Shown here piece by piece: positions 1-64,000 of a DNA stretch of 64,000 nt; the stretch's first letter is position 1, and each line of letters starts with the position of its first letter. This DNA comes from Kiritimatiellia bacterium. Lineage in GTDB: Bacteria; Verrucomicrobiota; Kiritimatiellia; RFP12; UBA1067. The translations under genes and the position numbers were made by a program. The stretch lies in the NCBI GenBank assembly GCA_045627925.1, contig JAZQOS010000005.1, forward strand, positions 2,900 through 66,899, read 5' to 3'. The notes beneath the pieces were generated by a model. That model was given only the letters and a program-made list of their open reading frames with translations, made no database searches and was not told the origin of the DNA.

Positions 1-471
1 TACGAGGACGGCGCGCGCGAGGCGTGGAAGGGCGTTAATCCGTCCGGACCGTGGCGCGGAGGAAAGTACGAGGTTTACGAAGGCGGAACGCGAATTCCGA
101 TGGTGGTCGCGTGGCCGGGCCACGTAAAGGCCGGCTCGAAGAGCGACGCGCTTATTTGCCACACCGATTTCGCCCGTTCGCTCGCGAAGATCGTCGGGGT
201 GGAGATTCCCGAAGGGTCGTGCCGCGATAGCGAGGAACTCTCGGCGGCGCTCTTGGGCGAGACGCAAACGGGGCGCGAGACGCTCCCGGAAATCTCCGGT
301 TGGGGACCTTCGGGCTTCCGCAAGGGCGACTGGAAACTGGTTGCATCTTCCGAGGCGGAGTTGTATAATTTAAGGCACGATCCGGGTGAACGCGAGAATC
401 TGGCGAAAAAGGAGCCGGAGAAGCTCGCCGAACTCGAAAACGAATTTAAGCGTATCTTGAACTCCAAATAA
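1..471 (+). CDS. sulfatase family protein, C-terminal fragment (5' end lies outside the window)
   Basis: Frame 1 is open from base 1. The translation YEDGAREAWKG..GGKYEVYEGGTRIPMVVAWPGHVKAGSKSDALICHTDFARSL matches the conserved C-terminal sulfatase block (GK-x3-YEGG-x-R-[IV]-P ... WPG). TAA stop at 469-471. Confidence 0.85.
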   Translation, partial: YEDGAREAWKGVNPSGPWRGGKYEVYEGGTRIPMVVAWPGHVKAGSKSDALICHTDFARSLAKIVGVEIPEGSCRDSEELSAALLGETQTGRETLPEISGWGPSGFRKGDWKLVASSEAELYNLRHDPGERENLAKKEPEKLAELENEFKRILNSK

Positions 472-486
472 CCGAAAGGACACGAC

Positions 487-1383
487 ATGAAAGTGAAAAA
501 GCTCCAAGGTCTCATTGCGGCCGCGCACACGGCGTTCAACGCCGATGGTTCGGTCAACATCGCGGTCATCAAGGACCAGGCGAAGATGCTCATCCGCCAG
601 AAGGTCACCGGCGTCTACATCTCCGGCACCACGGGCGAGGGAATCTGCTGCTCGATCGCCGAGCGCAAGGCGGTGATGGACGCATGGGCGAAGTACGCGA
701 AGGGCAAGCTCTTCTTGATCGTCCACATCGGCGCGCTGGCGCTTCCCGACGTGCAGGAACTCGGCGCTTACGCAGTTAAGGCGAAAATGGACGCGACCTC
801 AATCGTGCCGCCGAACTTCTTCAAGCCGGGCTCGGTGGATATGCTCATCGCCTATCTCAAGGAAGCGCTCAAGACCTCGACCAAGCTGCCGTTCTACTAC
901 TACCACACCGGAATGTCGGGCGTCAACTTCGACATGCAGACCTTCCTCGAAAAGGCCGACGGCAAGATCAAGAACCTCGCCGGTATCAAGTTCAACTATC
1001 CCGACCTCTACATGTATCAGCGTTGCCTTCGCGCCTTGGGCGGCAAGTACGACATTACCTGGGGCATTGACGAGTGGTTCGCGGGCGCGGTCGCGCTCGG
1101 CGCGAAGTCGGCGATTGGCTCGACCTACAACTACGCCGCGGGAATCTACTACAAGATCTGGAACGCGGTCAAGAAGGGCGACCTCAAGGCGGTGGAAGCT
1201 GGAATGAAGAAGGTCTGCGACATCGTGGACATTCTCGTTCAGTACGGCGGCGTCGCCGGCGGCAAGGTAATGTGCAAGCTGTGGGGCGTGGACCTTGGCG
1301 AGGTGCGTCTCCCCAATAAGACGATCGACGCGAAGGGCAAGGCCGACATCTTAAAGCGCATCAAGAAGATCGGCTACCGGTAA
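487..1383 (+). CDS. nanA: N-acetylneuraminate lyase (DHDPS/NAL family class I aldolase)
   Basis: 298 aa. Contains the GTTGEG motif, a Schiff-base lysine context AGIKFNYPDLYMYQ, and a GSTYN block as I recall it from E. coli NanA (GGIGSTYN). An SD-like aaagga lies upstream. Confidence 0.8.
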   Translation: MKVKKLQGLIAAAHTAFNADGSVNIAVIKDQAKMLIRQKVTGVYISGTTGEGICCSIAERKAVMDAWAKYAKGKLFLIVHIGALALPDVQELGAYAVKAKMDATSIVPPNFFKPGSVDMLIAYLKEALKTSTKLPFYYYHTGMSGVNFDMQTFLEKADGKIKNLAGIKFNYPDLYMYQRCLRALGGKYDITWGIDEWFAGAVALGAKSAIGSTYNYAAGIYYKIWNAVKKGDLKAVEAGMKKVCDIVDILVQYGGVAGGKVMCKLWGVDLGEVRLPNKTIDAKGKADILKRIKKIGYR

Positions 1384-1392
1384 GGTGGCGCG

Positions 1393-2616
1393 ATGCTTCC
1401 CGCGCTTGCCACGATTGCGCTTTTCGCCGTAATCGACCTCGGTCCGACGCTGGACGATCCGGCGATCTGGGCCGAGGGGGCGCGGCCACTTGCGCTTGAT
1501 CGGTACGAAGAATACAGCTGGCGCGGGTTTCCGGTTTGGGATTCTCGCGTTCTCACCTCTTCGGACGGCAAGCGATTGGAGCGCGTCGAGCTTTCGCTCT
1601 ACAATCGCGGCGACGCCGACGAAAAGACGACGATCGGCGAAAAAGAGCTCGAAACGCATCTCGCCGAATTGGAAAAGACCTTCGGCGAGGAGAAGGGCGC
1701 GAAGGTGGAGCGTACGCGGCTTGCCGATGGTGCGCTAAAATTCCGCTCCGTCCATTTGGCGGGCGAGCGGACAATTGAAATCGTTTGGGGACTTTCCGCC
1801 GAGGATGAAAATCGCAAGCGCGCAGTCGAGTATTTGCGCGCGTCGGTAATCGGCACGAAGTCGCCCAAATCGCCGACTAAAAAGTCCAGCGTGGAGAAGC
1901 AGTCGTCGCTCAAGGCGAACGTTGTCAAAGACGCGAATGGAGATGTGCGGATCGCGGGCGTGCCGATGATCAATCAAGGCGAAAAGGGATATTGCGCCGT
2001 CGCTACCGCCGAGCGAGTTTTGCGCTACTACGGAATTCACGTCGATGAACACGAACTCGCCCAACAGGCGGGCACTACATCGGAAGGCGGAACCCAGACC
2101 GCCAGAATGCGCGACGTCGCTCGGCGCATCGGCGAGCGCAACGGACTCGGCTATCAAGACATCCTCGCCATTGCCGTCACTACCGCCGACTACTACAAGG
2201 AAATCGAGCGCTACAACAAGGCGGCGAAAGCGCTCGATCGGAAATCGATTTCGCCCGCGGATTTCACGCGCAACCACGTTTTCTATAGCGACGAGATGAT
2301 CGAGGCGATGGAGCCGGAGGTGTTGTTGGCGGCGCGGCGTCGCGATTCGCGACTTCGGCGTTTTTCCGCCGCCGTTCGTCAGCAGGTGAACGCGGGCGTG
2401 CCGGTATTTTGGGGAGTTACGCTCGGGCTTTATCGCGAGGCGATCGCGAATCCGCAATCGCGGGGCGGGCACATGCGGCTGATCATCGGCTACAACGACC
2501 GTACGAACGAAATCCTCTACACCGACAGTTGGGGCGTTGGTCACGAATTGAAACGCATTGCCGCCGACGAGGCTTTCGCGATGACCCACGACGCATATAT
2601 CCTGAAGCTGCGCTAA
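1393..2616 (+). CDS. hypothetical protein with a C-terminal papain-fold (peptidase C39-like) domain
   Basis: 407 aa. NQGEKGYCAVATAERVLRYYG resembles the Q..C......YYG catalytic-Cys block of C39-type peptidases. The downstream GGHMRLIIGYND and YTDSWG supply candidate His and Asp. SD aaggtgg lies upstream. Confidence 0.65.
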   Translation: MLPALATIALFAVIDLGPTLDDPAIWAEGARPLALDRYEEYSWRGFPVWDSRVLTSSDGKRLERVELSLYNRGDADEKTTIGEKELETHLAELEKTFGEEKGAKVERTRLADGALKFRSVHLAGERTIEIVWGLSAEDENRKRAVEYLRASVIGTKSPKSPTKKSSVEKQSSLKANVVKDANGDVRIAGVPMINQGEKGYCAVATAERVLRYYGIHVDEHELAQQAGTTSEGGTQTARMRDVARRIGERNGLGYQDILAIAVTTADYYKEIERYNKAAKALDRKSISPADFTRNHVFYSDEMIEAMEPEVLLAARRRDSRLRRFSAAVRQQVNAGVPVFWGVTLGLYREAIANPQSRGGHMRLIIGYNDRTNEILYTDSWGVGHELKRIAADEAFAMTHDAYILKLR

Positions 2617-2617
2617 A

Positions 2618-3523
2618 ATGAAAAACCGCCTTTCGCTCGCCTTGATCTTTGCGCTGGCCGTCGTTGCGACGACGACAGTGCTGGCGAAGCCGCCGCCGCC
2701 CAAGTGGTGGACGGAGGAGAACGAGCGCTATCGGTTCATGACCGATCTTTCGCCCTCGAAGGGCAAGGCGTTCATCACCCGGGCGATGCGACTGGCGGAG
2801 GCGATGCGCCGAAGCTACGAATTTTACGTGCCGCCGCTCAAACCCGTCAAGCTCTCCACGGTCAAGGTCTTCAAGGCGCTCTCGGAGTATCGCGAATATC
2901 GCGCCGCTTCGGGCGACGCCGATACGACTTCCATCGGACTTTGGGATCCGAATCGCGAGGAGCTTTTGATTTCCGCCGAGGGCGAGCGCGAAGACGCGCT
3001 TTCGATCATGCGCCACGAGGCGTTCCACCAGTATCTTTTTTACGCCACCGGTCGCGGCGACCACGCGCTGTGGTTCAACGAGGGTCACGCCTGCTTTTTC
3101 GAATCGGTCGAGTACAATAGCGCGAAGAACACGGTCAAAGTCGTGGACAAGGGCAATCGCGCGGAGTGGGTCGAGCGCGATCCGAAGCGCGTCGCCTCCG
3201 CGATCAAGTCGGTTTTGAAGATGGATCGCGCCGCCTACTACGGAGGATCGAGCGACGCGGTAAATCTTCATTACGTAACCGGCTGGGCGATTGTCTACTT
3301 TCTTCAGAACGGCGCCTACGCCCACGAACGCTTCGCGCCCTATCGCAAGGTGGTACCGAAGTATCTCGAACTCATGGCGGCGGGATGCGATTCGCGCGAG
3401 GCCACCGAACAGGCGTGGGCGCTTGTCGCCGATCGCGACATCGAAGCCGACTTCTTGCGTTTTTGGGAACAATATCGTAAACTTTCGCGCAATGCGCGAC
3501 TAAAGGAGCAACAAAAACAATGA
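2618..3523 (+). CDS. secreted HExxH protein (DUF1570-like putative metallopeptidase)
   Basis: 301 aa. N-terminal signal peptide MKNRLSLALIFALAVVATTTVLA. HEAFH (MRHEAFHQY) zinc-binding-type motif. Starts 1 nt after the previous stop. Confidence 0.65.
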   Translation: MKNRLSLALIFALAVVATTTVLAKPPPPKWWTEENERYRFMTDLSPSKGKAFITRAMRLAEAMRRSYEFYVPPLKPVKLSTVKVFKALSEYREYRAASGDADTTSIGLWDPNREELLISAEGEREDALSIMRHEAFHQYLFYATGRGDHALWFNEGHACFFESVEYNSAKNTVKVVDKGNRAEWVERDPKRVASAIKSVLKMDRAAYYGGSSDAVNLHYVTGWAIVYFLQNGAYAHERFAPYRKVVPKYLELMAAGCDSREATEQAWALVADRDIEADFLRFWEQYRKLSRNARLKEQQKQ

Positions 3524-4911
3524 AATCGTCATACTGGGAAAAATGGGCCAAGGCCTATCGGGAAGAACTCGTTAAAAACATCATGCCGTTCTGGATGAAG
3601 CACGGCTGGGATCGGCGGAACGGCGGCGTCTACACCTGCCTCGATCGCGATGGCTCGCTCATGGACTCGACGAAGTCCGTCTGGTTCCAAGGGCGCTTCG
3701 GCTGGCTTACCGCCTACGCCTACAATCACGTGAAAAAGGATCCGGATTGGCTCAAGGCGTCGAAGAGCTGCTGCGAGTTTCTGGAGAAGCACTGCTTCGA
3801 CAAGGACGGTCGCGCCTATTTCGAGGTGACGGCGCAAGGCGTTGGGCTTCGTCGTCGTCGCTATCTCTTCTCGGAGTGCTTCGCCGCGATCGCCTATGCC
3901 GAGTATTCGCTCGCGAGCGGCGACAAGACGTGGGCGAAGAAGTCGCTTGCGCTCTTTAAGCGCATTCGTGCCTGGGCGACGGCGGGTGCGGCGCTCGCGC
4001 AGCTCGACCGCATTGAACGCGAGGTAATGGCCGACGGCAAGATTTCGATCAAGGAGGCGCGGATGCTTTCCGAGATCTTTACACCGCTCGCGAAGTTGAA
4101 CGGCGGCGCGTTCCGCGAAATGGCGAAGACGCTGGACGACGCTTGCGCCGACGGCAAGATCACTCGAAGCGAGTCGAAGGAAATCGCCGTGCTCTTGCGC
4201 GACATCATCGAGCGCTTCGTGCCAGCGAAGTACGAGCCGTCGCTCAAGACCCAAGGCCACTCGCTGACGATGATTCTCATCAACGTCGCGAACGTCCTAA
4301 AGCAGGTGAGCGACGACCCGATTCTCGACGAGCAGATTACCGAGTCGATCTCGCTCCTCAAGAAGTACTTCATCCATCCCGAGTTCAAGGCGCTTTTGGA
4401 AACCGTGGGTCCGAAGGGCGAGTTCATCGACACGCTCGCCGGCCGCACCATCAATCCCGGCCACTGCATCGAGACCTCGTGGTTCTTGATGGATGTCGCG
4501 GTTGAGCGCAAGGACAAGGAACTTCTGAAAACCGCGTTGACGATTCTCGACTGGTCGTGGAACTGGGGCTGGGACAAGAAGTACGGCGGAATCATCTCCT
4601 TCAAGGACTGCCGCAATCTGCCGCCGCAGTGCTACGAGCAGGATATGAAGTTCTGGTGGCCGCAGTGCGAAACGATTATCGCCTGTGCCTACGCCTACAA
4701 GCTTACCGGCGATAAGAAGTGGGAGAAGCGCCATCAGCTCGCGAACGACTGGGCGTTTTCGCACCTCAAGGACAAGAAGTTCCCCGAGTGGTACGGCTAC
4801 CTCCATCGCGATGGCACGGTTGCGCAACCGGCGAAGGGCAACATCTTCAAGGGTCCCTTCCACATCCCGCGCATGCTCATCAAGGCCTGGGAACTCGCGA
4901 AGGGAATGTAA
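3520..4911 (+). CDS. N-acylglucosamine 2-epimerase (AGE / renin-binding-protein family) with an internal ~80-aa insertion
   Basis: 463 aa. Blocks PFWMKHGWDRRNGGVYTCLDRDG, FSECFAAIAYAEY, INPGHCIETSWFLMD, KYGGIISF and FKGPFHIPRML align with AGE-family sequences as I recall them. ATGA overlap with the previous gene. Confidence 0.85.
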   Translation: MKSSYWEKWAKAYREELVKNIMPFWMKHGWDRRNGGVYTCLDRDGSLMDSTKSVWFQGRFGWLTAYAYNHVKKDPDWLKASKSCCEFLEKHCFDKDGRAYFEVTAQGVGLRRRRYLFSECFAAIAYAEYSLASGDKTWAKKSLALFKRIRAWATAGAALAQLDRIEREVMADGKISIKEARMLSEIFTPLAKLNGGAFREMAKTLDDACADGKITRSESKEIAVLLRDIIERFVPAKYEPSLKTQGHSLTMILINVANVLKQVSDDPILDEQITESISLLKKYFIHPEFKALLETVGPKGEFIDTLAGRTINPGHCIETSWFLMDVAVERKDKELLKTALTILDWSWNWGWDKKYGGIISFKDCRNLPPQCYEQDMKFWWPQCETIIACAYAYKLTGDKKWEKRHQLANDWAFSHLKDKKFPEWYGYLHRDGTVAQPAKGNIFKGPFHIPRMLIKAWELAKGM

Positions 4912-4912
4912 A

Positions 4913-5452
4913 GTGCACGCCGACCTCGCCGACGTCATCGCCGACACCGCCCAGAATTCCATCGAGGCGGGCGCGAAGCGCGTGGAGTTGACGCTAGTCG
5001 AGGACGGCGAACGCCTTCGCGTCGTCGTTAAAGACGACGGCAAGGGCATGGACGAGGCGACCTTAAAGCGGGCGTTTGATCCGTTCTTCACCGAGGCAGG
5101 CAAGCACGACAAGCGCAAGGTAGGGTTGGGGCTGCCGATTCTAAAGCAGATTTGCGAAGCGTGCGACGGCGCAGTCAAGCTCGTCTCCCGGCCCGGCGTC
5201 GGCACTACGCTCGAATACACCTTGGCCGCGAAGCACATCGACTTGCCGCCGATGGGCGATTTGGTCAAGGCGGTGCTTGCGCTTTTCAACTACCCCGGCG
5301 AGTTCGATCTCGTTTTCACCCATCGACGCGGCGAAGCCGAGTACGCGATTGCAAGAAGCGAACTCATCGAGGCGATCGGCGGAATCGAAAGCGTCGAATC
5401 GCTCGCGCTCGCGCGGGAGTTTCTCGAAGGACAGGAGGAGTCGCTCAAATGA
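4913..5452 (+). CDS. stand-alone histidine-kinase-like ATPase (HATPase_c) domain protein
   Basis: GTG start at 4913, in frame with ORF 4685..5452. N box (NSIEAG), G1 box (DDGKGM) and G2-like (GLGLPI) motifs are present. There is no HisKA or sensor domain. The part of the ORF upstream of 4913 overlaps the AGE gene and is Arg/Ser-rich junk. Confidence 0.7.
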   Translation: MHADLADVIADTAQNSIEAGAKRVELTLVEDGERLRVVVKDDGKGMDEATLKRAFDPFFTEAGKHDKRKVGLGLPILKQICEACDGAVKLVSRPGVGTTLEYTLAAKHIDLPPMGDLVKAVLALFNYPGEFDLVFTHRRGEAEYAIARSELIEAIGGIESVESLALAREFLEGQEESLK

Positions 5453-5829
5453 ATCGAATCGAAACCATCGCGCGCGGAGTGTGCATAAAGAAAGGCAAAG
5501 TTCTTTTATGCGCGCCCAAGGGCGGCGCCTACAATTATCTGCCGGGCGGCCACATCGAATTTGGCGAAACGGGGCGCGAGGCGTTGGAGCGCGAGATGAA
5601 GGAGGAGACGGGTCTAAAATCAAAGGCGGGTGCGTTCGTGGGAGTGGTGGAGAGCGTTTTCATGCAAAAGGGGCGCAAGCACGCCGAGATCAATCTCATC
5701 TACCGCCTTGCGCTTAAAAATACGAAAGTGGCGAGCCGCGAAAGCTGGATCGAATTCAAGTGGTGGCCGGTAGAGGACTTGCGCCGCGCGAATCTCCTGC
5801 CCGCGGAAATGATAAAATACGTGAAGTAA
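5449..5829 (+). CDS. NUDIX hydrolase
   Basis: 126 aa. Nudix box GGHIEFGETGREALEREMKEETGL (G-x5-E-x7-REUxEExGU). ATGA overlap with the upstream gene. Confidence 0.9.
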   Translation: MNRIETIARGVCIKKGKVLLCAPKGGAYNYLPGGHIEFGETGREALEREMKEETGLKSKAGAFVGVVESVFMQKGRKHAEINLIYRLALKNTKVASRESWIEFKWWPVEDLRRANLLPAEMIKYVK

Positions 5830-6521
5830 TGTTACACGTTGTCGCAACTCCCATCGGAAACCTGGACGATCTTTCGCCGCGAGGACTTGAGGCGTTCAAG
5901 TCGGCGACGCTGATTGCGTGTGAAGATACGCGTCGCACGTGGGCGCTACTTAGCCACTTTGAAATCTCCAGACCCGAGATGGTCTCGTATCGTCAAGGCA
6001 ACGAAGAGCACACAACCGAGCGAATTCTCAAGGCGCTGGAAACGGGAGCGGAAGTGGTGCTTTGCTCGGACGGCGGCTATCCGGCGATCTCCGACCCCGG
6101 TTATCGGCTCATTCGCGCTTGCGCGAAGGCGAACGCGCCCTACGAGGTAATTCCCGGGGCGAGCGCGGTAAACGTCGCCTTGTTGATGAGCGGGCTTTCG
6201 ACCTCGTCCTTTACCTTTCGCGGCTTTCCGCCGCGCGGGCCGGGCGCGCTCCGCAACTGGTTCGCCGAGGACAAGGACAAGGAGCATACGCTTATTTGCT
6301 ACGAGTCGCCTTTTAGAATCGGCGCGACGCTGGAGGCGGCGCTCGAAGCGCTTGGCGATCGCGAAGCGGCGGTGTGCATCGAGCTTACGAAACTCCACGA
6401 GCGCGTGAGTCGCGGATATCTTTCCGATCTCGTGAAGGAGTTTAAGGACGCGAAGGTAAAAGGCGAAGTCGCGCTCGTTATCGCCGGCAACAACCCGAAG
6501 TTCTTGCGAGGCGGCGAATGA
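5829..6521 (+). CDS. rsmI: 16S rRNA (cytidine1402-2'-O)-methyltransferase
   Basis: The N-terminus MLHVVATPIGNLDDLSPRGLEAFKSATLIACEDTRRT is the hallmark RsmI block. TAATG overlap with the NUDIX gene. Confidence 0.9.
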   Translation: MLHVVATPIGNLDDLSPRGLEAFKSATLIACEDTRRTWALLSHFEISRPEMVSYRQGNEEHTTERILKALETGAEVVLCSDGGYPAISDPGYRLIRACAKANAPYEVIPGASAVNVALLMSGLSTSSFTFRGFPPRGPGALRNWFAEDKDKEHTLICYESPFRIGATLEAALEALGDREAAVCIELTKLHERVSRGYLSDLVKEFKDAKVKGEVALVIAGNNPKFLRGGE

Positions 6522-7009
6522 TCGTTCTCGGCGTCGATACTTCGCTTCGTTCCACTGGCTATGGCGTTATCGCGGTCGAAGGTAGCCGCATGAAGGCGCT
6601 CGAGTTCGGAAATATCAAAAACGGCGCGAAGTTGGCGCTTACCGCCTGCCTTAAGGCGATTCACGCGAAAGTCTCCGCGCTCATCGCCGCCCACCATCCC
6701 GACGTCATCGCCATCGAATCGGTCATCTACGGCAAGAACGCGGGTACAATGCTCGTTCTCGGCGAAGCGCGCGGCGCGGTGTTGACTGCAGCGGCGAACG
6801 CGGGCATCGAGGTCTACGAATACGAGCCTCGTCGGATGAAGCGCGCGGTTTCGGGGAACGCGCTCGCCGAGAAGGAGCAGATTCAGCGAATGGTGAAGAC
6901 GCTTTTGAATCTCGAAACTCTTCCGCAGAACGATGCGGCGGACGCGCTGGGGCTCGCGATTTGCCACGTCAATTCCCACACGCGCTATTCGACGGAAACG
7001 CCGATATGA
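6518..7009 (+). CDS. ruvC: crossover junction endodeoxyribonuclease RuvC
   Basis: 163 aa. MIVLGVDTSLRSTGYGVI start, ..AIESVIYGKN.., DAADALGLAICH C-terminal block. ATGA overlap upstream. Confidence 0.9.
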   Translation: MIVLGVDTSLRSTGYGVIAVEGSRMKALEFGNIKNGAKLALTACLKAIHAKVSALIAAHHPDVIAIESVIYGKNAGTMLVLGEARGAVLTAAANAGIEVYEYEPRRMKRAVSGNALAEKEQIQRMVKTLLNLETLPQNDAADALGLAICHVNSHTRYSTETPI

Positions 7010-7863
7010 TCTGCGAGCTTTGTCCGAGGAAGTGCGGCGAGCGGCCGGGCTATTGCGGTGCGCTCGATAGGCCGCGTGTTTTTCGCTACGGGCCGCACTT
7101 CGGCGAGGAGCCGCCGCTCGTCGGACAGGGCGGAAGCGGCTGCGTATTCTTCTCGCGCTGCACGATGAAGTGTCTTTACTGCCAAAACTCGCCGTGGAGC
7201 TGGCGCGGCGAAGGCTCGGACAAGACAATCGCGGAGCTGACGGAAATCTTTCGCACGCTGGCGGTGAAGGACAAGGTCGAGAATTGGAATCTCGTCTCCC
7301 CGACGCCGTATCTCCCGTTTATTCGCGAAGCGGTTCAGCCGCTCTTTCGTGAGGGCGTACGCTTGCCGTTCGTTTGGAACTCGTCGGGCTACGAGCGAGT
7401 CGAGACGCTGGAGGAATATCGCGAGCTTTGCGATTGGGCGCTATTCGATCTGCGCTATTCGCGCAGCTCGACCGCGCTTGCGGCGAGCGGAGCCGCCGAT
7501 TACGTCGAAGCGGCGCGAGCGGCGGTTCGCTGGGCCTACGCCAAGGATCCGGAGAAGCTGATCGTTAGAATCCTCGTTTTGCCCGGCCACGCCGACGAGG
7601 CGATCGAATCGCTCGCTTTTCTCGCAACGGAACTTTCCAGCGACATCGCGGTTTCGATTATGAGCCAGTTCACTCCCGCCTACAAGGCGCTTTCGACTCC
7701 GCCGTTCGACCGCAAGGTCGCGAAAGCGGAATACGAGTCGGTTACCGAGGCGGCGGCGGATTTCGGCTTCGAGCGCGGCTGGATTCAGAATTACGCCGCC
7801 GCCGATCCCAAGCTCGCGCTGCTCGGCGAGAACATGCCGCCAGACCACGGCGCGGTTCGGTGA
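7006..7863 (+). CDS. radical SAM protein (PflX-like activase family)
   Basis: CTMKCLYC (CxxxCxxC) cluster motif after an N-terminal Cys-rich segment (CELCPRKCGERPGYC). The ATG at 7006 overlaps the ruvC stop (ATGA). Confidence 0.8.
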   Translation: MICELCPRKCGERPGYCGALDRPRVFRYGPHFGEEPPLVGQGGSGCVFFSRCTMKCLYCQNSPWSWRGEGSDKTIAELTEIFRTLAVKDKVENWNLVSPTPYLPFIREAVQPLFREGVRLPFVWNSSGYERVETLEEYRELCDWALFDLRYSRSSTALAASGAADYVEAARAAVRWAYAKDPEKLIVRILVLPGHADEAIESLAFLATELSSDIAVSIMSQFTPAYKALSTPPFDRKVAKAEYESVTEAAADFGFERGWIQNYAAADPKLALLGENMPPDHGAVR

Positions 7864-7867
7864 ATAC

Positions 7868-7897
7868 TTGCCCTTGTGGTCGCGGTTGTGGTATAAT
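7868..7897 (+). promoter_or_regulatory. candidate sigma70 promoter with extended -10 (TTGCCC - 18 nt - TGgTATAAT) ahead of the pseudopilin operon
   Basis: TTGCCC at 7868-7873, TG at 7889-7890, TATAAT at 7892-7897. The ATG of the first pseudopilin is at 7907, so the transcript would be nearly leaderless. Confidence 0.45.
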
Positions 7898-7906
7898 TTA
7901 GGATAT

Positions 7907-8989
7907 ATGAAAAAGGGCTTCACGCTCGTCGAGCTTCTGATTGTCGTCGTCGTCATCTCGATTTTGATGGCGATTACCTTCCGTTTGGTGGGGTTGGGCG
8001 GCGAGGCCTCCTACCGCAATACGACGATTCAGCGTCTCCAAAAACTCGAAAACTGCCTTTCAGGCTATTTCGCCGCATTCGGAAGCTATCCGCCGGTGCC
8101 AATTTATTATAAGCGTAGCGTATATGCGCGATCGGAGAATGGGGAGCAAATTGGCGGCGAGGACGGCTCGCTAAAATGGGCGAACGTGGAGCTCGCGTGT
8201 CGTGCCCAGCCGATTGCGGCGCGTTTCCCGTACGATCGCAGTTACAACGAGTATCTCGAAAACGTCTCGAAGCTCTTCGTTACGCGGTGCAATTCCAACG
8301 ATTCGCAGTACAAAGCCTACTCCAACAAGAAGGCGCTTTGGGGCGGCGGGTTTCAGCCGCTTAACAACCCCAACCAAGTTTCGGGGTGGGACTCCAAGAG
8401 CGAGTGGGCGGACGTAAAGATTTTCCAGTTTGGACTGATGAGCTTTCTTTTGCCGCGCTATCTCTTTATGGCGAACGGCCTCGAGACGGAGGATCTCGAG
8501 AACTGCCAGCAATGGACGAGCAACAACCGGCTTTCTTCCCATCCCAACACCGGTTCGCAGTTCGGAAGTTGGGAGAGCCAACTTAAAGACCATCGCCTTT
8601 TGGTGCGCGTTCCTTCTCAAGCGGTTTGCGCGCGGTGGATGCCCAATCTCGAGGGAATGGTCGATTGCACCGGCTCGCCCGTTTTCTTTGGGGTGAAGAT
8701 TTCGAGCGGCTATGGCCCGATTTCCACCGACATCGCCTCGCCTCGTCTCGACGGATTCTTCTTCGAGCAGAATCGGACGGTGCTCGACGGCATGACGGTT
8801 AGGGACGGGTGGAATTCGGAATTCTTCTATTACTCGACTCCGCCTTATCAGAATTATCGGCTTTGGAGCGCCGGCCCGAACGGGATGACCTTTCCGCCGT
8901 GGGTGTCAATTGATTCGCTCAAGAGCACCTCCGACAAGCAGACGGCTTCGAACTGGATGGCCGATGACATAATGTTCTTGAGCAATTAA
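7907..8989 (+). CDS. large pseudopilin-like protein (prepilin-type N-terminal cleavage/methylation domain)
   Basis: MKKGFTLVELLIVVVVISILMAI is a canonical class III signal (G-1, F+1, E+5). The C-terminal DGWNSEFFYYSTPP..YRLWSAGPNG resembles the GspG DPWG..Y....S.G.DG block. 360 aa. The ORF-track start at 7868 is TTG and would give an atypically long leader. Confidence 0.85.
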   Translation: MKKGFTLVELLIVVVVISILMAITFRLVGLGGEASYRNTTIQRLQKLENCLSGYFAAFGSYPPVPIYYKRSVYARSENGEQIGGEDGSLKWANVELACRAQPIAARFPYDRSYNEYLENVSKLFVTRCNSNDSQYKAYSNKKALWGGGFQPLNNPNQVSGWDSKSEWADVKIFQFGLMSFLLPRYLFMANGLETEDLENCQQWTSNNRLSSHPNTGSQFGSWESQLKDHRLLVRVPSQAVCARWMPNLEGMVDCTGSPVFFGVKISSGYGPISTDIASPRLDGFFFEQNRTVLDGMTVRDGWNSEFFYYSTPPYQNYRLWSAGPNGMTFPPWVSIDSLKSTSDKQTASNWMADDIMFLSN

Positions 8990-9000
8990 AGGAGAAAAAG

Positions 9001-9639
9001 GTGAGAAGGGGATTTACGCTAATCGAAATGCTGGTCGTAATCGGGATTATCGCGATTCTCATCGGTGCGAGCATGGGCGGATTCTCCTACGTGACCAAGC
9101 GCGCCGAGCAGGCGCGCGGCCGCGAGCTTGTCGCTAACACGGCGACTGCGTTAAATGTTCTCTTTCAGCGTCAGTCCTATTGGCCGCCGCGTCTCTTGAA
9201 CGAGGCGCAAGGCAATGGTCGGCTTACCGCTGAGGCCGGTGCGTGTCTTGCGCGCCACAATTTGATGTCGCTTTCTTCGACCAAGATTACCAGAGACGGC
9301 GAAGATGTCTATGTCCTTTCGGGTCTCGATCGTTGCGGAATCGTTTCTCCTTGGGCAACGGAAGTTTTGAAGCGCACCGCCTCCACCGGCGGCGGGCTTT
9401 CCGCCAGAGTTCCGAGCGGGGGTACGGTCCAAGATCACCAGCTCCACTTCGCGCTCGACGAGGACGGAGACGGCATTACCGAGGCGAAGCTCGGCGCGAA
9501 GACGGTTCGGGTTCGTGCGAACGCCGTCGTCTGGTCGTGGGGGCGGAACGGCCGTGAAGACGACTACGAAGCCTCGCAAGCGGGCCGCGGCAATGCGGAC
9601 GACATTTACAGCTGGACGAGTTCTCAGGAGGTTCGCTAA
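9001..9639 (+). CDS. pseudopilin-like protein (prepilin-type N-terminal domain)
   Basis: GTG start 6 nt after the SD aaaggag. VRRGFTLIEMLVVIGIIAILIGA leader. 212 aa. Confidence 0.85.
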   Translation: MRRGFTLIEMLVVIGIIAILIGASMGGFSYVTKRAEQARGRELVANTATALNVLFQRQSYWPPRLLNEAQGNGRLTAEAGACLARHNLMSLSSTKITRDGEDVYVLSGLDRCGIVSPWATEVLKRTASTGGGLSARVPSGGTVQDHQLHFALDEDGDGITEAKLGAKTVRVRANAVVWSWGRNGREDDYEASQAGRGNADDIYSWTSSQEVR

Positions 9640-10262
9640 TGCGGCGGCGCGGTTTTACGCTCGTCGAACTGATGATGGTGATCGCGGTAATCGCGGTCTT
9701 GATGACGATTGTGACGACCGCTTCGCTGGGCGCGATTCGCTCCTCGAGGACGAAGCGCGCGGACGCGATGCTCATTGCCCTGCAGGCCTCGATCGCGACT
9801 TATCGCGCGGCGAATTCTGCTGGCGAGTGGCCGGGCGCGCTGGAGAATTACGCGGAGAACGCGGAGAGCGCAGTTTTGAGCGAATCTGACGCGCAGAACG
9901 TCTTTCGGATTATCGTTCAGAAATCGACCGGCAAGAACGGTACGATTCTTCCGCTCATCGATCCGCACGGCCTTTTCGTCGCGCCCGAAGGCGTCGAGGA
10001 TGGCAAGGGCACGGGGCTTTCGTACGACGAGGCGATTCGTCAGGACTCGCGCCACCAAAAGCTCACGACCGACCGTATGGTCTTCGGCTATCAGGGCGTG
10101 AAGACCGGTAAGTTCCACCGCTTCAACATCGTCTATCACGCCGAGACCGATATGGTTACCGTTCACAAGTGCTGTCACGAGTGTCTGACGAAGAACGGTA
10201 CTTGCAGCAAGAACGGCCAAAACAACAAGTGCGAGAAGTGCCACCGCTACGAACAGGAATGA
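9639..10262 (+). CDS. pseudopilin-like protein with a C-terminal CxxC...CxxC tail
   Basis: MRRRGFTLVELMMVIAVIAVLMTIV leader. TAATG overlap with the previous gene. The tail is VHKCCHECLTKNGTCSKNGQNNKCEKCHRYEQE. Confidence 0.85.
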   Translation: MRRRGFTLVELMMVIAVIAVLMTIVTTASLGAIRSSRTKRADAMLIALQASIATYRAANSAGEWPGALENYAENAESAVLSESDAQNVFRIIVQKSTGKNGTILPLIDPHGLFVAPEGVEDGKGTGLSYDEAIRQDSRHQKLTTDRMVFGYQGVKTGKFHRFNIVYHAETDMVTVHKCCHECLTKNGTCSKNGQNNKCEKCHRYEQE

Positions 10263-11062
10263 AAAAGGGTTTTACCTTAGTTGAACTATTGCTGGTCATG
10301 GGCCTTATGGCGCTCATGGGCGCGATGGCGATTGGCGGTTATGCGGCGATTACTCGCGGCATGTCCGATCGCGCGGCGATTGACGCGGCGAAAACGGTTG
10401 CCGAGGCCGCGCAACAACGCGCGAACATCGACCAGGCGAAGACCTATCTTTATCTCTTTAACGAAGTGGACAAGATTGATTCCGATATGTCGCCCGGCGT
10501 CGTTTCGGGCGTCATCATCGCGGTTCGTCCGGTCGGGCGGATATCCGCCGTGCCTGAAGGCGGGTTTTACGTCGACGAGTTTGGCGATCTCGACGAGACT
10601 TATCGTGCGCTGGACGATGAAAGTAAAGAAATGACCGAAAGCGAGAAAGAGGAGAGCGCGGTGCCGATTCGGCTTTATAGCATTCCCCAAAGGACCTACG
10701 CGTCGGTGCTTGAAGGCGTCGAGAAGGCGAATGGGCTTGTGGACGGCGATTTGGAGGATGGCTCGACCATCGATGTTACCGACGCCATGTACGGCTTTCG
10801 AAAAGTGGATGGCGACGCGGAGTTTAAGCCCGGCGACCAGTATGGTCAGGAGTTCGCGGTGATGCGCTTACCGCCGAACTACACGTTTTCCCAGAACGTG
10901 ACCATGAAGAGCGTGAACGATCTCGGTCAGACGAAGGTCGATGTAATCGAGGTCAATCCCGGCGACGCTTCCGCGCCTTCGGTGCAGGTATTCGTGCGTC
11001 GCCCGAACGGCGTTTTCGAGTCCATCGGTTCTACTTCGCAAACCAAGGACGGCAAGCAATGA
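10259..11062 (+). CDS. pseudopilin-like protein (prepilin-type N-terminal domain)
   Basis: The ATG at 10259 overlaps the upstream stop (ATGA). MKKGFTLVELLLVMGLMALMGAMA leader. 267 aa. Confidence 0.85.
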   Translation: MKKGFTLVELLLVMGLMALMGAMAIGGYAAITRGMSDRAAIDAAKTVAEAAQQRANIDQAKTYLYLFNEVDKIDSDMSPGVVSGVIIAVRPVGRISAVPEGGFYVDEFGDLDETYRALDDESKEMTESEKEESAVPIRLYSIPQRTYASVLEGVEKANGLVDGDLEDGSTIDVTDAMYGFRKVDGDAEFKPGDQYGQEFAVMRLPPNYTFSQNVTMKSVNDLGQTKVDVIEVNPGDASAPSVQVFVRRPNGVFESIGSTSQTKDGKQ

Positions 11063-11619
11063 GACGCGGTTTTACTTTGATGGAGGTGAATCTCGCCATG
11101 TTTATCATGGCGGTGGGGACGCTCGGGCTGGTGAGTCTCTACACTTTCGGCTATCGCGAAAACCAACAGTCAGTCGAGGATGTCCAGGCGGCGGCGATTG
11201 CCGAGATGAATATGAACGCGATGGCGGCGGCGCTTTCCTCGACCAATATGACCTGGGAGTCGTGGAAGAGTCTCGGACAGCTTCCCCGAGATGGTTGGGG
11301 GAAGTACGCGGGCGATGGTACCAATTCCGGGATTAGTGACAACGCGGGTACGGGAAGCCTGAATCCGCTTTCCGATCCGAGTAGCGAGGCGCGGAGCGTT
11401 TTCGACGCGGTCATGAGCGCAGCCGGCGGTGCGAACGGCCAGTTCAGCGACCAAGGGCTTTGCGTCGGCATCGTCCTTACTCCCGATAATGCCACCAATC
11501 CTCGGATGTACACGATTGCGGTTCGATGCGGCAAGCGGGCGGCGACGCTCGTCTATCAGCCGCTCTACTACACCGCGGTCTATTTCCAGGGACTCCCAAA
11601 GGAGGCTCAGGCGCAATGA
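11059..11619 (+). CDS. minor pseudopilin-like protein (possibly GspI-like)
   Basis: MRRGFTLMEVNLAMFIMAVGTLGLVSLY leader. ATGA overlap. 186 aa. Confidence 0.8.
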   Translation: MRRGFTLMEVNLAMFIMAVGTLGLVSLYTFGYRENQQSVEDVQAAAIAEMNMNAMAAALSSTNMTWESWKSLGQLPRDGWGKYAGDGTNSGISDNAGTGSLNPLSDPSSEARSVFDAVMSAAGGANGQFSDQGLCVGIVLTPDNATNPRMYTIAVRCGKRAATLVYQPLYYTAVYFQGLPKEAQAQ

Positions 11620-12092
11620 AGAAACTGAAAAAAGGTTTCACGCTCCTGGAGATCCTAGTCGCGACGATGCTGCTGGCGATGCTGGTGACGATTCTCACTA
11701 TGATCTTCAACCAGTCCTCGATCGCTTGGACGGTTGGAACCGCCTCGGTCGTCGGTCTTGGCGACGCCAGGGAAAAGATTTCCCAATACTCCATCGCCGC
11801 CGAAAACGCGATTGTCCGCTCCGATGGCAACGTCGTGAACGTCGTTTCGGTTTGGGACGATTCCGGCAGCGGAATTCGCCAGGGCGACGCGCGTACGCTC
11901 TCGAATAATTCCACCGGGGTATCCATCCAGTCGAGCGATATTAGCGATCCTTTTAATGCCTCGTCGATTTCGATTGGGAGTGCGGCGTCGGCGGGGCGCG
12001 ACAGCTATGTTGTCGGCGTTACTTCCAAGGGAGCGAACGAAAGCGACGTTTGGGACGACATCACCACGATGCCCGAGGAGGTGGTGAAGTGA
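11616..12092 (+). CDS. minor pseudopilin-like protein (possibly GspH/J-like)
   Basis: The ATG at 11616 overlaps the upstream stop. MKKLKKGFTLLEILVATMLLAMLVTIL leader. 158 aa. Confidence 0.8.
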   Translation: MKKLKKGFTLLEILVATMLLAMLVTILTMIFNQSSIAWTVGTASVVGLGDAREKISQYSIAAENAIVRSDGNVVNVVSVWDDSGSGIRQGDARTLSNNSTGVSIQSSDISDPFNASSISIGSAASAGRDSYVVGVTSKGANESDVWDDITTMPEEVVK

Positions 12093-12535
12093 GGAAGGGC
12101 TTTACGCTAATCGAGCTTTTGGTGGTAGTCGCGATGATCCTCATTCTCGCGGGCGCGATGACGACGAGCATCGTTAACGCCCAGCGCCGTTCGCGGATTT
12201 CCCGCGCCGAGACCGAGACCAGAGAAATCACCAACGCGATTCTCGCTTTTGCGAACTATGCCGAAACCGGCGACTTGCAGGGCCACGAAATGGAAGACGC
12301 CGAGGCCGAGGAAGGCAAGCTCGGCTTCATCCTCGGCAAGGAGACGAGCCGCGGCGAGCCAGTGCCCGTTCTCTACAACGCCGCGCTCAGGAATGGTAAG
12401 ATTCTCGATCCGTGGGGTCGGCCTTATCGGATTACGATTAGGCGCGGCGAGCGGGTTTCGCCGCCCGGGATTCCCAATATGCAGATTCAGCTTTTCTATC
12501 CCAATTGGCATCGACTTTCGGAGGCCGAACGATGA
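12089..12535 (+). CDS. GspG-like major pseudopilin
   Basis: The GTG at 12089 overlaps the upstream stop (GTGA). VRKGFTLIELLVVVAMILILAGAM leader. ILDPWGRPYRI is the characteristic GspG DPWG-x-PY block. 148 aa. Confidence 0.8.
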   Translation: MRKGFTLIELLVVVAMILILAGAMTTSIVNAQRRSRISRAETETREITNAILAFANYAETGDLQGHEMEDAEAEEGKLGFILGKETSRGEPVPVLYNAALRNGKILDPWGRPYRITIRRGERVSPPGIPNMQIQLFYPNWHRLSEAER

Positions 12536-15432
12536 AGCGAATTTCCTCGCACAAGGGTAGCGCGCTTTTGATCGTCCTCGGGATGCTCGCGTTTATGGTC
12601 GTTTCGGCGGTGGCGTTTTCGATGTTCATGCGCCAAAGCCGCCTGCCGTCGAGCTTCCTTCGCCAACAGCTTACCTCCGCCCAGCTCGTGAAGGCGGGTC
12701 TCGCGGAGGCGATGACGCGCATCGATTCGGCGATTGGCGATGATCCCGCGCCGGGCGTCGGGAACTCCACCGGTCGAAACTACTGGCGCAATCGCGTCTA
12801 TATGGGCGGCGCGGGCGAATCGAGCGCGGGAGACACGGTTTCGACAATGCCGCTCGAAGGGCTCGCGTATCTTCCGCCTCCGCTCATCAATACCGTTCGC
12901 CACTGGGCGCGACGTTCCAGTACGGCGGTTTGGGACGCGCTCGGCTACGACGCGGGGCGTTACGCGTTCACCGCGATTGACGTTTCCGACTATTTCGATT
13001 TGAATCGCGTCCACGCGGGACTTATGCGCGATAGCTCGCCTTCGAACCGCATTTCGATTGCGAGCGTCTTTATGGACGACAAGGGCAACTTCGACGCCGA
13101 GCGCGCCGAGGCGTTCGAGAAATTCATCGAGAACGTCAACAAGGACACTTTCAAAACGCGCCTCGTTTCGCTCGCCGACTACAACCTTGCGCTGCATCGC
13201 CAGGGTCAGGCGACTGGCTTTGAAAGTCCGTTCTGCAAGTACTTCGAGAGCGGCACGGGCGATGGCATATTCTACGGCGAGGGCGACGAGGATTCAATCA
13301 AGAAGCAAACCTTCGTCACCGATTCGTGGTATCCCGATCTCACGGCCGCAACCAACACGACGAAAGTCGTCTTGACCGACGAGGACGGACAGCCGTTTGC
13401 CGACGCGACGCTCGACGAGCGCGTCGGCGTCGACGCCATCGGTGCGAGCAAGACCAAGGCGTACGCCAAGATGCGCGAACACATGAACGTTGCCGAATCG
13501 CTCGCGCTCAAGGACTATCTTGATGTGGACGACACGCCTTCGGCGCTCGCGTGGCCGACGATGGAGCGTACGCCGATGCTCGTCGCGTTGCAGGCGGCCG
13601 TCGACGGGGCGACGCTTAACGCCAAGTTGACTCCGACGGTGGTGAGCGAGGACGCCCAAACCGGAATCGCCCGAAAGAAGTGGTCGCTGACCGACATCGG
13701 CGGCGAGATTTTGATTTCGGGCGGTGCGGTCTATCCCTTCAAGCGTTCCTCGGCGATGGGGAACCCCGGCTCCTACGACTGCGAAGTGCTCGTCAAGGCG
13801 TTCTTCACCGATGCGTCGGCGGTGGCGTCGAATTTTTCGCGTACGCGCCTAAGCGGATTTAATCTCCATCCCGACAAGAGCGAGTGGGGTCAGTCGGGGA
13901 CTCGGCACAGCGACAACGGATACTGGTACGCGACCGCGAAGGGCAGCGCGAAGGTTTCCAAGTCGCCAATCGACGAAGAGGACGCGAAGATCGAAATCGA
14001 CTTCAATAATCTCAACTTCTCGCTCAGCAACGAGTCGTGGGATGTTTACGGCATTCGATATTCGACGCTCGATCCGAGCCAGTGCGAATTCGACGCCGGA
14101 GTGATGGAGCATCCGCTCGAATACCTCAAGAGCGACGGCTCGAGAGGAAATTTGCGCGATCTCGCCTCGGCGAACGGACCGATCTCGCTCAAGCTCCACT
14201 TCATGCTCTGGGTTCGCATCACCGAGGGCGGTCGTACGGTCGATATGTTCCCCGCGACGTTCGCGGACGACGCGACCTACAACGGCATCACTTCTTCGCT
14301 CGACGGCTATTCGCTCGGCGAGCCGAGTCAGAAGCCGGTGGTGCCGATCGGCGATGGCATCAAGCTAGATTACGATCCCGCGTCCTTCACGTCCCAAGCG
14401 GGCAACGTCTCGCCGACGGTCGAAGGCACGGCGAACTTGAACATTGTCTGCAACGATCCGCGCTACAACTGGGCGCCGGAGGATTGGTATTCGGTCGAGA
14501 GCGGCGGCGGCTACGACGGTTGGAAGGCGAATATCCAACGCTTCGACGGCACTCGCCCCGCCGACATCTTTCAGTTCGTCGCCAACCAGGGATATTTGCA
14601 GTCGATGGGCGAGCTCCAGTTCCTGCCGCTGGTGCGCAACGGCTATAATGACTTCAACGGCGATGAACTGGGCGGTAGCTTCTTCACTGGTGTAAATCGC
14701 TACGACGGTAAGCCGTTCGCCGAGCGTACTTCGGTTGGCGCGCTCGCCAACCGCTCGTATATGTGGAGATCGCGCGACCTCTTCGGCAAGCACCGCCCGA
14801 CGAGCGACGCGGACGATCCGTATATGTGGGACATTCTCGATTCGGTCGGCGGCACTGCGATTAGCCCCTACGCGAAGTCGGATACGATTATGGCCGCGCT
14901 CGTCAACACGCCTTACGACTGGATCGTCGCTTCCGAGAACGACAAGGACGATCTCAAATTCGGCGCGACGCTTTCCGAGGGACTCGACTACTGCTTCAAC
15001 GACCAGTCGTCCGAGGCGCCGCTCGATTGGGAGGACTTGAAGACGATTGCGAATAATTTGAGCGCAAAGCTCCGTTCGAGCGACGACTGGGAGCGCGACT
15101 GGAGCGAGTGGAGTGAATGGGGCGAAGACGGCGGCGCGTTCTTCGGCGCAAGCCCCGAGCATTTCCACGACGTCGACCGGAAGTTCCTCTTCGGCTACTG
15201 GCGCAATTGCTTCGCCAATCGTCAGCAGCTCTTCCTCGTTTTCGTTCGCGCCGAGCCCTCGGTTATGGGCGGAGCGTCCGCGGGTCACACCCCGGCGCAG
15301 CTCGGAGCGCGTGCGGTCGCGCTCGTTTGGCGCGAGCCGGTTTCCTCGATTGAGGCGAGCGGTTCCTCCGAAGAAGGCACGGCGGCGAAGCCCCATCGGA
15401 TGCGAATTCTCTTTTATCATCAATTCAACTGA
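12532..15432 (+). CDS. giant GspK-like minor pseudopilin (966 aa)
   Basis: The ATG at 12532 overlaps the upstream stop (ATGA). The N-terminus MKRISSHKGSALLIVLGMLAFMVVSAVAFSMFMRQSR matches the GspK-type G-[SA]-ALL-x-VL leader that lacks Glu+5. It is about three times the usual GspK length. Confidence 0.7.
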   Translation: MKRISSHKGSALLIVLGMLAFMVVSAVAFSMFMRQSRLPSSFLRQQLTSAQLVKAGLAEAMTRIDSAIGDDPAPGVGNSTGRNYWRNRVYMGGAGESSAGDTVSTMPLEGLAYLPPPLINTVRHWARRSSTAVWDALGYDAGRYAFTAIDVSDYFDLNRVHAGLMRDSSPSNRISIASVFMDDKGNFDAERAEAFEKFIENVNKDTFKTRLVSLADYNLALHRQGQATGFESPFCKYFESGTGDGIFYGEGDEDSIKKQTFVTDSWYPDLTAATNTTKVVLTDEDGQPFADATLDERVGVDAIGASKTKAYAKMREHMNVAESLALKDYLDVDDTPSALAWPTMERTPMLVALQAAVDGATLNAKLTPTVVSEDAQTGIARKKWSLTDIGGEILISGGAVYPFKRSSAMGNPGSYDCEVLVKAFFTDASAVASNFSRTRLSGFNLHPDKSEWGQSGTRHSDNGYWYATAKGSAKVSKSPIDEEDAKIEIDFNNLNFSLSNESWDVYGIRYSTLDPSQCEFDAGVMEHPLEYLKSDGSRGNLRDLASANGPISLKLHFMLWVRITEGGRTVDMFPATFADDATYNGITSSLDGYSLGEPSQKPVVPIGDGIKLDYDPASFTSQAGNVSPTVEGTANLNIVCNDPRYNWAPEDWYSVESGGGYDGWKANIQRFDGTRPADIFQFVANQGYLQSMGELQFLPLVRNGYNDFNGDELGGSFFTGVNRYDGKPFAERTSVGALANRSYMWRSRDLFGKHRPTSDADDPYMWDILDSVGGTAISPYAKSDTIMAALVNTPYDWIVASENDKDDLKFGATLSEGLDYCFNDQSSEAPLDWEDLKTIANNLSAKLRSSDDWERDWSEWSEWGEDGGAFFGASPEHFHDVDRKFLFGYWRNCFANRQQLFLVFVRAEPSVMGGASAGHTPAQLGARAVALVWREPVSSIEASGSSEEGTAAKPHRMRILFYHQFN

Positions 15433-15445
15433 GGTTAGGACGGGA

Positions 15446-16348
15446 ATGAAAAAGGCGTTTACGTTGGTGGAGATGCTGGTCGTTATCGGCATTATCGGGG
15501 TATTGGTGGCGACGATGGCGGGGCTTTTCCGCGGTTCGACCGATAAGGCGCGGATGGTGAAGTGCATGACCAATTTGAAAAACCTCGCTTCCGCGGTCGG
15601 CTCTTCGGCGATGTCGAGCGGCCACTACCCCTACGCCCAAAGTGCGCAGTATATGGACACCGCCGGCTCCGAGGTCGCCTATCGTACTCATAAGGGTTGG
15701 ATTACCTATCTCGATAACGACATTGAATATCCGCTCAAAAACCCGGGCACGTTCACCCAGGTGTCGTTTGCGAGTGATGATGCGGACGAGATTTCCTACG
15801 CGATTACCAATGGCGCGCTTTGGCAGGCGGTCGGCAAGATGCGCGACGTCTATACTTGTCCGGCGCATGTCGACGCGTGTCTCAAGGCGAACCATCGCAC
15901 CCCGGGCTGGAGTTATCAGATGAACGCCTACTTCGGCTACGAGCCGGAACCCGGAGATGCCGCCCGCACTGTGCACGACGTCGTTAATTTTCACAGCGTG
16001 AATCGCGCCGACCGAATTCTTCTTTTTGCCGAGATTCAGGCGGTAGCGCCGAAAGTAGCGAATATGCAACTTCCGAAGATTAATTTGAGCGGTGGCAACG
16101 GCGAGAAGGAAATGGACGCTTGTCTCGTCTACAAGACCAAGAACGGCACGGAATCGATTGGCTTCAATCACGCGAGCGGTCGGGATATGGTCGGACACGT
16201 CGCATTCGCCGATGGTCATGTTGAGGCGATTATCGCGCCTAAGGCCGGTAACTACGCCGATCTTACCGATTGGCTCTGTAAAGGCTCTGACTACACTTAC
16301 GCCGATGGTCTCTACCAAGAGATTAAATCCACCGACGTAGAGCAGTAA
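15446..16348 (+). CDS. prepilin-leader protein of the PVC DUF1559-like family (C-terminal FADGHV motif)
   Basis: ATG at 15446. MKKAFTLVEMLVVIGIIGVLVATMAG leader. C-terminal GFNHASGRDMVGHVAFADGHVEAI. The upstream part of ORF 15113..16348 overlaps the GspK-like gene and is rejected. Confidence 0.85.
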   Translation: MKKAFTLVEMLVVIGIIGVLVATMAGLFRGSTDKARMVKCMTNLKNLASAVGSSAMSSGHYPYAQSAQYMDTAGSEVAYRTHKGWITYLDNDIEYPLKNPGTFTQVSFASDDADEISYAITNGALWQAVGKMRDVYTCPAHVDACLKANHRTPGWSYQMNAYFGYEPEPGDAARTVHDVVNFHSVNRADRILLFAEIQAVAPKVANMQLPKINLSGGNGEKEMDACLVYKTKNGTESIGFNHASGRDMVGHVAFADGHVEAIIAPKAGNYADLTDWLCKGSDYTYADGLYQEIKSTDVEQ

Positions 16349-16367
16349 AAATTTTTTATTTTCCCCG

Positions 16368-16397
16368 TTGACAAGGAAAACAAAAATATGTTATCAT
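16368..16397 (+). promoter_or_regulatory. strong sigma70-type promoter (TTGACA - 18 nt - TGtTATCAT)
   Basis: Consensus -35 TTGACA at 16368-16373. Extended -10 with TG at 16389-16390 and TATCAT at 16392-16397. It sits in the only large AT-rich intergenic gap of the window. Confidence 0.7.
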
Positions 16398-16403
16398 ACG
16401 CTC

Positions 16404-16600
16404 ACTTTGCGGTGGAAAGGGTCTCGGATGAGTGTCCGGGCCTAGGTAAAACCGGGCGCTTGAAGCGACCAGGTCCATTGCGAAGGGAGGTGTGCGGGAA
16501 ACCGAGCGTCTCGATCTGACGTCAGATCAAGGTAGAAGTCGATCCGGCCAGGTGGCCGAAGAGAACGAAGCCAAATCAACTAAAGAAAGAAAAACAAGAA
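16404..16600 (+). promoter_or_regulatory. long (~200 nt) structured 5' leader of the 16601 gene
   Basis: Hand-folded 11-bp helix 16406-16416 / 16474-16484 (3 G-U pairs). Perfect 16-nt palindrome GATCTGACGTCAGATC at 16513-16528. GC hairpin at 16545-16558. An A-rich, SD-less stretch lies before the ATG. Confidence 0.5.
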
Positions 16601-17335
16601 ATGAAGAAACTCATGATTGCGGCTGCGGTTGCGGCCATGATCGCTTCGGTGAAGGCCGCGTGCATCGACCCGGAGGAGCCGGAAGATCCTAACTGCGCGA
16701 TGGTCTATAAGGCCAGCATGTCGCTCAAGACGCTCACCGCCAAGGCGAAGACCACCAAGATCAAGTACGAGTGCGACGATCCGGAAACCCTTTCGTCGTG
16801 CTATCTCGTCTCGGGCACGATCAAGCTCGCCGGTATTCTCGCTTCGTGCGAGTGCGACTGCGGTCTCAGCGACACCGAGCAGATCTTCTGGAACACCTCC
16901 AAGAAGACTTGCGTCAACGGCGGGATTGAGTTCAACGATGGTGACATTCGTTTTAACTCCTACATGAGCAACAAGGCGACCAAGATTGCGACGACGTTCG
17001 GGTTCGCGTCCGATGATGGCTATACGCTCACGGCTGCTGGTTTCGGCACGTTCGACTATAAGAAGGGTCTCGTCAAGAGCCTCAGCGGTTACATCGTTGG
17101 TACCGTCCCGGCTCCTCTCTGCTCGGCCAAGTGCGCGGATCCGGAGCCGGCGTACGGCTTTGCCCTCTGCGACGATCTCGCGGTGCAGCCCGAGACCGTT
17201 CCGGCCTATGGTAGCTGGTCCATCAAGTATGATTCTTCGGCTTCGAAGAAGCACGCGAAGGACTCGACCTACCTCGAGCGCAAGCTCATCCCGGCCTATG
17301 CGTGGTGCGTGGAAGACGACGGCGAGGACGACTAA
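16601..17335 (+). CDS. secreted Cys-rich acidic protein (hypothetical), monocistronic
   Basis: 244 aa. Signal peptide MKKLMIAAAVAAMIASVKA. 12 Cys after the signal. Acidic tail EDDGEDD. Flanked by its own promoter and terminator. Confidence 0.85.
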   Translation: MKKLMIAAAVAAMIASVKAACIDPEEPEDPNCAMVYKASMSLKTLTAKAKTTKIKYECDDPETLSSCYLVSGTIKLAGILASCECDCGLSDTEQIFWNTSKKTCVNGGIEFNDGDIRFNSYMSNKATKIATTFGFASDDGYTLTAAGFGTFDYKKGLVKSLSGYIVGTVPAPLCSAKCADPEPAYGFALCDDLAVQPETVPAYGSWSIKYDSSASKKHAKDSTYLERKLIPAYAWCVEDDGEDD

Positions 17336-17343
17336 TTCCAAAA

Positions 17344-17371
17344 TACACCATTTACCTAAGGCAATGGTGTA
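17344..17371 (+). terminator. first hairpin after the 16601 gene (9-bp stem)
   Basis: TACACCATT (17344-17352) pairs with AATGGTGTA (17363-17371). 10-nt loop. Confidence 0.45.
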
Positions 17372-17374
17372 ATC

Positions 17375-17412
17375 AAACCGAGATGGGTTTAACGCCCATC
17401 TCGGTTTCATTT
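17375..17412 (+). terminator. rho-independent terminator / attenuator
   Basis: Perfect 13-bp stem AAACCGAGATGGG (17375-17387) / CCCATCTCGGTTT (17395-17407). 7-nt loop. T-rich tail TTTCATTT. Confidence 0.7.
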
Positions 17413-17423
17413 AGCGAGCAAAT

Positions 17424-18404
17424 ATGAAAAAGATATTGGGGATAGCGGCGTTGGCGATGGTTTTGGGCGGGTGTGCGCCGTCGAACGACGAGCTCGCCGT
17501 CGAGCGGAGTTATGAGGAATTGCCGGAGAGTGCGGTCTTGGTAAGAGTGGGCGAGCGGGAACTTACGAAGCAAGATTTGGAAGCGTACGTGGAGTTGCAA
17601 GTAGCGCAGATCAAGAACTCCAAGCAGGTCGAGAAAGCGCGCGCGACTTTTCGCAAACGGCGTTTTGATAGCTTCCCCACGGTAGTTACGCTAGCCGAAG
17701 AGGCGAAAAAGCGTGCGCTCATGGCGGACGAAGAGTTGGCTACGAAGCAGCTCGGGCGGTATGCGAAACTGCGCCCGCAGTTGGCGGATTTCGCGAAAAG
17801 GGTTTTGGACGAAGAATTGTTGGGACGCGCGTTAAGAGCGCAGGTTTTTACTTCTCCGGTTGAGCTCGACGAAAATCGGCTACAACGGTTGGTGCAGACG
17901 ATTGGCGAGTACAACGAGAAGGCGAACGCGACCAATCAGCTGACGCGGGCGTTATTGGAGCGGGCCAAAGCGGATATTCTATCTGGGAAGACCGATTTTC
18001 AAAAGGTTTCGAACGAGCTTTCCGAAGACGATTGGGCGAAGGACGGCGATTGCGAGTGGGGGACGTTTACGCGGGAGAATCTCGACGGCGAGGACGAGGT
18101 CTTGGCGGCGCTCGATACGCTGGGTCAGGGAGAAATTATAGGTCCGCTCGAGGGCGACAACGGATATATGATTTTGCGCCTTGACAGCAAAGACGAAAAC
18201 GGCTATACTTTGAGTCGAATTTACCGTAGACAAGTTGCGCTTATGGAAGATGAGTCGGTGGACGAGTTGCGCACGCGCTTTACGGAAGAAGAGCATGAGA
18301 AACGGTTTGCCAAGCTGGCGGAGGAATTGCGGGCGCAGGCGAAGGTGAACTATCCGGTTGGAACCAATTTATTTAGTCAGGTAAAAAAGGAGAGTAGGAA
18401 ATGA
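17424..18404 (+). CDS. parvulin-type peptidyl-prolyl isomerase / SurA-PrsA-like lipoprotein
   Basis: Lipobox MVLGGC. The C-terminal region ILSGKTDFQKVSNELSEDDWAKDGDCEWGTFTRENLDGEDEVLAALDTLGQGEIIGPLEGDNGYMILRL follows the PpiC rotamase pattern (G.dF..la...S.d....gG.lG.f......f..a...l..Ge...p.....GyhIi). Confidence 0.65.
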   Translation: MKKILGIAALAMVLGGCAPSNDELAVERSYEELPESAVLVRVGERELTKQDLEAYVELQVAQIKNSKQVEKARATFRKRRFDSFPTVVTLAEEAKKRALMADEELATKQLGRYAKLRPQLADFAKRVLDEELLGRALRAQVFTSPVELDENRLQRLVQTIGEYNEKANATNQLTRALLERAKADILSGKTDFQKVSNELSEDDWAKDGDCEWGTFTRENLDGEDEVLAALDTLGQGEIIGPLEGDNGYMILRLDSKDENGYTLSRIYRRQVALMEDESVDELRTRFTEEEHEKRFAKLAEELRAQAKVNYPVGTNLFSQVKKESRK

Positions 18405-21400
18405 AAAAAACAATGCTTTTCGCGCTTGTCGCGTTGAGTGCGGTTAGTTCCGCTTGGGCGGCTGCGGAAAAACTGATTGATGGCTTCGTCAACAAGGAAG
18501 TGGTAACCCTTGGAGAGTGGAACTACAATTACACGGCCGTTAGAAAGTTCGCGGATGACCATAACATTCCAATTTTGATGTTCTACGGAATGGACAGTTG
18601 CGGAAAGTGCAACTCGATGATTAGGGACGGCCTTAACAGTTCGGTTTTCCGCAATTGGCTTAAAGACCATCCGATCTGCCTCGTTTTCCAAGACAAGAAG
18701 TCAACGGCAATGCAGACGGACGATGCGAAGAGGTTCGTCAAGACCGAAGGCGATGCGCAGCCGTCTACGGATTTGCCGTATATGAAAATTTACTGGAAGA
18801 ACAAAGACGGCAAGAAGCTTTATAAGGCCTTTACCGGTCGACTCAACCAGATGCCTTCGAAGACGGGCGCGACTCTTGGCCAACAGCTTGTGAATTCGCT
18901 GGAGTTGGTGCTTGCCGATTACTTCAAGGCAAAGACGCCGGCGGCGTTCGCGGTCGGCGACACTCCCGGAGATCGGCTTGAGGCGGAGATTGATGAGACT
19001 AAGTCGGTCGTAGTTCCGCTCAAGCGCGACGATGTGTCGAAGATAGTTACGGTTCCGTATACGGTTAAGTCGGGCACCAAGACGTTGAAAAGCGGCGAGG
19101 TAACTTTCGCTAAAGGCGAAGCGACGCAGTCCTTTACCGTCGCGATTCCCGAAGAGAAGTTCGCCGACGGCGATCAGCTGACGCTCGTCATCGGTAAGGA
19201 CGATGCTACCGCGACGAGCCACATTACTTTCGTTCAAAAGGAGAACTCGCCCAAGAATCCGCGTTGGATCGGCGAGCGCGACGCAAGTACGCTTAAGCCG
19301 GGCGAGTGGACGATGGACTATGAGCTTACGAAGAAGCAAGCGAAGAGCAAGGGCTCTTATACGCTCGCGCTCGTCGCGGGTTCGCTTTGGTGTCCCGACT
19401 GCGTGAATGCCGACGCCTACCTAATCGATACCGATGCGTTCAAGAACTGGGCGACGGAAAATCAAGTATTTTGCGCGACAATTGATGTGCCGGCCTTTCC
19501 CGCCAACAAGAATACGTGCCTTTTGACGCGCGAGGCAAGTGAGGTATCGACGCGTTACATTAACGCGACCGTTCCGCCGCAGGATAAGATTCAGAGCGGC
19601 GCGGGATATCTTTCGCGGCACGAGATTTCCGACGCGGACGCCGCTGAGGCGCTTGCGCGCAACCTCAATCTCGTAACGAACGTGATTGCGAATAGCGGAC
19701 TTTGCCGTCCCGAGCAGCTCGCGGATAACAATCCCGAAACCGGCGCTTGGAAGACCGGCGTTCCCGGCTTTATCGTCCTCGACGAAAACGCGCGCATCCT
19801 CGGACGACTCTATCAGTTCAGCAACGTGAGCCCGACCGATACGAGCGCGGCCGAGGCTTATGTGCAGCGGCTCGACGAGATTATCGCGCTCAAGAACGAC
19901 CCGACCGAGGAGCTCAATCGCGACTGGTCGACCGCGACTACCGCCGATTGCGAGCTTTCGATGGCCGACGGGGCGACCAAGACCTCGACCATTTCGGCGA
20001 TCGACACTATCGATTATTGGAAGCTTGGCAAGCGCGAAAAGTGGGTCAGCGCCGATTTCACGGTCGTGGGCAAGACCGGCGCGACGGGCGAGAACAATGT
20101 CAAGCTCGAGCTTTGGCGCGTTGAAGGCAACAAGGCGACGATGGTCGAAGGCAAGACGGGTAACCTCAAGTCGGGTGTGAAGATTTCGAACTTGGGGGTG
20201 CCCGCGAGCGGCGACTACTATCTTAAGTTGAGCGCGTTGGATACGAGCGAGGCGTTTAAGCTCGAACACGAGGGCGACTCGACCGTCGAATATACGATTA
20301 CGGTCGCCGCGCGCGAAAACGCGGGCACGCTCGCTTTCGAACCGATTTCGGCCAAGGCGACCGAAGACGAGGCCAAGCGCGCGGGCGGAACGCTTCGCGT
20401 CTATGCGACGCTTAAGCGCAACGGCGGCGCGACCGGCGAGAAGGAAGTCGCGATCAAGGTAGTCGAGGAACTTACCACGGCGATTGAAGACCGTTACGAG
20501 CTCGTTACCAAGTCGGTTACGTGGGCGGACGGCGAGATGGGCGCGAAGTCCGTCGCGATTGACGTATTCGACGACGCGAACGCCGACGGAACCCAGCTCC
20601 TTACGATTTGCGCCGACGATCCGGCGACTGCGGTCTTCGCGCTGGAGATCGTCGACAACGACAAGACCAATCCCGGCAAGCTGGCCTTAAGGGCAATCAA
20701 TCCGACGACGGCGAAGAAGGGCACGGTTATCGCCATTGAGGGAACGACGATTACGCTCGCGGTAGAGCGGTACGCGGGCGCGTCGGGTTACGCGGGTTGC
20801 ACGCTGTCGACCACGGCCGGTAGCTTCGGCCAGACTCAGGCGTTCGGGTGGGAATCGCGCGAGGGCGGACCCAAGACGATCGACCTTAATTTGCCGACGC
20901 TTGCGGAGTATCCTTCGGGCAAGGTCACCGTCTCGCTCGCCAACAAGATCGGCGCCGCCCTCGACACCGCGGCGAAGTCGCTGACCGTCGAGCTCATCTC
21001 CCAGGACGCGCCGCAGTTCCAGACGGCGACCGAGAAGCTTTCGTGCGTTCGTTATCTCGCGGTTGACGAGGAAGTCGAGATTCTCAACCTCGGTACCGCG
21101 ACCGCCAAGGTAACCAAGCTCTCCGGTTCGATTCCGGCCGGAATCAAGGTCGCGGTCGCGGACGGCAAGTTGAAGATCACCGGCGTGCCGACCGGCACCG
21201 GCCGATATTCGGCGACTTACCAGATTTCCAAAACCGAAAAGCGCGTAACGACGAAGGGCGCGACGATCGGGCTCGAGTTCGAAATCGTAGACGTTTCGAC
21301 GCTCGACCCGGCGGATCCGGGCGCGAATCCGGCGGTGAAGAAGAGCCGCACCTTCGGCGATATGGCGGTTATCGACGAGAGCAAGCAGCGGTTGGTGGGA

Positions 21401-22480
21401 ATTTTGAGCGGGCTTACGATTCCGCCGACCGGCAAGGCGAGCGCCAAGTTCAAGTGCGCCGAGGGGACGATTTCGCTTTCGGCGACGGGTTGGTCGGCCT
21501 ACAGCTCCGACGACGGTACGCTCTCCGCGCAGCTCGTAGTCGCGAAAAAGGCGTATAAACTCGCGCTGGACGCCAAACGCGACGGCTCGGTTGAAATCAA
21601 GCTTTCGGATCCCGCCGGCAACGAGTTCACGGCTTCGGCAATGGAGAACGGTTGGAGCAAGAAGAACCCGGCGACCGCGTGGAAGGGCACATACACGGCG
21701 GCGGTTCGTAACGCAATCTTGCCAGAAGGCGTCGAGGACTTCGCCTTCGCGATGGGTAATCCGATTATCACCTTCAAGCTCACGACCTCGACTGCGCTCA
21801 ATAAGGGACTCGTCTCCTATTCGGGTACGCTCCCGAACGGCCAGACATTCAGCGGTTCGGCGACGCTTTCCATGGTCTACCCGACGCTTGCGGAGCTTCC
21901 AATCTACTATCGTTCGACGAAGGAGTTCTTTACCGCGATGCCGCAGATCAAGGCCAATCACGTCAATAAGGCGGTTGAATCGAACGAGAGTGTGTTGCCG
22001 TACTGGCGCCATACCGAATCGACGAGCAAGGCGGCGTGCTACGAGCTTTACTATCTCCTCATCAACGGTTCGTACTACAATAGCGCAATCGACTTCACCA
22101 AGACGATCGATCCTACGAAGAGCGGGCACATTCTCGCGACGCCGATCGACGCGCTGGAAATCGCGACGAAGATCGAAAAGTCGAAAGTAACGCTCGACAA
22201 GGCGGAGGCGAAGGCGGTTTCGGCGACCGCTACCGTTACCAAGTCGACCGGTATTGTGAGCGGTCGGTTCAAGACCACTACCGAAGCCGGAAAGGCGGTA
22301 ACGGCGAGCTATAAGATGGTCATTCTCCCCGATTGGGACGACGGATGTCCGGATTGCGGCGGAGTGGAGTGGGCGAGCGGAGCTTGCTGGTTCACCGACA
22401 AGCTTACGCTCGATTCGAAGGCGGTTTCGGTCAAGTGCGGCGACGTGATGATGATCGAAGCGGTCGAAAGCGTCGAGTAA
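18401..22480 (+). CDS. 1359-aa secreted protein with thioredoxin-like CxxC modules, Calx-beta-like and PPC-like domains
   Basis: Signal peptide MKKTMLFALVALSAVSSAWA. CGKC at 18599-18610 in ILMFYGMDSCGKCNSM. WCPDC at 19391-19402. GCPDC at 22346-22357. Calx-beta-like segments (e.g. VTFAKGEATQSFTVAIPEEKFADGDQLTLVI). ATGA overlap with the PPIase gene. Confidence 0.8.
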   Translation: MKKTMLFALVALSAVSSAWAAAEKLIDGFVNKEVVTLGEWNYNYTAVRKFADDHNIPILMFYGMDSCGKCNSMIRDGLNSSVFRNWLKDHPICLVFQDKKSTAMQTDDAKRFVKTEGDAQPSTDLPYMKIYWKNKDGKKLYKAFTGRLNQMPSKTGATLGQQLVNSLELVLADYFKAKTPAAFAVGDTPGDRLEAEIDETKSVVVPLKRDDVSKIVTVPYTVKSGTKTLKSGEVTFAKGEATQSFTVAIPEEKFADGDQLTLVIGKDDATATSHITFVQKENSPKNPRWIGERDASTLKPGEWTMDYELTKKQAKSKGSYTLALVAGSLWCPDCVNADAYLIDTDAFKNWATENQVFCATIDVPAFPANKNTCLLTREASEVSTRYINATVPPQDKIQSGAGYLSRHEISDADAAEALARNLNLVTNVIANSGLCRPEQLADNNPETGAWKTGVPGFIVLDENARILGRLYQFSNVSPTDTSAAEAYVQRLDEIIALKNDPTEELNRDWSTATTADCELSMADGATKTSTISAIDTIDYWKLGKREKWVSADFTVVGKTGATGENNVKLELWRVEGNKATMVEGKTGNLKSGVKISNLGVPASGDYYLKLSALDTSEAFKLEHEGDSTVEYTITVAARENAGTLAFEPISAKATEDEAKRAGGTLRVYATLKRNGGATGEKEVAIKVVEELTTAIEDRYELVTKSVTWADGEMGAKSVAIDVFDDANADGTQLLTICADDPATAVFALEIVDNDKTNPGKLALRAINPTTAKKGTVIAIEGTTITLAVERYAGASGYAGCTLSTTAGSFGQTQAFGWESREGGPKTIDLNLPTLAEYPSGKVTVSLANKIGAALDTAAKSLTVELISQDAPQFQTATEKLSCVRYLAVDEEVEILNLGTATAKVTKLSGSIPAGIKVAVADGKLKITGVPTGTGRYSATYQISKTEKRVTTKGATIGLEFEIVDVSTLDPADPGANPAVKKSRTFGDMAVIDESKQRLVGILSGLTIPPTGKASAKFKCAEGTISLSATGWSAYSSDDGTLSAQLVVAKKAYKLALDAKRDGSVEIKLSDPAGNEFTASAMENGWSKKNPATAWKGTYTAAVRNAILPEGVEDFAFAMGNPIITFKLTTSTALNKGLVSYSGTLPNGQTFSGSATLSMVYPTLAELPIYYRSTKEFFTAMPQIKANHVNKAVESNESVLPYWRHTESTSKAACYELYYLLINGSYYNSAIDFTKTIDPTKSGHILATPIDALEIATKIEKSKVTLDKAEAKAVSATATVTKSTGIVSGRFKTTTEAGKAVTASYKMVILPDWDDGCPDCGGVEWASGACWFTDKLTLDSKAVSVKCGDVMMIEAVESVE

Positions 22481-22498
22481 GCTTTTCGAGGCACGACG

Positions 22499-23338
22499 AT
22501 GCGCCCAATTTACGTAGTCGGTTGCGGAGTTGTGCTTGCGGCGGCGGCGATCGCCTGGTTTTGGCCGGGCGATCGCGCGGCCATGCCCACGGAAGAAAGC
22601 GCCGACGAGGCGATGCAGCTCATTGCCGAGCCGGCGAAAAAGCCGAAAGCGAAAGGCGTTGAAAAGGCGCGTAACGAGGCGCGTCCCAAGCGTCTTCGAG
22701 CCAAGTCTCCAAAGTCCGTGAAATCCGGTCGGCGGCGCTTGACGGCGGAGGAACGCGCGGCGCGGGCGGCGCTATTACCCAAGCTTACGGCCGAGGAGCA
22801 GCGCTCGGTAGACGAAATTCAAGCGGCTTCCGACGAGCCGAAGTATTCCAAGCTCAAGCAGCTGGTACTATCCGCGCAGAATAACCCCAGTAAGGCGGTG
22901 CGATTGGAGGCGATTGAATCGCTGATGAGCTTCGGCAAGGAGGCCTTAGCTGAGGCGACGTCGTATCTCGCGGACGCTGACCAGGAAGTCGCGGAGATGG
23001 CGATGGACGTAATCGAGCAGGCGCTCGCCGATTTTGACGACAATCAGGAAGCCGCCAAATTGAAATACATCGAGAGCGTCTTGGCGGTGGAAGGCGCGTG
23101 CAACGAAGATTGCGCCAATATGCTGATCGGCGAGCTGAATACTATGCAAAACGAGCCGGCCACAGCCGAATCGATTGCGCGGCTTATCGAGGGCACGACC
23201 GATACGACCCGACTGGAGCAGCTGCGCGAGGCCTACGAGTTCGTGACTGGCGAGGAATACGTCGACTCAAGGGCCGCGAAGGATTGGGCGGAGCAGAAGC
23301 GACAGGAAGCCGCCGAGGATGCGGAAGAGCTGGAGTAA
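22499..23338 (+). CDS. membrane-anchored protein with a basic linker and an acidic HEAT-like helical domain
   Basis: 279 aa. N-terminal TM IYVVGCGVVLAAAAIAWFW. Lys/Arg-rich segment. Helical repeats such as AVRLEAIESLMSFGKEALAEATSYLADADQEVAEMAMDVIEQAL. Confidence 0.7.
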   Translation: MRPIYVVGCGVVLAAAAIAWFWPGDRAAMPTEESADEAMQLIAEPAKKPKAKGVEKARNEARPKRLRAKSPKSVKSGRRRLTAEERAARAALLPKLTAEEQRSVDEIQAASDEPKYSKLKQLVLSAQNNPSKAVRLEAIESLMSFGKEALAEATSYLADADQEVAEMAMDVIEQALADFDDNQEAAKLKYIESVLAVEGACNEDCANMLIGELNTMQNEPATAESIARLIEGTTDTTRLEQLREAYEFVTGEEYVDSRAAKDWAEQKRQEAAEDAEELE

Positions 23339-23894
23339 GCCGCTCGCGGTCGCGCTCGCGATTGCGGCGCTTGTCGGGGCATGGTTCGTTTTTCCACGAG
23401 AGAAGGCCCGGCGAGACGAATCTGTCGTAATTGGCGAGGATGAAAGCGAAGAAATCGCGAAATCCGACTATATCGTCGAAGTCGAGCCGGAAATCCCCGA
23501 ATCGCTGAGCGAGGCGCTTTCGGGCGAAACCCCGAGCGAGGCGGCGGCAGCCGAGTTCGACGATTTGGTGGACGAGTGGAGAGAGCCGCGAACGGAGGCG
23601 ATTGACGAGGTGGCGGTGGCGAAATTCGCCAAAACCTTCGAGGGCTTGGCGGAGGACGACCGCGAAGCCGGTCTGCAGCGGGCGCTGAATCTCATCCCCG
23701 ACGACAATATTCTCGTTTTGTCGGGAATACTCTTTGGAGAGACTGGCGACGAGACAGCGAAAACGATGATTTTCCACGACATCCTCAATCGCGACGAGGC
23801 GGTGAAGCTTCCGATACTGGAGGAAATCCGCAAAAATCGAAGCCATCCGTGCTTCGAGGACGCCGATTGGGTGCTTGAATCGACGGCGGATTGA
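23319..23894 (+). CDS. membrane-anchored acidic protein (hypothetical)
   Basis: 191 aa. N-terminal anchor WSKPLAVALAIAALVGAWFVF. Overlaps the upstream gene by 20 nt. Confidence 0.65.
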   Translation: MRKSWSKPLAVALAIAALVGAWFVFPREKARRDESVVIGEDESEEIAKSDYIVEVEPEIPESLSEALSGETPSEAAAAEFDDLVDEWREPRTEAIDEVAVAKFAKTFEGLAEDDREAGLQRALNLIPDDNILVLSGILFGETGDETAKTMIFHDILNRDEAVKLPILEEIRKNRSHPCFEDADWVLESTAD

Positions 23895-23906
23895 ACAATT
23901 TTACCA

Positions 23907-23935
23907 TTGCCTCGGGAGCCTGACTTTGGTATAAT
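23907..23935 (+). promoter_or_regulatory. candidate promoter with extended -10 (TTGCCT - 17 nt - TGgTATAAT)
   Basis: TTGCCT at 23907-23912, TG at 23927-23928, TATAAT at 23930-23935. The -10 box lies in the loop of the inverted repeat CTTTGG (23924-23929) / CCAAAG (23938-23943). Confidence 0.5.
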
Positions 23936-23956
23936 CTCCAAAGTTGGGATAGTATT

Positions 23957-26647
23957 GTGAAATTAAGGGTATTGACATTATTGTCGGTATTTGCCGTCAC
24001 GCTTGGCGTGAGGGCGGCTCAGAGTGCGTTTTACGATAAATTCGGCTTTGAGTCTCCGCTAGTCATAAATAGCGAACTTAATCCCAAGGCTGATGACTCC
24101 GGCGCCGAAACCCAGTATACGTGGTGGATTTCCGCTCGAATCGACGAGCCGACGAAGCAGGCGGGCGTCGTAAAGAGTTATGGTAGCGAGACTGCCTACG
24201 AATATCCCGATAGCGAAGCGACGGCACTCGTTAAGCCGGGTCATGGAACGCAGTACGTCGAGCTTAATGCGTCGGTGAATCCGCTTTACCGCACGAACAA
24301 CTTTTCCGATGGCGTGCATGAGCCCGATGAGCTAACGCAAATCGGCGGCGGCTTCATCGTTGATACGCTCGTTAAGCTCTCCTATCGCGACGAGGACGAG
24401 GTTGATCTCGAAGAGTTGAAGGCAGATTATGGCGAGCTTTTCCGCCCGAAAGTCCTCGTTTGGCAAAATCCTTCGACCAATTTGATCGCGACTGCGGCTT
24501 CGATTGGGGAAACGATTGACGCGATTGCACCAAAGAATTTCGTCCTTGCCGACGAGTCGGGCGCGGAGTTGGAGCTTGGAACCAACGATTGGCATCGTCT
24601 AACCATTCGACTTTTTGACGACATTACGAGCGACAATCAGAAGATCGCCGGTGTGGATATTTTCGTCGACGAGAAGCCGGTGAAGTGCGCGGAGGCGAGC
24701 GCGACCGATTACGAAACGGCGTTTGGCGGATTCCTCAAGGATCGGCTGAATCCGACGGCAAGCGCGCTCTACGCGGAGAAGCGGCTTTTCATCAGTCTCG
24801 TTCCCGGCGGAACGAAAACCGCCCAAACCTTTATGGCGGCGGGCTTCAACGGCTGCGGTAAGATTGACGACCTTTCGACGGTTTCGCTCGCGGAAGCGCC
24901 CGCGTTCGCGCAAGGCGGAACGTGGACCTTGAAGTGGACGGAAGGGGTTACTGGATTTAAGCTGAACGGCGAGGCGGTTTCGATCGAGGGCGGTGCCAAG
25001 GAGATCGCTTTCACCGGCGCGAGCGATACGGCGGAGATTACCGAGGTTACCTACGCCGAGGGTTATGCAGCGGGTACGTGGACGACCGAGGGCGGAGCGA
25101 CGCTCGACAACGATACCTTTACGATCACCGCCGCGAACGCGGTTTGCACCATCGTCGCGAATCTCGAGGCGGTTGGCCGGTTTACAGTCGGGGACAAGAG
25201 CTATTCGCTTCTCTCGGAGGTTTTCGCCGATCTGGGCAGCGAGCCGATTACGATTGAGCTTACCGATGATTTTTCGACGGCGTTGGAAACTGGCATGGAA
25301 GAGGGATATCTTATCGGTAGCGATATGCCGGCGATTACGCTCGATATTAAGGGCCATACGATTACCAAGGAAGGCATTTCGGGCGTACTCTTTACGATTA
25401 ACGAAGAATGCAAGGGCTTTACGTTAATTGATACGGTTGGCGGCGGTAAGTTGGTGGGAGATGCGGAAGGGCTTTTCAACATCTCGGGCCTGATGACGAT
25501 TGGTAATCTTGAAGGCGATAAGGGCGTTACGATTGAGACGGTGCTTACCGACAAGTTTGGCGCAAGTGAGGATTTGACGATCGTCAATGGTGCGTTCAAA
25601 GACCCGAATAACACGACATCTACGGGCGCGTTTAGTTATGTGGATAATCTTGCGAAGGGTCGGGGCTGTGAATTGGTGAAATTGGAGGAATTGGAGGATG
25701 ATTACTACTGGACGATTACCCAAGGCGGCACCTACAAGTTAGAGTGGACTGAAGGAGTTGCGAGCTTTAAGGCGAACGGGACGCCAATGGAAGTAACGGA
25801 GGCGGGAGGGGTGGTCTTTAGTTTCGTGGGCGAATCGACAACTTTGGAAATTACCGAGGTCGTTTACGCGGAAAATTACCGACAAGGTGCGTGGATCGCC
25901 GAAGGCGGCGCGACTTTGTCGGAAGCAACGTTTACGATTGTTTCTGGTGCGGAAGACCCCGTCTGCGTGATTGTGGCGGAAGTTATTCCGCCTTTGCCGG
26001 CCTCGGTGAACTTCACTGCGACTTTCGGCGAGGGCGTCGAGTCGGCGAAATTGATGAAGGGCGATGAACTTATTGAAGAACTTGTCGCTGGCGAACCGGT
26101 TGAAGTTGATTTTGAAACGACCTACACCATCGAACCGACGTTGAAGCCCTGGTATGTGGACGCGACGATTTCTACGAGCGAGGGCATTACTCCGGACGGA
26201 CTTTCCTTCACTGTAGACGCTGGCGCGGAGGCGGCGAGCGCGACGATTAGCGCAACGAACGCGAAGGACTCGGCGCGTTCGGCTTCGGAACTCGCAGGAT
26301 TGCTGGGCATCACCGAGAATCCCGAGGCGATTGCAAACGATACGCGTTTCAAGGCAATCGCGATTTGGGCGCAGGGTAAGGGATATTTGCCGATGAAGTT
26401 GAACGACGCGGGTTTCAACCGCGAATATCTCCTGAATGGCTTCGACGGCGTCTTAAGGATTACTTCGATTGCGGTGGATTCGACAACGGGAGTAATTACA
26501 ATCGGCAAGCCCGAGTGGGATTTCAACGGAGTCTTGCATGTCCAAGGTAAGGCGCTACTTACCGACGGCGAATGGGACGATTGCACCGAGCCGATAACGA
26601 CTGCCGATGGCTACAACTTCTTCAGATTGGAACTGCGTTTTGAATAA
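23957..26647 (+). CDS. 896-aa secreted protein with an N-terminal LamG/concanavalin-like domain and an internal duplication
   Basis: GTG start. Signal peptide VKLRVLTLLSVFAVTLGVRA. LamG-like pattern GGFIVDTLVKL...WHRLTIRL...VDIFVDEKPV...GFNGCGKIDDL. Two ~87-aa repeats. Confidence 0.8.
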   Translation: MKLRVLTLLSVFAVTLGVRAAQSAFYDKFGFESPLVINSELNPKADDSGAETQYTWWISARIDEPTKQAGVVKSYGSETAYEYPDSEATALVKPGHGTQYVELNASVNPLYRTNNFSDGVHEPDELTQIGGGFIVDTLVKLSYRDEDEVDLEELKADYGELFRPKVLVWQNPSTNLIATAASIGETIDAIAPKNFVLADESGAELELGTNDWHRLTIRLFDDITSDNQKIAGVDIFVDEKPVKCAEASATDYETAFGGFLKDRLNPTASALYAEKRLFISLVPGGTKTAQTFMAAGFNGCGKIDDLSTVSLAEAPAFAQGGTWTLKWTEGVTGFKLNGEAVSIEGGAKEIAFTGASDTAEITEVTYAEGYAAGTWTTEGGATLDNDTFTITAANAVCTIVANLEAVGRFTVGDKSYSLLSEVFADLGSEPITIELTDDFSTALETGMEEGYLIGSDMPAITLDIKGHTITKEGISGVLFTINEECKGFTLIDTVGGGKLVGDAEGLFNISGLMTIGNLEGDKGVTIETVLTDKFGASEDLTIVNGAFKDPNNTTSTGAFSYVDNLAKGRGCELVKLEELEDDYYWTITQGGTYKLEWTEGVASFKANGTPMEVTEAGGVVFSFVGESTTLEITEVVYAENYRQGAWIAEGGATLSEATFTIVSGAEDPVCVIVAEVIPPLPASVNFTATFGEGVESAKLMKGDELIEELVAGEPVEVDFETTYTIEPTLKPWYVDATISTSEGITPDGLSFTVDAGAEAASATISATNAKDSARSASELAGLLGITENPEAIANDTRFKAIAIWAQGKGYLPMKLNDAGFNREYLLNGFDGVLRITSIAVDSTTGVITIGKPEWDFNGVLHVQGKALLTDGEWDDCTEPITTADGYNFFRLELRFE
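24914..25174 (+). repeat. internal protein repeat copy 1 (87 aa) of the 896-aa protein
   Basis: GGTWTLKWTEGVTGFKLNG...EITEVTYAEGYAAGTWTTEGGATLDNDTFTI...VCTIVANLEAV is about 50% identical by eye to copy 2. Confidence 0.8.
25724..25984 (+). repeat. internal protein repeat copy 2 of the 896-aa protein
   Basis: GGTYKLEWTEGVASFKANG...EITEVVYAENYRQGAWIAEGGATLSEATFTI...VCVIVAEV. Confidence 0.8.
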
Positions 26648-29600
26648 ACTTTTGCGCTATACACTCGCGATTTTCGCTGCCCTCGCCGTTTTCGCGGCGA
26701 AGGCGGATTCGGTCGAGTTTCAGGGCGTGACGCTTGAATACTCCGGCGCGGAGGTTCTTTGGCCGACTGGCGGCGACATTGTTTTCGTCTATACCAATTC
26801 GGTCGGCAACTTGATTTTGCCCGGCTCGGCGGTTGGCCGCATTCTCGCGGTTGGCGGCGGTGGCGCGGGTTCGGCGACGAGTGATGATGAGCGCAAGGCG
26901 CAAAATATCGGCGGCGGCGGCGGCGCGGGCGGTAAATTCGTCGCCAAAGACGGATTTGCGTTTAATGGCGGAACTTATAGCGTTGTGCTTGGCGCGGGTG
27001 GAACGGACGCCGGCGCGGCGGGTGGCGAATCATCGGTTAAGCTCGGGGATACGGAAATTTGCGTTGCCGCGGGCGGCGAAGGCGGCAATGTGTTTGGTAA
27101 CGGCGGCGATGGTGGACTTTCGGGTACGGGCAGTCAGCCGCGGTCTCAGGATATCCTTGTTTTCGGCGGCGAGGGCGGACGTGGCGAGGCAAGCGACATC
27201 ACCGGCGAGGAACTTTACTACGCGGCGGGCGGCGGCGGCGCGGTGCTCGTCGGCAACAACCGCGGTTTGGGCGGTAGCGGAGTCGGCGGCAATGGTGCGT
27301 TTGGCGCGGGCGGTCAAATTCCGGCGACCGATGGTGTCAGAGGTTCGGGCGGCGGCGGCGGGTCAAGCGTCGATACGTACGGCAAGGGCGGCGATGGCGT
27401 CGTTATTATCCGCTTGAGCGCGGTCGCGAGCGAGCCGCTTGTTCGTCCGAGCAAGCTCCAGCCCAAGGACGGCTATTACTACAACGGCGAGAAGCAAAAC
27501 GCGATTAAACCCTCTACCGGCTACGCGATTTCAGGCGACATTGACAAGACTTTCGTCAGCTCCTTCCCCTACGTCACGACCGCGACGCTGAAGCCGGGCT
27601 TCAAGTGGACGGACGGCACGGACACGGAAGATACGGTTGAATGGACGATTAAGAAAGCGAAGAACCGAATCGACGATCTCGCGCTCAAGGGCTGGAAGAT
27701 CGACGAGAGCGCAAATGAGCCGACTTGCAAGCCGCTTTGGGGCGGAGCGTTCAAGGTCGTTTACACATATGCCGACGCCGTGGACGCGGAAAACTGGTCG
27801 CTTAAAGCACCCGAATCCGCGGGACTTTGGTATGTTAAGGCAACGCTCCTCGAAGACGACAACTGGGAAGGCGCCGAGGCAATCGCCGATTTCTATCTTT
27901 GGGACGATTCGACTACGACCGATTTCACCGACTTCGTGGAAATTACCCTCGACTACTCCGAGGAGCAGGTCGCGAACGCGGTCGTTACAATCGAGCTTTC
28001 CGAGAATTCCCCGGTCGGCTTCACCTATTCGCGCGCCAACGACGGATTTTTCTTCCTCGCTGATGGACAGATGCTCGACTACGAGATTGTCGCCTGGAAT
28101 CCGTTCGGTGTTTCGACGATAAAGGTGAAAGTTCCGCTGCTCGTCGATAAAACGAAGATTTCGATGTATTGGCACCCCGAAAGCGGCGTCGCGCCGCCAC
28201 AACGCACGATCGAAGGATCGGTGGTCGAAACCGAGAAGGAATTTTCGCTTGTTAGCAGGAACGGCAAGTTCGTCAACTATTTCACGAGTGCGCCGACGAT
28301 TTCGCCCGTCCAATGGGAGGCGATAGATCCGCCGGACGCGCTCACAATCGAGCCGGGCGAGCTCGCCGACGGCGCAGAGGTAACGCATTACTTCTACTAC
28401 GCGACTCGTCCTGACGTGCGTATCGAGACTTACGAGGAGTTGAAAGCGCAGGGTCTCGCCGGCATTTACCGCGCGGTCTTCGTACCCGTCGAGGCCGACA
28501 AGTACGAGGAAGTCAAGTACGAAATCGATCTTCGGGTCATCGGACACACGGAATATACGACGCTAGGGGAGCTCGCCGAAGGGCGTATTCTTCTCGCGAA
28601 CAACGATTGCCGCGAAGGGACGCGCGCGAATCCCGCCGTCAACTACCAGGGCTGGTACGACGCGGACAACGCGGGCGCGAAGAAACAAACCCCAATCTAT
28701 TGGCATCACGACAATCCCGACGAGGCGATTGCGCTTTATAACCTAAAGCCGTCGGCGAACTCGACTATGTGGGCAAAAACGGAAGACGGCGGACGCAGAC
28801 TTTGGGTACTCGAAAACTGCCGTCAGGGCAATACCTTCCCGCGCGATAACGACACGGCGCCGCTCGCCATCGACCAGAATTACCTCCCCTACGACGCGGA
28901 GAATTCGCTTCGAATCGGCGAACACTCGACGCGCGCCGTACGTCGGCGCGATGTCGGCCAAATCGTGATGCGCAATGTTTTGGGCGCGTCGATTACTTCG
29001 CCTTGCTACACCAACGGCGTCGGTACCGTCTATTTCGACGCGGTGAACGGTTGGACGACGCCTAAGTTTAACGGCGAGAGCGTCTACAAGTTCGTGGTCG
29101 AAATCGCCAAGGGCGACGTTACCGATGACTTCCTCGATTGGGAAGCGGTCGTGCCGCGGGTCATTAGGTTCTCGAACGGTTCCACGACCGAGCTTGAGCC
29201 GAGCGAAGAAATCGTCCTCGAGGAAACCCTCGGCGGCTCGATGGAGAACTTCTATCGCATCTTCCTGCCGCTCAATGAATACGGACCGGTGCGCTTCCGC
29301 GTTCGCCGTACGGCGGTGCATCCCGACTTTGACGATCCCGACGCTCGTGCGCTCATCCTCTTCGATAACTTCATCGTTTCCTATCCCGCGATGAGCGTTG
29401 ATTTGACGCCGGGCGACGGCTTCGATCCGGAGCGTCGCGATAAGGCGATTGTCGGGTTCGAGGGCGCGACCGAGCCGCGCTATCCTTCGGCAACCGACGA
29501 AATCTTCGCGAAGGCGACGCCGATTTACCATACCGCCGGCGGCGTCGAAGCGGACGAAAGGGCTTTTGTCTCGGCGGCGACGATCCACTACCGCTGGCGC

Positions 29601-32600
29601 TATCTCGGCCAGTCGATCGGCGAGTGGAAGAAGGCCTATCTCGACCCGATGAACGGCTTTAAGTCGCTGACTGCGCTCGAATTGCCCGGCGACGTCGGCG
29701 ATGTCGAGTTCTACTACGACGCCGACATTCAAGCGCCGTACTACGGCTACGTCGACTACACCGGTCTTGATCGCGGCGTTCCCAACTACACCGAGGAGGT
29801 GAGCGCTCTCACCAATCGCGCCGAGGTCGCCGAGAACGTCTATCCGACGATGGGTACGGATTGGTTCGTGCGTCTACGGTACGGCAAGAGTTCCTATCGT
29901 GAAGTGAAGGTCTTGACCAAGACCGCGGAAGACGCCGAGGTCGTGACGACGAATCTCATGGAAGTCGTGAGCGACGGAACTTGGCGCGGCGCGGTCGAAA
30001 CGCCGCAAGCGCTCAAGGACGGACTTTACTATCGCCTGGAGGGCGTTAACGACGTCGAATTCAAGTTCTGGCGCGGCGCTTCCGAAATCGACGATTTGCC
30101 GATGGAGACGGCGCTTGAAGAGTGCGCCGGCGACGATTGGGCCAAGGCGAAGTGCGACGCGGCGACCGGATATCTCGTCTTCCGGTTCGACGAAATTGCG
30201 TCGTCGCTTACCGTCGCGCGCGCGGACTTCCAGGACTTCAACACCTGGACGAGCGCCGTCGATACCGACGGGCTTTACGTCGGCAACTCGGTCGACACCA
30301 ACACGACGACTTACGTTACGAAGGAAACCGACGCCGATATCTTGAGTTGGCCGGAGAGCATCTCCACCAACGACCATTGGCGCGAGAGCTTCGACGCGCC
30401 GGGTCAGCCGTCCCACATCGTCTATCCGCGCGACGAGCCGTTTACCGACGCGGTGCGCACGCGCAAGGGCTGGACGGCGGAAAACGGACTTTGGACTTAC
30501 GGCAAGTGGTCGCTTCAATCCAATACGGGCATCGGTGACGACACCGCGCTGCAACTCGAGGGTCGGGGCAAGGGTCGCTTCTCGTTCATCGACGCGGTGG
30601 ATACGCCTGACGGGCTTGACGCGGTCGTCTTCAAGGCGCGCCCCGCCCAGTTCAACGAATTCGAGAACTTCAGCTACTATAACGACATCATCTTCATCAC
30701 CAAGCCGGGCGGCGGCACCGAGGCGGAATTCTCGACGATGATGACGAACTACAACTTCGTCGCGATGGGCGCGCTTACCGAAAACGGCGCGGCCTCCTAC
30801 GATGGCGATGGTTCGCTTTCGATGGTCGGCTACTACGATCCGCAGAACGGCGCCTACGAATTCAGGGTGTCGCGCGGCAAGACCGATACCGACGGCAGAA
30901 TGGCGCTCTATCGTTGGCGCAACGACGGCTACAGCATGGTTTGCGAGCTACTCGGGTCGTACGACTTCGCCAATGTAGCGTCGCGGCTGGTGCGTGACGG
31001 CAAGTCGCAACTCGCCGGGCTTTTCCTCTCGATTGAGGAATATCGCGACGAGCAGGGCCATTTGGGAACGCTCATTAACGCCGGCGTCGCGGACGCGGAC
31101 ATTTCGATGTCCAGCACCATCAACGCCTTGAGCGGCCAGAAATACAACTCGGTCGTTTATTTCGATACGAGCGACAAGCGGCTTAAGCGCGGAACCTTCG
31201 GAACGCTAATGCGCAACTCGCCGGCAGTGCTCGTAAAGCCGACCTACTACGATCAGGGTTCCGGATTCTTCGGCGGCAATGTCAAGGCGGACGAGTTCAA
31301 CCACTACAGCGTTGGTCAGACCACGGCGCGAAATTTCTCCGGTATTTACAATCACGACGGCATCTCTGACTACTCGAATTGGGTGGTGAAGCCGGGTAGA
31401 ATCGAAGCACTCGCCGACCATCCATCTTGCCATGGCTTTCAGGCGATTCGCGACATTTCGCAAAAGATTGCGGTGCAGATTTCTCGGCACGGCGCCTCCG
31501 ATTGGCAGACGGTTGCGACCAATACGGTAAGCGGATACACCTATCAGTCGTTCACTAACTTCGTCCGGAGGGCGGAGACATGCGATGTTAGGTTGCAGAC
31601 GGTTAACGAGGGCGGTCCCCGAATCGACATCGCGGTGGACGATATCGAGCTTACGCAATGGGCGGGAATGTGGACGGATGGATACGATTTAATCGAGAGT
31701 CGCGGACTACCCGACGAGTTCGTCTACACCGCGTCGTGGATCAAGCGCGTGTACGACGACCAGTCGCTCCTCTTGCAGCCCGCGCGCGCCAAGAGCGACG
31801 CCGAGCCGGTCTCGCTCCGCTCGCCGATTATGAACGGATTTGGCGTCTTCCATTTCCGTTGGCGCAACGCCGACCCCAATGCAAAACTCTTGTTGCAGAT
31901 TGACCGCTCGGCGACCTCCAACAACCTAATCGCGCGTACCGAGGCCGCCGCCGATAACGCCAACTGGGAGACGATAGAAACCTTTGACTTCGCCAATATG
32001 GCGATGAGCGGCTCGACTAACTGCTATCCCAATCTGCGCTATCCGATTAAGGGCGCGATGCGCCTTATCGTCGATCGCGAAATCGAGAAGGCGGCGATTG
32101 ACGCTGCGCGCACCGATCCCGACTTCGGATCGGTGGAAATCGTCGAGGCGTTCGTGCAGGACCTGCCGGAATACGATTCGCACAGCTGGAGCGGTTGGAA
32201 CTTCCGTACCGCCGGTTGGACCGACGGCTTGCGCGGAGACGAATTCGCGAACTTAGTCGACGCGACGCGCGGACTTTCGGGGCTTTTGAACAACACCTTG
32301 AACATCGGCACGCTCTACGACAAGAAGGTCGAATACTACAGCGAGCACGCGCCGTCGGTGGTCTCGCCGACCTTTACGACGAATTGCATCGGCGCGTTGG
32401 AATTCCGGGCGCGACTATACAACATCAAGGACGTCGAAGCTTACGGGCATCCCGCGGCGGTAACGGTATTCGGCGCGACCGAAATCGACGATAAGGGCGA
32501 GCCGCTCGTCTGGAAGGAAATCGGCGACGTCATCGTCGACAAGGCGTTTTACGCGCCCTATTCGCTTAAATTCCCGGCGAATAGCAAGTACTACGCGATT

Positions 32601-34919
32601 CGACTCGGCGTAAAGGGCGTCGAGGGCGTGAGACAAGGCGGCGAGCCGGTCTACAATCCGCCGCTGAGGGTCGCGCTCGACGATATCTGCATTTGGGAAA
32701 AACCGCAACTCTCCATCGCCTTCAGTGCCTTGCGGACGCGGCCTTTCCGGAACGCGGAGGCGATTGCGAATACGCTTAAAGTCGAAGACATCGACTCGTT
32801 TAACGAGCAGCCGATTATCGGCGAATCGTTTGGTTTCCAGACCGAGATTGTGCTCAAGCGCAGCGAGGACATCCTTTTGGACGACCCCAAGCATCCGATT
32901 AAAGTCCAGCTTTGGTGCTATCCCGCCGTCGAGCCGTGGGGATTTGAGAACTGGAAGGATCGGGTGCGTCCGGTCGAACTCGTTGTCGCCGATGGCGAGA
33001 AGCTCGTTTTCCGTTCGACGATGGCGAACACCGATACCATGTGCAGCCCGCAGTTCCTCGGCAAGGACGAGACCCATCGGTTCGTCCAGTACCACCTTAC
33101 CGCGACTTACTACGACAAGAGCTTCGATCTCTACACCCACGAGCTTTCCGCGTCCGATTGGGCGACGCCTTCCTGGTACGCCGGCATCGCCGACCCGAAC
33201 GCGAAGTCGGCTTCGGCCTTCTCCGCCTACACGATTCTCGAAACGGTCGCGCCCAAGCGCGCGTGGATCAACGAGGTCAATTTAGCCGAAGCGGATCGGG
33301 ATGCGTCGAAAGTCGACCAGTGGGTTGAAATCGCCGTACCGAGCGGAGTGGACATGACGGGCTGGAAGCTTAAGCTCTACGACTACGACGGCAACAGCCT
33401 CGGGAACTTGATGACTTTCGGACGGAACGGCGCACCAGCTTCGAAGCAAAGCGCGGGTAGCACCAATCACTACGATTTTTACGTCGTCAAGAACCCGAGT
33501 TCGACGCTGCTCGCCGACGCGACTTGGGCGAATTTCACACAAGGCATGGTCGAAAAGGGAGTTTTGAGCCATACCTATCCCTACGGCTTCGAATTGGTCA
33601 GGCCTTCGGGCGTCGTCGAGCACCAGGTGGTGATTCAGGGTTACAACCAGTTCAAAGCGCTCGGATGGGCTAGCGCCTATCGTTACGAAGGAACCAATCT
33701 CGTCGCCGTGCTTTCGCGCGAGCGTGGCGGCGATTGGGTTTGGGGCGAAGAGGATATGCATCTCGAGCCGGGCTGCACGGTCGGCGTAACCGCCAATCAG
33801 GGCGGCAAGCACGAAGAGTGGTTCTCGCCGATGGGCCGGACGCCGGGCGAGATCAACGACAACCAATACATCAACCCGAACTGGTTCGTGACTCCGAACG
33901 GCGGATACTTCTGGGTCTACGCTTCCACAATCGGCGAGCATATTCGCCAAATCATCGGCGGCGAGACGAATACGGTCGCGACGCTTACCATCAAGAGCGG
34001 AGATACAACCAACATCGTCTACGAAGTCGATCGCTGGTACGAACTCGGCGAAGTTTCGGTAACGCCCGATCCTTACCTGCCGAGTGCGCCGGAGACGCGC
34101 GAGGGTAAGCGCTACTATACGCTGGAGCTTAAGGGCGTCACCAACCGGCTCGACGTCGTCGCGCACGATGCGATCGACGCCAAGATCGCCGAAGCGCTCC
34201 ATCTCGACAAGGGCAATCGCTATCGGGACGCGGTTATGAAGTGGCTCGAGGACAATAACGAGAACTTCGTTGGCGACGAGATCATCCCCGGCGAATATCG
34301 CGGAACGAAGGGCGTCTTGCATTGGCCGATCGATCTTACGGGAATGTATTGGCTCGACCTCGATCCGACGCGCGGCGGTTGGGAACTTTGGGGCGGCATG
34401 GGCGAAAAGGACGGGACGCAGGCGCTCGGGCCAGTGAACGAACCGATTATCCGCACGAAGATCGTCGACGGAGTCCTTCAGTGGACGCACACCAATCGCC
34501 TTACCACGGTGTGGATGATGATTACCAACAAGAACGACGAGGCTTTCGCCGCCTATCCGCCGTATCGTTTGCAAGGTCTCGGCAACGAGCGCTCCGACGA
34601 GTACGCCGGAGCATGGACCTCCGTTACCTTCAAGGTAATGATGCGGCTTTTGGGCGGTGGCGAGGAAGGAAAGCTCCGGCCGATGCGCCAGTTCGTCTTT
34701 GGACCTGATTCGTTCCGGCCGGCCGACGATCCGGTTGCGCCGTTCAGCGCTCGAATCGAAGTAACCGATCCGTTTTCGTGGGAGTCGCCGGCGTGGGAGT
34801 GGGGATGGTGGAAGTATTCCCATTTGAACCCGGTGACCAGTTGGAAAATCAGCACGGACATCAATCCCGCTGGTGTAACCACGCTGAAAAAGGACGACGT
34901 CTTCGGACCAGTTGAATGA
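26607..34919 (+). CDS. 2770-aa secreted giant protein with an N-terminal glycine-rich domain and a lamin-tail-like (LTD) domain
   Basis: Uninterrupted ORF. Signal peptide ..NKLLRYTLAIFAALAVFAAKA. The ATG at 26607 overlaps the upstream gene by 41 nt; a TTG at 26640 is an alternative start. Gly-rich block at 26840-27420 ends in GKGGDGVVIIRLS. LTD-like AWINEVNLAEADRDASKVDQWVEIAVPSGVDMTGWKLKLYD at about 33255-33500. Confidence 0.85.
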   Translation: MATTSSDWNCVLNKLLRYTLAIFAALAVFAAKADSVEFQGVTLEYSGAEVLWPTGGDIVFVYTNSVGNLILPGSAVGRILAVGGGGAGSATSDDERKAQNIGGGGGAGGKFVAKDGFAFNGGTYSVVLGAGGTDAGAAGGESSVKLGDTEICVAAGGEGGNVFGNGGDGGLSGTGSQPRSQDILVFGGEGGRGEASDITGEELYYAAGGGGAVLVGNNRGLGGSGVGGNGAFGAGGQIPATDGVRGSGGGGGSSVDTYGKGGDGVVIIRLSAVASEPLVRPSKLQPKDGYYYNGEKQNAIKPSTGYAISGDIDKTFVSSFPYVTTATLKPGFKWTDGTDTEDTVEWTIKKAKNRIDDLALKGWKIDESANEPTCKPLWGGAFKVVYTYADAVDAENWSLKAPESAGLWYVKATLLEDDNWEGAEAIADFYLWDDSTTTDFTDFVEITLDYSEEQVANAVVTIELSENSPVGFTYSRANDGFFFLADGQMLDYEIVAWNPFGVSTIKVKVPLLVDKTKISMYWHPESGVAPPQRTIEGSVVETEKEFSLVSRNGKFVNYFTSAPTISPVQWEAIDPPDALTIEPGELADGAEVTHYFYYATRPDVRIETYEELKAQGLAGIYRAVFVPVEADKYEEVKYEIDLRVIGHTEYTTLGELAEGRILLANNDCREGTRANPAVNYQGWYDADNAGAKKQTPIYWHHDNPDEAIALYNLKPSANSTMWAKTEDGGRRLWVLENCRQGNTFPRDNDTAPLAIDQNYLPYDAENSLRIGEHSTRAVRRRDVGQIVMRNVLGASITSPCYTNGVGTVYFDAVNGWTTPKFNGESVYKFVVEIAKGDVTDDFLDWEAVVPRVIRFSNGSTTELEPSEEIVLEETLGGSMENFYRIFLPLNEYGPVRFRVRRTAVHPDFDDPDARALILFDNFIVSYPAMSVDLTPGDGFDPERRDKAIVGFEGATEPRYPSATDEIFAKATPIYHTAGGVEADERAFVSAATIHYRWRYLGQSIGEWKKAYLDPMNGFKSLTALELPGDVGDVEFYYDADIQAPYYGYVDYTGLDRGVPNYTEEVSALTNRAEVAENVYPTMGTDWFVRLRYGKSSYREVKVLTKTAEDAEVVTTNLMEVVSDGTWRGAVETPQALKDGLYYRLEGVNDVEFKFWRGASEIDDLPMETALEECAGDDWAKAKCDAATGYLVFRFDEIASSLTVARADFQDFNTWTSAVDTDGLYVGNSVDTNTTTYVTKETDADILSWPESISTNDHWRESFDAPGQPSHIVYPRDEPFTDAVRTRKGWTAENGLWTYGKWSLQSNTGIGDDTALQLEGRGKGRFSFIDAVDTPDGLDAVVFKARPAQFNEFENFSYYNDIIFITKPGGGTEAEFSTMMTNYNFVAMGALTENGAASYDGDGSLSMVGYYDPQNGAYEFRVSRGKTDTDGRMALYRWRNDGYSMVCELLGSYDFANVASRLVRDGKSQLAGLFLSIEEYRDEQGHLGTLINAGVADADISMSSTINALSGQKYNSVVYFDTSDKRLKRGTFGTLMRNSPAVLVKPTYYDQGSGFFGGNVKADEFNHYSVGQTTARNFSGIYNHDGISDYSNWVVKPGRIEALADHPSCHGFQAIRDISQKIAVQISRHGASDWQTVATNTVSGYTYQSFTNFVRRAETCDVRLQTVNEGGPRIDIAVDDIELTQWAGMWTDGYDLIESRGLPDEFVYTASWIKRVYDDQSLLLQPARAKSDAEPVSLRSPIMNGFGVFHFRWRNADPNAKLLLQIDRSATSNNLIARTEAAADNANWETIETFDFANMAMSGSTNCYPNLRYPIKGAMRLIVDREIEKAAIDAARTDPDFGSVEIVEAFVQDLPEYDSHSWSGWNFRTAGWTDGLRGDEFANLVDATRGLSGLLNNTLNIGTLYDKKVEYYSEHAPSVVSPTFTTNCIGALEFRARLYNIKDVEAYGHPAAVTVFGATEIDDKGEPLVWKEIGDVIVDKAFYAPYSLKFPANSKYYAIRLGVKGVEGVRQGGEPVYNPPLRVALDDICIWEKPQLSIAFSALRTRPFRNAEAIANTLKVEDIDSFNEQPIIGESFGFQTEIVLKRSEDILLDDPKHPIKVQLWCYPAVEPWGFENWKDRVRPVELVVADGEKLVFRSTMANTDTMCSPQFLGKDETHRFVQYHLTATYYDKSFDLYTHELSASDWATPSWYAGIADPNAKSASAFSAYTILETVAPKRAWINEVNLAEADRDASKVDQWVEIAVPSGVDMTGWKLKLYDYDGNSLGNLMTFGRNGAPASKQSAGSTNHYDFYVVKNPSSTLLADATWANFTQGMVEKGVLSHTYPYGFELVRPSGVVEHQVVIQGYNQFKALGWASAYRYEGTNLVAVLSRERGGDWVWGEEDMHLEPGCTVGVTANQGGKHEEWFSPMGRTPGEINDNQYINPNWFVTPNGGYFWVYASTIGEHIRQIIGGETNTVATLTIKSGDTTNIVYEVDRWYELGEVSVTPDPYLPSAPETREGKRYYTLELKGVTNRLDVVAHDAIDAKIAEALHLDKGNRYRDAVMKWLEDNNENFVGDEIIPGEYRGTKGVLHWPIDLTGMYWLDLDPTRGGWELWGGMGEKDGTQALGPVNEPIIRTKIVDGVLQWTHTNRLTTVWMMITNKNDEAFAAYPPYRLQGLGNERSDEYAGAWTSVTFKVMMRLLGGGEEGKLRPMRQFVFGPDSFRPADDPVAPFSARIEVTDPFSWESPAWEWGWWKYSHLNPVTSWKISTDINPAGVTTLKKDDVFGPVE

Positions 34920-34927
34920 ACGGAGTA

Positions 34928-34956
34928 TTGAAAAAGCCAATATAAAGTGATAAAAT
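34928..34956 (+). promoter_or_regulatory. candidate promoter (TTGAAA - 17 nt - TGaTAAAAT) in the 35-nt gap before the lipoprotein and giant-gene pair
   Basis: TTGAAA at 34928-34933, TG at 34948-34949, TAAAAT at 34951-34956. The -10 overlaps the first ATG (34955). If this promoter is used, translation would start at the second ATG (34964) on a leaderless mRNA. Confidence 0.45.
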
Positions 34957-35365
34957 GTCAGTAATGATCTTGAAGAGGTTTTGGGAAACCGCTCGCACGG
35001 CGTCGGTCGTCGTGTTGGGTGTGCTTTTGTTTGTCGCCGGATGCGGCGAGGGCGAGAAGGAAGAGGTTACGATCGATTACTCCGACCCCGCGGTGCGCGG
35101 AGCCGATCCGGAATATCAGGCGCTCCTCGAAAAGCGCAACGAGGTACAGAAGGCGATTGCCGTGAAGCGTGCGCCGCTCGTGGCGAGGATGGCGGAGATA
35201 GCCAAGGAGAACGGCAACGACGAGGCGAAGCTGAAAACCCTAGCGGAATGGAACGATTTACGCGATAAAGTGATGAAATTGAACGAAGAATACGAGGCCG
35301 CCCGCAAGGAGACGATGGCCTTGATTCGTCGCCAGATTATGACTAAAAAGACCATTTCAAAATGA
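34955..35365 (+). CDS. small coiled-coil lipoprotein (hypothetical; candidate chaperone for the downstream giant)
   Basis: 136 aa. Lipobox LLFVAGC. The rest is predicted helical, Lys/Glu-rich. The start may be 34964 (see the promoter above). The stop overlaps the upstream ATG of the giant ORF. Confidence 0.75.
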   Translation: MSVMILKRFWETARTASVVVLGVLLFVAGCGEGEKEEVTIDYSDPAVRGADPEYQALLEKRNEVQKAIAVKRAPLVARMAEIAKENGNDEAKLKTLAEWNDLRDKVMKLNEEYEAARKETMALIRRQIMTKKTISK

Positions 35366-35376
35366 GGAGCATTACT

Positions 35377-38300
35377 ATGAAGAAGAACCTACTCGCCAAG
35401 ACCATTCTTTTCGCGACCATCGCTTTGATGGCGGCGTTCGGAGCTCGGGCAGACGTCGCGGAAGGCGACATCTACTCGATCGATCTTGTGAATGATCCGG
35501 ATTACGGCGGGATAATCCCGACGGAGAAGTCTCCGCTCACAATCGGGCAGAAGGCGGTTATCCGCGTCCGGCTCATCAACAAGGTTCCCGGTACGCCCGG
35601 CGGGAACTGGAAGTTCGTCGGTACTCCCGGCGCGGTAGCGTTTCCGCCGCAGCTCGGAATTATGCTCGGCGGTCAGCCGGTTAGGGCGGACTACGTTACC
35701 ACCGTGACCGAGGGCCTGATGGACAACTACACCGACCTCATCTTCGAATATAAGGTCAAGAGCGGCGACCTTGCGATGCCGGCGTTGCTTATGAACAAGA
35801 ACGGCGCGCCCGCGAGCGACGAAATCTCCACCGACTACAAGCTCTTCAACACGGACGGATATTGGACGCTGACCAATAACGAGGGTGCCAAGGCGGTCTT
35901 CCACTTCTGCCCGGAGAATAAGGAGGTCCCCGACCAACCGTACCTCAACCCGAATCGTTGCATCAGCGGCGTCAAGCTCGGGCTTTTCGTGAAAACCGTC
36001 GATTTCGACAAGAACTACGCCGAGCCGCCGGAAACCGAGTACGAGACTGGCGTTTGGCGCAAGATCCACCGCAATATGACCTCGACGACGCAGTATGGAT
36101 TGCCGACGGTTCTAGTCGACGGCAAGGCCGAGGAAGCGTGCACGATGTACGTCTGGGTTAAGGACGAGGATATCGCCTGCCCGCTGACGAGCGACGGTGC
36201 GGAATCGGTAGATGGTCGGATGCTTCTTACGGTGTCGGTTCCCAAGGGTGAAAGCTCGGTTCCGTTCCGGCTCAAGGGTCTTAAGAACGGCACGACCGAA
36301 GTGCGCATGAGCTCTTCCAAGAATCTCGTTTACGATGATTTGGGCCATCTTGTCGAGAACTGGGTTTCGCGGACGATTCAGGTCGTCGATCCGCCCAAGC
36401 CTTTTGCCTCAATCGAAATTACGGATGTGGCGTCGAAGCCGTTGACGAAGTCGACGATTACTTGCACGAGCAATTACGAAGATCCGGTTGCGCTGATGAC
36501 GGTTAGTCTCTCGCAAGCGCCGGCCGAGAAGGTTGTCGTTAAGCTTAATGCGGCGTTTGAAGATAAAGACGGCAACTCGGAAGAGAGCAGCAAGATTTTC
36601 GATTACCTCGGTATCAGCACCAGCCCCGACGGTTCGCCGTGGCTCGGAACGACCGCGTCGGTGACATTTGAGGCGGGTGATTCCAATCCCCAAAAGACGC
36701 TCTACCTTTACGCGAAAGGTACGACGGATAAGCTCGCGAGCGAAGGCGTAAAGTTCACGCCGATTCCGGAAGGTTCGCCGGAGTTCGAGCCCGAGGAGAG
36801 CGAGTCGCACTTCTACAATCTCATTATCAAGCATTGCACACCGGTAATTACCAGCCCGACGAGCGCGGATAAGATTACAGATGCGGTCGCCGGCGTTTCG
36901 TATCCGGTAACGTTGACGATTTCCGACAGCTTCAACAACTTGAAGGGCGGCGATAATTATCAAGTCAATTATCGTGTCAAGCAGGCGGGCACCACGGGCA
37001 GTTGGGTGAAACTCGATTCGGTTTCAATTGACGACCCGGAAATCGGCGAGGCCACAATTGACGTCGACTTTGATATTGAAGGCGAGGGAACCTTGGAAAT
37101 CTATATCGCCAAGAATCCCGAGGGCAAGGCATCGGCGCACATCAATATTCCGATTACCGTCGCGGCGGCCAAGAAGGCGTGGGCGACCCTTGATCGGGAA
37201 GACGGAATTTACGCGGAAGGCGAGAGCGCGAAAGTGATATTCCATCTTTCGGAGCAGTATGGATCGAAGCCGGTTTATGGCTTCCTCGTTCCCTATAATG
37301 AAGACGCCAGGAGCGGGAAGGTCACCTCGGAGTTGATTCCGATTGAAGGATCCCCTGCGCCGACGAGCCATGCGATTATCTTGGGCAACAGCACCGACTC
37401 GAGCACCAATCCGGTTGACATTAAGATTGAAGATGGCGCGGCGACGGCGATGTACCAAGTGTTCATTTGCACGCAAGAAAAATATAATGCAAACAAGGCG
37501 GCGGGTTTTGCCTCGGATATTATTACCATTCGCGGAATCAATGTGGAGCCGACGATTAAGAGCGTGTCGATTGGCGGCACGGATATTACGGTAAGCGGCG
37601 TAGTGTTGGAGGACGATCCGGTAGTGCGTGATATTACGAAGAAATTCCGGGTCTCGATTGGCAACACGGAGCCGAGCAAGCTCGACCGGGATGGTACTGG
37701 CGACGATACCTTCCGTACGCAATGGAAGTTCGGCAACAACGAATGGGTGGATATGGACGGGAATCCGGAGGCGGACACCTCGTTTATCGAACATGCGTTC
37801 AACTCGTCGGGCAATCACATCGTAAAGGTTCGTGTCCAAGATAAGGACATGCGTAAGGAGAGCAAGTGGAGCGAAGAGTTTACCTTCACGGTCGTCGTTC
37901 TCGATTCGCCTTCGATTATCATTACTCCGATTGCCGGTTCGACCATCTTTAACGAAAGCCAGCGCGGTCGCGCCAACAGTCTTTTCGCGGTGACCTTGAG
38001 CGCGGCCCCGGTATTTGCAAACGCGGACGACAAACTCGTGGTGGATTTGGCGTCGGCGCTTCCGGTTCAGTGCGTGCTTTCCAAAACCCAAATCACGTTC
38101 CGCAACGGTGACAAGGGCAATTTAACCGACTCGGCTTTCCAATTCTATTTCTCGGATCTCGACGGCACGCAGGCGACGGCACGCGATTTTAAGATTACCG
38201 CCAAGGTGAATGCGTCCGAGTCGGCGACCGACGCCGAAGGCAAGAGCTGGGCGGACGGCGAGGCGGACATTACCGTTCTTAATGAGGCGCCAACGATTTT

Positions 38301-41300
38301 GCAACCTCAGGATTCGCCGGTTGACGAGGAGGGCAATCCCAAGCCGGAAGTGCATCCGCTAGGCACGGAAGTGACGATTTCGTGGTCGGTGAAAGATGTT
38401 GATCAGGATATCGCGGGTCTGGAGATTATTTGGCGCACGAGCGAGGGCGCGCAAGTGACCTACCATCAGGGCACGGGAACGGATACGGAAACCGACAAAT
38501 ATGTAGCTGACATTAAATCGGGTACGCACAAGTTCGCCTTCCAAAGCTCTGGCGACGGCAAGACGATTACGATGATCGCCCAAGATAAGGATGGCGATTC
38601 TTCGTTCGTGACCCGTTACTATAATGTGACTGCCGCGAAGCAGCTTGAAGTCATTCCGCACGGTCCGGAGTCCGGCGCCGGAACTCCGCTCTCCCATCGT
38701 TACAGCAACGCACTCAATCACATAGTCGCGGGCGTGGAGCGCGGCGGTCTGGGATCGGGCTATGTTTGGGTGGATGGAATGACGCAGGGAGATAAGGGTA
38801 AGACCCAGGTCTACAACTGCGGTAATGCGACTTCAAAGCGCGTCAAGGCCGTTGGCTACAAGGTCGGCGATACCGGATATTCCGACGCGACGCTCGATTC
38901 GTACGCCTATGCGTTCTTGCAGGTCGTCCACTCCGAGGGCGGCAAGAGCAAGCCCACCGACGTGATGTTGGCGCTCGCCCCGAACGAACACCTCGGCGAA
39001 ACCGCTACGACGACGACGGACTTGCCGACCGAACCCAACAAGGACGGCTCCTATCTTGAGACCACGGTCGAGGCAATCTTCTCCAAGGAATATCGTTGGC
39101 AGGATAACTGCGGTGATATTAACGGCGACGGTATTCCGGACTGGGTGATCGCCAAGTACGGTCTCGGAGTGTACGACATCGATTCGCTGGAACTGGTCGC
39201 CAACGACCTTACGGACGTTTCGGCGTACAACGAGGACGAGGATTTGCTTCCCAAGGGCAGCGCGGGCGGAAACACCCTCGTACCGAACGCGCCTTCGGGT
39301 TGGGACGAAAACATGCCTTTCCATGCACAGTTGGAAATTCGCGGATTTGGCATAGGTCTTAACGCTCGCTATCCGAACAGTGACGGCTCAATCCCCGCTC
39401 GCGACTTTACGATTTACGAGGAGATGGCTTTCCGGACGTATTATAACGAGACGGAGGCCAAGGACGACGAATCGTTGAGGGTTCCGGTGGCTACCGAGGA
39501 CAAGAAGGCCTTGGCGCCGCTGGACGAGGATGGTGTGCAAGCGGCGCGTCTGGACGCGTTTTGGCAGACGACGACTTGGACGCCGGAGAATCCGACCGAT
39601 CCTACCAAGGCGGATACTGATGGCGACGGCATGGAAGACGGCTACGAATATTGGTTCTGGTACGGCGCGACGGTCGGCTATCCTAATGGCGAGGGCGCAT
39701 GGCAGGGCCGGATGACCGGTCGTAGGCTCAACGAAGACGATATCGACAGCTTTACGGTTATTCCTTCTACCGATATTGCCAACGCCTTCAATCCTACGGT
39801 TTCCGGAGTTACGGAAGGAAATGCGGCGACGATGGGTACGCTCGCGACGCGCGACTTCGATGGCGATGGACTCACCGACTTCGAAGAATATGTAATCGGT
39901 ACCAACCCGGTCGATTTCGATACCGATGGCGACGGGATGATGGATGGCTGGGAAGTTCTGCGCGGACTTAATCCCTGCAGCAACAAGGAAATCGATCCCA
40001 ACCAGGGTCCGCTCAATCCCGACGGCGACGTGATGGCCTACACCGATCTTAAGACGGAGCTTTATCCGGGGTTGGATCGCGACAAGCAGCCGACCATTAC
40101 GATCACGCTCGAGCGCGAGGTAATGAATCAGGTCTTCAATCCCAGCACCTTCCAGATTGAAGAGGTGCCTTCCACGGTCGTCTACTTCTACGTTGTGTTG
40201 GACGAGGATTTCGTCACTTTGCGGGAGACATATGAAGAGGCAATGAATTTGCTCGAGTATTATCGTGAAATACTCCCGGAGATTAGAGATCCGGAAATAA
40301 GAGCGGAGATTGAGCAGCAGATTGCGGAGCTTGAGAAGACTCCTCCGCCCGACAGTTTCAAGGGGCTTGAACTTTGCCACTTCGATAAGGCGGATAAACC
40401 GGACTACGATCTCGATTATATCCTCAGCACCTACTTCCATTCCATTGGCGGCGAACTCGTGGCGAAGAATCCGGGAACTTACGGGGTTCAGAAGCTTAGC
40501 GAAGAGGATTTGGAGAACATGGTCTACGAAGAGGACGTTCAAGCGGAGACGCACCATGCGTTTGCGCTTCTCCACAATCAGCTTTATAACGTCTTCGGGT
40601 TTAACCCGCAAACCGGATGGGGCGGCGGAACTTACGAGCGCGCCTACAATACGCTTTACGAATATCAGCTCTTCAAGTATCGTCAGTTGGTTCTTGGCGG
40701 GCTTTTGAGCGCCAATCCAAACACGATTCTCAATCGCTTCTCGATTAATACTACCAATCCGTCGTTGCCGTATGAAATTACGTATGGCGACAAGGAATCC
40801 GCCAGCACGAGCGACAATCACGGCGCGGATAGCGACGCGGACGGAATGCCCGACGGCTGGGAACTTTACGTGGGGCTTAATCCGAGCAATGCCCAAGACG
40901 CTTCCCTTCCGCCCGATTTGGACGGCGATAAGCTTAGTCAGCCGCAGGAATTCGCGGGCACGACTTCGACGCTTGCTTACGAAGGGTGCGAGTCGATTAT
41001 GGCGCACTTCGATTCGGTTTGGCCGAACAAGTTCTATCCTACCGATCCGCACAATTCCGACACGGATGGCGACGGTATCTCGGATGGAGAGGAAGGCGGT
41101 TATTGGGAATATTACTTCTACGACGGGCGGCAGAGCTATCACGATCTTCAGCACTTTACCTTCAATTACGACAGTAGCATCGACAGGCGTAAGGGATTTG
41201 CGCGCTTTGAAGTTTGCTACCGTGGCGGCGGGCTTAACCCGAACTCGATCGATACCGACCAGGACGGACTCCCCGATCTTTGGGAAATGCAGTTTGCGGG

Positions 41301-44300
41301 CTTCGTGGTTAACGGCGAGGGTGTTCCGGTTTATGGCCCCGCGGTCTACACGGATAAGCTCAAAGCGGCGGATGGAACCTTGAACGGTATCACTCCGATC
41401 ATCGATACGCCGGATCCCGATCGCAATAGCCGTAATGGCAACGGACACTTTATCGCGGGCGGTATGGACGGCACCTACTCGTACGATGCGTATACCGATA
41501 TGGATGTAGCCGAGAGAATGGATTATCGTACCGGCACCTACCGCGATTACGACTTCGACGGCGATGGACTTCAGAACTATCAGGAGTATATGACGCAGGC
41601 GGTTCGTTCCTTCCGCTACGACGATAGCGAAACTCCGCTCAACGGACGCATCGTCAAGTGGTCGGAGGACAAATTGAATGCGGAGATTATCGCTGAAAAG
41701 GAGAACGCCAACGGCGCGATTATCAGCGAGCGCGTGGCAATGGACGGTTACAATTATCCGGCGTTTGATTATACTTCGGCGATCAACTTCTACGCAATCG
41801 CAATCGAGGACGAAGCCAATGCGGGAATGAAGGCGCTTTACGAGTCGGCGGATAACGATTACGATCCCAAAAATTGGGATTGGGCGTCGACTGGCTATTT
41901 TGCGCCGCCGCCGCACGAGTGGGACCCCGCCGCATCGTTGATTCCGGATGGAATTTACATGCTCCCGCCGTCTTCGTTGCTGGAGGGGTCGGGTACGCTG
42001 CCTATGCGCACCATATCTCTCCGCTATGTTTCCACCGATCCGCGCCAGTGGGATAGCGATAACGACGGAATGGACGACTATTGGGAACTCTACCATGGTC
42101 TTAACCCGCTTTACGGCGGCGAGACCGGTCGTGATATCATTTCGGAAATCGCGTTTGGGCTTACGGCCAAGGAAAACGCCTGGACCCAGTTCGGCGACCT
42201 CGAGGCCAACTACGACTTCGATCGCTATCCGTGGCTCGCGGGCGCGCCAGACGCCGACCCCGACAACGACAAGATTCGTAACTTCGAGGAAGCGATCACG
42301 GGTAATATGACCAGTCCGACTACGAGCCATACCGACCCGACTCCGCTTTGGATGACCGAGCCGTCGGTGCCGCTTTCGGTAACGCGCCAGAGCTACGCCT
42401 ATTATGACACGAAGCTACCTTGGGAGGTGGCGAGCGAAGGCGTGGATTCCGGACGTGACTACATCTTTACCTTCGAGGGCAACGAAGGTTACGATACGGA
42501 TAACGACTGGACGGCGGATGCGCGCGAACTTACCGCCGGCATCATCGCCGCGACCGATCCGCTCGTCGCGTCCGATCCCTACCGTCGCGCGGCGATTTAC
42601 CTCGGCGGCGAAGACGATAAGGGCGTCGCCTATCAGCGCACTGGTTCTTACATCAATAAGTTCAGCGAGAAGCTGAATTCGGATGCGGCCTACGACATGT
42701 TCCGCCAGTTCACCGTCGAGTGCTGGGTGAAGCCGGAAGCCGAGGGAACGATTCTCGAGCGCGGCGCCGTGTATACTCCGGCGACTGCGGGCGCCGAACA
42801 AAACGAGGAACAGTGGCGCGCCAACTTCCGTCTGGAACTCAAGGACGGCAAGTTCGTCGGATCGTTTGACGACTCGGCGGCGGTTCCCTCGGGTACTCCG
42901 GGTTCGGGTTGCACCGTCATCTCTCGCGAGAGCGCCAAGTTCGGCGAGTGGACGCACCTCGCGCTTTCCTACGATGGCAAGGAGCTGAGGCTCTACGTCA
43001 ACGGCGAGCAGCAGGCCTACGCACTTTGCTCGCTCATTCCGGCGAACGGCATCATCCCGATTTTGCAGGATCCGACTTGGAGCGCGGATTATCCGAACGC
43101 CAGCTTTGAGACGGCTCCGGGATCGTTGGTAATCGGTGCGCGCCACATTAAGTATCCGTTGGCCTTCAATTCGCCGAGCGAGGACGAAGAGGTGGAATAT
43201 CCGACCACGATTGAAGATGCGCTTACCGACTTCTTCAAGGGTTATGTCGCCGAAGTCCGGATTTGGGACGGCGCGCGTAGCGAAACGCAACTTCGCGCCG
43301 ATCGCGAAAAGGCCTACACCGTCGAGGACGTCGAGGCCAATCGCACCGAAGTCTTCGAGGCGTGGAGTAACGAGGCGAAACGCAATGATAACGCGAACGC
43401 GATAGGTACGGCGGCCATTCCTCCGCAGCTCATGATGCACTACGACTTTACGTCGTTGCCGGGTGCGACCAAGAAGGATGATGTCGCATTGGTGCCGGGT
43501 GGCTTCAATCCGCTCGCGACCTTCGCCGAGGACAATGATGAGGTCGAGCCGGAGTTGCTCATGCCGAGCTGGTGGATCAACAAGAGCTCGGTTTACACGG
43601 ACGCGACGGTGCTTCCGTGGATCGAGAACTCGGTCGCGCACCTGACGGCGATGGACGGTTCGTTCGCCGACTCGATCTATTGGGCCGATGCGCGCGCGAG
43701 CTACGTGCCTTCGAGTGCGTCGGGTTATGACAGCTTCAAGATTCCGAACTCGGCGAACCCCTACGGGTGGACGACGGACGAACTCGAAAACGACAATCGT
43801 CGCTTTAAGCTCATCCGCTACGAGGAAATGCATCCCGAGTACGAGGGGCTTTACCTCAAGTGGAAATTCGCGAGCCGTAGCCGTATGGTCGGCGTTACCG
43901 ATCTTTTGCCGCTCGGCGGCGCTTTCGCCAAGCGCGAGAGCGACTATTGGGACGGCCAGGGCGCGATGACCGCCTGGACGCTGACCGGAGTCGATACCGA
44001 CGGCGACGGCGTGCCGGATTGGTACGAAGGCGATCCCGCCGACTATATGCGCGAGCTGGTCGCCGGACTCTTGCCGGACGGCAAGACGGATTCCGCCTTC
44101 CGCGATCTCGCCGACTTCAACGGCAACGGACTTCCCGATTGGTGGGAGCAGATCTACGGTATCTCGGGTCAGAACGGCCACACCGATAGCGACAAGGACG
44201 GACTTTCGAACTACGTCGAATACCTCCTCAACGAGGTGTACACGATTCCCGAAAAGGCCTTCGATCCGATTAATCCCAAGACCAACGGCTATGTGCCCGA

Positions 44301-47208
44301 CGCTTACGTCAAGCTCGGCAAGCTCTACATCGCCGACGTCTTCACCGATCACGACCACATCGACGATACTTGGGAAGTCGGCTTCGACAATCTCGCCGCG
44401 GTCAGCCCCTACGTCTACGACGCCAACAAGGACGCCGACGGCGACGGTTGGACGAACTACGCCGAATTCCAGGCCGACACCGACCCGACTCGGAACGCCT
44501 CGCTCGCCATCGACGGCATCGAAATGGCGCAGTATCCAGTGCCGATCGTCGAGGCGGCGATTACCTACCTCGGCGAGCAGAACGTCAACTGCCCGATCGT
44601 GGTGCAGGCGTGGAATTGCGCCGACGAGAAGAGCCGCACCTTCCAGTCGATTCCCGACGCGAAGTGGACGATTGGCGAAACGAATACGGGCGACAACAAG
44701 CAGGACACCTCCAACACGAACGGCATGGCGAAGACCAAGTTCGTGGGGATGAATCCCGCCAGGGAGATGGTGACCCATCTCTCGCCCGGCAGCGTAATCG
44801 CCGGCTCGTTCGAGATCGAGTTCAAGGATCCGAACTGGTTGGCCGTCGACATGTTGACCGGCCAGGCCTACGTCTATGGCGCCGATAGCGCGACTTGGCA
44901 GACCTTGGTGCACGACTCCATGCGCAACGACAACTCCGGCAAGGGCGACCTCGTCTACGATTTGGACGATATCGTGCTTGGCGAAATCAACTACGCCACC
45001 GGCGCGGTGACCATCGATTTCACCAAGCTGCCGGAGTACGCTCCCTTCATCGGCAATCTCGCCGACACCGGCGCGTCCGATTTGGGCGGGGCGATTAGCT
45101 CGAACATAATGTCCATCCTTACCCTTAATCAGTCGTACGTCAGGATGGCCTGGTCGTCGAAGCCGGTGACTGCGGGCAAGACCTCGGTCTACTACCTCGG
45201 CGACGCCGATCCGCGCAGCGCGGATAACAATTCCGTCGGCCACCTTAAGGAAGGCAAGAACAACTTCATCGTCTTCGCCGATACGATCGACGCGAACGGC
45301 AAGTACGACCCGGGCGAACCGTTCGGCATCGCTTACAACGTGGATGTCGGCTGGAACTACGGCAAGCTCGCGATTGAGCTTACCGACACCAACCCGATCT
45401 TCGCCCGCTATCAGCTTACGACCGGGCTTACCGATCGCGAGACGGCCTACGGAGACACTTACGATGTGATAAAAGGAACCGGTGTGGACGCGCCAGCGAC
45501 GAAGAAGCGGGTCCGGGTGTTCCGTTACGGATCGGCGTTCATCAAGAATGGCACACTTGCGTCGATTGATTACTTGACGACTAATCCAAGCCCCAATCGG
45601 ACGACGATGATGCGCGTATTGATGGACAAAGAACTTGATCTTCGCGAATCGGGTCGCGACTACGTCCATGAGGGTGATTTGGTGGATATCAACAACGGTA
45701 TCTTCGACGCCGATTGGCAGTATCTCGTCGCGGATCACGGCGACAACGACGTCGTTTCGGTCACCTACGCGGTGATGATCGGTGACGAGTCGCTGGAAAC
45801 GCTGACCTCCACCAATAGCGTGGTACTCTCCCGACTGATCAACCGCCGCTTCGACGACAAGAGCCACCGGATGATTCCTTCGCCGGTTTCGCCGGCGCCG
45901 AAGTACGAGACGGTGGTCGCCGACGCTTGCCCGACCTTCAAGTGGTGGTTTGGCGGCACCAACACCAGCTACACCGCGTTCAAGATTAACCTCACGAGTA
46001 CCGACAACAAGTTCAGTTGGACGAGCGACATTCAACTTATGCCGCCCAAGTCCGCCGACGGATACTACACTTGGAAGCTTCCGTTCTGCGTCGGCGCAAT
46101 TACGCCCGACGGCAAGGTCTTCGCCAACAACGCGAAGTACACTTGGAAGGTTTCGGCTTACAACGCCAAGTTCAAGACCGACTCCTACAGTGCGCCGGCG
46201 ACATTCTACATGAACGTTCCGACCGACCAGATCGACTACGGTTCGATCGATGTCGCGGTTAGGTACTTCGGCGCGAGCGATGTCCTAAAGTACAAGAACA
46301 ACAAGATTCGGGTGCAGGCCTTTGCGACGCCGGACTTCTCCGGGACTCCGTCCGCGGAGGGCTATGTTCTCGGCAGCAACGTCTCGCTCGCCGATACGAA
46401 CGAGGTAACGGAGAAGAACGCCGAGTTGATCGGGCTGCCCGCCGGCAACTACTACGTGATGGCCTACATCGACACCAACAACAACGGCAAGCGTGACGAT
46501 TGGGAAAGCTGGGGTTATACTTGCGTCCGCGATCAGCGCGACGGCGTGATCTACACGCCGAAGTCGGTCAAGGTTGGACCCAAGGTCGGCTCCCGCGACT
46601 TGATTACCATCTATCTCGACGATTGCGACACCGATCAGGACGCGTTGCCCGATGCTTGGGAATGGGCGAAGAGCGGTAATCTGACTACCAACGGCGCTAC
46701 CGTCCTCGACCAGCACACTGCCGGTAGTTACGTCTCGGTGAAGGATTTGGTCGGAACATTGGACGACACGACCAAGAAGAATCCGGTCGCGCGCGGCCTC
46801 GCCTCGTTGATGAGCTTCTCGCTAGGCAATCCGATGATGGCCCCGCTCGTAATGGGAGTCGATCCTTCCGCAGTTAATGTTACCGCGAACGGTACGGTCG
46901 AGGTCGACGGCGGCGTCGACGCCGACACCTTCCGCATCACCGGTATCAAGGTGGAGAACGGAAACGTTATCCTCGAGGTCAACGCGAAGGGTGAGGAACC
47001 GTCCACGGACGCGAGCAGCTTCTACGACTATGTGGTCAAGGCAAATTCGACGGTGAAGGTAGCGGTCTACCACACGTCGAGCATGGCCGAGAAGTTCACG
47101 CTTCTTGACACTCTGGATGTAACTATCACCTCCGACGGCGGCGACATCGTAATTCCGATCGAGTCCGGCGCCAGCGGTGAACTATTCTATGCGGAAATTG
47201 TGGAGTAA
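35377..47208 (+). CDS. 3943-aa secreted giant protein: Ig/Calx-like array, DxDxDG (thrombospondin type-3-like) repeats, LamG domain
   Basis: Uninterrupted ORF of 11.8 kb. SD GAGGAG at 35364-35369 lies 7 nt before the ATG at 35377. Signal peptide [25 protein letters not shown]. More than 15 motifs such as [41 protein letters not shown] lie between about 39100 and 46700. The LamG_3 pattern [10 protein letters not shown]...[21 protein letters not shown]...[18 protein letters not shown] is at 42709-43300. Confidence 0.9.
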   Translation: [3943 protein letters not shown]

Positions 47209-47217
47209 CTAAGAATA

Positions 47218-48360
47218 ATGAAAAAGCAGATTCGTAAAGTTCTCGTAGTCAATTCGGGGTCGAGCTCGCTCAAGTATCAGCTCTTTGATATGAAGAGCGA
47301 GACGCGGCTCGCCAAGGGTCTCGTCGAACGCATCGGCGCGGGCGGCCCGAAGAATCACGCCGAAGCGCTCAAGAAGGTGGTCGCCGATCTCGGCGATCAA
47401 GCGAAGGGCATCGACGCCATCGGCCACCGCATCCTGCACGGCGGCGAGGTCTTCACCCAATCGGCGCTCATGACCAAGGCGAACATGGCGAAGGCCAAGA
47501 AGCTCGTGAAGTTCGGCCCCCTGCACATGCCCGCCAACTTGGGCGGCGTGGAAGCGTGCGAGAAGATCTTCAAGGGCGTTCCCAACGTCGGCGTCTTCGA
47601 CACCGCCTTTCATATCGCGACGATGCCCGATTGCGCCGGAATGTACGCGATTGACCCGAAGTACTACAAGAAGTACGGAATCCGCAAATACGGTTTCCAC
47701 GGCACCAGTCACAAGTTCATTACCCAAGCGGCGGCGAGGTTCCTCAAAAAGCCGCTCGCGAAGGTCAACCTCGTAACCTGCCACCTCGGCAACGGTTCTT
47801 CGCTCGCGGCGATTAAGAACGGCGGCGTCGTCGACACTACGATGGGGCTTACCCCGCTCGCGGGTCTCGTTATGGGTACGCGTTGCGGCGACATCGACGC
47901 GGCGGCGGTTTTGTCCATTATGGCGAGCGAAAAGCTTTCGCCCGCGGAAATGGATACGATCCTCAACAAGCAGTCGGGTTTGCAGGCGGTCGGCGGTGTG
48001 AAGGGCGGAGACTGCCGCGATCTTTGCGCCAAGGCCGCGAAGGGCGACAAGGGCGCGGAGCTCGCGCTCGAGATGCTCGCCTATCGCGTTGCCTTGTACA
48101 TCGGCGCGTACAATACGATTATCGGCGGTGCGGACGCGATTATCATGACCGGCGGCATCGGCGAGAACTCCGATGATGTCCGTCGGCGCATTATCAATCG
48201 CCTCGGCGCGCTTGGCATTAAGCTCGATCCTAAGGCGAACAAGGTCCGCGGCGAAATCAAGATCATCTCCGCCAAGGGCTCGAAGATTCCGGTCGTGGTG
48301 TTGCCCACCAACGAAGAACTGATGATCGCCCGCGACACTGTGGAGGTATTGAAGAAATGA
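47218..48360 (+). CDS. ackA: acetate kinase
   Basis: VLVVNSGSSSLKYQLFDM, GHRILHGG, FDTAFH, YGFHGTSH, TCHLGNGSS, IIMTGGIGENS, VLPTNEELMIA. Starts only 9 nt after the giant gene stop. Confidence 0.93.
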   Translation: MKKQIRKVLVVNSGSSSLKYQLFDMKSETRLAKGLVERIGAGGPKNHAEALKKVVADLGDQAKGIDAIGHRILHGGEVFTQSALMTKANMAKAKKLVKFGPLHMPANLGGVEACEKIFKGVPNVGVFDTAFHIATMPDCAGMYAIDPKYYKKYGIRKYGFHGTSHKFITQAAARFLKKPLAKVNLVTCHLGNGSSLAAIKNGGVVDTTMGLTPLAGLVMGTRCGDIDAAAVLSIMASEKLSPAEMDTILNKQSGLQAVGGVKGGDCRDLCAKAAKGDKGAELALEMLAYRVALYIGAYNTIIGGADAIIMTGGIGENSDDVRRRIINRLGALGIKLDPKANKVRGEIKIISAKGSKIPVVVLPTNEELMIARDTVEVLKK

Positions 48361-49394
48361 ACGCTATTAAGAACATCATCGAACGCGCGTCGAAGCTGAA
48401 CGGCACCGTCGTTTTGCCCGAAGGTCAGGATCCGCGCGTCATCACCGCCGCTTGCGCTTGCGTCGATCGCAAGATCGCAACGCCCGTCGTTTTGGGCACG
48501 CCGGCGGAAATCGCGGACGCCGAGGCGAAGGCGGGTCTTAAGCTCGCCGACCGCGGCATCAAGGTAATCGACTACACGCAGGGCGACGCCGAACTCGAAA
48601 AGACCTATCTCGAAGCGTGGAACGCCAAGGAATCGAAGAAGCCCGCGGAGAAGCAGAAGCTTATCGATCTTGCGGGCGCCGAAAAGACTTTGCGTACCAA
48701 GCGCATCTACTTCGGCGGCATGATGGTGAAGCTCGGTCGGGTGAACGGACTCGTCGCCGGCTCGATCGCCTCCACCGGCGACATGCTTCGCGCCGCCTTC
48801 CACACCCTTGGAACTCAGAAGGGCGTGAAGACCGCGTCGAGTTGCTTCATCATCGATCTCAAGACGCCGACCGCCTCGGGCGACGGCGTGCTCGCGTTCG
48901 GAGACTGCGGCGTAATTCCCAACCCGACTGCGGAGCAACTCGTGGACATTGGGCTTGCGACCGCCCAGAGCTACAAGGACCTGACCGGCAACGAGCCTCG
49001 GGTCGCGTATCTTTCCTTCTCCACCAAGGGTAGCGCCGCCGGCGAACTCGTCGAGAAGGTGCAGAAGGCGGTGGAGCTTGCGCGACCGAAGTTCGCCGAG
49101 GCGGGAATCAAGATGGACGGCGAAATGCAGTTCGACGCCGCGATCGTTCCCTCGGTCGGCAAGCAGAAGAATCCCAACGGCGAAATCCAGGGCAACGCCA
49201 ACGTCTTCATCTTCCCCGACCTGCAGGCCGGCAACATCGCCTACAAAGTCGCCCAGCGGATCGGCGGGGCGGACGCGATTGGCCCGAACCTTCAGGGTCT
49301 TGCGAAGGCGATGAACGACTTGTCGCGCGGTTGCAGCGCCGAGGACATCGTCGCGACCGTTTGCGTAACTCTTTTGCAATCGACTACCAAGTGA
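48357..49394 (+). CDS. pta: phosphate acetyltransferase
   Basis: 345 aa. VVLPEGQDPRVITAA N-terminal block. FPDLQAGNIAYKVAQR, GPNLQGLAKAMNDLSRGCSAEDIV. ATGA overlap with ackA. Confidence 0.9.
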   Translation: MNAIKNIIERASKLNGTVVLPEGQDPRVITAACACVDRKIATPVVLGTPAEIADAEAKAGLKLADRGIKVIDYTQGDAELEKTYLEAWNAKESKKPAEKQKLIDLAGAEKTLRTKRIYFGGMMVKLGRVNGLVAGSIASTGDMLRAAFHTLGTQKGVKTASSCFIIDLKTPTASGDGVLAFGDCGVIPNPTAEQLVDIGLATAQSYKDLTGNEPRVAYLSFSTKGSAAGELVEKVQKAVELARPKFAEAGIKMDGEMQFDAAIVPSVGKQKNPNGEIQGNANVFIFPDLQAGNIAYKVAQRIGGADAIGPNLQGLAKAMNDLSRGCSAEDIVATVCVTLLQSTTK

Positions 49395-50377
49395 CCGAGG
49401 AAAGACAGCTTCAGCGCGCCCGCGAGGTTTTCGACGTCGAAATCGAAGGCCTGAGGAAGACTCGCGATTCGCTCGGCGAGAGTTTCGTCAAGGCGATCGC
49501 GATGATGCGCGGAGCGCTCGAAGCGGGCGGTATCGTCGTCGTTACCGGCGTCGGGAAAAATCTGCACGTTGCGGAGAAGATGAGCGCGATTTTCGCCTCC
49601 ACGGGTACGCGCTCGATTGTTCTTAATCCGGTGCAGGCGATGCACGGCGACCTCGGGATGGTCTCTTCGCGCGATATTCTGATCGCGCTTTCCTTCAGCG
49701 GCGAGAGCGACGAGGTGATTCGACTCATTCCGGCGATTCGTCGCCACGGACTCAAGGTCGTCTCGATGACCGGAAACGCCAAGTCGACGCTCGCGAACTT
49801 AAGCGACATCCACATCGAGATTCCCTGCGGCAAGGAGGCGTGTCCTTTCGGGATGGCGCCGACGAATTCCGTAACTGCAACGCTGGCGATGGGCGATGCG
49901 CTGGCGATGGTGATGATCGACGCGCAGGAGTTCAAGATCGAGGAGTACGCGATGAATCATCCAGCGGGCGCGATTGGCCGGGCGTTGGTAATGAAAGTTT
50001 CCGACATTATGCGCACCGGCGAAAAGCTCGCGCTCGTTCATCCCGACGCGACGGTAATGGAAACGGTGATGGCAATGACGGCGGCGAAGGGCGGTGCGGC
50101 GGCGATTGTCGATGACCAGGGCGCGCTCACGGGCTTTTTCACCGACGGCGACTTCCGGCGCGTGATGTCGCAGGGAGGCGGCGACAAGGCGCTTTCGGCG
50201 AAAATCTCGGACTATATGACGAAGAAGCCGTCGTTCGTCTATGACGACGCCTATGCGGCGGAGCTGTTGAAGATTTTCGAAAAGAAGCGCATTGACGACC
50301 TGCCGGTCTGCGATCGCTCGGGCAAGGTCGTGGGGCTGGTGGATATCCAGGATCTGCCCAAGATGAAAGTGTTATAA
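49391..50377 (+). CDS. kdsD: arabinose-5-phosphate isomerase (KpsF/GutQ family; SIS domain plus a CBS pair)
   Basis: The GTG at 49391 overlaps the pta stop (GTGA). SIS block VVVTGVGKNLHVAEKMSAIFASTGTRS, SFSGESDEV. The C-terminal CBS pair ends in DLPVCDRSGKVVGLVDIQDL. Confidence 0.85.
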   Translation: MTEERQLQRAREVFDVEIEGLRKTRDSLGESFVKAIAMMRGALEAGGIVVVTGVGKNLHVAEKMSAIFASTGTRSIVLNPVQAMHGDLGMVSSRDILIALSFSGESDEVIRLIPAIRRHGLKVVSMTGNAKSTLANLSDIHIEIPCGKEACPFGMAPTNSVTATLAMGDALAMVMIDAQEFKIEEYAMNHPAGAIGRALVMKVSDIMRTGEKLALVHPDATVMETVMAMTAAKGGAAAIVDDQGALTGFFTDGDFRRVMSQGGGDKALSAKISDYMTKKPSFVYDDAYAAELLKIFEKKRIDDLPVCDRSGKVVGLVDIQDLPKMKVL

Positions 50378-50394
50378 CGAAAGCGAGGTACAAA

Positions 50395-51093
50395 ATGAAG
50401 AAGTTGATGGTAGGCGCGGTAGTGGCGATGGCGGCGATGGCGACATTGGCGGCGACCCGCGGCAAGCAAAAGGCAATGGCGGGCAATGACGAAATGGAGA
50501 CGACGGGCAAGGCGGCGAAGATTCTCGTCGAACAGGTCCAACTCGGTCAGGGCGCGCTTGCGATGGCGCCGAACATCAACGGACTCAAAGAATTCTTCAA
50601 GAAGCCGCGCCAGTGGATCGTCCTCAAGACCAAGTACACTACTTTCGGCACCGACGAATCGCGCTTCCTTGATCAGCTTACCTTTACTTGGCACGTCCTC
50701 TTGGAAACCAAGACCGCGAAGGAGAACAAGGGCAATCGCGAAGGTCTTTCGCCCTACAGCTACTTCACGACGACCGTTACCTATTTCAACATCCCGGCCG
50801 GCTCCCACGGAGCGTCGGTGGTGTTGCCGCCGTCGTATCTTGAGCGCTACGGCGAGCCCAAGGCGGTCGGACTTGAAATTTCCAATGAGAAGGGCGATAC
50901 CTTGGGCGGAGATTGCTGGAGCGAGATTAAGGGTATCGAGACGGGGACGAAGTTCTGGGAAGACGCGCAAATCATGAATGCCAAGACCGAAGACGGCAAC
51001 CCCATGATTGAGCGCCGTCAGGGTCTCGTCGATCGCTCCAAGACGATTTGGGGTCTCGTTTGCCCGGACGACTACGAGGCGACGATCCAGTAA
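50395..51093 (+). CDS. secreted hypothetical protein, first gene of the pilus-like operon (positional equivalent of Akkermansia Amuc_1102)
   Basis: 232 aa. Signal-like N-terminus MKKLMVGAVVAMAAMATLAA. SD gaggt upstream. The function call rests on position only. Confidence 0.6.
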   Translation: MKKLMVGAVVAMAAMATLAATRGKQKAMAGNDEMETTGKAAKILVEQVQLGQGALAMAPNINGLKEFFKKPRQWIVLKTKYTTFGTDESRFLDQLTFTWHVLLETKTAKENKGNREGLSPYSYFTTTVTYFNIPAGSHGASVVLPPSYLERYGEPKAVGLEISNEKGDTLGGDCWSEIKGIETGTKFWEDAQIMNAKTEDGNPMIERRQGLVDRSKTIWGLVCPDDYEATIQ

Positions 51094-51111
51094 ATTGATT
51101 TCGGAGAAACC

Positions 51112-52716
51112 ATGGCCAAGACAATTCAGACTCTCAACATCGGCGCGGCGAACGTCGCGCTCGCGGAGTACGAGCTCGGCGCGAAAGGGGCGGTAAAACT
51201 CCTTAAATACGGCATCGCCGAACTCGCTTCGCCGCTCGACGGCGGCAACGTCGAAACCATTCTCGCGCCCGCCTTGCGTGAAATCATCGGCGCGAAGGGT
51301 TTTAAGCCCGGCAAGCTCGCGCTTGCGATTTCGGGGCAGATGACCTTTCCGAAGTTCGCGTCGATTCCGATGGTCGGCGGCGCGGAGAAGTTTGAACAGC
51401 TCGTTCGTTACGAAATCGAGCAGGGCATTCCCTTCCCGATCGACGAGATGGTCTGCGACCGGCAGGTGCTCGGTGACGCCGAGAACGGCGACAAGTCGGT
51501 GATGATTGTCGCGGCCAAGGTCGATCAGATTGAGGCGATTACCTCGGCATTGATCGGACTCGGCTTCAGCCCCGATGTTGTGGACGTTTCGCCGCTCGCG
51601 ATTACCAACGCGCTTAAGTTCAATCGTCCCGACGAGTCGGAGGCGTGCACCATCGTTCTCGACATTGGCGCGCGCACGACTTCGCTCGTGATCGTCGAGG
51701 GCGATAAGCTCTACAACCGTTCGATTCCGATTGCGGGCAATGCGATTACCAAGGAGATCTCCGGCGCGCTCGGTTGTTCGCTCGAAGAGGCGGAGGCCCT
51801 GAAGCGCGAGAAGGGTTATGTCGCCGAGGGCGGTGTTACCGAGGACGCCGACGAAGTCGTTGATCGCGTCTCCAAGGCGTGCCGGGCGGTGATGACGCGG
51901 CTCCACGCCGAGATTTCCCGGTCGATTAACTTCTATCGCAGCCAGCAGCACGGCAACGCCCCGGTCAAGCTCTATCTTACCGGCGGTAGCGCCCTCTTGC
52001 CGCAAATCGACCAGTTCTTCGCCGGGTCGTTGGGTATCGAAGTCGAATACCTCAATCCTTTTGAAAAGACGGCTTTCGGCGCCATCGACGTTTCCGAGCT
52101 TGAGAATACGAGCCCGATTATCGCCTCGACGGTCGGCCTCGCCTTGCACGTGGCGGGAGCGGCGCGCTTCGCCATCAACCTTCTGCCGCCGTCGATTGTC
52201 GCGGATCGCGCCGAGCGCGCCCGCATTCCGTATCTTGTCGCCGGGGGAGCGATGATTGCGCTCGCGCTTATCGCGGTAATGATGACCTACCGCCGCGAGG
52301 CGACGATCATCGCCGCGCAACGCGACGCGGTGGCGACGACGGTAAGCGCCTTGGGCGCGGTCGATCGCGAAATCACCGCGGCCGCCAAGGAACTCGACGC
52401 GGCCAAGTCCGACGCGACCGCGCTTAAGGACTTGATGCTTTCGCGTTCGGCGACGGTGCAACGGCTCAACGCGGTTCGGGAGGCGCTTTTGCCGGGGATG
52501 TGGATTGAAAAGTGGTCGAGCGACGGCCGAATCACGATTCGCTCGTGGAGCGATCGCGTCAAGGGCGCGAACGGCAAGACCGTTTCCGAAACGGTGGTCG
52601 AGAAGCTCAAAGGCAAGTCCGCGATCGATCCGACGAGCATCAAAATCGTCGAGCAGGTGCGGCTCGGCAAGGGCGGCGAACTCGAACAGTTCACGGTGGA
52701 GGTGAAGCTCAAATGA
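51112..52716 (+). CDS. PilM-PilN fusion protein (actin-like ATPase-fold PilM, TM segment, PilN-like domain; Amuc_1101-type)
   Basis: The PilM pattern runs from LNIGAANVALAEYE to VLDIGARTTSLVIVEGDKLYNRSIPIAGNAITKEISGALGCSLEEAEALKREKG. The PilN signature INLLP follows at about 52174-52188, then the TM IPYLVAGGAMIALALIAVMMTY and a periplasmic domain. Confidence 0.8.
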   Translation: MAKTIQTLNIGAANVALAEYELGAKGAVKLLKYGIAELASPLDGGNVETILAPALREIIGAKGFKPGKLALAISGQMTFPKFASIPMVGGAEKFEQLVRYEIEQGIPFPIDEMVCDRQVLGDAENGDKSVMIVAAKVDQIEAITSALIGLGFSPDVVDVSPLAITNALKFNRPDESEACTIVLDIGARTTSLVIVEGDKLYNRSIPIAGNAITKEISGALGCSLEEAEALKREKGYVAEGGVTEDADEVVDRVSKACRAVMTRLHAEISRSINFYRSQQHGNAPVKLYLTGGSALLPQIDQFFAGSLGIEVEYLNPFEKTAFGAIDVSELENTSPIIASTVGLALHVAGAARFAINLLPPSIVADRAERARIPYLVAGGAMIALALIAVMMTYRREATIIAAQRDAVATTVSALGAVDREITAAAKELDAAKSDATALKDLMLSRSATVQRLNAVREALLPGMWIEKWSSDGRITIRSWSDRVKGANGKTVSETVVEKLKGKSAIDPTSIKIVEQVRLGKGGELEQFTVEVKLK

Positions 52717-53654
52717 CGAAGACGAAAAAACTTCTGGCGATTGTCGGCGGCGCGCTTGCGCTGATCGTCGTTGTCGCCGCTTATCTCGCCTATCGGGCCT
52801 ACGGCGAAAAGGTCGTCGCGCTCGAAGGCGACTACGAAGAGGGTACGGACGGGCTTGAAAATTGCCTTATCAAGGCGGAGCAACTCTCCAAGAAGCCCAT
52901 TTATCCGACGGCCGGCAACGTCAAGGCGCTGAAGACAGCCGCGTCGACGTTCGCGACTTGGCGCGATGAAGCGGAGCGGCTCGTCGCCGCCGGCGATCGC
53001 AAGCTCGAGCCGACCACTCCGGCGGCGTTTAAGGAGTTTTTGCGTCGCGACGCCAAGCGCATCGACGCGGAGTTCGAATATGGGCCCTTTAAGGACTACA
53101 TCAACGGCGGCGCGATGCCCGCCGAAGCGGAGCTCGGCACGTTGCAGCGCCAGTGGGACGACGTCGCTACCGTTGCTGATGCGTTGAAGGGCGCGGGCGT
53201 TGAGAAGTTCGTCTCACTCGCCATCGTCAAGGACGAAGCGGCCGCCAAGCCCGCGACTACGTCCAAGAATCGGAAGCCGGCGAGGAAGAACGCGAAAGCG
53301 GTGGAAAAGCCTACTGCCGTTCCCAAGGCCATGCGTTATGAACTTTCGTTCATCGCGCGGCCGGCGGCGCTCGTCAAGGCGCTTAACGCGCTCGCCGTTG
53401 CCGATCGGTTCGTTGTTGTCGAAAGTCTCAACTTCCAGCATGATCAGGATTCGCTCGCCACTGCCATCGCCGGCGAGAAGAAGACCGAGACGAAGTCGTC
53501 TCGTCGCGCACGTCGCGGAATCGAGGCGACGGCCGAGAGCGAAAAGCCCGCCGGCAATATCAAGGTCGCCGACCCCGTAACGGATCCGCCGTTCACGGTC
53601 AATCTTAAATTCGCCGTTTATGATTTCAATTCGCTGGAGGAGGACGCGAAATGA
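52713..53654 (+). CDS. Amuc_1100-family pilus-associated protein (PilO position)
   Basis: 313 aa. The ATG at 52713 overlaps the upstream stop (ATGA). N-terminal TM. Several blocks resemble the Akkermansia Amuc_1100 sequence as I recall it: EPTTPAAFKEFLRRD vs VPTTPTAFQNELKTF, YELSFIARPAALVKALNALA vs LEIAFQGDRESVLKAMNAIT, and FTVNLKFAVYDFNS vs VQVSLNLVHFNQ. Confidence 0.65.
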   Translation: MTKTKKLLAIVGGALALIVVVAAYLAYRAYGEKVVALEGDYEEGTDGLENCLIKAEQLSKKPIYPTAGNVKALKTAASTFATWRDEAERLVAAGDRKLEPTTPAAFKEFLRRDAKRIDAEFEYGPFKDYINGGAMPAEAELGTLQRQWDDVATVADALKGAGVEKFVSLAIVKDEAAAKPATTSKNRKPARKNAKAVEKPTAVPKAMRYELSFIARPAALVKALNALAVADRFVVVESLNFQHDQDSLATAIAGEKKTETKSSRRARRGIEATAESEKPAGNIKVADPVTDPPFTVNLKFAVYDFNSLEEDAK

Positions 53655-54745
53655 AGCAGCATTACGAATGGCTGGTGGCCGGTCTCGGAGCCTTGGCGCT
53701 AATTGGAGCGCTTGCGTTCTTCGTGCTTGCCGATGCCGCGGATGAGGAAAGCGCGGTCGCTGAGGTGAAGTTGCGCGTCGAGCGGATGAAGCCGGCGAAA
53801 ACCGAAGTAGCGGAAGAGGATATGGCGGATTTCGCCTTTGCGGTCAAGCTCGTCAAAAACCCCGCGTCGCTCGCGACCATCGCCGAGGACAAGGAGAGTT
53901 TCCTCGCGAGCGAAGTGCGCGTGAAGTGCAAAAAATGCCAAAAGGTAATCAGCGGCGATGTGAAGAAGTTTCCGAAGTGCCCTTCGTGCGGCGAGGAACA
54001 GGAAGTGGCCGTGGCCGCGATTCTCGACGCGGACAAGGACGGATTGCCCGACGACTGGGAGCGGAAATACGGTTTGAATCCGGCGAACGCTGCGGATGCC
54101 GACGAGGATAAGGACGGCGACGGCTTTACCAATCTCGAGGAATACGAGGCGAAAACCGATCCGACGGACGCAAAGAGCCACCCCGACTATCTCGATTCGC
54201 TCGCGATTACCCTCCCGCTCAAGGAGACGTATGTGCCGTTCGTGTTCCGCGAAGCACAGCAGATTCCCGCCGGTTGGCGACTCAAATTCTTCGATCCCGA
54301 CAAGCTCAACGGCTTCGGCAAGAAGGGCGTTTTGCTGATGGCGCTCGTCGGCGAGGAGATCGCCGATTCCGACAAGACCTACAAGTCGGGCTACGTCGTC
54401 AAGAACTACGAGGCCAAGACTGCGCGAGTTCCGGTTCCGGGCGCGGAGGGTCTTACGCGAGTCGCGGACGTTTCGGAGGCCACGCTGGAGCGCATCCAGG
54501 ATCACAAGATCGTCAAGTTGGTCGCCCAACCGAGCGGCAAGAACAAAACTCCGATCGACGTGCAGGCAACCTTGACCTACACGCGCGGAGAGGTTAAGAC
54601 CTTTGAGGTAATCCCCGGCTCGGAAATCGACCTTAATGGTGAGCGCTATCGGGTGCTGGCAGTAAATCCGGTCGGCGACCAGGCCGAAGTCACGTTGGAG
54701 GCAATCGCCTCCGGCAAGAAGCGTACGCTTAAAACCCTTGAATAA
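53651..54745 (+). CDS. membrane-anchored protein with a 4-Cys zinc-ribbon and TSP3-like DxDxDG repeats (Amuc_1099 position)
   Basis: 364 aa. TM WLVAGLGALALIGALAFFVL. CKKCQKVISGDVKKFPKCPSCG. DADKDGLPDDWERKYGLNPANAADADEDKDGDGFTNLEEYEAKTDPTD. ATGA overlap upstream. Confidence 0.75.
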   Translation: MKQHYEWLVAGLGALALIGALAFFVLADAADEESAVAEVKLRVERMKPAKTEVAEEDMADFAFAVKLVKNPASLATIAEDKESFLASEVRVKCKKCQKVISGDVKKFPKCPSCGEEQEVAVAAILDADKDGLPDDWERKYGLNPANAADADEDKDGDGFTNLEEYEAKTDPTDAKSHPDYLDSLAITLPLKETYVPFVFREAQQIPAGWRLKFFDPDKLNGFGKKGVLLMALVGEEIADSDKTYKSGYVVKNYEAKTARVPVPGAEGLTRVADVSEATLERIQDHKIVKLVAQPSGKNKTPIDVQATLTYTRGEVKTFEVIPGSEIDLNGERYRVLAVNPVGDQAEVTLEAIASGKKRTLKTLE

Positions 54746-54797
54746 CGAAACAATAAAGAGTATAATTGTTTTTGAAAATAAGGAGTAGGTGGTCAAT

Positions 54798-57700
54798 ATG
54801 ACGAACATCAGGAAAATTGTCGCCATTGGCGCAGTTGCGGGTGCAATCGCCGTTCCGCAGTGCACTTTCGCGCAGGACGATCTCGACGATCTATTGAAGG
54901 ATCTTGCCGAGCCGGTTGCAGCTCCGGTTGAGACTCCGGCGGCTGCGCCAGTCGCCGAGCCTGAACCCGAGCCGGTCGCTGAACCCGAACCCGCGCCAGT
55001 CGCGGAACCTGAATCCGCGCCGGTCGTTGAGCCTGCTCCGGTCGTTGTTCCGGAACCCGCTCCGGTCGTTGAGCCAACGCCAACTCCTGCGCCGGCTCCG
55101 AAAGTGGCGAGCGACCAGAAAGTCGACGATGTTTTGGGCCTTTTGGACGAATTGGCGAACGAGAGCGGCGAAGCGCCGGTTGCCGCCAATGGAAATGCAC
55201 CGGCTGTCGCCGGCGAGGTGCCCACCACCACCGAGGCGCCCAAGGCGGCGACTCCGACGCTCTCCGAAGATTCGGCGATCGTCGCCGAACTCGCGGCCAC
55301 CGAGCGGTTGCGTCGAGGAGCTCTCGACGCCCAGGCAAAGCGCGAAATCGCTGAGGCGCGAGCGGCGATGGAGAACGAGGAATTCACCGACGCGGTTCGC
55401 CACTATGGTATCGCCGCCAAGCTTTTGAACGACCGCCCCGCGATGAAGAAGTTGCGTCGTGAGTGCGATCAGGGTATCGCCGAGGGGCTTTATCGCTCGG
55501 CTTTGCAAGAAGACGAGTACGGTCGTCGCGATCGCGCGGTCAAGTTGATGGAAAAAGCCGTCGATATGCGCCACCCGAAGGCGCGCGCGATTTTGGAGGA
55601 TTGGCTCGAAGAGGGCGATCCCGCCGCGAACAAGGTCGATGTCAGCGAGCTTAAGCATCGCAAGAACGACTCGGACTACAAGACCGATCGCGACAGCATC
55701 GCCAAGCACCTTCGCCGTTCCCGCCAGTATTTGGCGCTTCGGGATATGAAGAAGGCGCTCGAAGAGGCGGAAATCGTGCTCGTCAGCGACCCTGCAAATC
55801 AGGAGGCTATTCGGCTTAAAAGGACGATTGAGCGCAAGCGCCAGACCATTTTGAAGCAGGAGCGCGAAGCGGCTCGCGAGGGCATGATTGCCGACGTCGA
55901 CGAGGCGTGGAGGCCGGTCTACGCGGTTAACGCCGCCCAGCTTCGCGAAGTCGATTCCGAGACTCGCAAGGTCGCGCTCGGAGCCGATCCGGAGAGGTCG
56001 CAGGAGCAGGAGATTATCCGTCGGATGAAGGAGATGCGCCTGCCGAATATTTCGTTCAAGCCGCCGGCGACCATCGTCGAGGCGGTGGACTCGTTCCGCC
56101 AGATGTCGAAGGACTACGATCGTCCGGATCTGCCGCCGGAGAAGCGTGGCTTTAACTTCGTGTTGCGCACTCCCCAGCCGGTTACCGTTACGCGGGGCGA
56201 GGAGAGCGAGGGCTTTGGCGGAGACGCCGAGGCGCCTTCCACGGGTCTCGCGGTAATTACTACGCTCGCCGCGAGCGATATCTCGTTCTACGACGCGTTG
56301 AAGCTCGTTTGCGATACGGTCGACTACAAGTTCGTCGTGAACGGTTCGGTGGTGATGGTGATGGCGAAGGGTGAGGCGAGTTCCGACATGGTCTCGCGCC
56401 AGTACGACGTTCAGGACGTTCTTTCCGAGCACGTCGCTTCCGCCGCCGAGGAACTTAACTCGGGCAAGGGCGGCAATCGCTTCGGCGCCAACAACCGCGC
56501 GAGCGCGAAGGACGACGAAGAGCAGCGCGATTGGAAGAACGTCTTTACCCAGCTCGGCGTCAATTGGCCGGAAGGTTCGTCGATCGTCCACATCAAGGCG
56601 CTCGGCAAGCTCTTCGTTCACAACACGCTGGAAAACCTCGCGCAGTTCGAGAAGGTTTTGGAAGCGCTCGACGCCCAGCCGAAGATGATCGAAATCGAGA
56701 CTCGCTTCGTCGAAGTTGCTCAAGAAGACCTCAACTCGCTCGGCTTCGAGTGGATTTTGAATGGTGATTACGGAATCAACCTCGGTAGCGGTCTTGCCAA
56801 GGCCCTGAACATTTCGAAAGGACACTTCCCGGCTTTACAATCTGGTGGTCCGGTAACAACCACGACGTCAACCAAAACCACGACATCTAGTCCGATTGAC
56901 GGACTGATGAATCAGAATTACTCTACTGTCACTAGTTACGAGACTTCAACCGTCGATCCGAATGCCAATTATGGACGGTGGATGAAGGGCTCGAACCCAG
57001 TATGGCAGGAGCGTCACTTGGGTATCAATGCCTTTGGAGGCTCCAGCGATTACGGCAACGGCAATCGCTATCTCTCGACGATGAGCAACCACATCTCGGG
57101 CGAGGGACGTTCGACCAACGATCAGTTTATGCGGGTTAACGCGTTCCTCGGCAGCGCCGACCTTTCGATGATTCTCCACATGCTCTCGCAGCGCAGTGAC
57201 ACTGACCTTTTGTCGGCGCCGAAGATTGTGACGAGCAACGGCCAGCAAGCGACCATCAAGGTCGTTACCGAATTCCTCTATCCGAAGGACTACGACGTTC
57301 AGCTCCAGTCTTCGAACTCCAATAGCGGCGGTTACGGTGGTAGTTCGCAGTCGTCGATTCTCGCGATTGTCGAACCGCAGAACTTTGAAATGCGTGAAGT
57401 TGGCGTTATTCTCGATGTCACGCCTTCCTACATCCAGAGCGGTAACGTGATCGAGCTCGAACTCAAGCCGCAGGTTGTCGACGAGCCGACTTGGAAGAAC
57501 TACGGCATGAAGATTCCGTTTACCGGCAATAGCTCGCTCCAGAACTTCGAGGGTATCGGCGGCATCTTCGAGGGTCTCGCCCAGTCGATTACCGCGGTCG
57601 GCGGTGGTATCAGTGATGAACTTAAGAGTTGGATTATTACGACCGAGACGGATGCGGCGAAGCAGGCGCTCGACAATTTGACCAAGTCGCAGTCGGACAA

Positions 57701-58025
57701 TATGACCTACTACGACGCGCCGATGGAACAGCCGTTCTTCCACGTCCGCTCGATCGACACCAAGGTCTACATTACCCCGGGTTCGACGGTGGTCTTGGGC
57801 GGCCTTATCACCGAGCAGCGCAAGGCGATGGACGACAAGGTTCCGTTCCTTGGAGATTTGCCGTTCATCGGCCGGCTATTCCGTAGCCACGCCGAGCAGA
57901 CGATCAAGCGTAACTTGCTGATCTTCGTAACCGGCCGCCTCATTAAGCCGACCGGACGCGAGTATCGTCCGGGCGACGAAGCCGCCGACGAGGCCGAGGT
58001 CAAGGCCGCGCCGACGGTCGAATAA
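54798..58025 (+). CDS. type II/IV secretin family outer-membrane channel (Amuc_1098-type), 1075 aa
   Basis: C-terminal secretin domain from IEIETRFVEVAQEDLNSLGF to LLSAPKIVTSNGQQATIKV and on to VPFLGDLPFIGRLFRS. Signal peptide. Pro/Ala/Glu/Val-rich spacer and a helical TPR-like N-terminal region. ATG at 54798; a GTG at 54789 is possible. Confidence 0.88.
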   Translation: MTNIRKIVAIGAVAGAIAVPQCTFAQDDLDDLLKDLAEPVAAPVETPAAAPVAEPEPEPVAEPEPAPVAEPESAPVVEPAPVVVPEPAPVVEPTPTPAPAPKVASDQKVDDVLGLLDELANESGEAPVAANGNAPAVAGEVPTTTEAPKAATPTLSEDSAIVAELAATERLRRGALDAQAKREIAEARAAMENEEFTDAVRHYGIAAKLLNDRPAMKKLRRECDQGIAEGLYRSALQEDEYGRRDRAVKLMEKAVDMRHPKARAILEDWLEEGDPAANKVDVSELKHRKNDSDYKTDRDSIAKHLRRSRQYLALRDMKKALEEAEIVLVSDPANQEAIRLKRTIERKRQTILKQEREAAREGMIADVDEAWRPVYAVNAAQLREVDSETRKVALGADPERSQEQEIIRRMKEMRLPNISFKPPATIVEAVDSFRQMSKDYDRPDLPPEKRGFNFVLRTPQPVTVTRGEESEGFGGDAEAPSTGLAVITTLAASDISFYDALKLVCDTVDYKFVVNGSVVMVMAKGEASSDMVSRQYDVQDVLSEHVASAAEELNSGKGGNRFGANNRASAKDDEEQRDWKNVFTQLGVNWPEGSSIVHIKALGKLFVHNTLENLAQFEKVLEALDAQPKMIEIETRFVEVAQEDLNSLGFEWILNGDYGINLGSGLAKALNISKGHFPALQSGGPVTTTTSTKTTTSSPIDGLMNQNYSTVTSYETSTVDPNANYGRWMKGSNPVWQERHLGINAFGGSSDYGNGNRYLSTMSNHISGEGRSTNDQFMRVNAFLGSADLSMILHMLSQRSDTDLLSAPKIVTSNGQQATIKVVTEFLYPKDYDVQLQSSNSNSGGYGGSSQSSILAIVEPQNFEMREVGVILDVTPSYIQSGNVIELELKPQVVDEPTWKNYGMKIPFTGNSSLQNFEGIGGIFEGLAQSITAVGGGISDELKSWIITTETDAAKQALDNLTKSQSDNMTYYDAPMEQPFFHVRSIDTKVYITPGSTVVLGGLITEQRKAMDDKVPFLGDLPFIGRLFRSHAEQTIKRNLLIFVTGRLIKPTGREYRPGDEAADEAEVKAAPTVE
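54909..55100 (+). repeat. degenerate tandem Pro/Ala/Glu/Val-coding repeats in the secretin N-terminus
   Basis: EPVAAPVETPAAAPVAEPEPEPVAEPEPAPVAEPESAPVVEPAPVVVPEPAPVVEPTPTPAPAP. At the DNA level these are iterated gaacc(c/t)ga(a/g)cc(c/g)g(c/t)gcc(a/g)gtcg units. Confidence 0.8.
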
Positions 58026-58031
58026 CTTTTG

Positions 58032-58535
58032 ATGAAAAAAATCTGTCTCACGGGAGGGATTGCCTGCGGCAAATCCCTCCTTTGTCAATACTTGAACGAG
58101 CTCGGCGTCGCCACGCTCGATGCGGATGATATTGTTCACGAGCTAATCAGCGACGAAGAGCGCGCCAAGTTGCGAAAAACGGTCTTCACGAATCCCGCCG
58201 CTCGCCGTGAGCTGGAGGCGCGAATCCATCCGCTCGTCAAATCGCGGCTGATGGCGGAGCCGGAGAAGCTGCACGTAATTCCGCTACTTTTCGAGGTCGG
58301 TTGGCAGGGAGAATATGATATAATATGCGCTGTCGTCTCCGATCGGGAGAAGCAACTCGAACGGATGATGAACGGTCGCGGTTATAGCCGCGAGGACGCC
58401 GAAGCGCGGCTTAGGGCGCAAATGCCCGTGGCCGACAAGGCGAAAAAATCCCACTACGTAATCGAAAACAACGGCTCCCCGGAGGAGTTGCGCAAGGAAG
58501 CGGAGAAATTGGTATCATGGCTGAAGAAGAATTAG
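58032..58535 (+). CDS. coaE: dephospho-CoA kinase
   Basis: [39 protein letters not shown] (P-loop GGIxxGKS plus the DAD motif). The ORF-track start at 58029 is a TTG one codon upstream. Confidence 0.88.
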
Positions 58536-59986
58536 ACGTATTCGCCGATTCGATGAAGAAGAAATTCGTCCCGCGTCGTAAATCGTTCGCCAAGCGGCCG
58601 GCGCCGGTTGGTGGCGGAGTGGAGTCGGTGAATCCGCTTTTGAACGCGCCGCTTCCGACGGAACGTCCCGCGGAAAACGCGGACGAGGCCGCCAACCCGC
58701 GTCGCAATCCCGAGCTCGAGGAATATCGGCTTGCCGACATCCAGACTTGGCCGGCGCCGCTCATCGTCGAGCGGATGATGCCGGGAGCGGATCCGGAGGA
58801 ACTCGGCAGCTACCGCAAGCACGAACTCATTTTTGCCGCCATTCGTTCCTATCTCGCGCGCGGCGGCTCGGTAATCGCGTCGGGGTGTTTGGAAATCGTA
58901 CGCGAAGGTCACGGGTTTTTGCGCTCGGCGAAAAACAACTTCCTCGCCTGCCCTGAGGACGTGTTCGTTACTTTGCAACAGATTCGTCGCCATGCGCTCC
59001 GCACGGGCGACATCATCGAAGGACCGATTCGCGATCCGCGTGACCGCGATCGCTACTTCTGCCTCGGCAACGTCAATCTCGTTAACGGCAAGGAGCCGTC
59101 GGTAGCGGCGCGCGTCGTCCACTTCGAGAACCTGACCGCAACCTTCCCGACCCGTCGAATCATTCTCGAAACCGACGCGAAGGAGTATTCGACGCGCGTC
59201 ATCGACCTCTTTACGCCGATTGGCTTCGGCCAGCGAGGGCTTATCATCGCGCCGCCGCGAGTCGGCAAGACCGTCCTCTTGCAGAAGATGGCGAACGCCA
59301 TAACCGCCAACCATCCGGACGCGATGCTCATCATCCTCTTGATCGACGAGCGGCCGGAGGAAGTCACGGATATGCAACGCAACACCAAGGCGATGGTACT
59401 TTCCTCGACTTTCGACGAAGAGCCGCAACACCACGTCAACGTCGCCGAGATGGTAATCGAAATGTCCAAGCGACAGGTGGAGAACGGACGCGACGTCGTT
59501 ATTCTCCTCGATTCCATTACCCGTATGGCGCGCGCCTACAATACCGTCCAGCCCCATTCGGGAAAGATTCTGACCGGCGGCGTGGACGCGCTCGCGATGC
59601 ACCGTCCGAAGCGCTTCTTCGGAGCGGCGCGCAACATCGAAGGCGGCGGTTCGCTGACCATTATCGCGACCGGTCTCGTCGATACGGGTAGCCGCATGGA
59701 CGAAGTCATCTTCGAGGAGTTCAAGGGCACGGGCAACATGGAAATCGTGCTCGACCGCGCGCTCGCCGACAAGCGAATCTTTCCGGCGATCGACATCGAC
59801 AAGTCGGGTACGCGCAAGGAAGACCTCTTGCTCGATCCCGTGGAATTGGAGAAGACCTGGGGAATGCGCCGAATTCTCTCGGCGGCGGGTTCGGAGAGCG
59901 CGATGAAGAGCGTTCTCAATTCGCTCAAAAAGACGAAGTCGAATCCCGAATTCCTCCTGGCGCTGGATCTCAAGAACTTGCAGTGA
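58517..59986 (+). CDS. rho: transcription termination factor Rho with a ~70-aa N-terminal extension
   Basis: Walker [76 protein letters not shown]. Overlaps coaE by 19 nt; the ATG at 58553 is an alternative start. Confidence 0.92.
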
Positions 59987-62730
59987 CCGATATTACGATC
60001 AAGAACGCCCGAGTGCACAACCTCAAGGGCGTCGACGTAACGATTCCCCGCAATTCGCTTACGGTGATTACGGGGCTTTCGGGTAGCGGCAAGTCATCGC
60101 TCGCCTTCGACACGCTCTACGCCGAGGGCCAGCGTCGCTACGTGGAGTCGCTTTCGGCCTACGCGCGGCAATTTCTCGATCGTCTCGCCAAGCCGGACGT
60201 CGAACGCATCGAAGGGCTTTCGCCGGCGATTTCCATCGAACAGCACACGACGAGCGGCAACCCGCGTTCGATTGTGGCGACGGTTACCGAAATTCACGAC
60301 TATCTGCGCGTTCTCTACGGCTCGGTCGCGACGGCGCATTGTCCGAAGTGCGGTCGCGCGGTAGTGCGCCAATCGGCGGAGGAAATCGTCGACGCGCTCG
60401 TTAAAAAGCCCGGTAAACTCGTTCTCTACGCGCCGGTGGTGAAGGGCAAGAAGGGTCGCCACGAAGAGGTTTTCGCGACCTTGAAGCGCAACGGTTTCGC
60501 GCGCGTAAGGGTCGACGGCGAGACGTATCTCGTCGAAGAGGCGCCAGAGTTGGACAAGAAGCGCGCCCACAATATCGACGTCGTGGTCGATCGCCTGGTC
60601 GTGCCGTGTGAGCGGACGCGGCTCGTCGATTCGGTGGAGACGGCGCTCAAGGCGGGCTCGGGTACGCTCTACGCGAACGACGAGGTTTTTTCCGAGCTTA
60701 ACGCCTGCCCGCATTGCGGAATCTCCTTCGGCGAACTGAAGCCGCGTTCCTTCTCGTTCAATTCGCCGTTTGGCGCGTGCGAGAAGTGCGGCGGGCTCGG
60801 CCAGCTCTATTATTTCGACGAGGAGCTGATCGTTCCCGACAAGACGCTTCCCTTGCGCGAGTGCATTCATCCTTGGCGACGAGCGGGGCACAACGCGATC
60901 ATGTACTATAACGCGCTTTTGGAGCAGATCGCCCGTCAGTACAAGGTTCGGCTTTCGACGCCCTACGAGAAGCTGCCCTCGGCGTTCCGCCACAATCTCA
61001 TGCATGGCTTTAAGGACGATCTCGTCTTGCCGTGGCGTAGCGTGGATCGACCTTTCGAGGGCGTAATCGCGACGCTTGAAAAGCGGCTTGCGGAAGCGGA
61101 GGACGACGAGACGCGCGAGAAGTGGGGCGCGTATCGGAGTTATCGCACTTGTCCCGAGTGCAAGGGCGCGCGGCTTCGTCCCGAGGCGCGTTCGGCGACG
61201 GTCGGCGGCAAGACCATCGTCGAGGTGATGGCGATGCCGGTAACCGAGGCGCTCGCGTTCTTCAGGCCGCTCGCCTTTCGCGGAATGAAGGACATCCTCG
61301 GCGAAATCGTCCGGCGACTCGAATTTCTCGTTGACGTGGGGCTCGATTATCTTACGCTCGATCGCGCGAGCGCGACGCTTTCCGGCGGCGAGATGCAACG
61401 GATTCGCCTCGAGACGCAGATCGGCTCGGGGCTTACGGGCGTTCTCTACGTTCTCGACGAGCCGACGATTGGACTGCATCCGCGCGACAACGAACGGCTA
61501 ATCGCGACTTTGAAGGATTTGCGCGATCGCGGCAATACGGTCGTCATCGTCGAACATGACGCGGAGATGATGCGCGCGGCGGATTGGATCGTCGATTTGG
61601 GGCCGGGCGCAGGTCGCGAAGGCGGCGAGGTCGTCTACCAAGGCGACTACCAGGGGCTATTAAGGGCGAAGTCGCTGACGGCGGATTACCTTTCGGGTCG
61701 GAAGCGTGTGGTCGCGGAGAGCACCTCGAAGAATCAGACCTCGCCGAAGAAGTTCCTCGTTCTTTCCGGCGCGGCTGAGCATAATCTCAAGAATCTTACC
61801 GTCCATATCCCGGTCGGGTCGTTCACCGTCGTAACCGGCGTTTCCGGCTCGGGCAAGTCGACGCTCGTCGACGAAACTCTAAAGCGCGCGCTCAAGCGCG
61901 AACTTTACTGCGCGAAGGAAACGCCCGGCAAATACCGCAAGCTTTCTGGCGTCGACGCCTTCGACAAGGTAATCGAGATCGACCAGTCGCCGATCGGGCG
62001 CACGCCGCGCTCGAACCCCGCGACCTACGTCGGATTCTTCTCGGAGATTCGCGAACTCTTCGCGGCGACCGAGTCGGCGAAAGCGCGCGGCTACACCGCG
62101 GGCCGCTTCTCGTTCATCGTGAAGGGCGGACGGTGCGAAGTGTGCGGCGGCGATGGCGTTCAGAAACTCGAAATGAGCTTTTTGCCCGACGTGTACGTTC
62201 CTTGCGAACAGTGCGGCGGCAAGCGCTTCAATTCGGAGACGCTGGAGGTAACCTACGGCGGCAAGAACATCTCCGAGGTGCTGGCGATGACGGTGAGCGA
62301 GGCGTACGAGTTTTTCGCCAAAGTGCCGTCGCTCGCGCGCAAGCTGAAAACGCTCGTCGACGTCGGGCTCGGTTACATTCAGCTCGGCCAATCCGCGACC
62401 ACGCTCTCCGGCGGCGAGGCCCAGCGCATCAAACTCGCGACCGAGCTTTCGCGCCGCGCGACCGGGCGGACGCTGTATCTGCTCGACGAGCCGACGACGG
62501 GGCTGCACTTCGACGACGTCGCGAAGTTGATGAAGCTTCTTTTGAAGTTGCGCGATCAGGGCAACACCATAGTCGTAATCGAGCACAATCTCGACGTTAT
62601 CAAGAGCGCGGATTGGATAATCGACTTGGGGCCGGGCGGCGGCGAGAAGGGCGGCGAGCTCGTAGTTGAGGGAACGATAGATAAAATCCGCGCCTGTTCG
62701 CGCTCGATAACCGGTAGATTTTTGGTATAA
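59983..62730 (+). CDS. uvrA: excinuclease ABC subunit A
   Basis: The GTG at 59983 overlaps the rho stop (GTGA). [51 protein letters not shown]. Zinc-finger CxxC pairs. Second ATPase module [25 protein letters not shown]. Confidence 0.95.
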
Positions 62731-62731
62731 T
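62723..62731 (+). promoter_or_regulatory. candidate extended -10 element (TGgTATAAT) ahead of recA
   Basis: TG at 62723-62724 and TATAAT at 62726-62731, overlapping the uvrA stop. Weak -35 TCGATA at 62704-62709. SD GGGGGA lies before the ATG at 62764. Confidence 0.4.
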
Positions 62732-62763
62732 AGAGCCAACATCAACTTTAGGGGGAAACGATT

Positions 62764-63777
62764 ATGGCGAAGACCACGAAAACTGTTGCGACTAAGGCTA
62801 CTGAGAGTGCGCTCGAAGCGGTGATGTCGACGATCCGCAAGGAATTCGGCGAGATGGCGATTATGCGGATGGGCGACCAGGAACTCAAGGACATTCCGGT
62901 GATTTCGACGGGCGCGCTTTCGCTCGACCTCGCGCTCGGCGTGGGCGGGCTTCCGCGCGGTCGAATCGTCGAGTGCTACGGCCACGAGTCGTCGGGCAAG
63001 ACGACGCTCGCGCTGCACGTCGTCGCCAATGCCCAGAAAGCGGGCGGCATCGCCGCCTTCATCGACGCGGAACACGCGCTCGACCCGGCGTACGCGAAGA
63101 AGATCGGCGTTAATCTCGACGACCTCATCATTTCCCAACCCAACAGCGGCGAAGAGGCGCTGACGATTTGCGAGCAGCTCGTGAAGTCGGGTGCGCTCGA
63201 CGTCGTTGTCGTGGACTCGGTCGCGGCGCTTACGCCCCAAGCCGAAATCGACGGCGATATGGGAGATTCCCACATGGGTCTTCAGGCGCGGCTCATGTCG
63301 CAGGCGATGCGCAAGCTGACCGCAACCATCGCCCAGACGAAGACGCTCCTTATCTTCACCAACCAGGTGCGCGAAAAGATCGGCATTATGTTCGGCAACC
63401 CCGAGACGACTCCCGGCGGCAAGGCGCTTAAGTTCTACGCCTCGGTGCGCCTGCAGGTAACCCGGATTGCGACGATCAAGAACACCGCCCAGACCGTAAT
63501 CGGCAACCGCACGCGCGTCAAGGTCGTGAAGAACAAGGTCGCGCCGCCCTTTACCGAAGCGGAGTTCGACATTCTCTACGCCTGCGGCATTTCCTATGAG
63601 GGGTCGGTGCTGGACGCGGCGCTCGCCCATAACGTCGTCGAAAAGCGCGGCAGCTGGATTTCGTTCGAGGATCAGCAACTCGGCCAGGGCGCGCAGGCGA
63701 CGGCGGAGTTCCTTAAGGAACATCCCGACGTGACCGCGCGGATCGTCGAGAAGATCAAGGAAGCGGCGAAGAAGTAA
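62764..63777 (+). CDS. recA: recombinase RecA
   Basis: [18 protein letters not shown] (Walker A), [76 protein letters not shown]. Confidence 0.97.
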
Positions 63778-63781
63778 GCGG

Positions 63782-64000
63782 ATGCGCGAGAAGCTCGCGA
63801 GTCGGCTCGGATTCATCCTGCTTTCGGCGGGATGCGCCATTGGGCTCGGCAATGTCTGGCGCTTCCCCTACATTACCGGAGAGTGCGGCGGCGGGTGCTT
63901 TTTGCTCGTCTACTTCGGCTGCCTTGCGCTTTTGGGAGTGCCGGTGATGGCGATGGAGTTCGCGATCGGGCGCGGCGCGGGTCGTTCGCTCGCGCGGACT
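63782..64000 (+). CDS. sodium-dependent transporter (neurotransmitter:sodium symporter / SNF family), N-terminal fragment
   Basis: My own translation from the ATG at 63782: MREKLASRLGFILLSAGCAIGLGNVWRFPYITGECGGG... contains the SNF hallmark GLGNVWRFPY. It is open to the end of the window. Confidence 0.8.
   Translation, partial: MREKLASRLGFILLSAGCAIGLGNVWRFPYITGECGGGCFLLVYFGCLALLGVPVMAMEFAIGRGAGRSLART

Follow-up and report, generated by a model that had tools for sequence, protein, structure and literature searches.

The window analysed here, 64 kb of DNA from a gut or rumen lineage of Kiritimatiellae, contains approximately 40 genes, all of them on the + strand, including the housekeeping genes for DHDPS, rsmI, ruvC, coaE, rho, uvrA and recA. 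The cumulative GC skew increases across the entire 64 kb and the modules described below (Table 1) lie on the leading strand of the chromosome. Gene assignment was complete for the + strand, and the nine long minus-strand ORFs of the window had no Pfam matches. An earlier note had presented positions 7868-58025 as one functional unit of three co-oriented blocks: a pilin operon, an island of signal-peptide proteins with folding helpers, and a PilM/secretin operon. The genes are those which it described, and its domain calls were correct in Pfam and NCBIfam profile searches. The blocks do share one orientation, but since all genes of the window are on the + strand this is nothing special to them. 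The strongest promoter-like matches were in the intergenic gaps opening modules M1, M2 and M3, and in those before the secretin gene and recA.

Table 1 Features of the 50-kb stretch (window coordinates)
Feature	Position	Strand	Evidence
Sigma-70-like promoter match 5' of pp1 (TTGCCC-18-TATAAT, TG)	7868..7897	+	Consensus match only
pp1, prepilin-type, 360 aa, G|FTLVE	7907..8989	+	Pfam N_methyl E=3.6e-7
pp2, prepilin-type	9001-9639	+	Pfam N_methyl
pp3, prepilin-type	9639-10262	+	Pfam N_methyl
pp4, prepilin-type	10259-11062	+	Pfam N_methyl
pp5, prepilin-type	11059-11619	+	Pfam N_methyl
pp6, prepilin-type	11616-12092	+	Pfam N_methyl
pp7, 147 aa, GspG-like	12092..12535	+	Pfam N_methyl; TIGR01710 GspG E=3.6e-9
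pp8, 966 aa, no Glu5	12532..15432	+	N-terminal sequence, GspK/PilX-like
pp9, prepilin-type, 300 aa	15446..16348	+	Pfam N_methyl
Promoter-like site 5' of g244 (TTGACA-18-TATCAT)	16368-16397	+	11/12 matching
Structured leader 5' of g244, ~200 nt	within 16368..16600	+	-75.5 kcal/mol, z=-3.55
g244, 244 aa	16601-17335	+	Signal peptide or lipobox
PPIase, lipoprotein, 326 aa	17424-18404	+	Pfam
g1359, 1359-aa exoprotein, Thioredoxin_7, weak Calx-beta	18401-22480	+	Pfam
279-aa N-terminally anchored protein, weak HEAT	22499-23338	+	Pfam
191-aa N-terminally anchored protein	23319-23894	+	
g896, 896-aa protein	23957-26647	+	Signal peptide or lipobox
g2770, 2770-aa giant, Gly_rich_2	26607-34919	+	Pfam; signal peptide or lipobox
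136-aa lipoprotein	34955-35365	+	
g3948, 3948/3943-aa giant, TSP3_bac, Laminin_G_3, weak PKD	35362/35377-47208	+	
ackA, housekeeping	47218-48360	+	Pfam
pta, housekeeping	48357-49394	+	Pfam
kdsD-like, SIS+CBS, housekeeping	49391-50377	+	Pfam
Amuc_1102 (MUL2A)-like, 232 aa, signal peptide	50395-51093	+	NF042424 E=7.7e-6, under cutoff
Amuc_1101 (MUL2B)-like, PilM actin-like domain	51112..52716	+	PF11104 E=8e-36
Amuc_1100-family, PilO-like, N-terminal TM helix	52713..53654	+	NF038287 E=1.3e-10
Amuc_1099-family	53651..54745	+	NF042425 87 bits (cutoff 50); Pfam TSP3_bac
Promoter-like site in 43-bp gap 5' of secretin gene (TTGAAT-17-TATAAT)	54738..54766	+	Consensus match only
Amuc_1098-family secretin, PilQ/GspD type	54798..58025	+	PF00263 E=3e-34; NF042912 E=6e-126
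24-bp tandem repeat in secretin gene	54945-55035		

All nine prepilin-type genes reported for block 1 (M1) were recovered, eight of them with Pfam N_methyl and the ninth, pp8, by its hydrophobic GspK/PilX-like N-terminus only (KG|SALLIVLG). Seven of the eight N_methyl proteins have the motif G|FTL[IVLM]E and pp9 has A|FTLVE. The ends of pp2-pp6 overlap or abut, and their order is identical in about 45 related contigs. The protein closest to GspG, and on its sequence the candidate major (pseudo)pilin, is pp7, whose match to TIGR01710 covers residues 2-116 at 36.7 bits, below the cutoff of 88.85. The pp8 protein had no N_methyl, other Pfam or NCBIfam match; its 874 homologues are apparently Kiritimatiellae throughout, and its AF2 model (pTM 0.71) has a large beta-rich body with no analogue in the PDB and no recognisable GspK or PilY1 fold. 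M1 resembles gspGHIJK of the T2SS in its run of proteins with class III signal peptides, its GspG-like small subunit and its large GspK-like subunit lacking Glu5; a secretin is also encoded in the window, and gspF adjoins the operon in relatives. It differs in having nine genes instead of five, none reaching a Gsp equivalog cutoff, and in pp8, which is three times as large as GspK and without a match to the GspK fold. The window also lacks gspC/L/M/E/O, and its secretin matches the Amuc_1098 family best rather than GspD.

No T2SSE, T2SSF or Peptidase_A24 match was found on either strand of the window, and tblastn with the GspF of a relative gave no match even at E<=10, in agreement with the earlier note that motor genes are missing. 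This is no anomaly: type IV pili normally have their motor genes at separate loci, and operons of the pilMNOPQ and minor-pilin types normally lie apart from pilBCD.

Block 2 contains the proteins of 244, 326, 1359, 896, 2770, 136 and 3948/3943 aa described previously, each with a signal peptide or lipobox; the two anchored ORFs of 279 and 191 aa had been omitted. On its sequence features, its first part (M2) is an independent envelope module with a promoter-like site and a leader of its own; the leader had no Rfam match, and the module gave a weak DsbH-like match in NCBIfam. The second part (M3) is, as judged from sequence, a set of beta-rich, Ca-binding, lectin-like giant surface proteins with predicted Sec export. 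In NCBIfam the giants weakly resemble CglD and MtsD via their TSP3 repeats. Like SiiE, LapA/RTX adhesins and the Myxococcus TSP3 proteins CglD and MtsD they are multi-thousand-residue, beta-rich proteins with Ca-binding repeats, but they carry N-terminal Sec signal peptides instead of C-terminal T1SS signals, have no adjoining ABC/MFP/TolC genes and gave no RTX or retention-module matches.

Between blocks 2 and 3, Pfam confirmed the ackA-pta-kdsD genes, whose position is constant in relatives. The identities given for block 3 (M5) held, but it has five genes rather than four, the first being Amuc_1102-like. In NCBIfam each of the five proteins matched its Amuc_109x/110x counterpart family best, and the gene order was the same, with only Amuc_1099 exceeding the curated equivalog cutoff and the other four below it. 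Orthologues of the Amuc_1102-like protein carry the precomputed domain PF28178 (Amuc_1102). The Amuc_1101-like protein (TIGR01175, 151 bits, cutoff 133; NF045709, E=4e-113) has one TM helix (~370-395) and a periplasmic tail of ~140 aa by hydropathy, which is a PilM-PilN or GspL-like architecture. M5 had no PilN Pfam match, and its PilN and PilP assignments are by position and topology only. Homologues of the Amuc_1100-family protein carry PF28028, and those of Kiritimatiellae are named 'Amuc_1100 family pilus-like protein' by NCBI; in Foldseek its model matched the Amuc_1100 crystal structures (6LAD/6LAF/6KNY, E=2e-7), followed by PilO (3JC8_O, 2RJZ, E=7e-3). The Amuc_1099-family protein consists of a TM helix, a CxxC...CPxC zinc ribbon, TSP3 Ca-binding repeats and a C-terminal beta domain, with Cys and Asp columns invariant in the alignment; its profile found nothing relevant in the PDB. 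The secretin has a long N-terminal linker rich in Pro/Glu/Ala.

M5 is the Kiritimatiellae version of Akkermansia muciniphila MUL2 (Amuc_1098-1102), a type IV pilus-like cluster known before. The two share five homologous genes in the order Amuc_1102, 1101, 1100, 1099, 1098, the Amuc_1100 fold, a PilM-type protein whose tail spans the membrane, a secretin whose N-terminal extension is long, the absence of ATPase and platform genes from the locus, and the continuation into coaE and rho reported for Akkermansiaceae (PMC13174399). They differ in phylum, M5 belonging to Kiritimatiellota; structural alignment gives 15-17% identity to Amuc_1100, and the scores for four of the five families lie under the equivalog cutoffs. 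MUL2 is reported as required for mucin acquisition (PMC13174399; PMC12418764; bioRxiv 10.64898/2025.12.30.696933). TLR2 signalling is a further function of MUL2; for M5 both would be extrapolations from another phylum. Compared with pilMNOPQ of Pseudomonas and Myxococcus, M5 similarly encodes an actin-like PilM, a bitopic PilN-like part, a PilO-like protein (with the PilO fold match), a small periplasmic protein and a secretin, and lies apart from both pilBCD and the minor-pilin operon; it differs in the GspL-like fusion of PilM to the PilN-like part, in the zinc ribbon and TSP3 repeats of the protein at the PilP position, in an additional Amuc_1102-type gene and in the lack of PilN/PilP family matches.

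The three blocks were not inherited together in the relatives sampled. The nine-gene pilin operon is kept as a block in the approximately 45 metagenome contigs sampled for it, with gspF/pilC directly before it in 28 of 32 and genes such as TatD, thiD, gyrA, polA and recA downstream. In the closest orthologous locus (L162/L163; pp1 59% identical to that of L162) the upstream genes rsmI-ruvC-radical SAM are as in the window, and Exo_endo_phos, ACT, DUF711 and lipase genes stand in place of block 2. The order g244-PPIase-g1359-HEAT, the supposed folding helpers, recurs in L159/160, L164, L166 and L167 and partly in L161, standing by itself in five other genomic contexts. For the two nearest relatives (90% and 66% identical in A1100), whose contigs reach 30-60 kb beyond the MUL2-type locus on its upstream side, the protein database has no close homologue of pp8 or g1359. 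The 50-kb stretch is therefore read, with somewhat more confidence than doubt, as a mosaic of modules that run in one direction but were inherited separately, and not as one dedicated secretion super-operon. That blocks 1, 2a and 2b were instead juxtaposed by chimeric assembly of the metagenome contig is highly improbable. A chimera would fit the facts that the arrangement was seen in no other sampled genome and that the two nearest relatives gave no close homologue of pp8 or g1359; against it, GC content and skew are uniform over the junctions, the genes are intact and close-packed on a single strand, the junction at 16349-16600 holds a plausible promoter and a leader whose hairpin is also present in the L159 leader, and genuine rearrangements around these modules are evident in relatives.

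Within the mosaic, M1 is read as the operon that encodes the pilins or minor pilins of a type IV filament system. M5 would supply the actin-like protein of PilM type with its fused, membrane-spanning PilN/GspL-like tail, the PilO-like protein, the secretin, the Ca-binding zinc-ribbon protein at the PilP position and the Amuc_1102-type subunit. Because each holds what the other lacks, it is reasonable to regard the two as complementary halves of one machine; the genes for its ATPase, platform protein and prepilin peptidase would then lie at other loci, the usual situation in type IVa pili. On the model of Akkermansia MUL2, the machine may build a short pilus-like fibre for attachment to and uptake of host or dietary glycans. 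It is quite unlikely that pp1-pp9 form part of another T2SS or type IV pilus system, complete in itself, with gspF beside the operon and its own ATPase and secretin elsewhere, whose presence near M5 is coincidental. The gspF/pilC gene that precedes pp1 in most related loci would fit such a system, as would the fact that none of the other sampled loci has the pilin operon less than 10 kb from MUL2, the several distinct pilus and pseudopilus loci of Akkermansia (bioRxiv 10.64898/2025.12.30.696933) and a candidate fibre subunit of MUL2 itself, Amuc_1102. However, no locus has a second secretin, GspC/L/M or ATPase gene beside gspF-pp1..pp9, the genes upstream in relatives being trmE and a Na/H exchanger, and MUL2 lacks pilins with class III signal peptides.

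Of the giant-protein genes, a single one keeps its linkage to MUL2 in relatives. The order giant-ackA-pta-kdsD-A1102..A1098 is kept in all 48 assessable species representatives, always with a fast-evolving, lectin-like giant of 4000-7000 aa directly upstream of ackA; g3948 aligns colinearly with this giant over its C-terminal ~1000-1900 aa. Of the proposed functional unit this linkage stands, and co-inheritance of the three blocks does not. In the window the giant and kdsD are followed by gaps of 9 bp and 17 bp; these minimal spacings suggest co-transcription, and the gaps have no terminator-like sites. Such retention (48/48) speaks against the mosaic reading, being stricter than expected from mosaicism by itself, and may point to real coupling. 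The terminal giant, perhaps with g896 and g2770, might then serve the MUL2-type machine as a dedicated cargo or as an adhesin associated with its fibre, passing via Sec and periplasmic folding to the Amuc_1098-type secretin, and pushed or displayed by the pp1-pp9 pseudopilus; we consider this unlikely, and that the giants leave the cell by this secretin is a conjecture. The linkage is tighter than that of secretin and coaE (broken or absent in 15/45); the secretin is the sole outer-membrane conduit in view, because the Sec-type giants gave no T1SS, T5SS, T9SS or PEP-CTERM match; TSP3 Ca-binding repeats occur in both the terminal giant and the Amuc_1099 homologue; and the strand F[YF][KR]V.[IV].Q, conserved at the C-terminus, could serve as a recognition element. 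On the other hand, TSP3 repeats are common, and T2SS cargos are compact folded proteins, with no example of 400-700 kDa to our knowledge. The genes ackA, pta, kdsD, coaE and rho are equally syntenic, and since coaE and rho are also linked to MUL2 the linkage of the giant does not demonstrate function. Adjacency here need not mean function, as MUL2-secretin-coaE-rho is conserved even in Akkermansiaceae (PMC13174399). For Akkermansia we found no report of a giant beside MUL2 or of the preceding kdsD-pta-ackA, its named neighbours being lgt and iron-transport clusters (PMC6538878, PMC12552655). The terminal giant upstream of ackA-pta-kdsD-MUL2 is the one lead worth following.

The five genes closing the locus (block 3, A1102 to A1098, named after their homologues Amuc_1102-1098 in the MUL2 cluster of Akkermansia muciniphila) encode the already known MUL2/type IV filament machinery, here in Kiritimatiellae. 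The best NCBIfam match of each predicted protein was the corresponding Amuc family, in the order 1102-1101-1100-1099-1098 on one strand (E-values 7.7e-6, 4e-113, 1.3e-10, 1.3e-24 and 6e-126, respectively), the Amuc_1099 match being the only one above its curated cutoff. PF28028 is found on homologues named 'Amuc_1100 family pilus-like protein [Kiritimatiellae bacterium]', PF28178 (Amuc_1102) is precomputed on orthologues of the first gene, and by its sequence block 3 also carries a predicted Amuc_1102-type subunit. The Amuc_1102-like proteins end in a near-invariant NDYExxxQ, with the terminal Q present in 72 of 76 loci (L001-L078). Since all five families match and the MUL2 cluster is known, block 3 adds a further phylum to a system already described.

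A1101 has a PilM domain (PF11104, 124 bits; TIGR01175, 151.4 bits with a cutoff of 133), a single transmembrane helix at approximately residues 370-395 and a 140 amino acid tail fused to PilM, in which no PilN Pfam match was found at E<=0.01. When the AF2 model of A1100 (pLDDT 69.6) was compared with the PDB using Foldseek, the top ten matches were all to the Amuc_1100 crystal structures 6LAD, 6LAF and 6KNY (E=2e-7 to 2e-5, TM on target 0.59-0.66). The next matches were to Myxococcus PilO (3JC8 chain O, E=6.5e-3, prob 0.97), and Pseudomonas PilO (2RJZ_A) matched with E=6.9e-3 and prob 1.00, the TM scores to PilO being low (0.40-0.58 on target). This likeness came from fold comparison alone, as sequence-only PDB searches with A1100 (single sequence and 22-sequence profile) returned nothing. 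A sequence-only PDB search with A1102 gave nothing useful, and the A1099 profile, with which a PilP lipoprotein beta-sandwich was sought in the PDB, matched just calcium-binding and zinc-ribbon noise. The A1098 secretin has a secretin domain and scores far better against Amuc_1098_fam (421 bits) than against GspD of type II secretion systems (T2SS; TIGR02517, 139.7 bits, cutoff 351). Both the PilM actin-like ATPase-fold protein and the PilO fold of type IVa PilMNOPQ were thus matched in block 3. Together with the helix and tail of A1101, they allow the locus to be read as PilM-(PilN-like), PilO-like, PilP-position protein and PilQ, and the PilO-like A1100 supports an assembly platform of the pilMNOPQ/gspLMCD type. 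A 24-bp tandem repeat (3.8 copies), the only one in the window scoring at least 80, encodes an (A)PVAEPEP linker at the secretin N-terminus.

MUL2 (Amuc_1098-1102) is central to mucin foraging and host signalling in Akkermansia. Published reports describe MUL2 as important for mucin acquisition and conserved in Akkermansiaceae (PMC13174399; also PMC12418764, PMC10688800, PMC4960237, bioRxiv 10.64898/2025.12.30.696933), its glycan role and outer-membrane location coming from Akkermansia genetics and proteomics (PMC4960237, PMC13174399, PMC12418764). The Akkermansiaceae cluster is drawn with secretin, dephospho-CoA kinase and rho as neighbours, according to a figure legend (PMC13174399), and orthologous-locus annotation gave the same secretin-coaE-rho arrangement in the window. 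The five-gene locus with coaE-rho is present in a second PVC phylum, in at least 72 gut and rumen species. Literature searches on Kiritimatiellae secretion or pilus systems found nothing relevant.

A PilM-alignment scan of species-representative genomes, which captured the gut clade only, gave 72 loci (L007-L078; PilM identity 45-96 %). Where titled by lineage, these were Kiritimatiellae-type gut or rumen MAGs, with a few bins bearing unrelated organism labels. The order giant-ackA-pta-kdsD-A1102-A1101-A1100-A1099-A1098 was found in every locus that was long enough, and a homologue of g3948, the largest exported protein of the window, immediately preceded ackA in all 48 loci that could be assessed. 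These giants (4019-7154 amino acids by gene calls) are colinear with g3948 over their C-terminal 1000-1900 residues at about 32 % identity, the median for AckA being 83 %. The order downstream is looser: in 15 of 45 loci the secretin-coaE adjacency is broken or absent, and only a minority have uvrA after rho. Some relatives have Flg_new or Flg_new_2 repeat proteins of about 1150-1200 amino acids between secretin and coaE, or after rho (L003 and L005; also L025, L028 and L031), so that surface-protein genes have been inserted repeatedly on the 3' side of MUL2. MUL2 itself being known, what is possibly new is that in the gut Kiritimatiellae clade it is always preceded by a gene for a giant lectin-like protein, a testable candidate partner or cargo.

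The g3948 protein (3948 amino acids, or 3943 from the second ATG) has TSP3_bac and Laminin_G_3 matches and weak PKD matches. The other block 2 proteins, all with signal peptides or lipoboxes, have 244 amino acids (g244), 326 (a lipoprotein PPIase), 1359 (g1359, thioredoxin-like in one domain and weakly matching Calx-beta), 896 (g896), 2770 (g2770, Gly_rich_2) and 136 (a lipoprotein). The giants have N-terminal signal peptides and no RTX, autotransporter, Por_Secre_tail or PEP-CTERM match in Pfam or NCBIfam; no C-terminal domain for secretion or sorting was thus recognised of the kinds carried by T1SS RTX adhesins and by T5SS, T9SS or PEP-CTERM cargo. When the window's large proteins were compared with one another by BLASTP, they showed no shared sorting domain, the sole common sequence being the TSP3 repeats of A1099 and g3948. 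Giant orthologues in 41 loci (L007-L078) share a conserved final strand, F[YF][KR]V[EV][IV]EQ or similar, which might either close the domain or act as a sorting cue. Several other envelope proteins of the window also end in ...VE or ...LE.

The earlier note proposed that the blocks form one functional unit exporting or displaying the giants. Restricted to the terminal giant as MUL2-dependent cargo or adhesin, this proposal draws on the unbroken linkage and on the giants having no other recognisable export signal; it is weakened because the housekeeping genes are equally linked to MUL2, and we found no giant reported beside the Akkermansia cluster, where the neighbours named are lgt and iron-transport clusters (PMC6538878, PMC12552655). 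We regard it as unlikely. Less likely again is that the machine has a dedicated partner in a calcium-binding, lectin-like protein of 4000-7000 amino acids, its gene opening the same transcription unit, which would be displayed or released via the Amuc_1098-type secretin, or ride on the pilus, and capture host or dietary glycans. If this were true, the giant would far exceed in size any known secretin-dependent substrate and give MUL2 a concrete cargo, and the interest of the locus would be raised considerably.

The earlier note spoke of giant exoproteins with folding helpers. A four-gene module of g244-like, PPIase, g1359-like and HEAT-like genes is conserved in five different contexts, namely beside integrase, Abi and HipA genes (L159/L160), ATPases and an ABC transporter (L161), a reprolysin-like 1562 amino acid protein and LpoB (L164/L165, the same MAG having its MUL2 locus on a different contig), 5 kb downstream of a g2770-like Laminin_G_3 giant (L166), and beside a restriction-modification system and glycosyltransferases (L167). 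None of the five had a pilin operon or MUL2 within 10 kb, so the helpers travel with the 1359 amino acid protein and not with the giants. No homologue of that protein exceeded 48 % identity besides itself. A loose, order-independent neighbourhood of giant and g244-PPIase-g1359 modules may recur.

Block 1 (pp1-pp9) consists of nine prepilin-type genes. Eight have the Pfam N_methyl prepilin motif, seven with the canonical G/FTL[IVLM]E and one, pp9, with A/FTLVE. Over 103 of 134 profile positions, pp7 scored 36.7 bits against TIGR01710 (GspG; cutoff 88.85). The large pp8 resembles GspK of T2SS only in its hydrophobic N-terminus without Glu5: no family match was obtained, including Pfam T2SSK and NF037980, and its fairly confident AlphaFold model (pTM 0.71) had no GspK match or structural analogue in the PDB (best Foldseek prob 0.15). 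As those Foldseek matches were meaningless, identities as GspK or PilY1 are unsupported. Of 874 pp8 homologues, the best besides the window's own entry were 46-49 % identical, and pp8 could be a large minor pilin or tip protein of a new class. Its conservation extends over hundreds of sequences from Kiritimatiellae, in which many Trp, Pro and Asp residues are invariant.

The pp1-pp9 operon is itself a robust unit: a metagenome scan gave 80 loci (L079-L158), about 45 of which had the genes in the same order. Directly before pp1, 28 of 32 related loci have a T2SSF gene (Pfam E=7e-61), and TatD, thiD, gyrA, polA, recA and others follow the operon in relatives. In the closest orthologous locus (L162/L163; pp proteins 46-72 % identical), rsmI, HATPase, ruvC (76 %) and radical SAM (70 %) genes precede pp1 as in the window, and Exo_endo_phos, ACT, DUF711 and lipase genes follow pp9. 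The window and L162/L163 thus have ruvC-radical SAM where relatives have gspF/pilC (L162 also has a GerE-type response regulator); in this sublineage the platform gene is parted from its pilin operon.

The absence of motor genes noted earlier was borne out, there being no GspE ATPase, GspF platform protein or GspO peptidase on either strand of the 64 kb. Every plus-strand gene was assigned, a relative's GspF found no match in the window, and the possibility that the minus strand hides a motor gene was rejected, nine long ORFs there having no Pfam family. Operons of the pilMNOPQ type normally lack an adjacent ATPase, platform protein or peptidase. The pp operon would contribute nothing but pilins, and the MUL2-type operon a platform and a secretin without class III pilins, so that the two would be complementary and, with gspF/pilC, ATPase and peptidase encoded elsewhere, would probably form one type IV filament machine, with a role in glycan attachment and uptake by analogy with Akkermansia. 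We give this composite a little better than an even chance. That the pp operon belongs to a separate system seems rather improbable.

The single functional unit proposed earlier is hence partly supported: the underlying observation is confirmed and the domain content agrees, but the modules occupy separate contexts among relatives, and the three blocks are not co-inherited, the pp operon and the g244-PPIase-g1359 module each being found elsewhere. Genes that share an orientation and lie side by side in one MAG window can look like a super-locus until comparative data resolve them into modules. Although the contigs of the two nearest relatives reach some 30 and 60 kb beyond the MUL2-type locus on its upstream side, no close pp8 or g1359 homologue came from them, and with the contexts in other relatives this makes the juxtaposition appear lineage-specific. 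An assembly chimera would also explain it and is very improbable; GC content stays uniform, and the cumulative GC skew climbs across the whole window.

The gene inventory reported for 7868-58025 was correct by Pfam/NCBIfam and by signal-peptide and lipobox inspection. The gene types were right for each block, but the last has five genes, not four, and two anchored ORFs (279 and 191 amino acids) had been overlooked. All sizeable real genes are tightly packed on the plus strand, including ackA, pta and an SIS+CBS KdsD-like gene after the giant island, and the flanking DHDPS, rsmI, ruvC and radical SAM genes on one side and coaE, rho, uvrA and recA on the other; because co-orientation extends to these housekeeping genes, it is not evidence of a unit. 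The best promoter-like sites, which are consensus matches only, fall in intergenic gaps at module starts. As the gaps from g896 to A1099 are 0-62 bp and no terminator-like site was found in the intergenic gaps of the window, read-through from the giants into ackA-pta-kdsD-MUL2 is plausible.

Coordinates of features in the window and in related loci
Feature	Position	Strand	Remarks
Peptidase C39-like (407 aa, secreted), then DUF1570 protein (301 aa)	1393-3523		upstream of GlcNAc 2-epimerase-family gene
Promoter-like site	7868-7897		before pp1
pp8, 966 aa, ninth gene	12532-15432	+	Glu5-less KG/SALLIVLG N-terminus, GspK/PilX kind
pp9 start	15446	+	start codon set
Promoter-like site	16368-16397		before g244; 11 of 12 matches; only sizeable gap (252 bp)
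g244 leader	16398-16600	+	about 200 nt
Promoter-like site	23907-23935		before g896
g896 C-terminus	26620-26644		NFFRLELRFE
g3948 C-terminus	47180-47205		ELFYAEIVE
A1102	50395-51093		Amuc_1102-like
Promoter-like site	54738-54766		before secretin
Secretin-coaE-rho	54798-59986		
Tandem repeat	54945-55035		secretin linker
Promoter-like site	62704-62731		before recA
Flg_new-type insertion	L003:17969-21113		
Flg_new-type insertion	L005:15567-19148		
T2SSF gene	L108:4073-5395		example upstream of pp1
Orthologous module leader	L159:7560-7852		
g2770-like giant	L166:1-4925		29 % identity over residues 1208-2766

The C39-like/DUF1570 pair near the start of the window is unrelated to the locus. Rfam and tRNA scans of the window gave no match. 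The g244 leader has an unusually stable predicted fold (-75.5 kcal/mol, z=-3.55) and no Rfam match, and a hairpin in it, GTGTCCGGGCCTAGG...CCGGGC, recurs in the leader of the orthologous module in L159; the g244 leader may thus regulate the g244-PPIase-g1359 module in cis, in a way so far undescribed.
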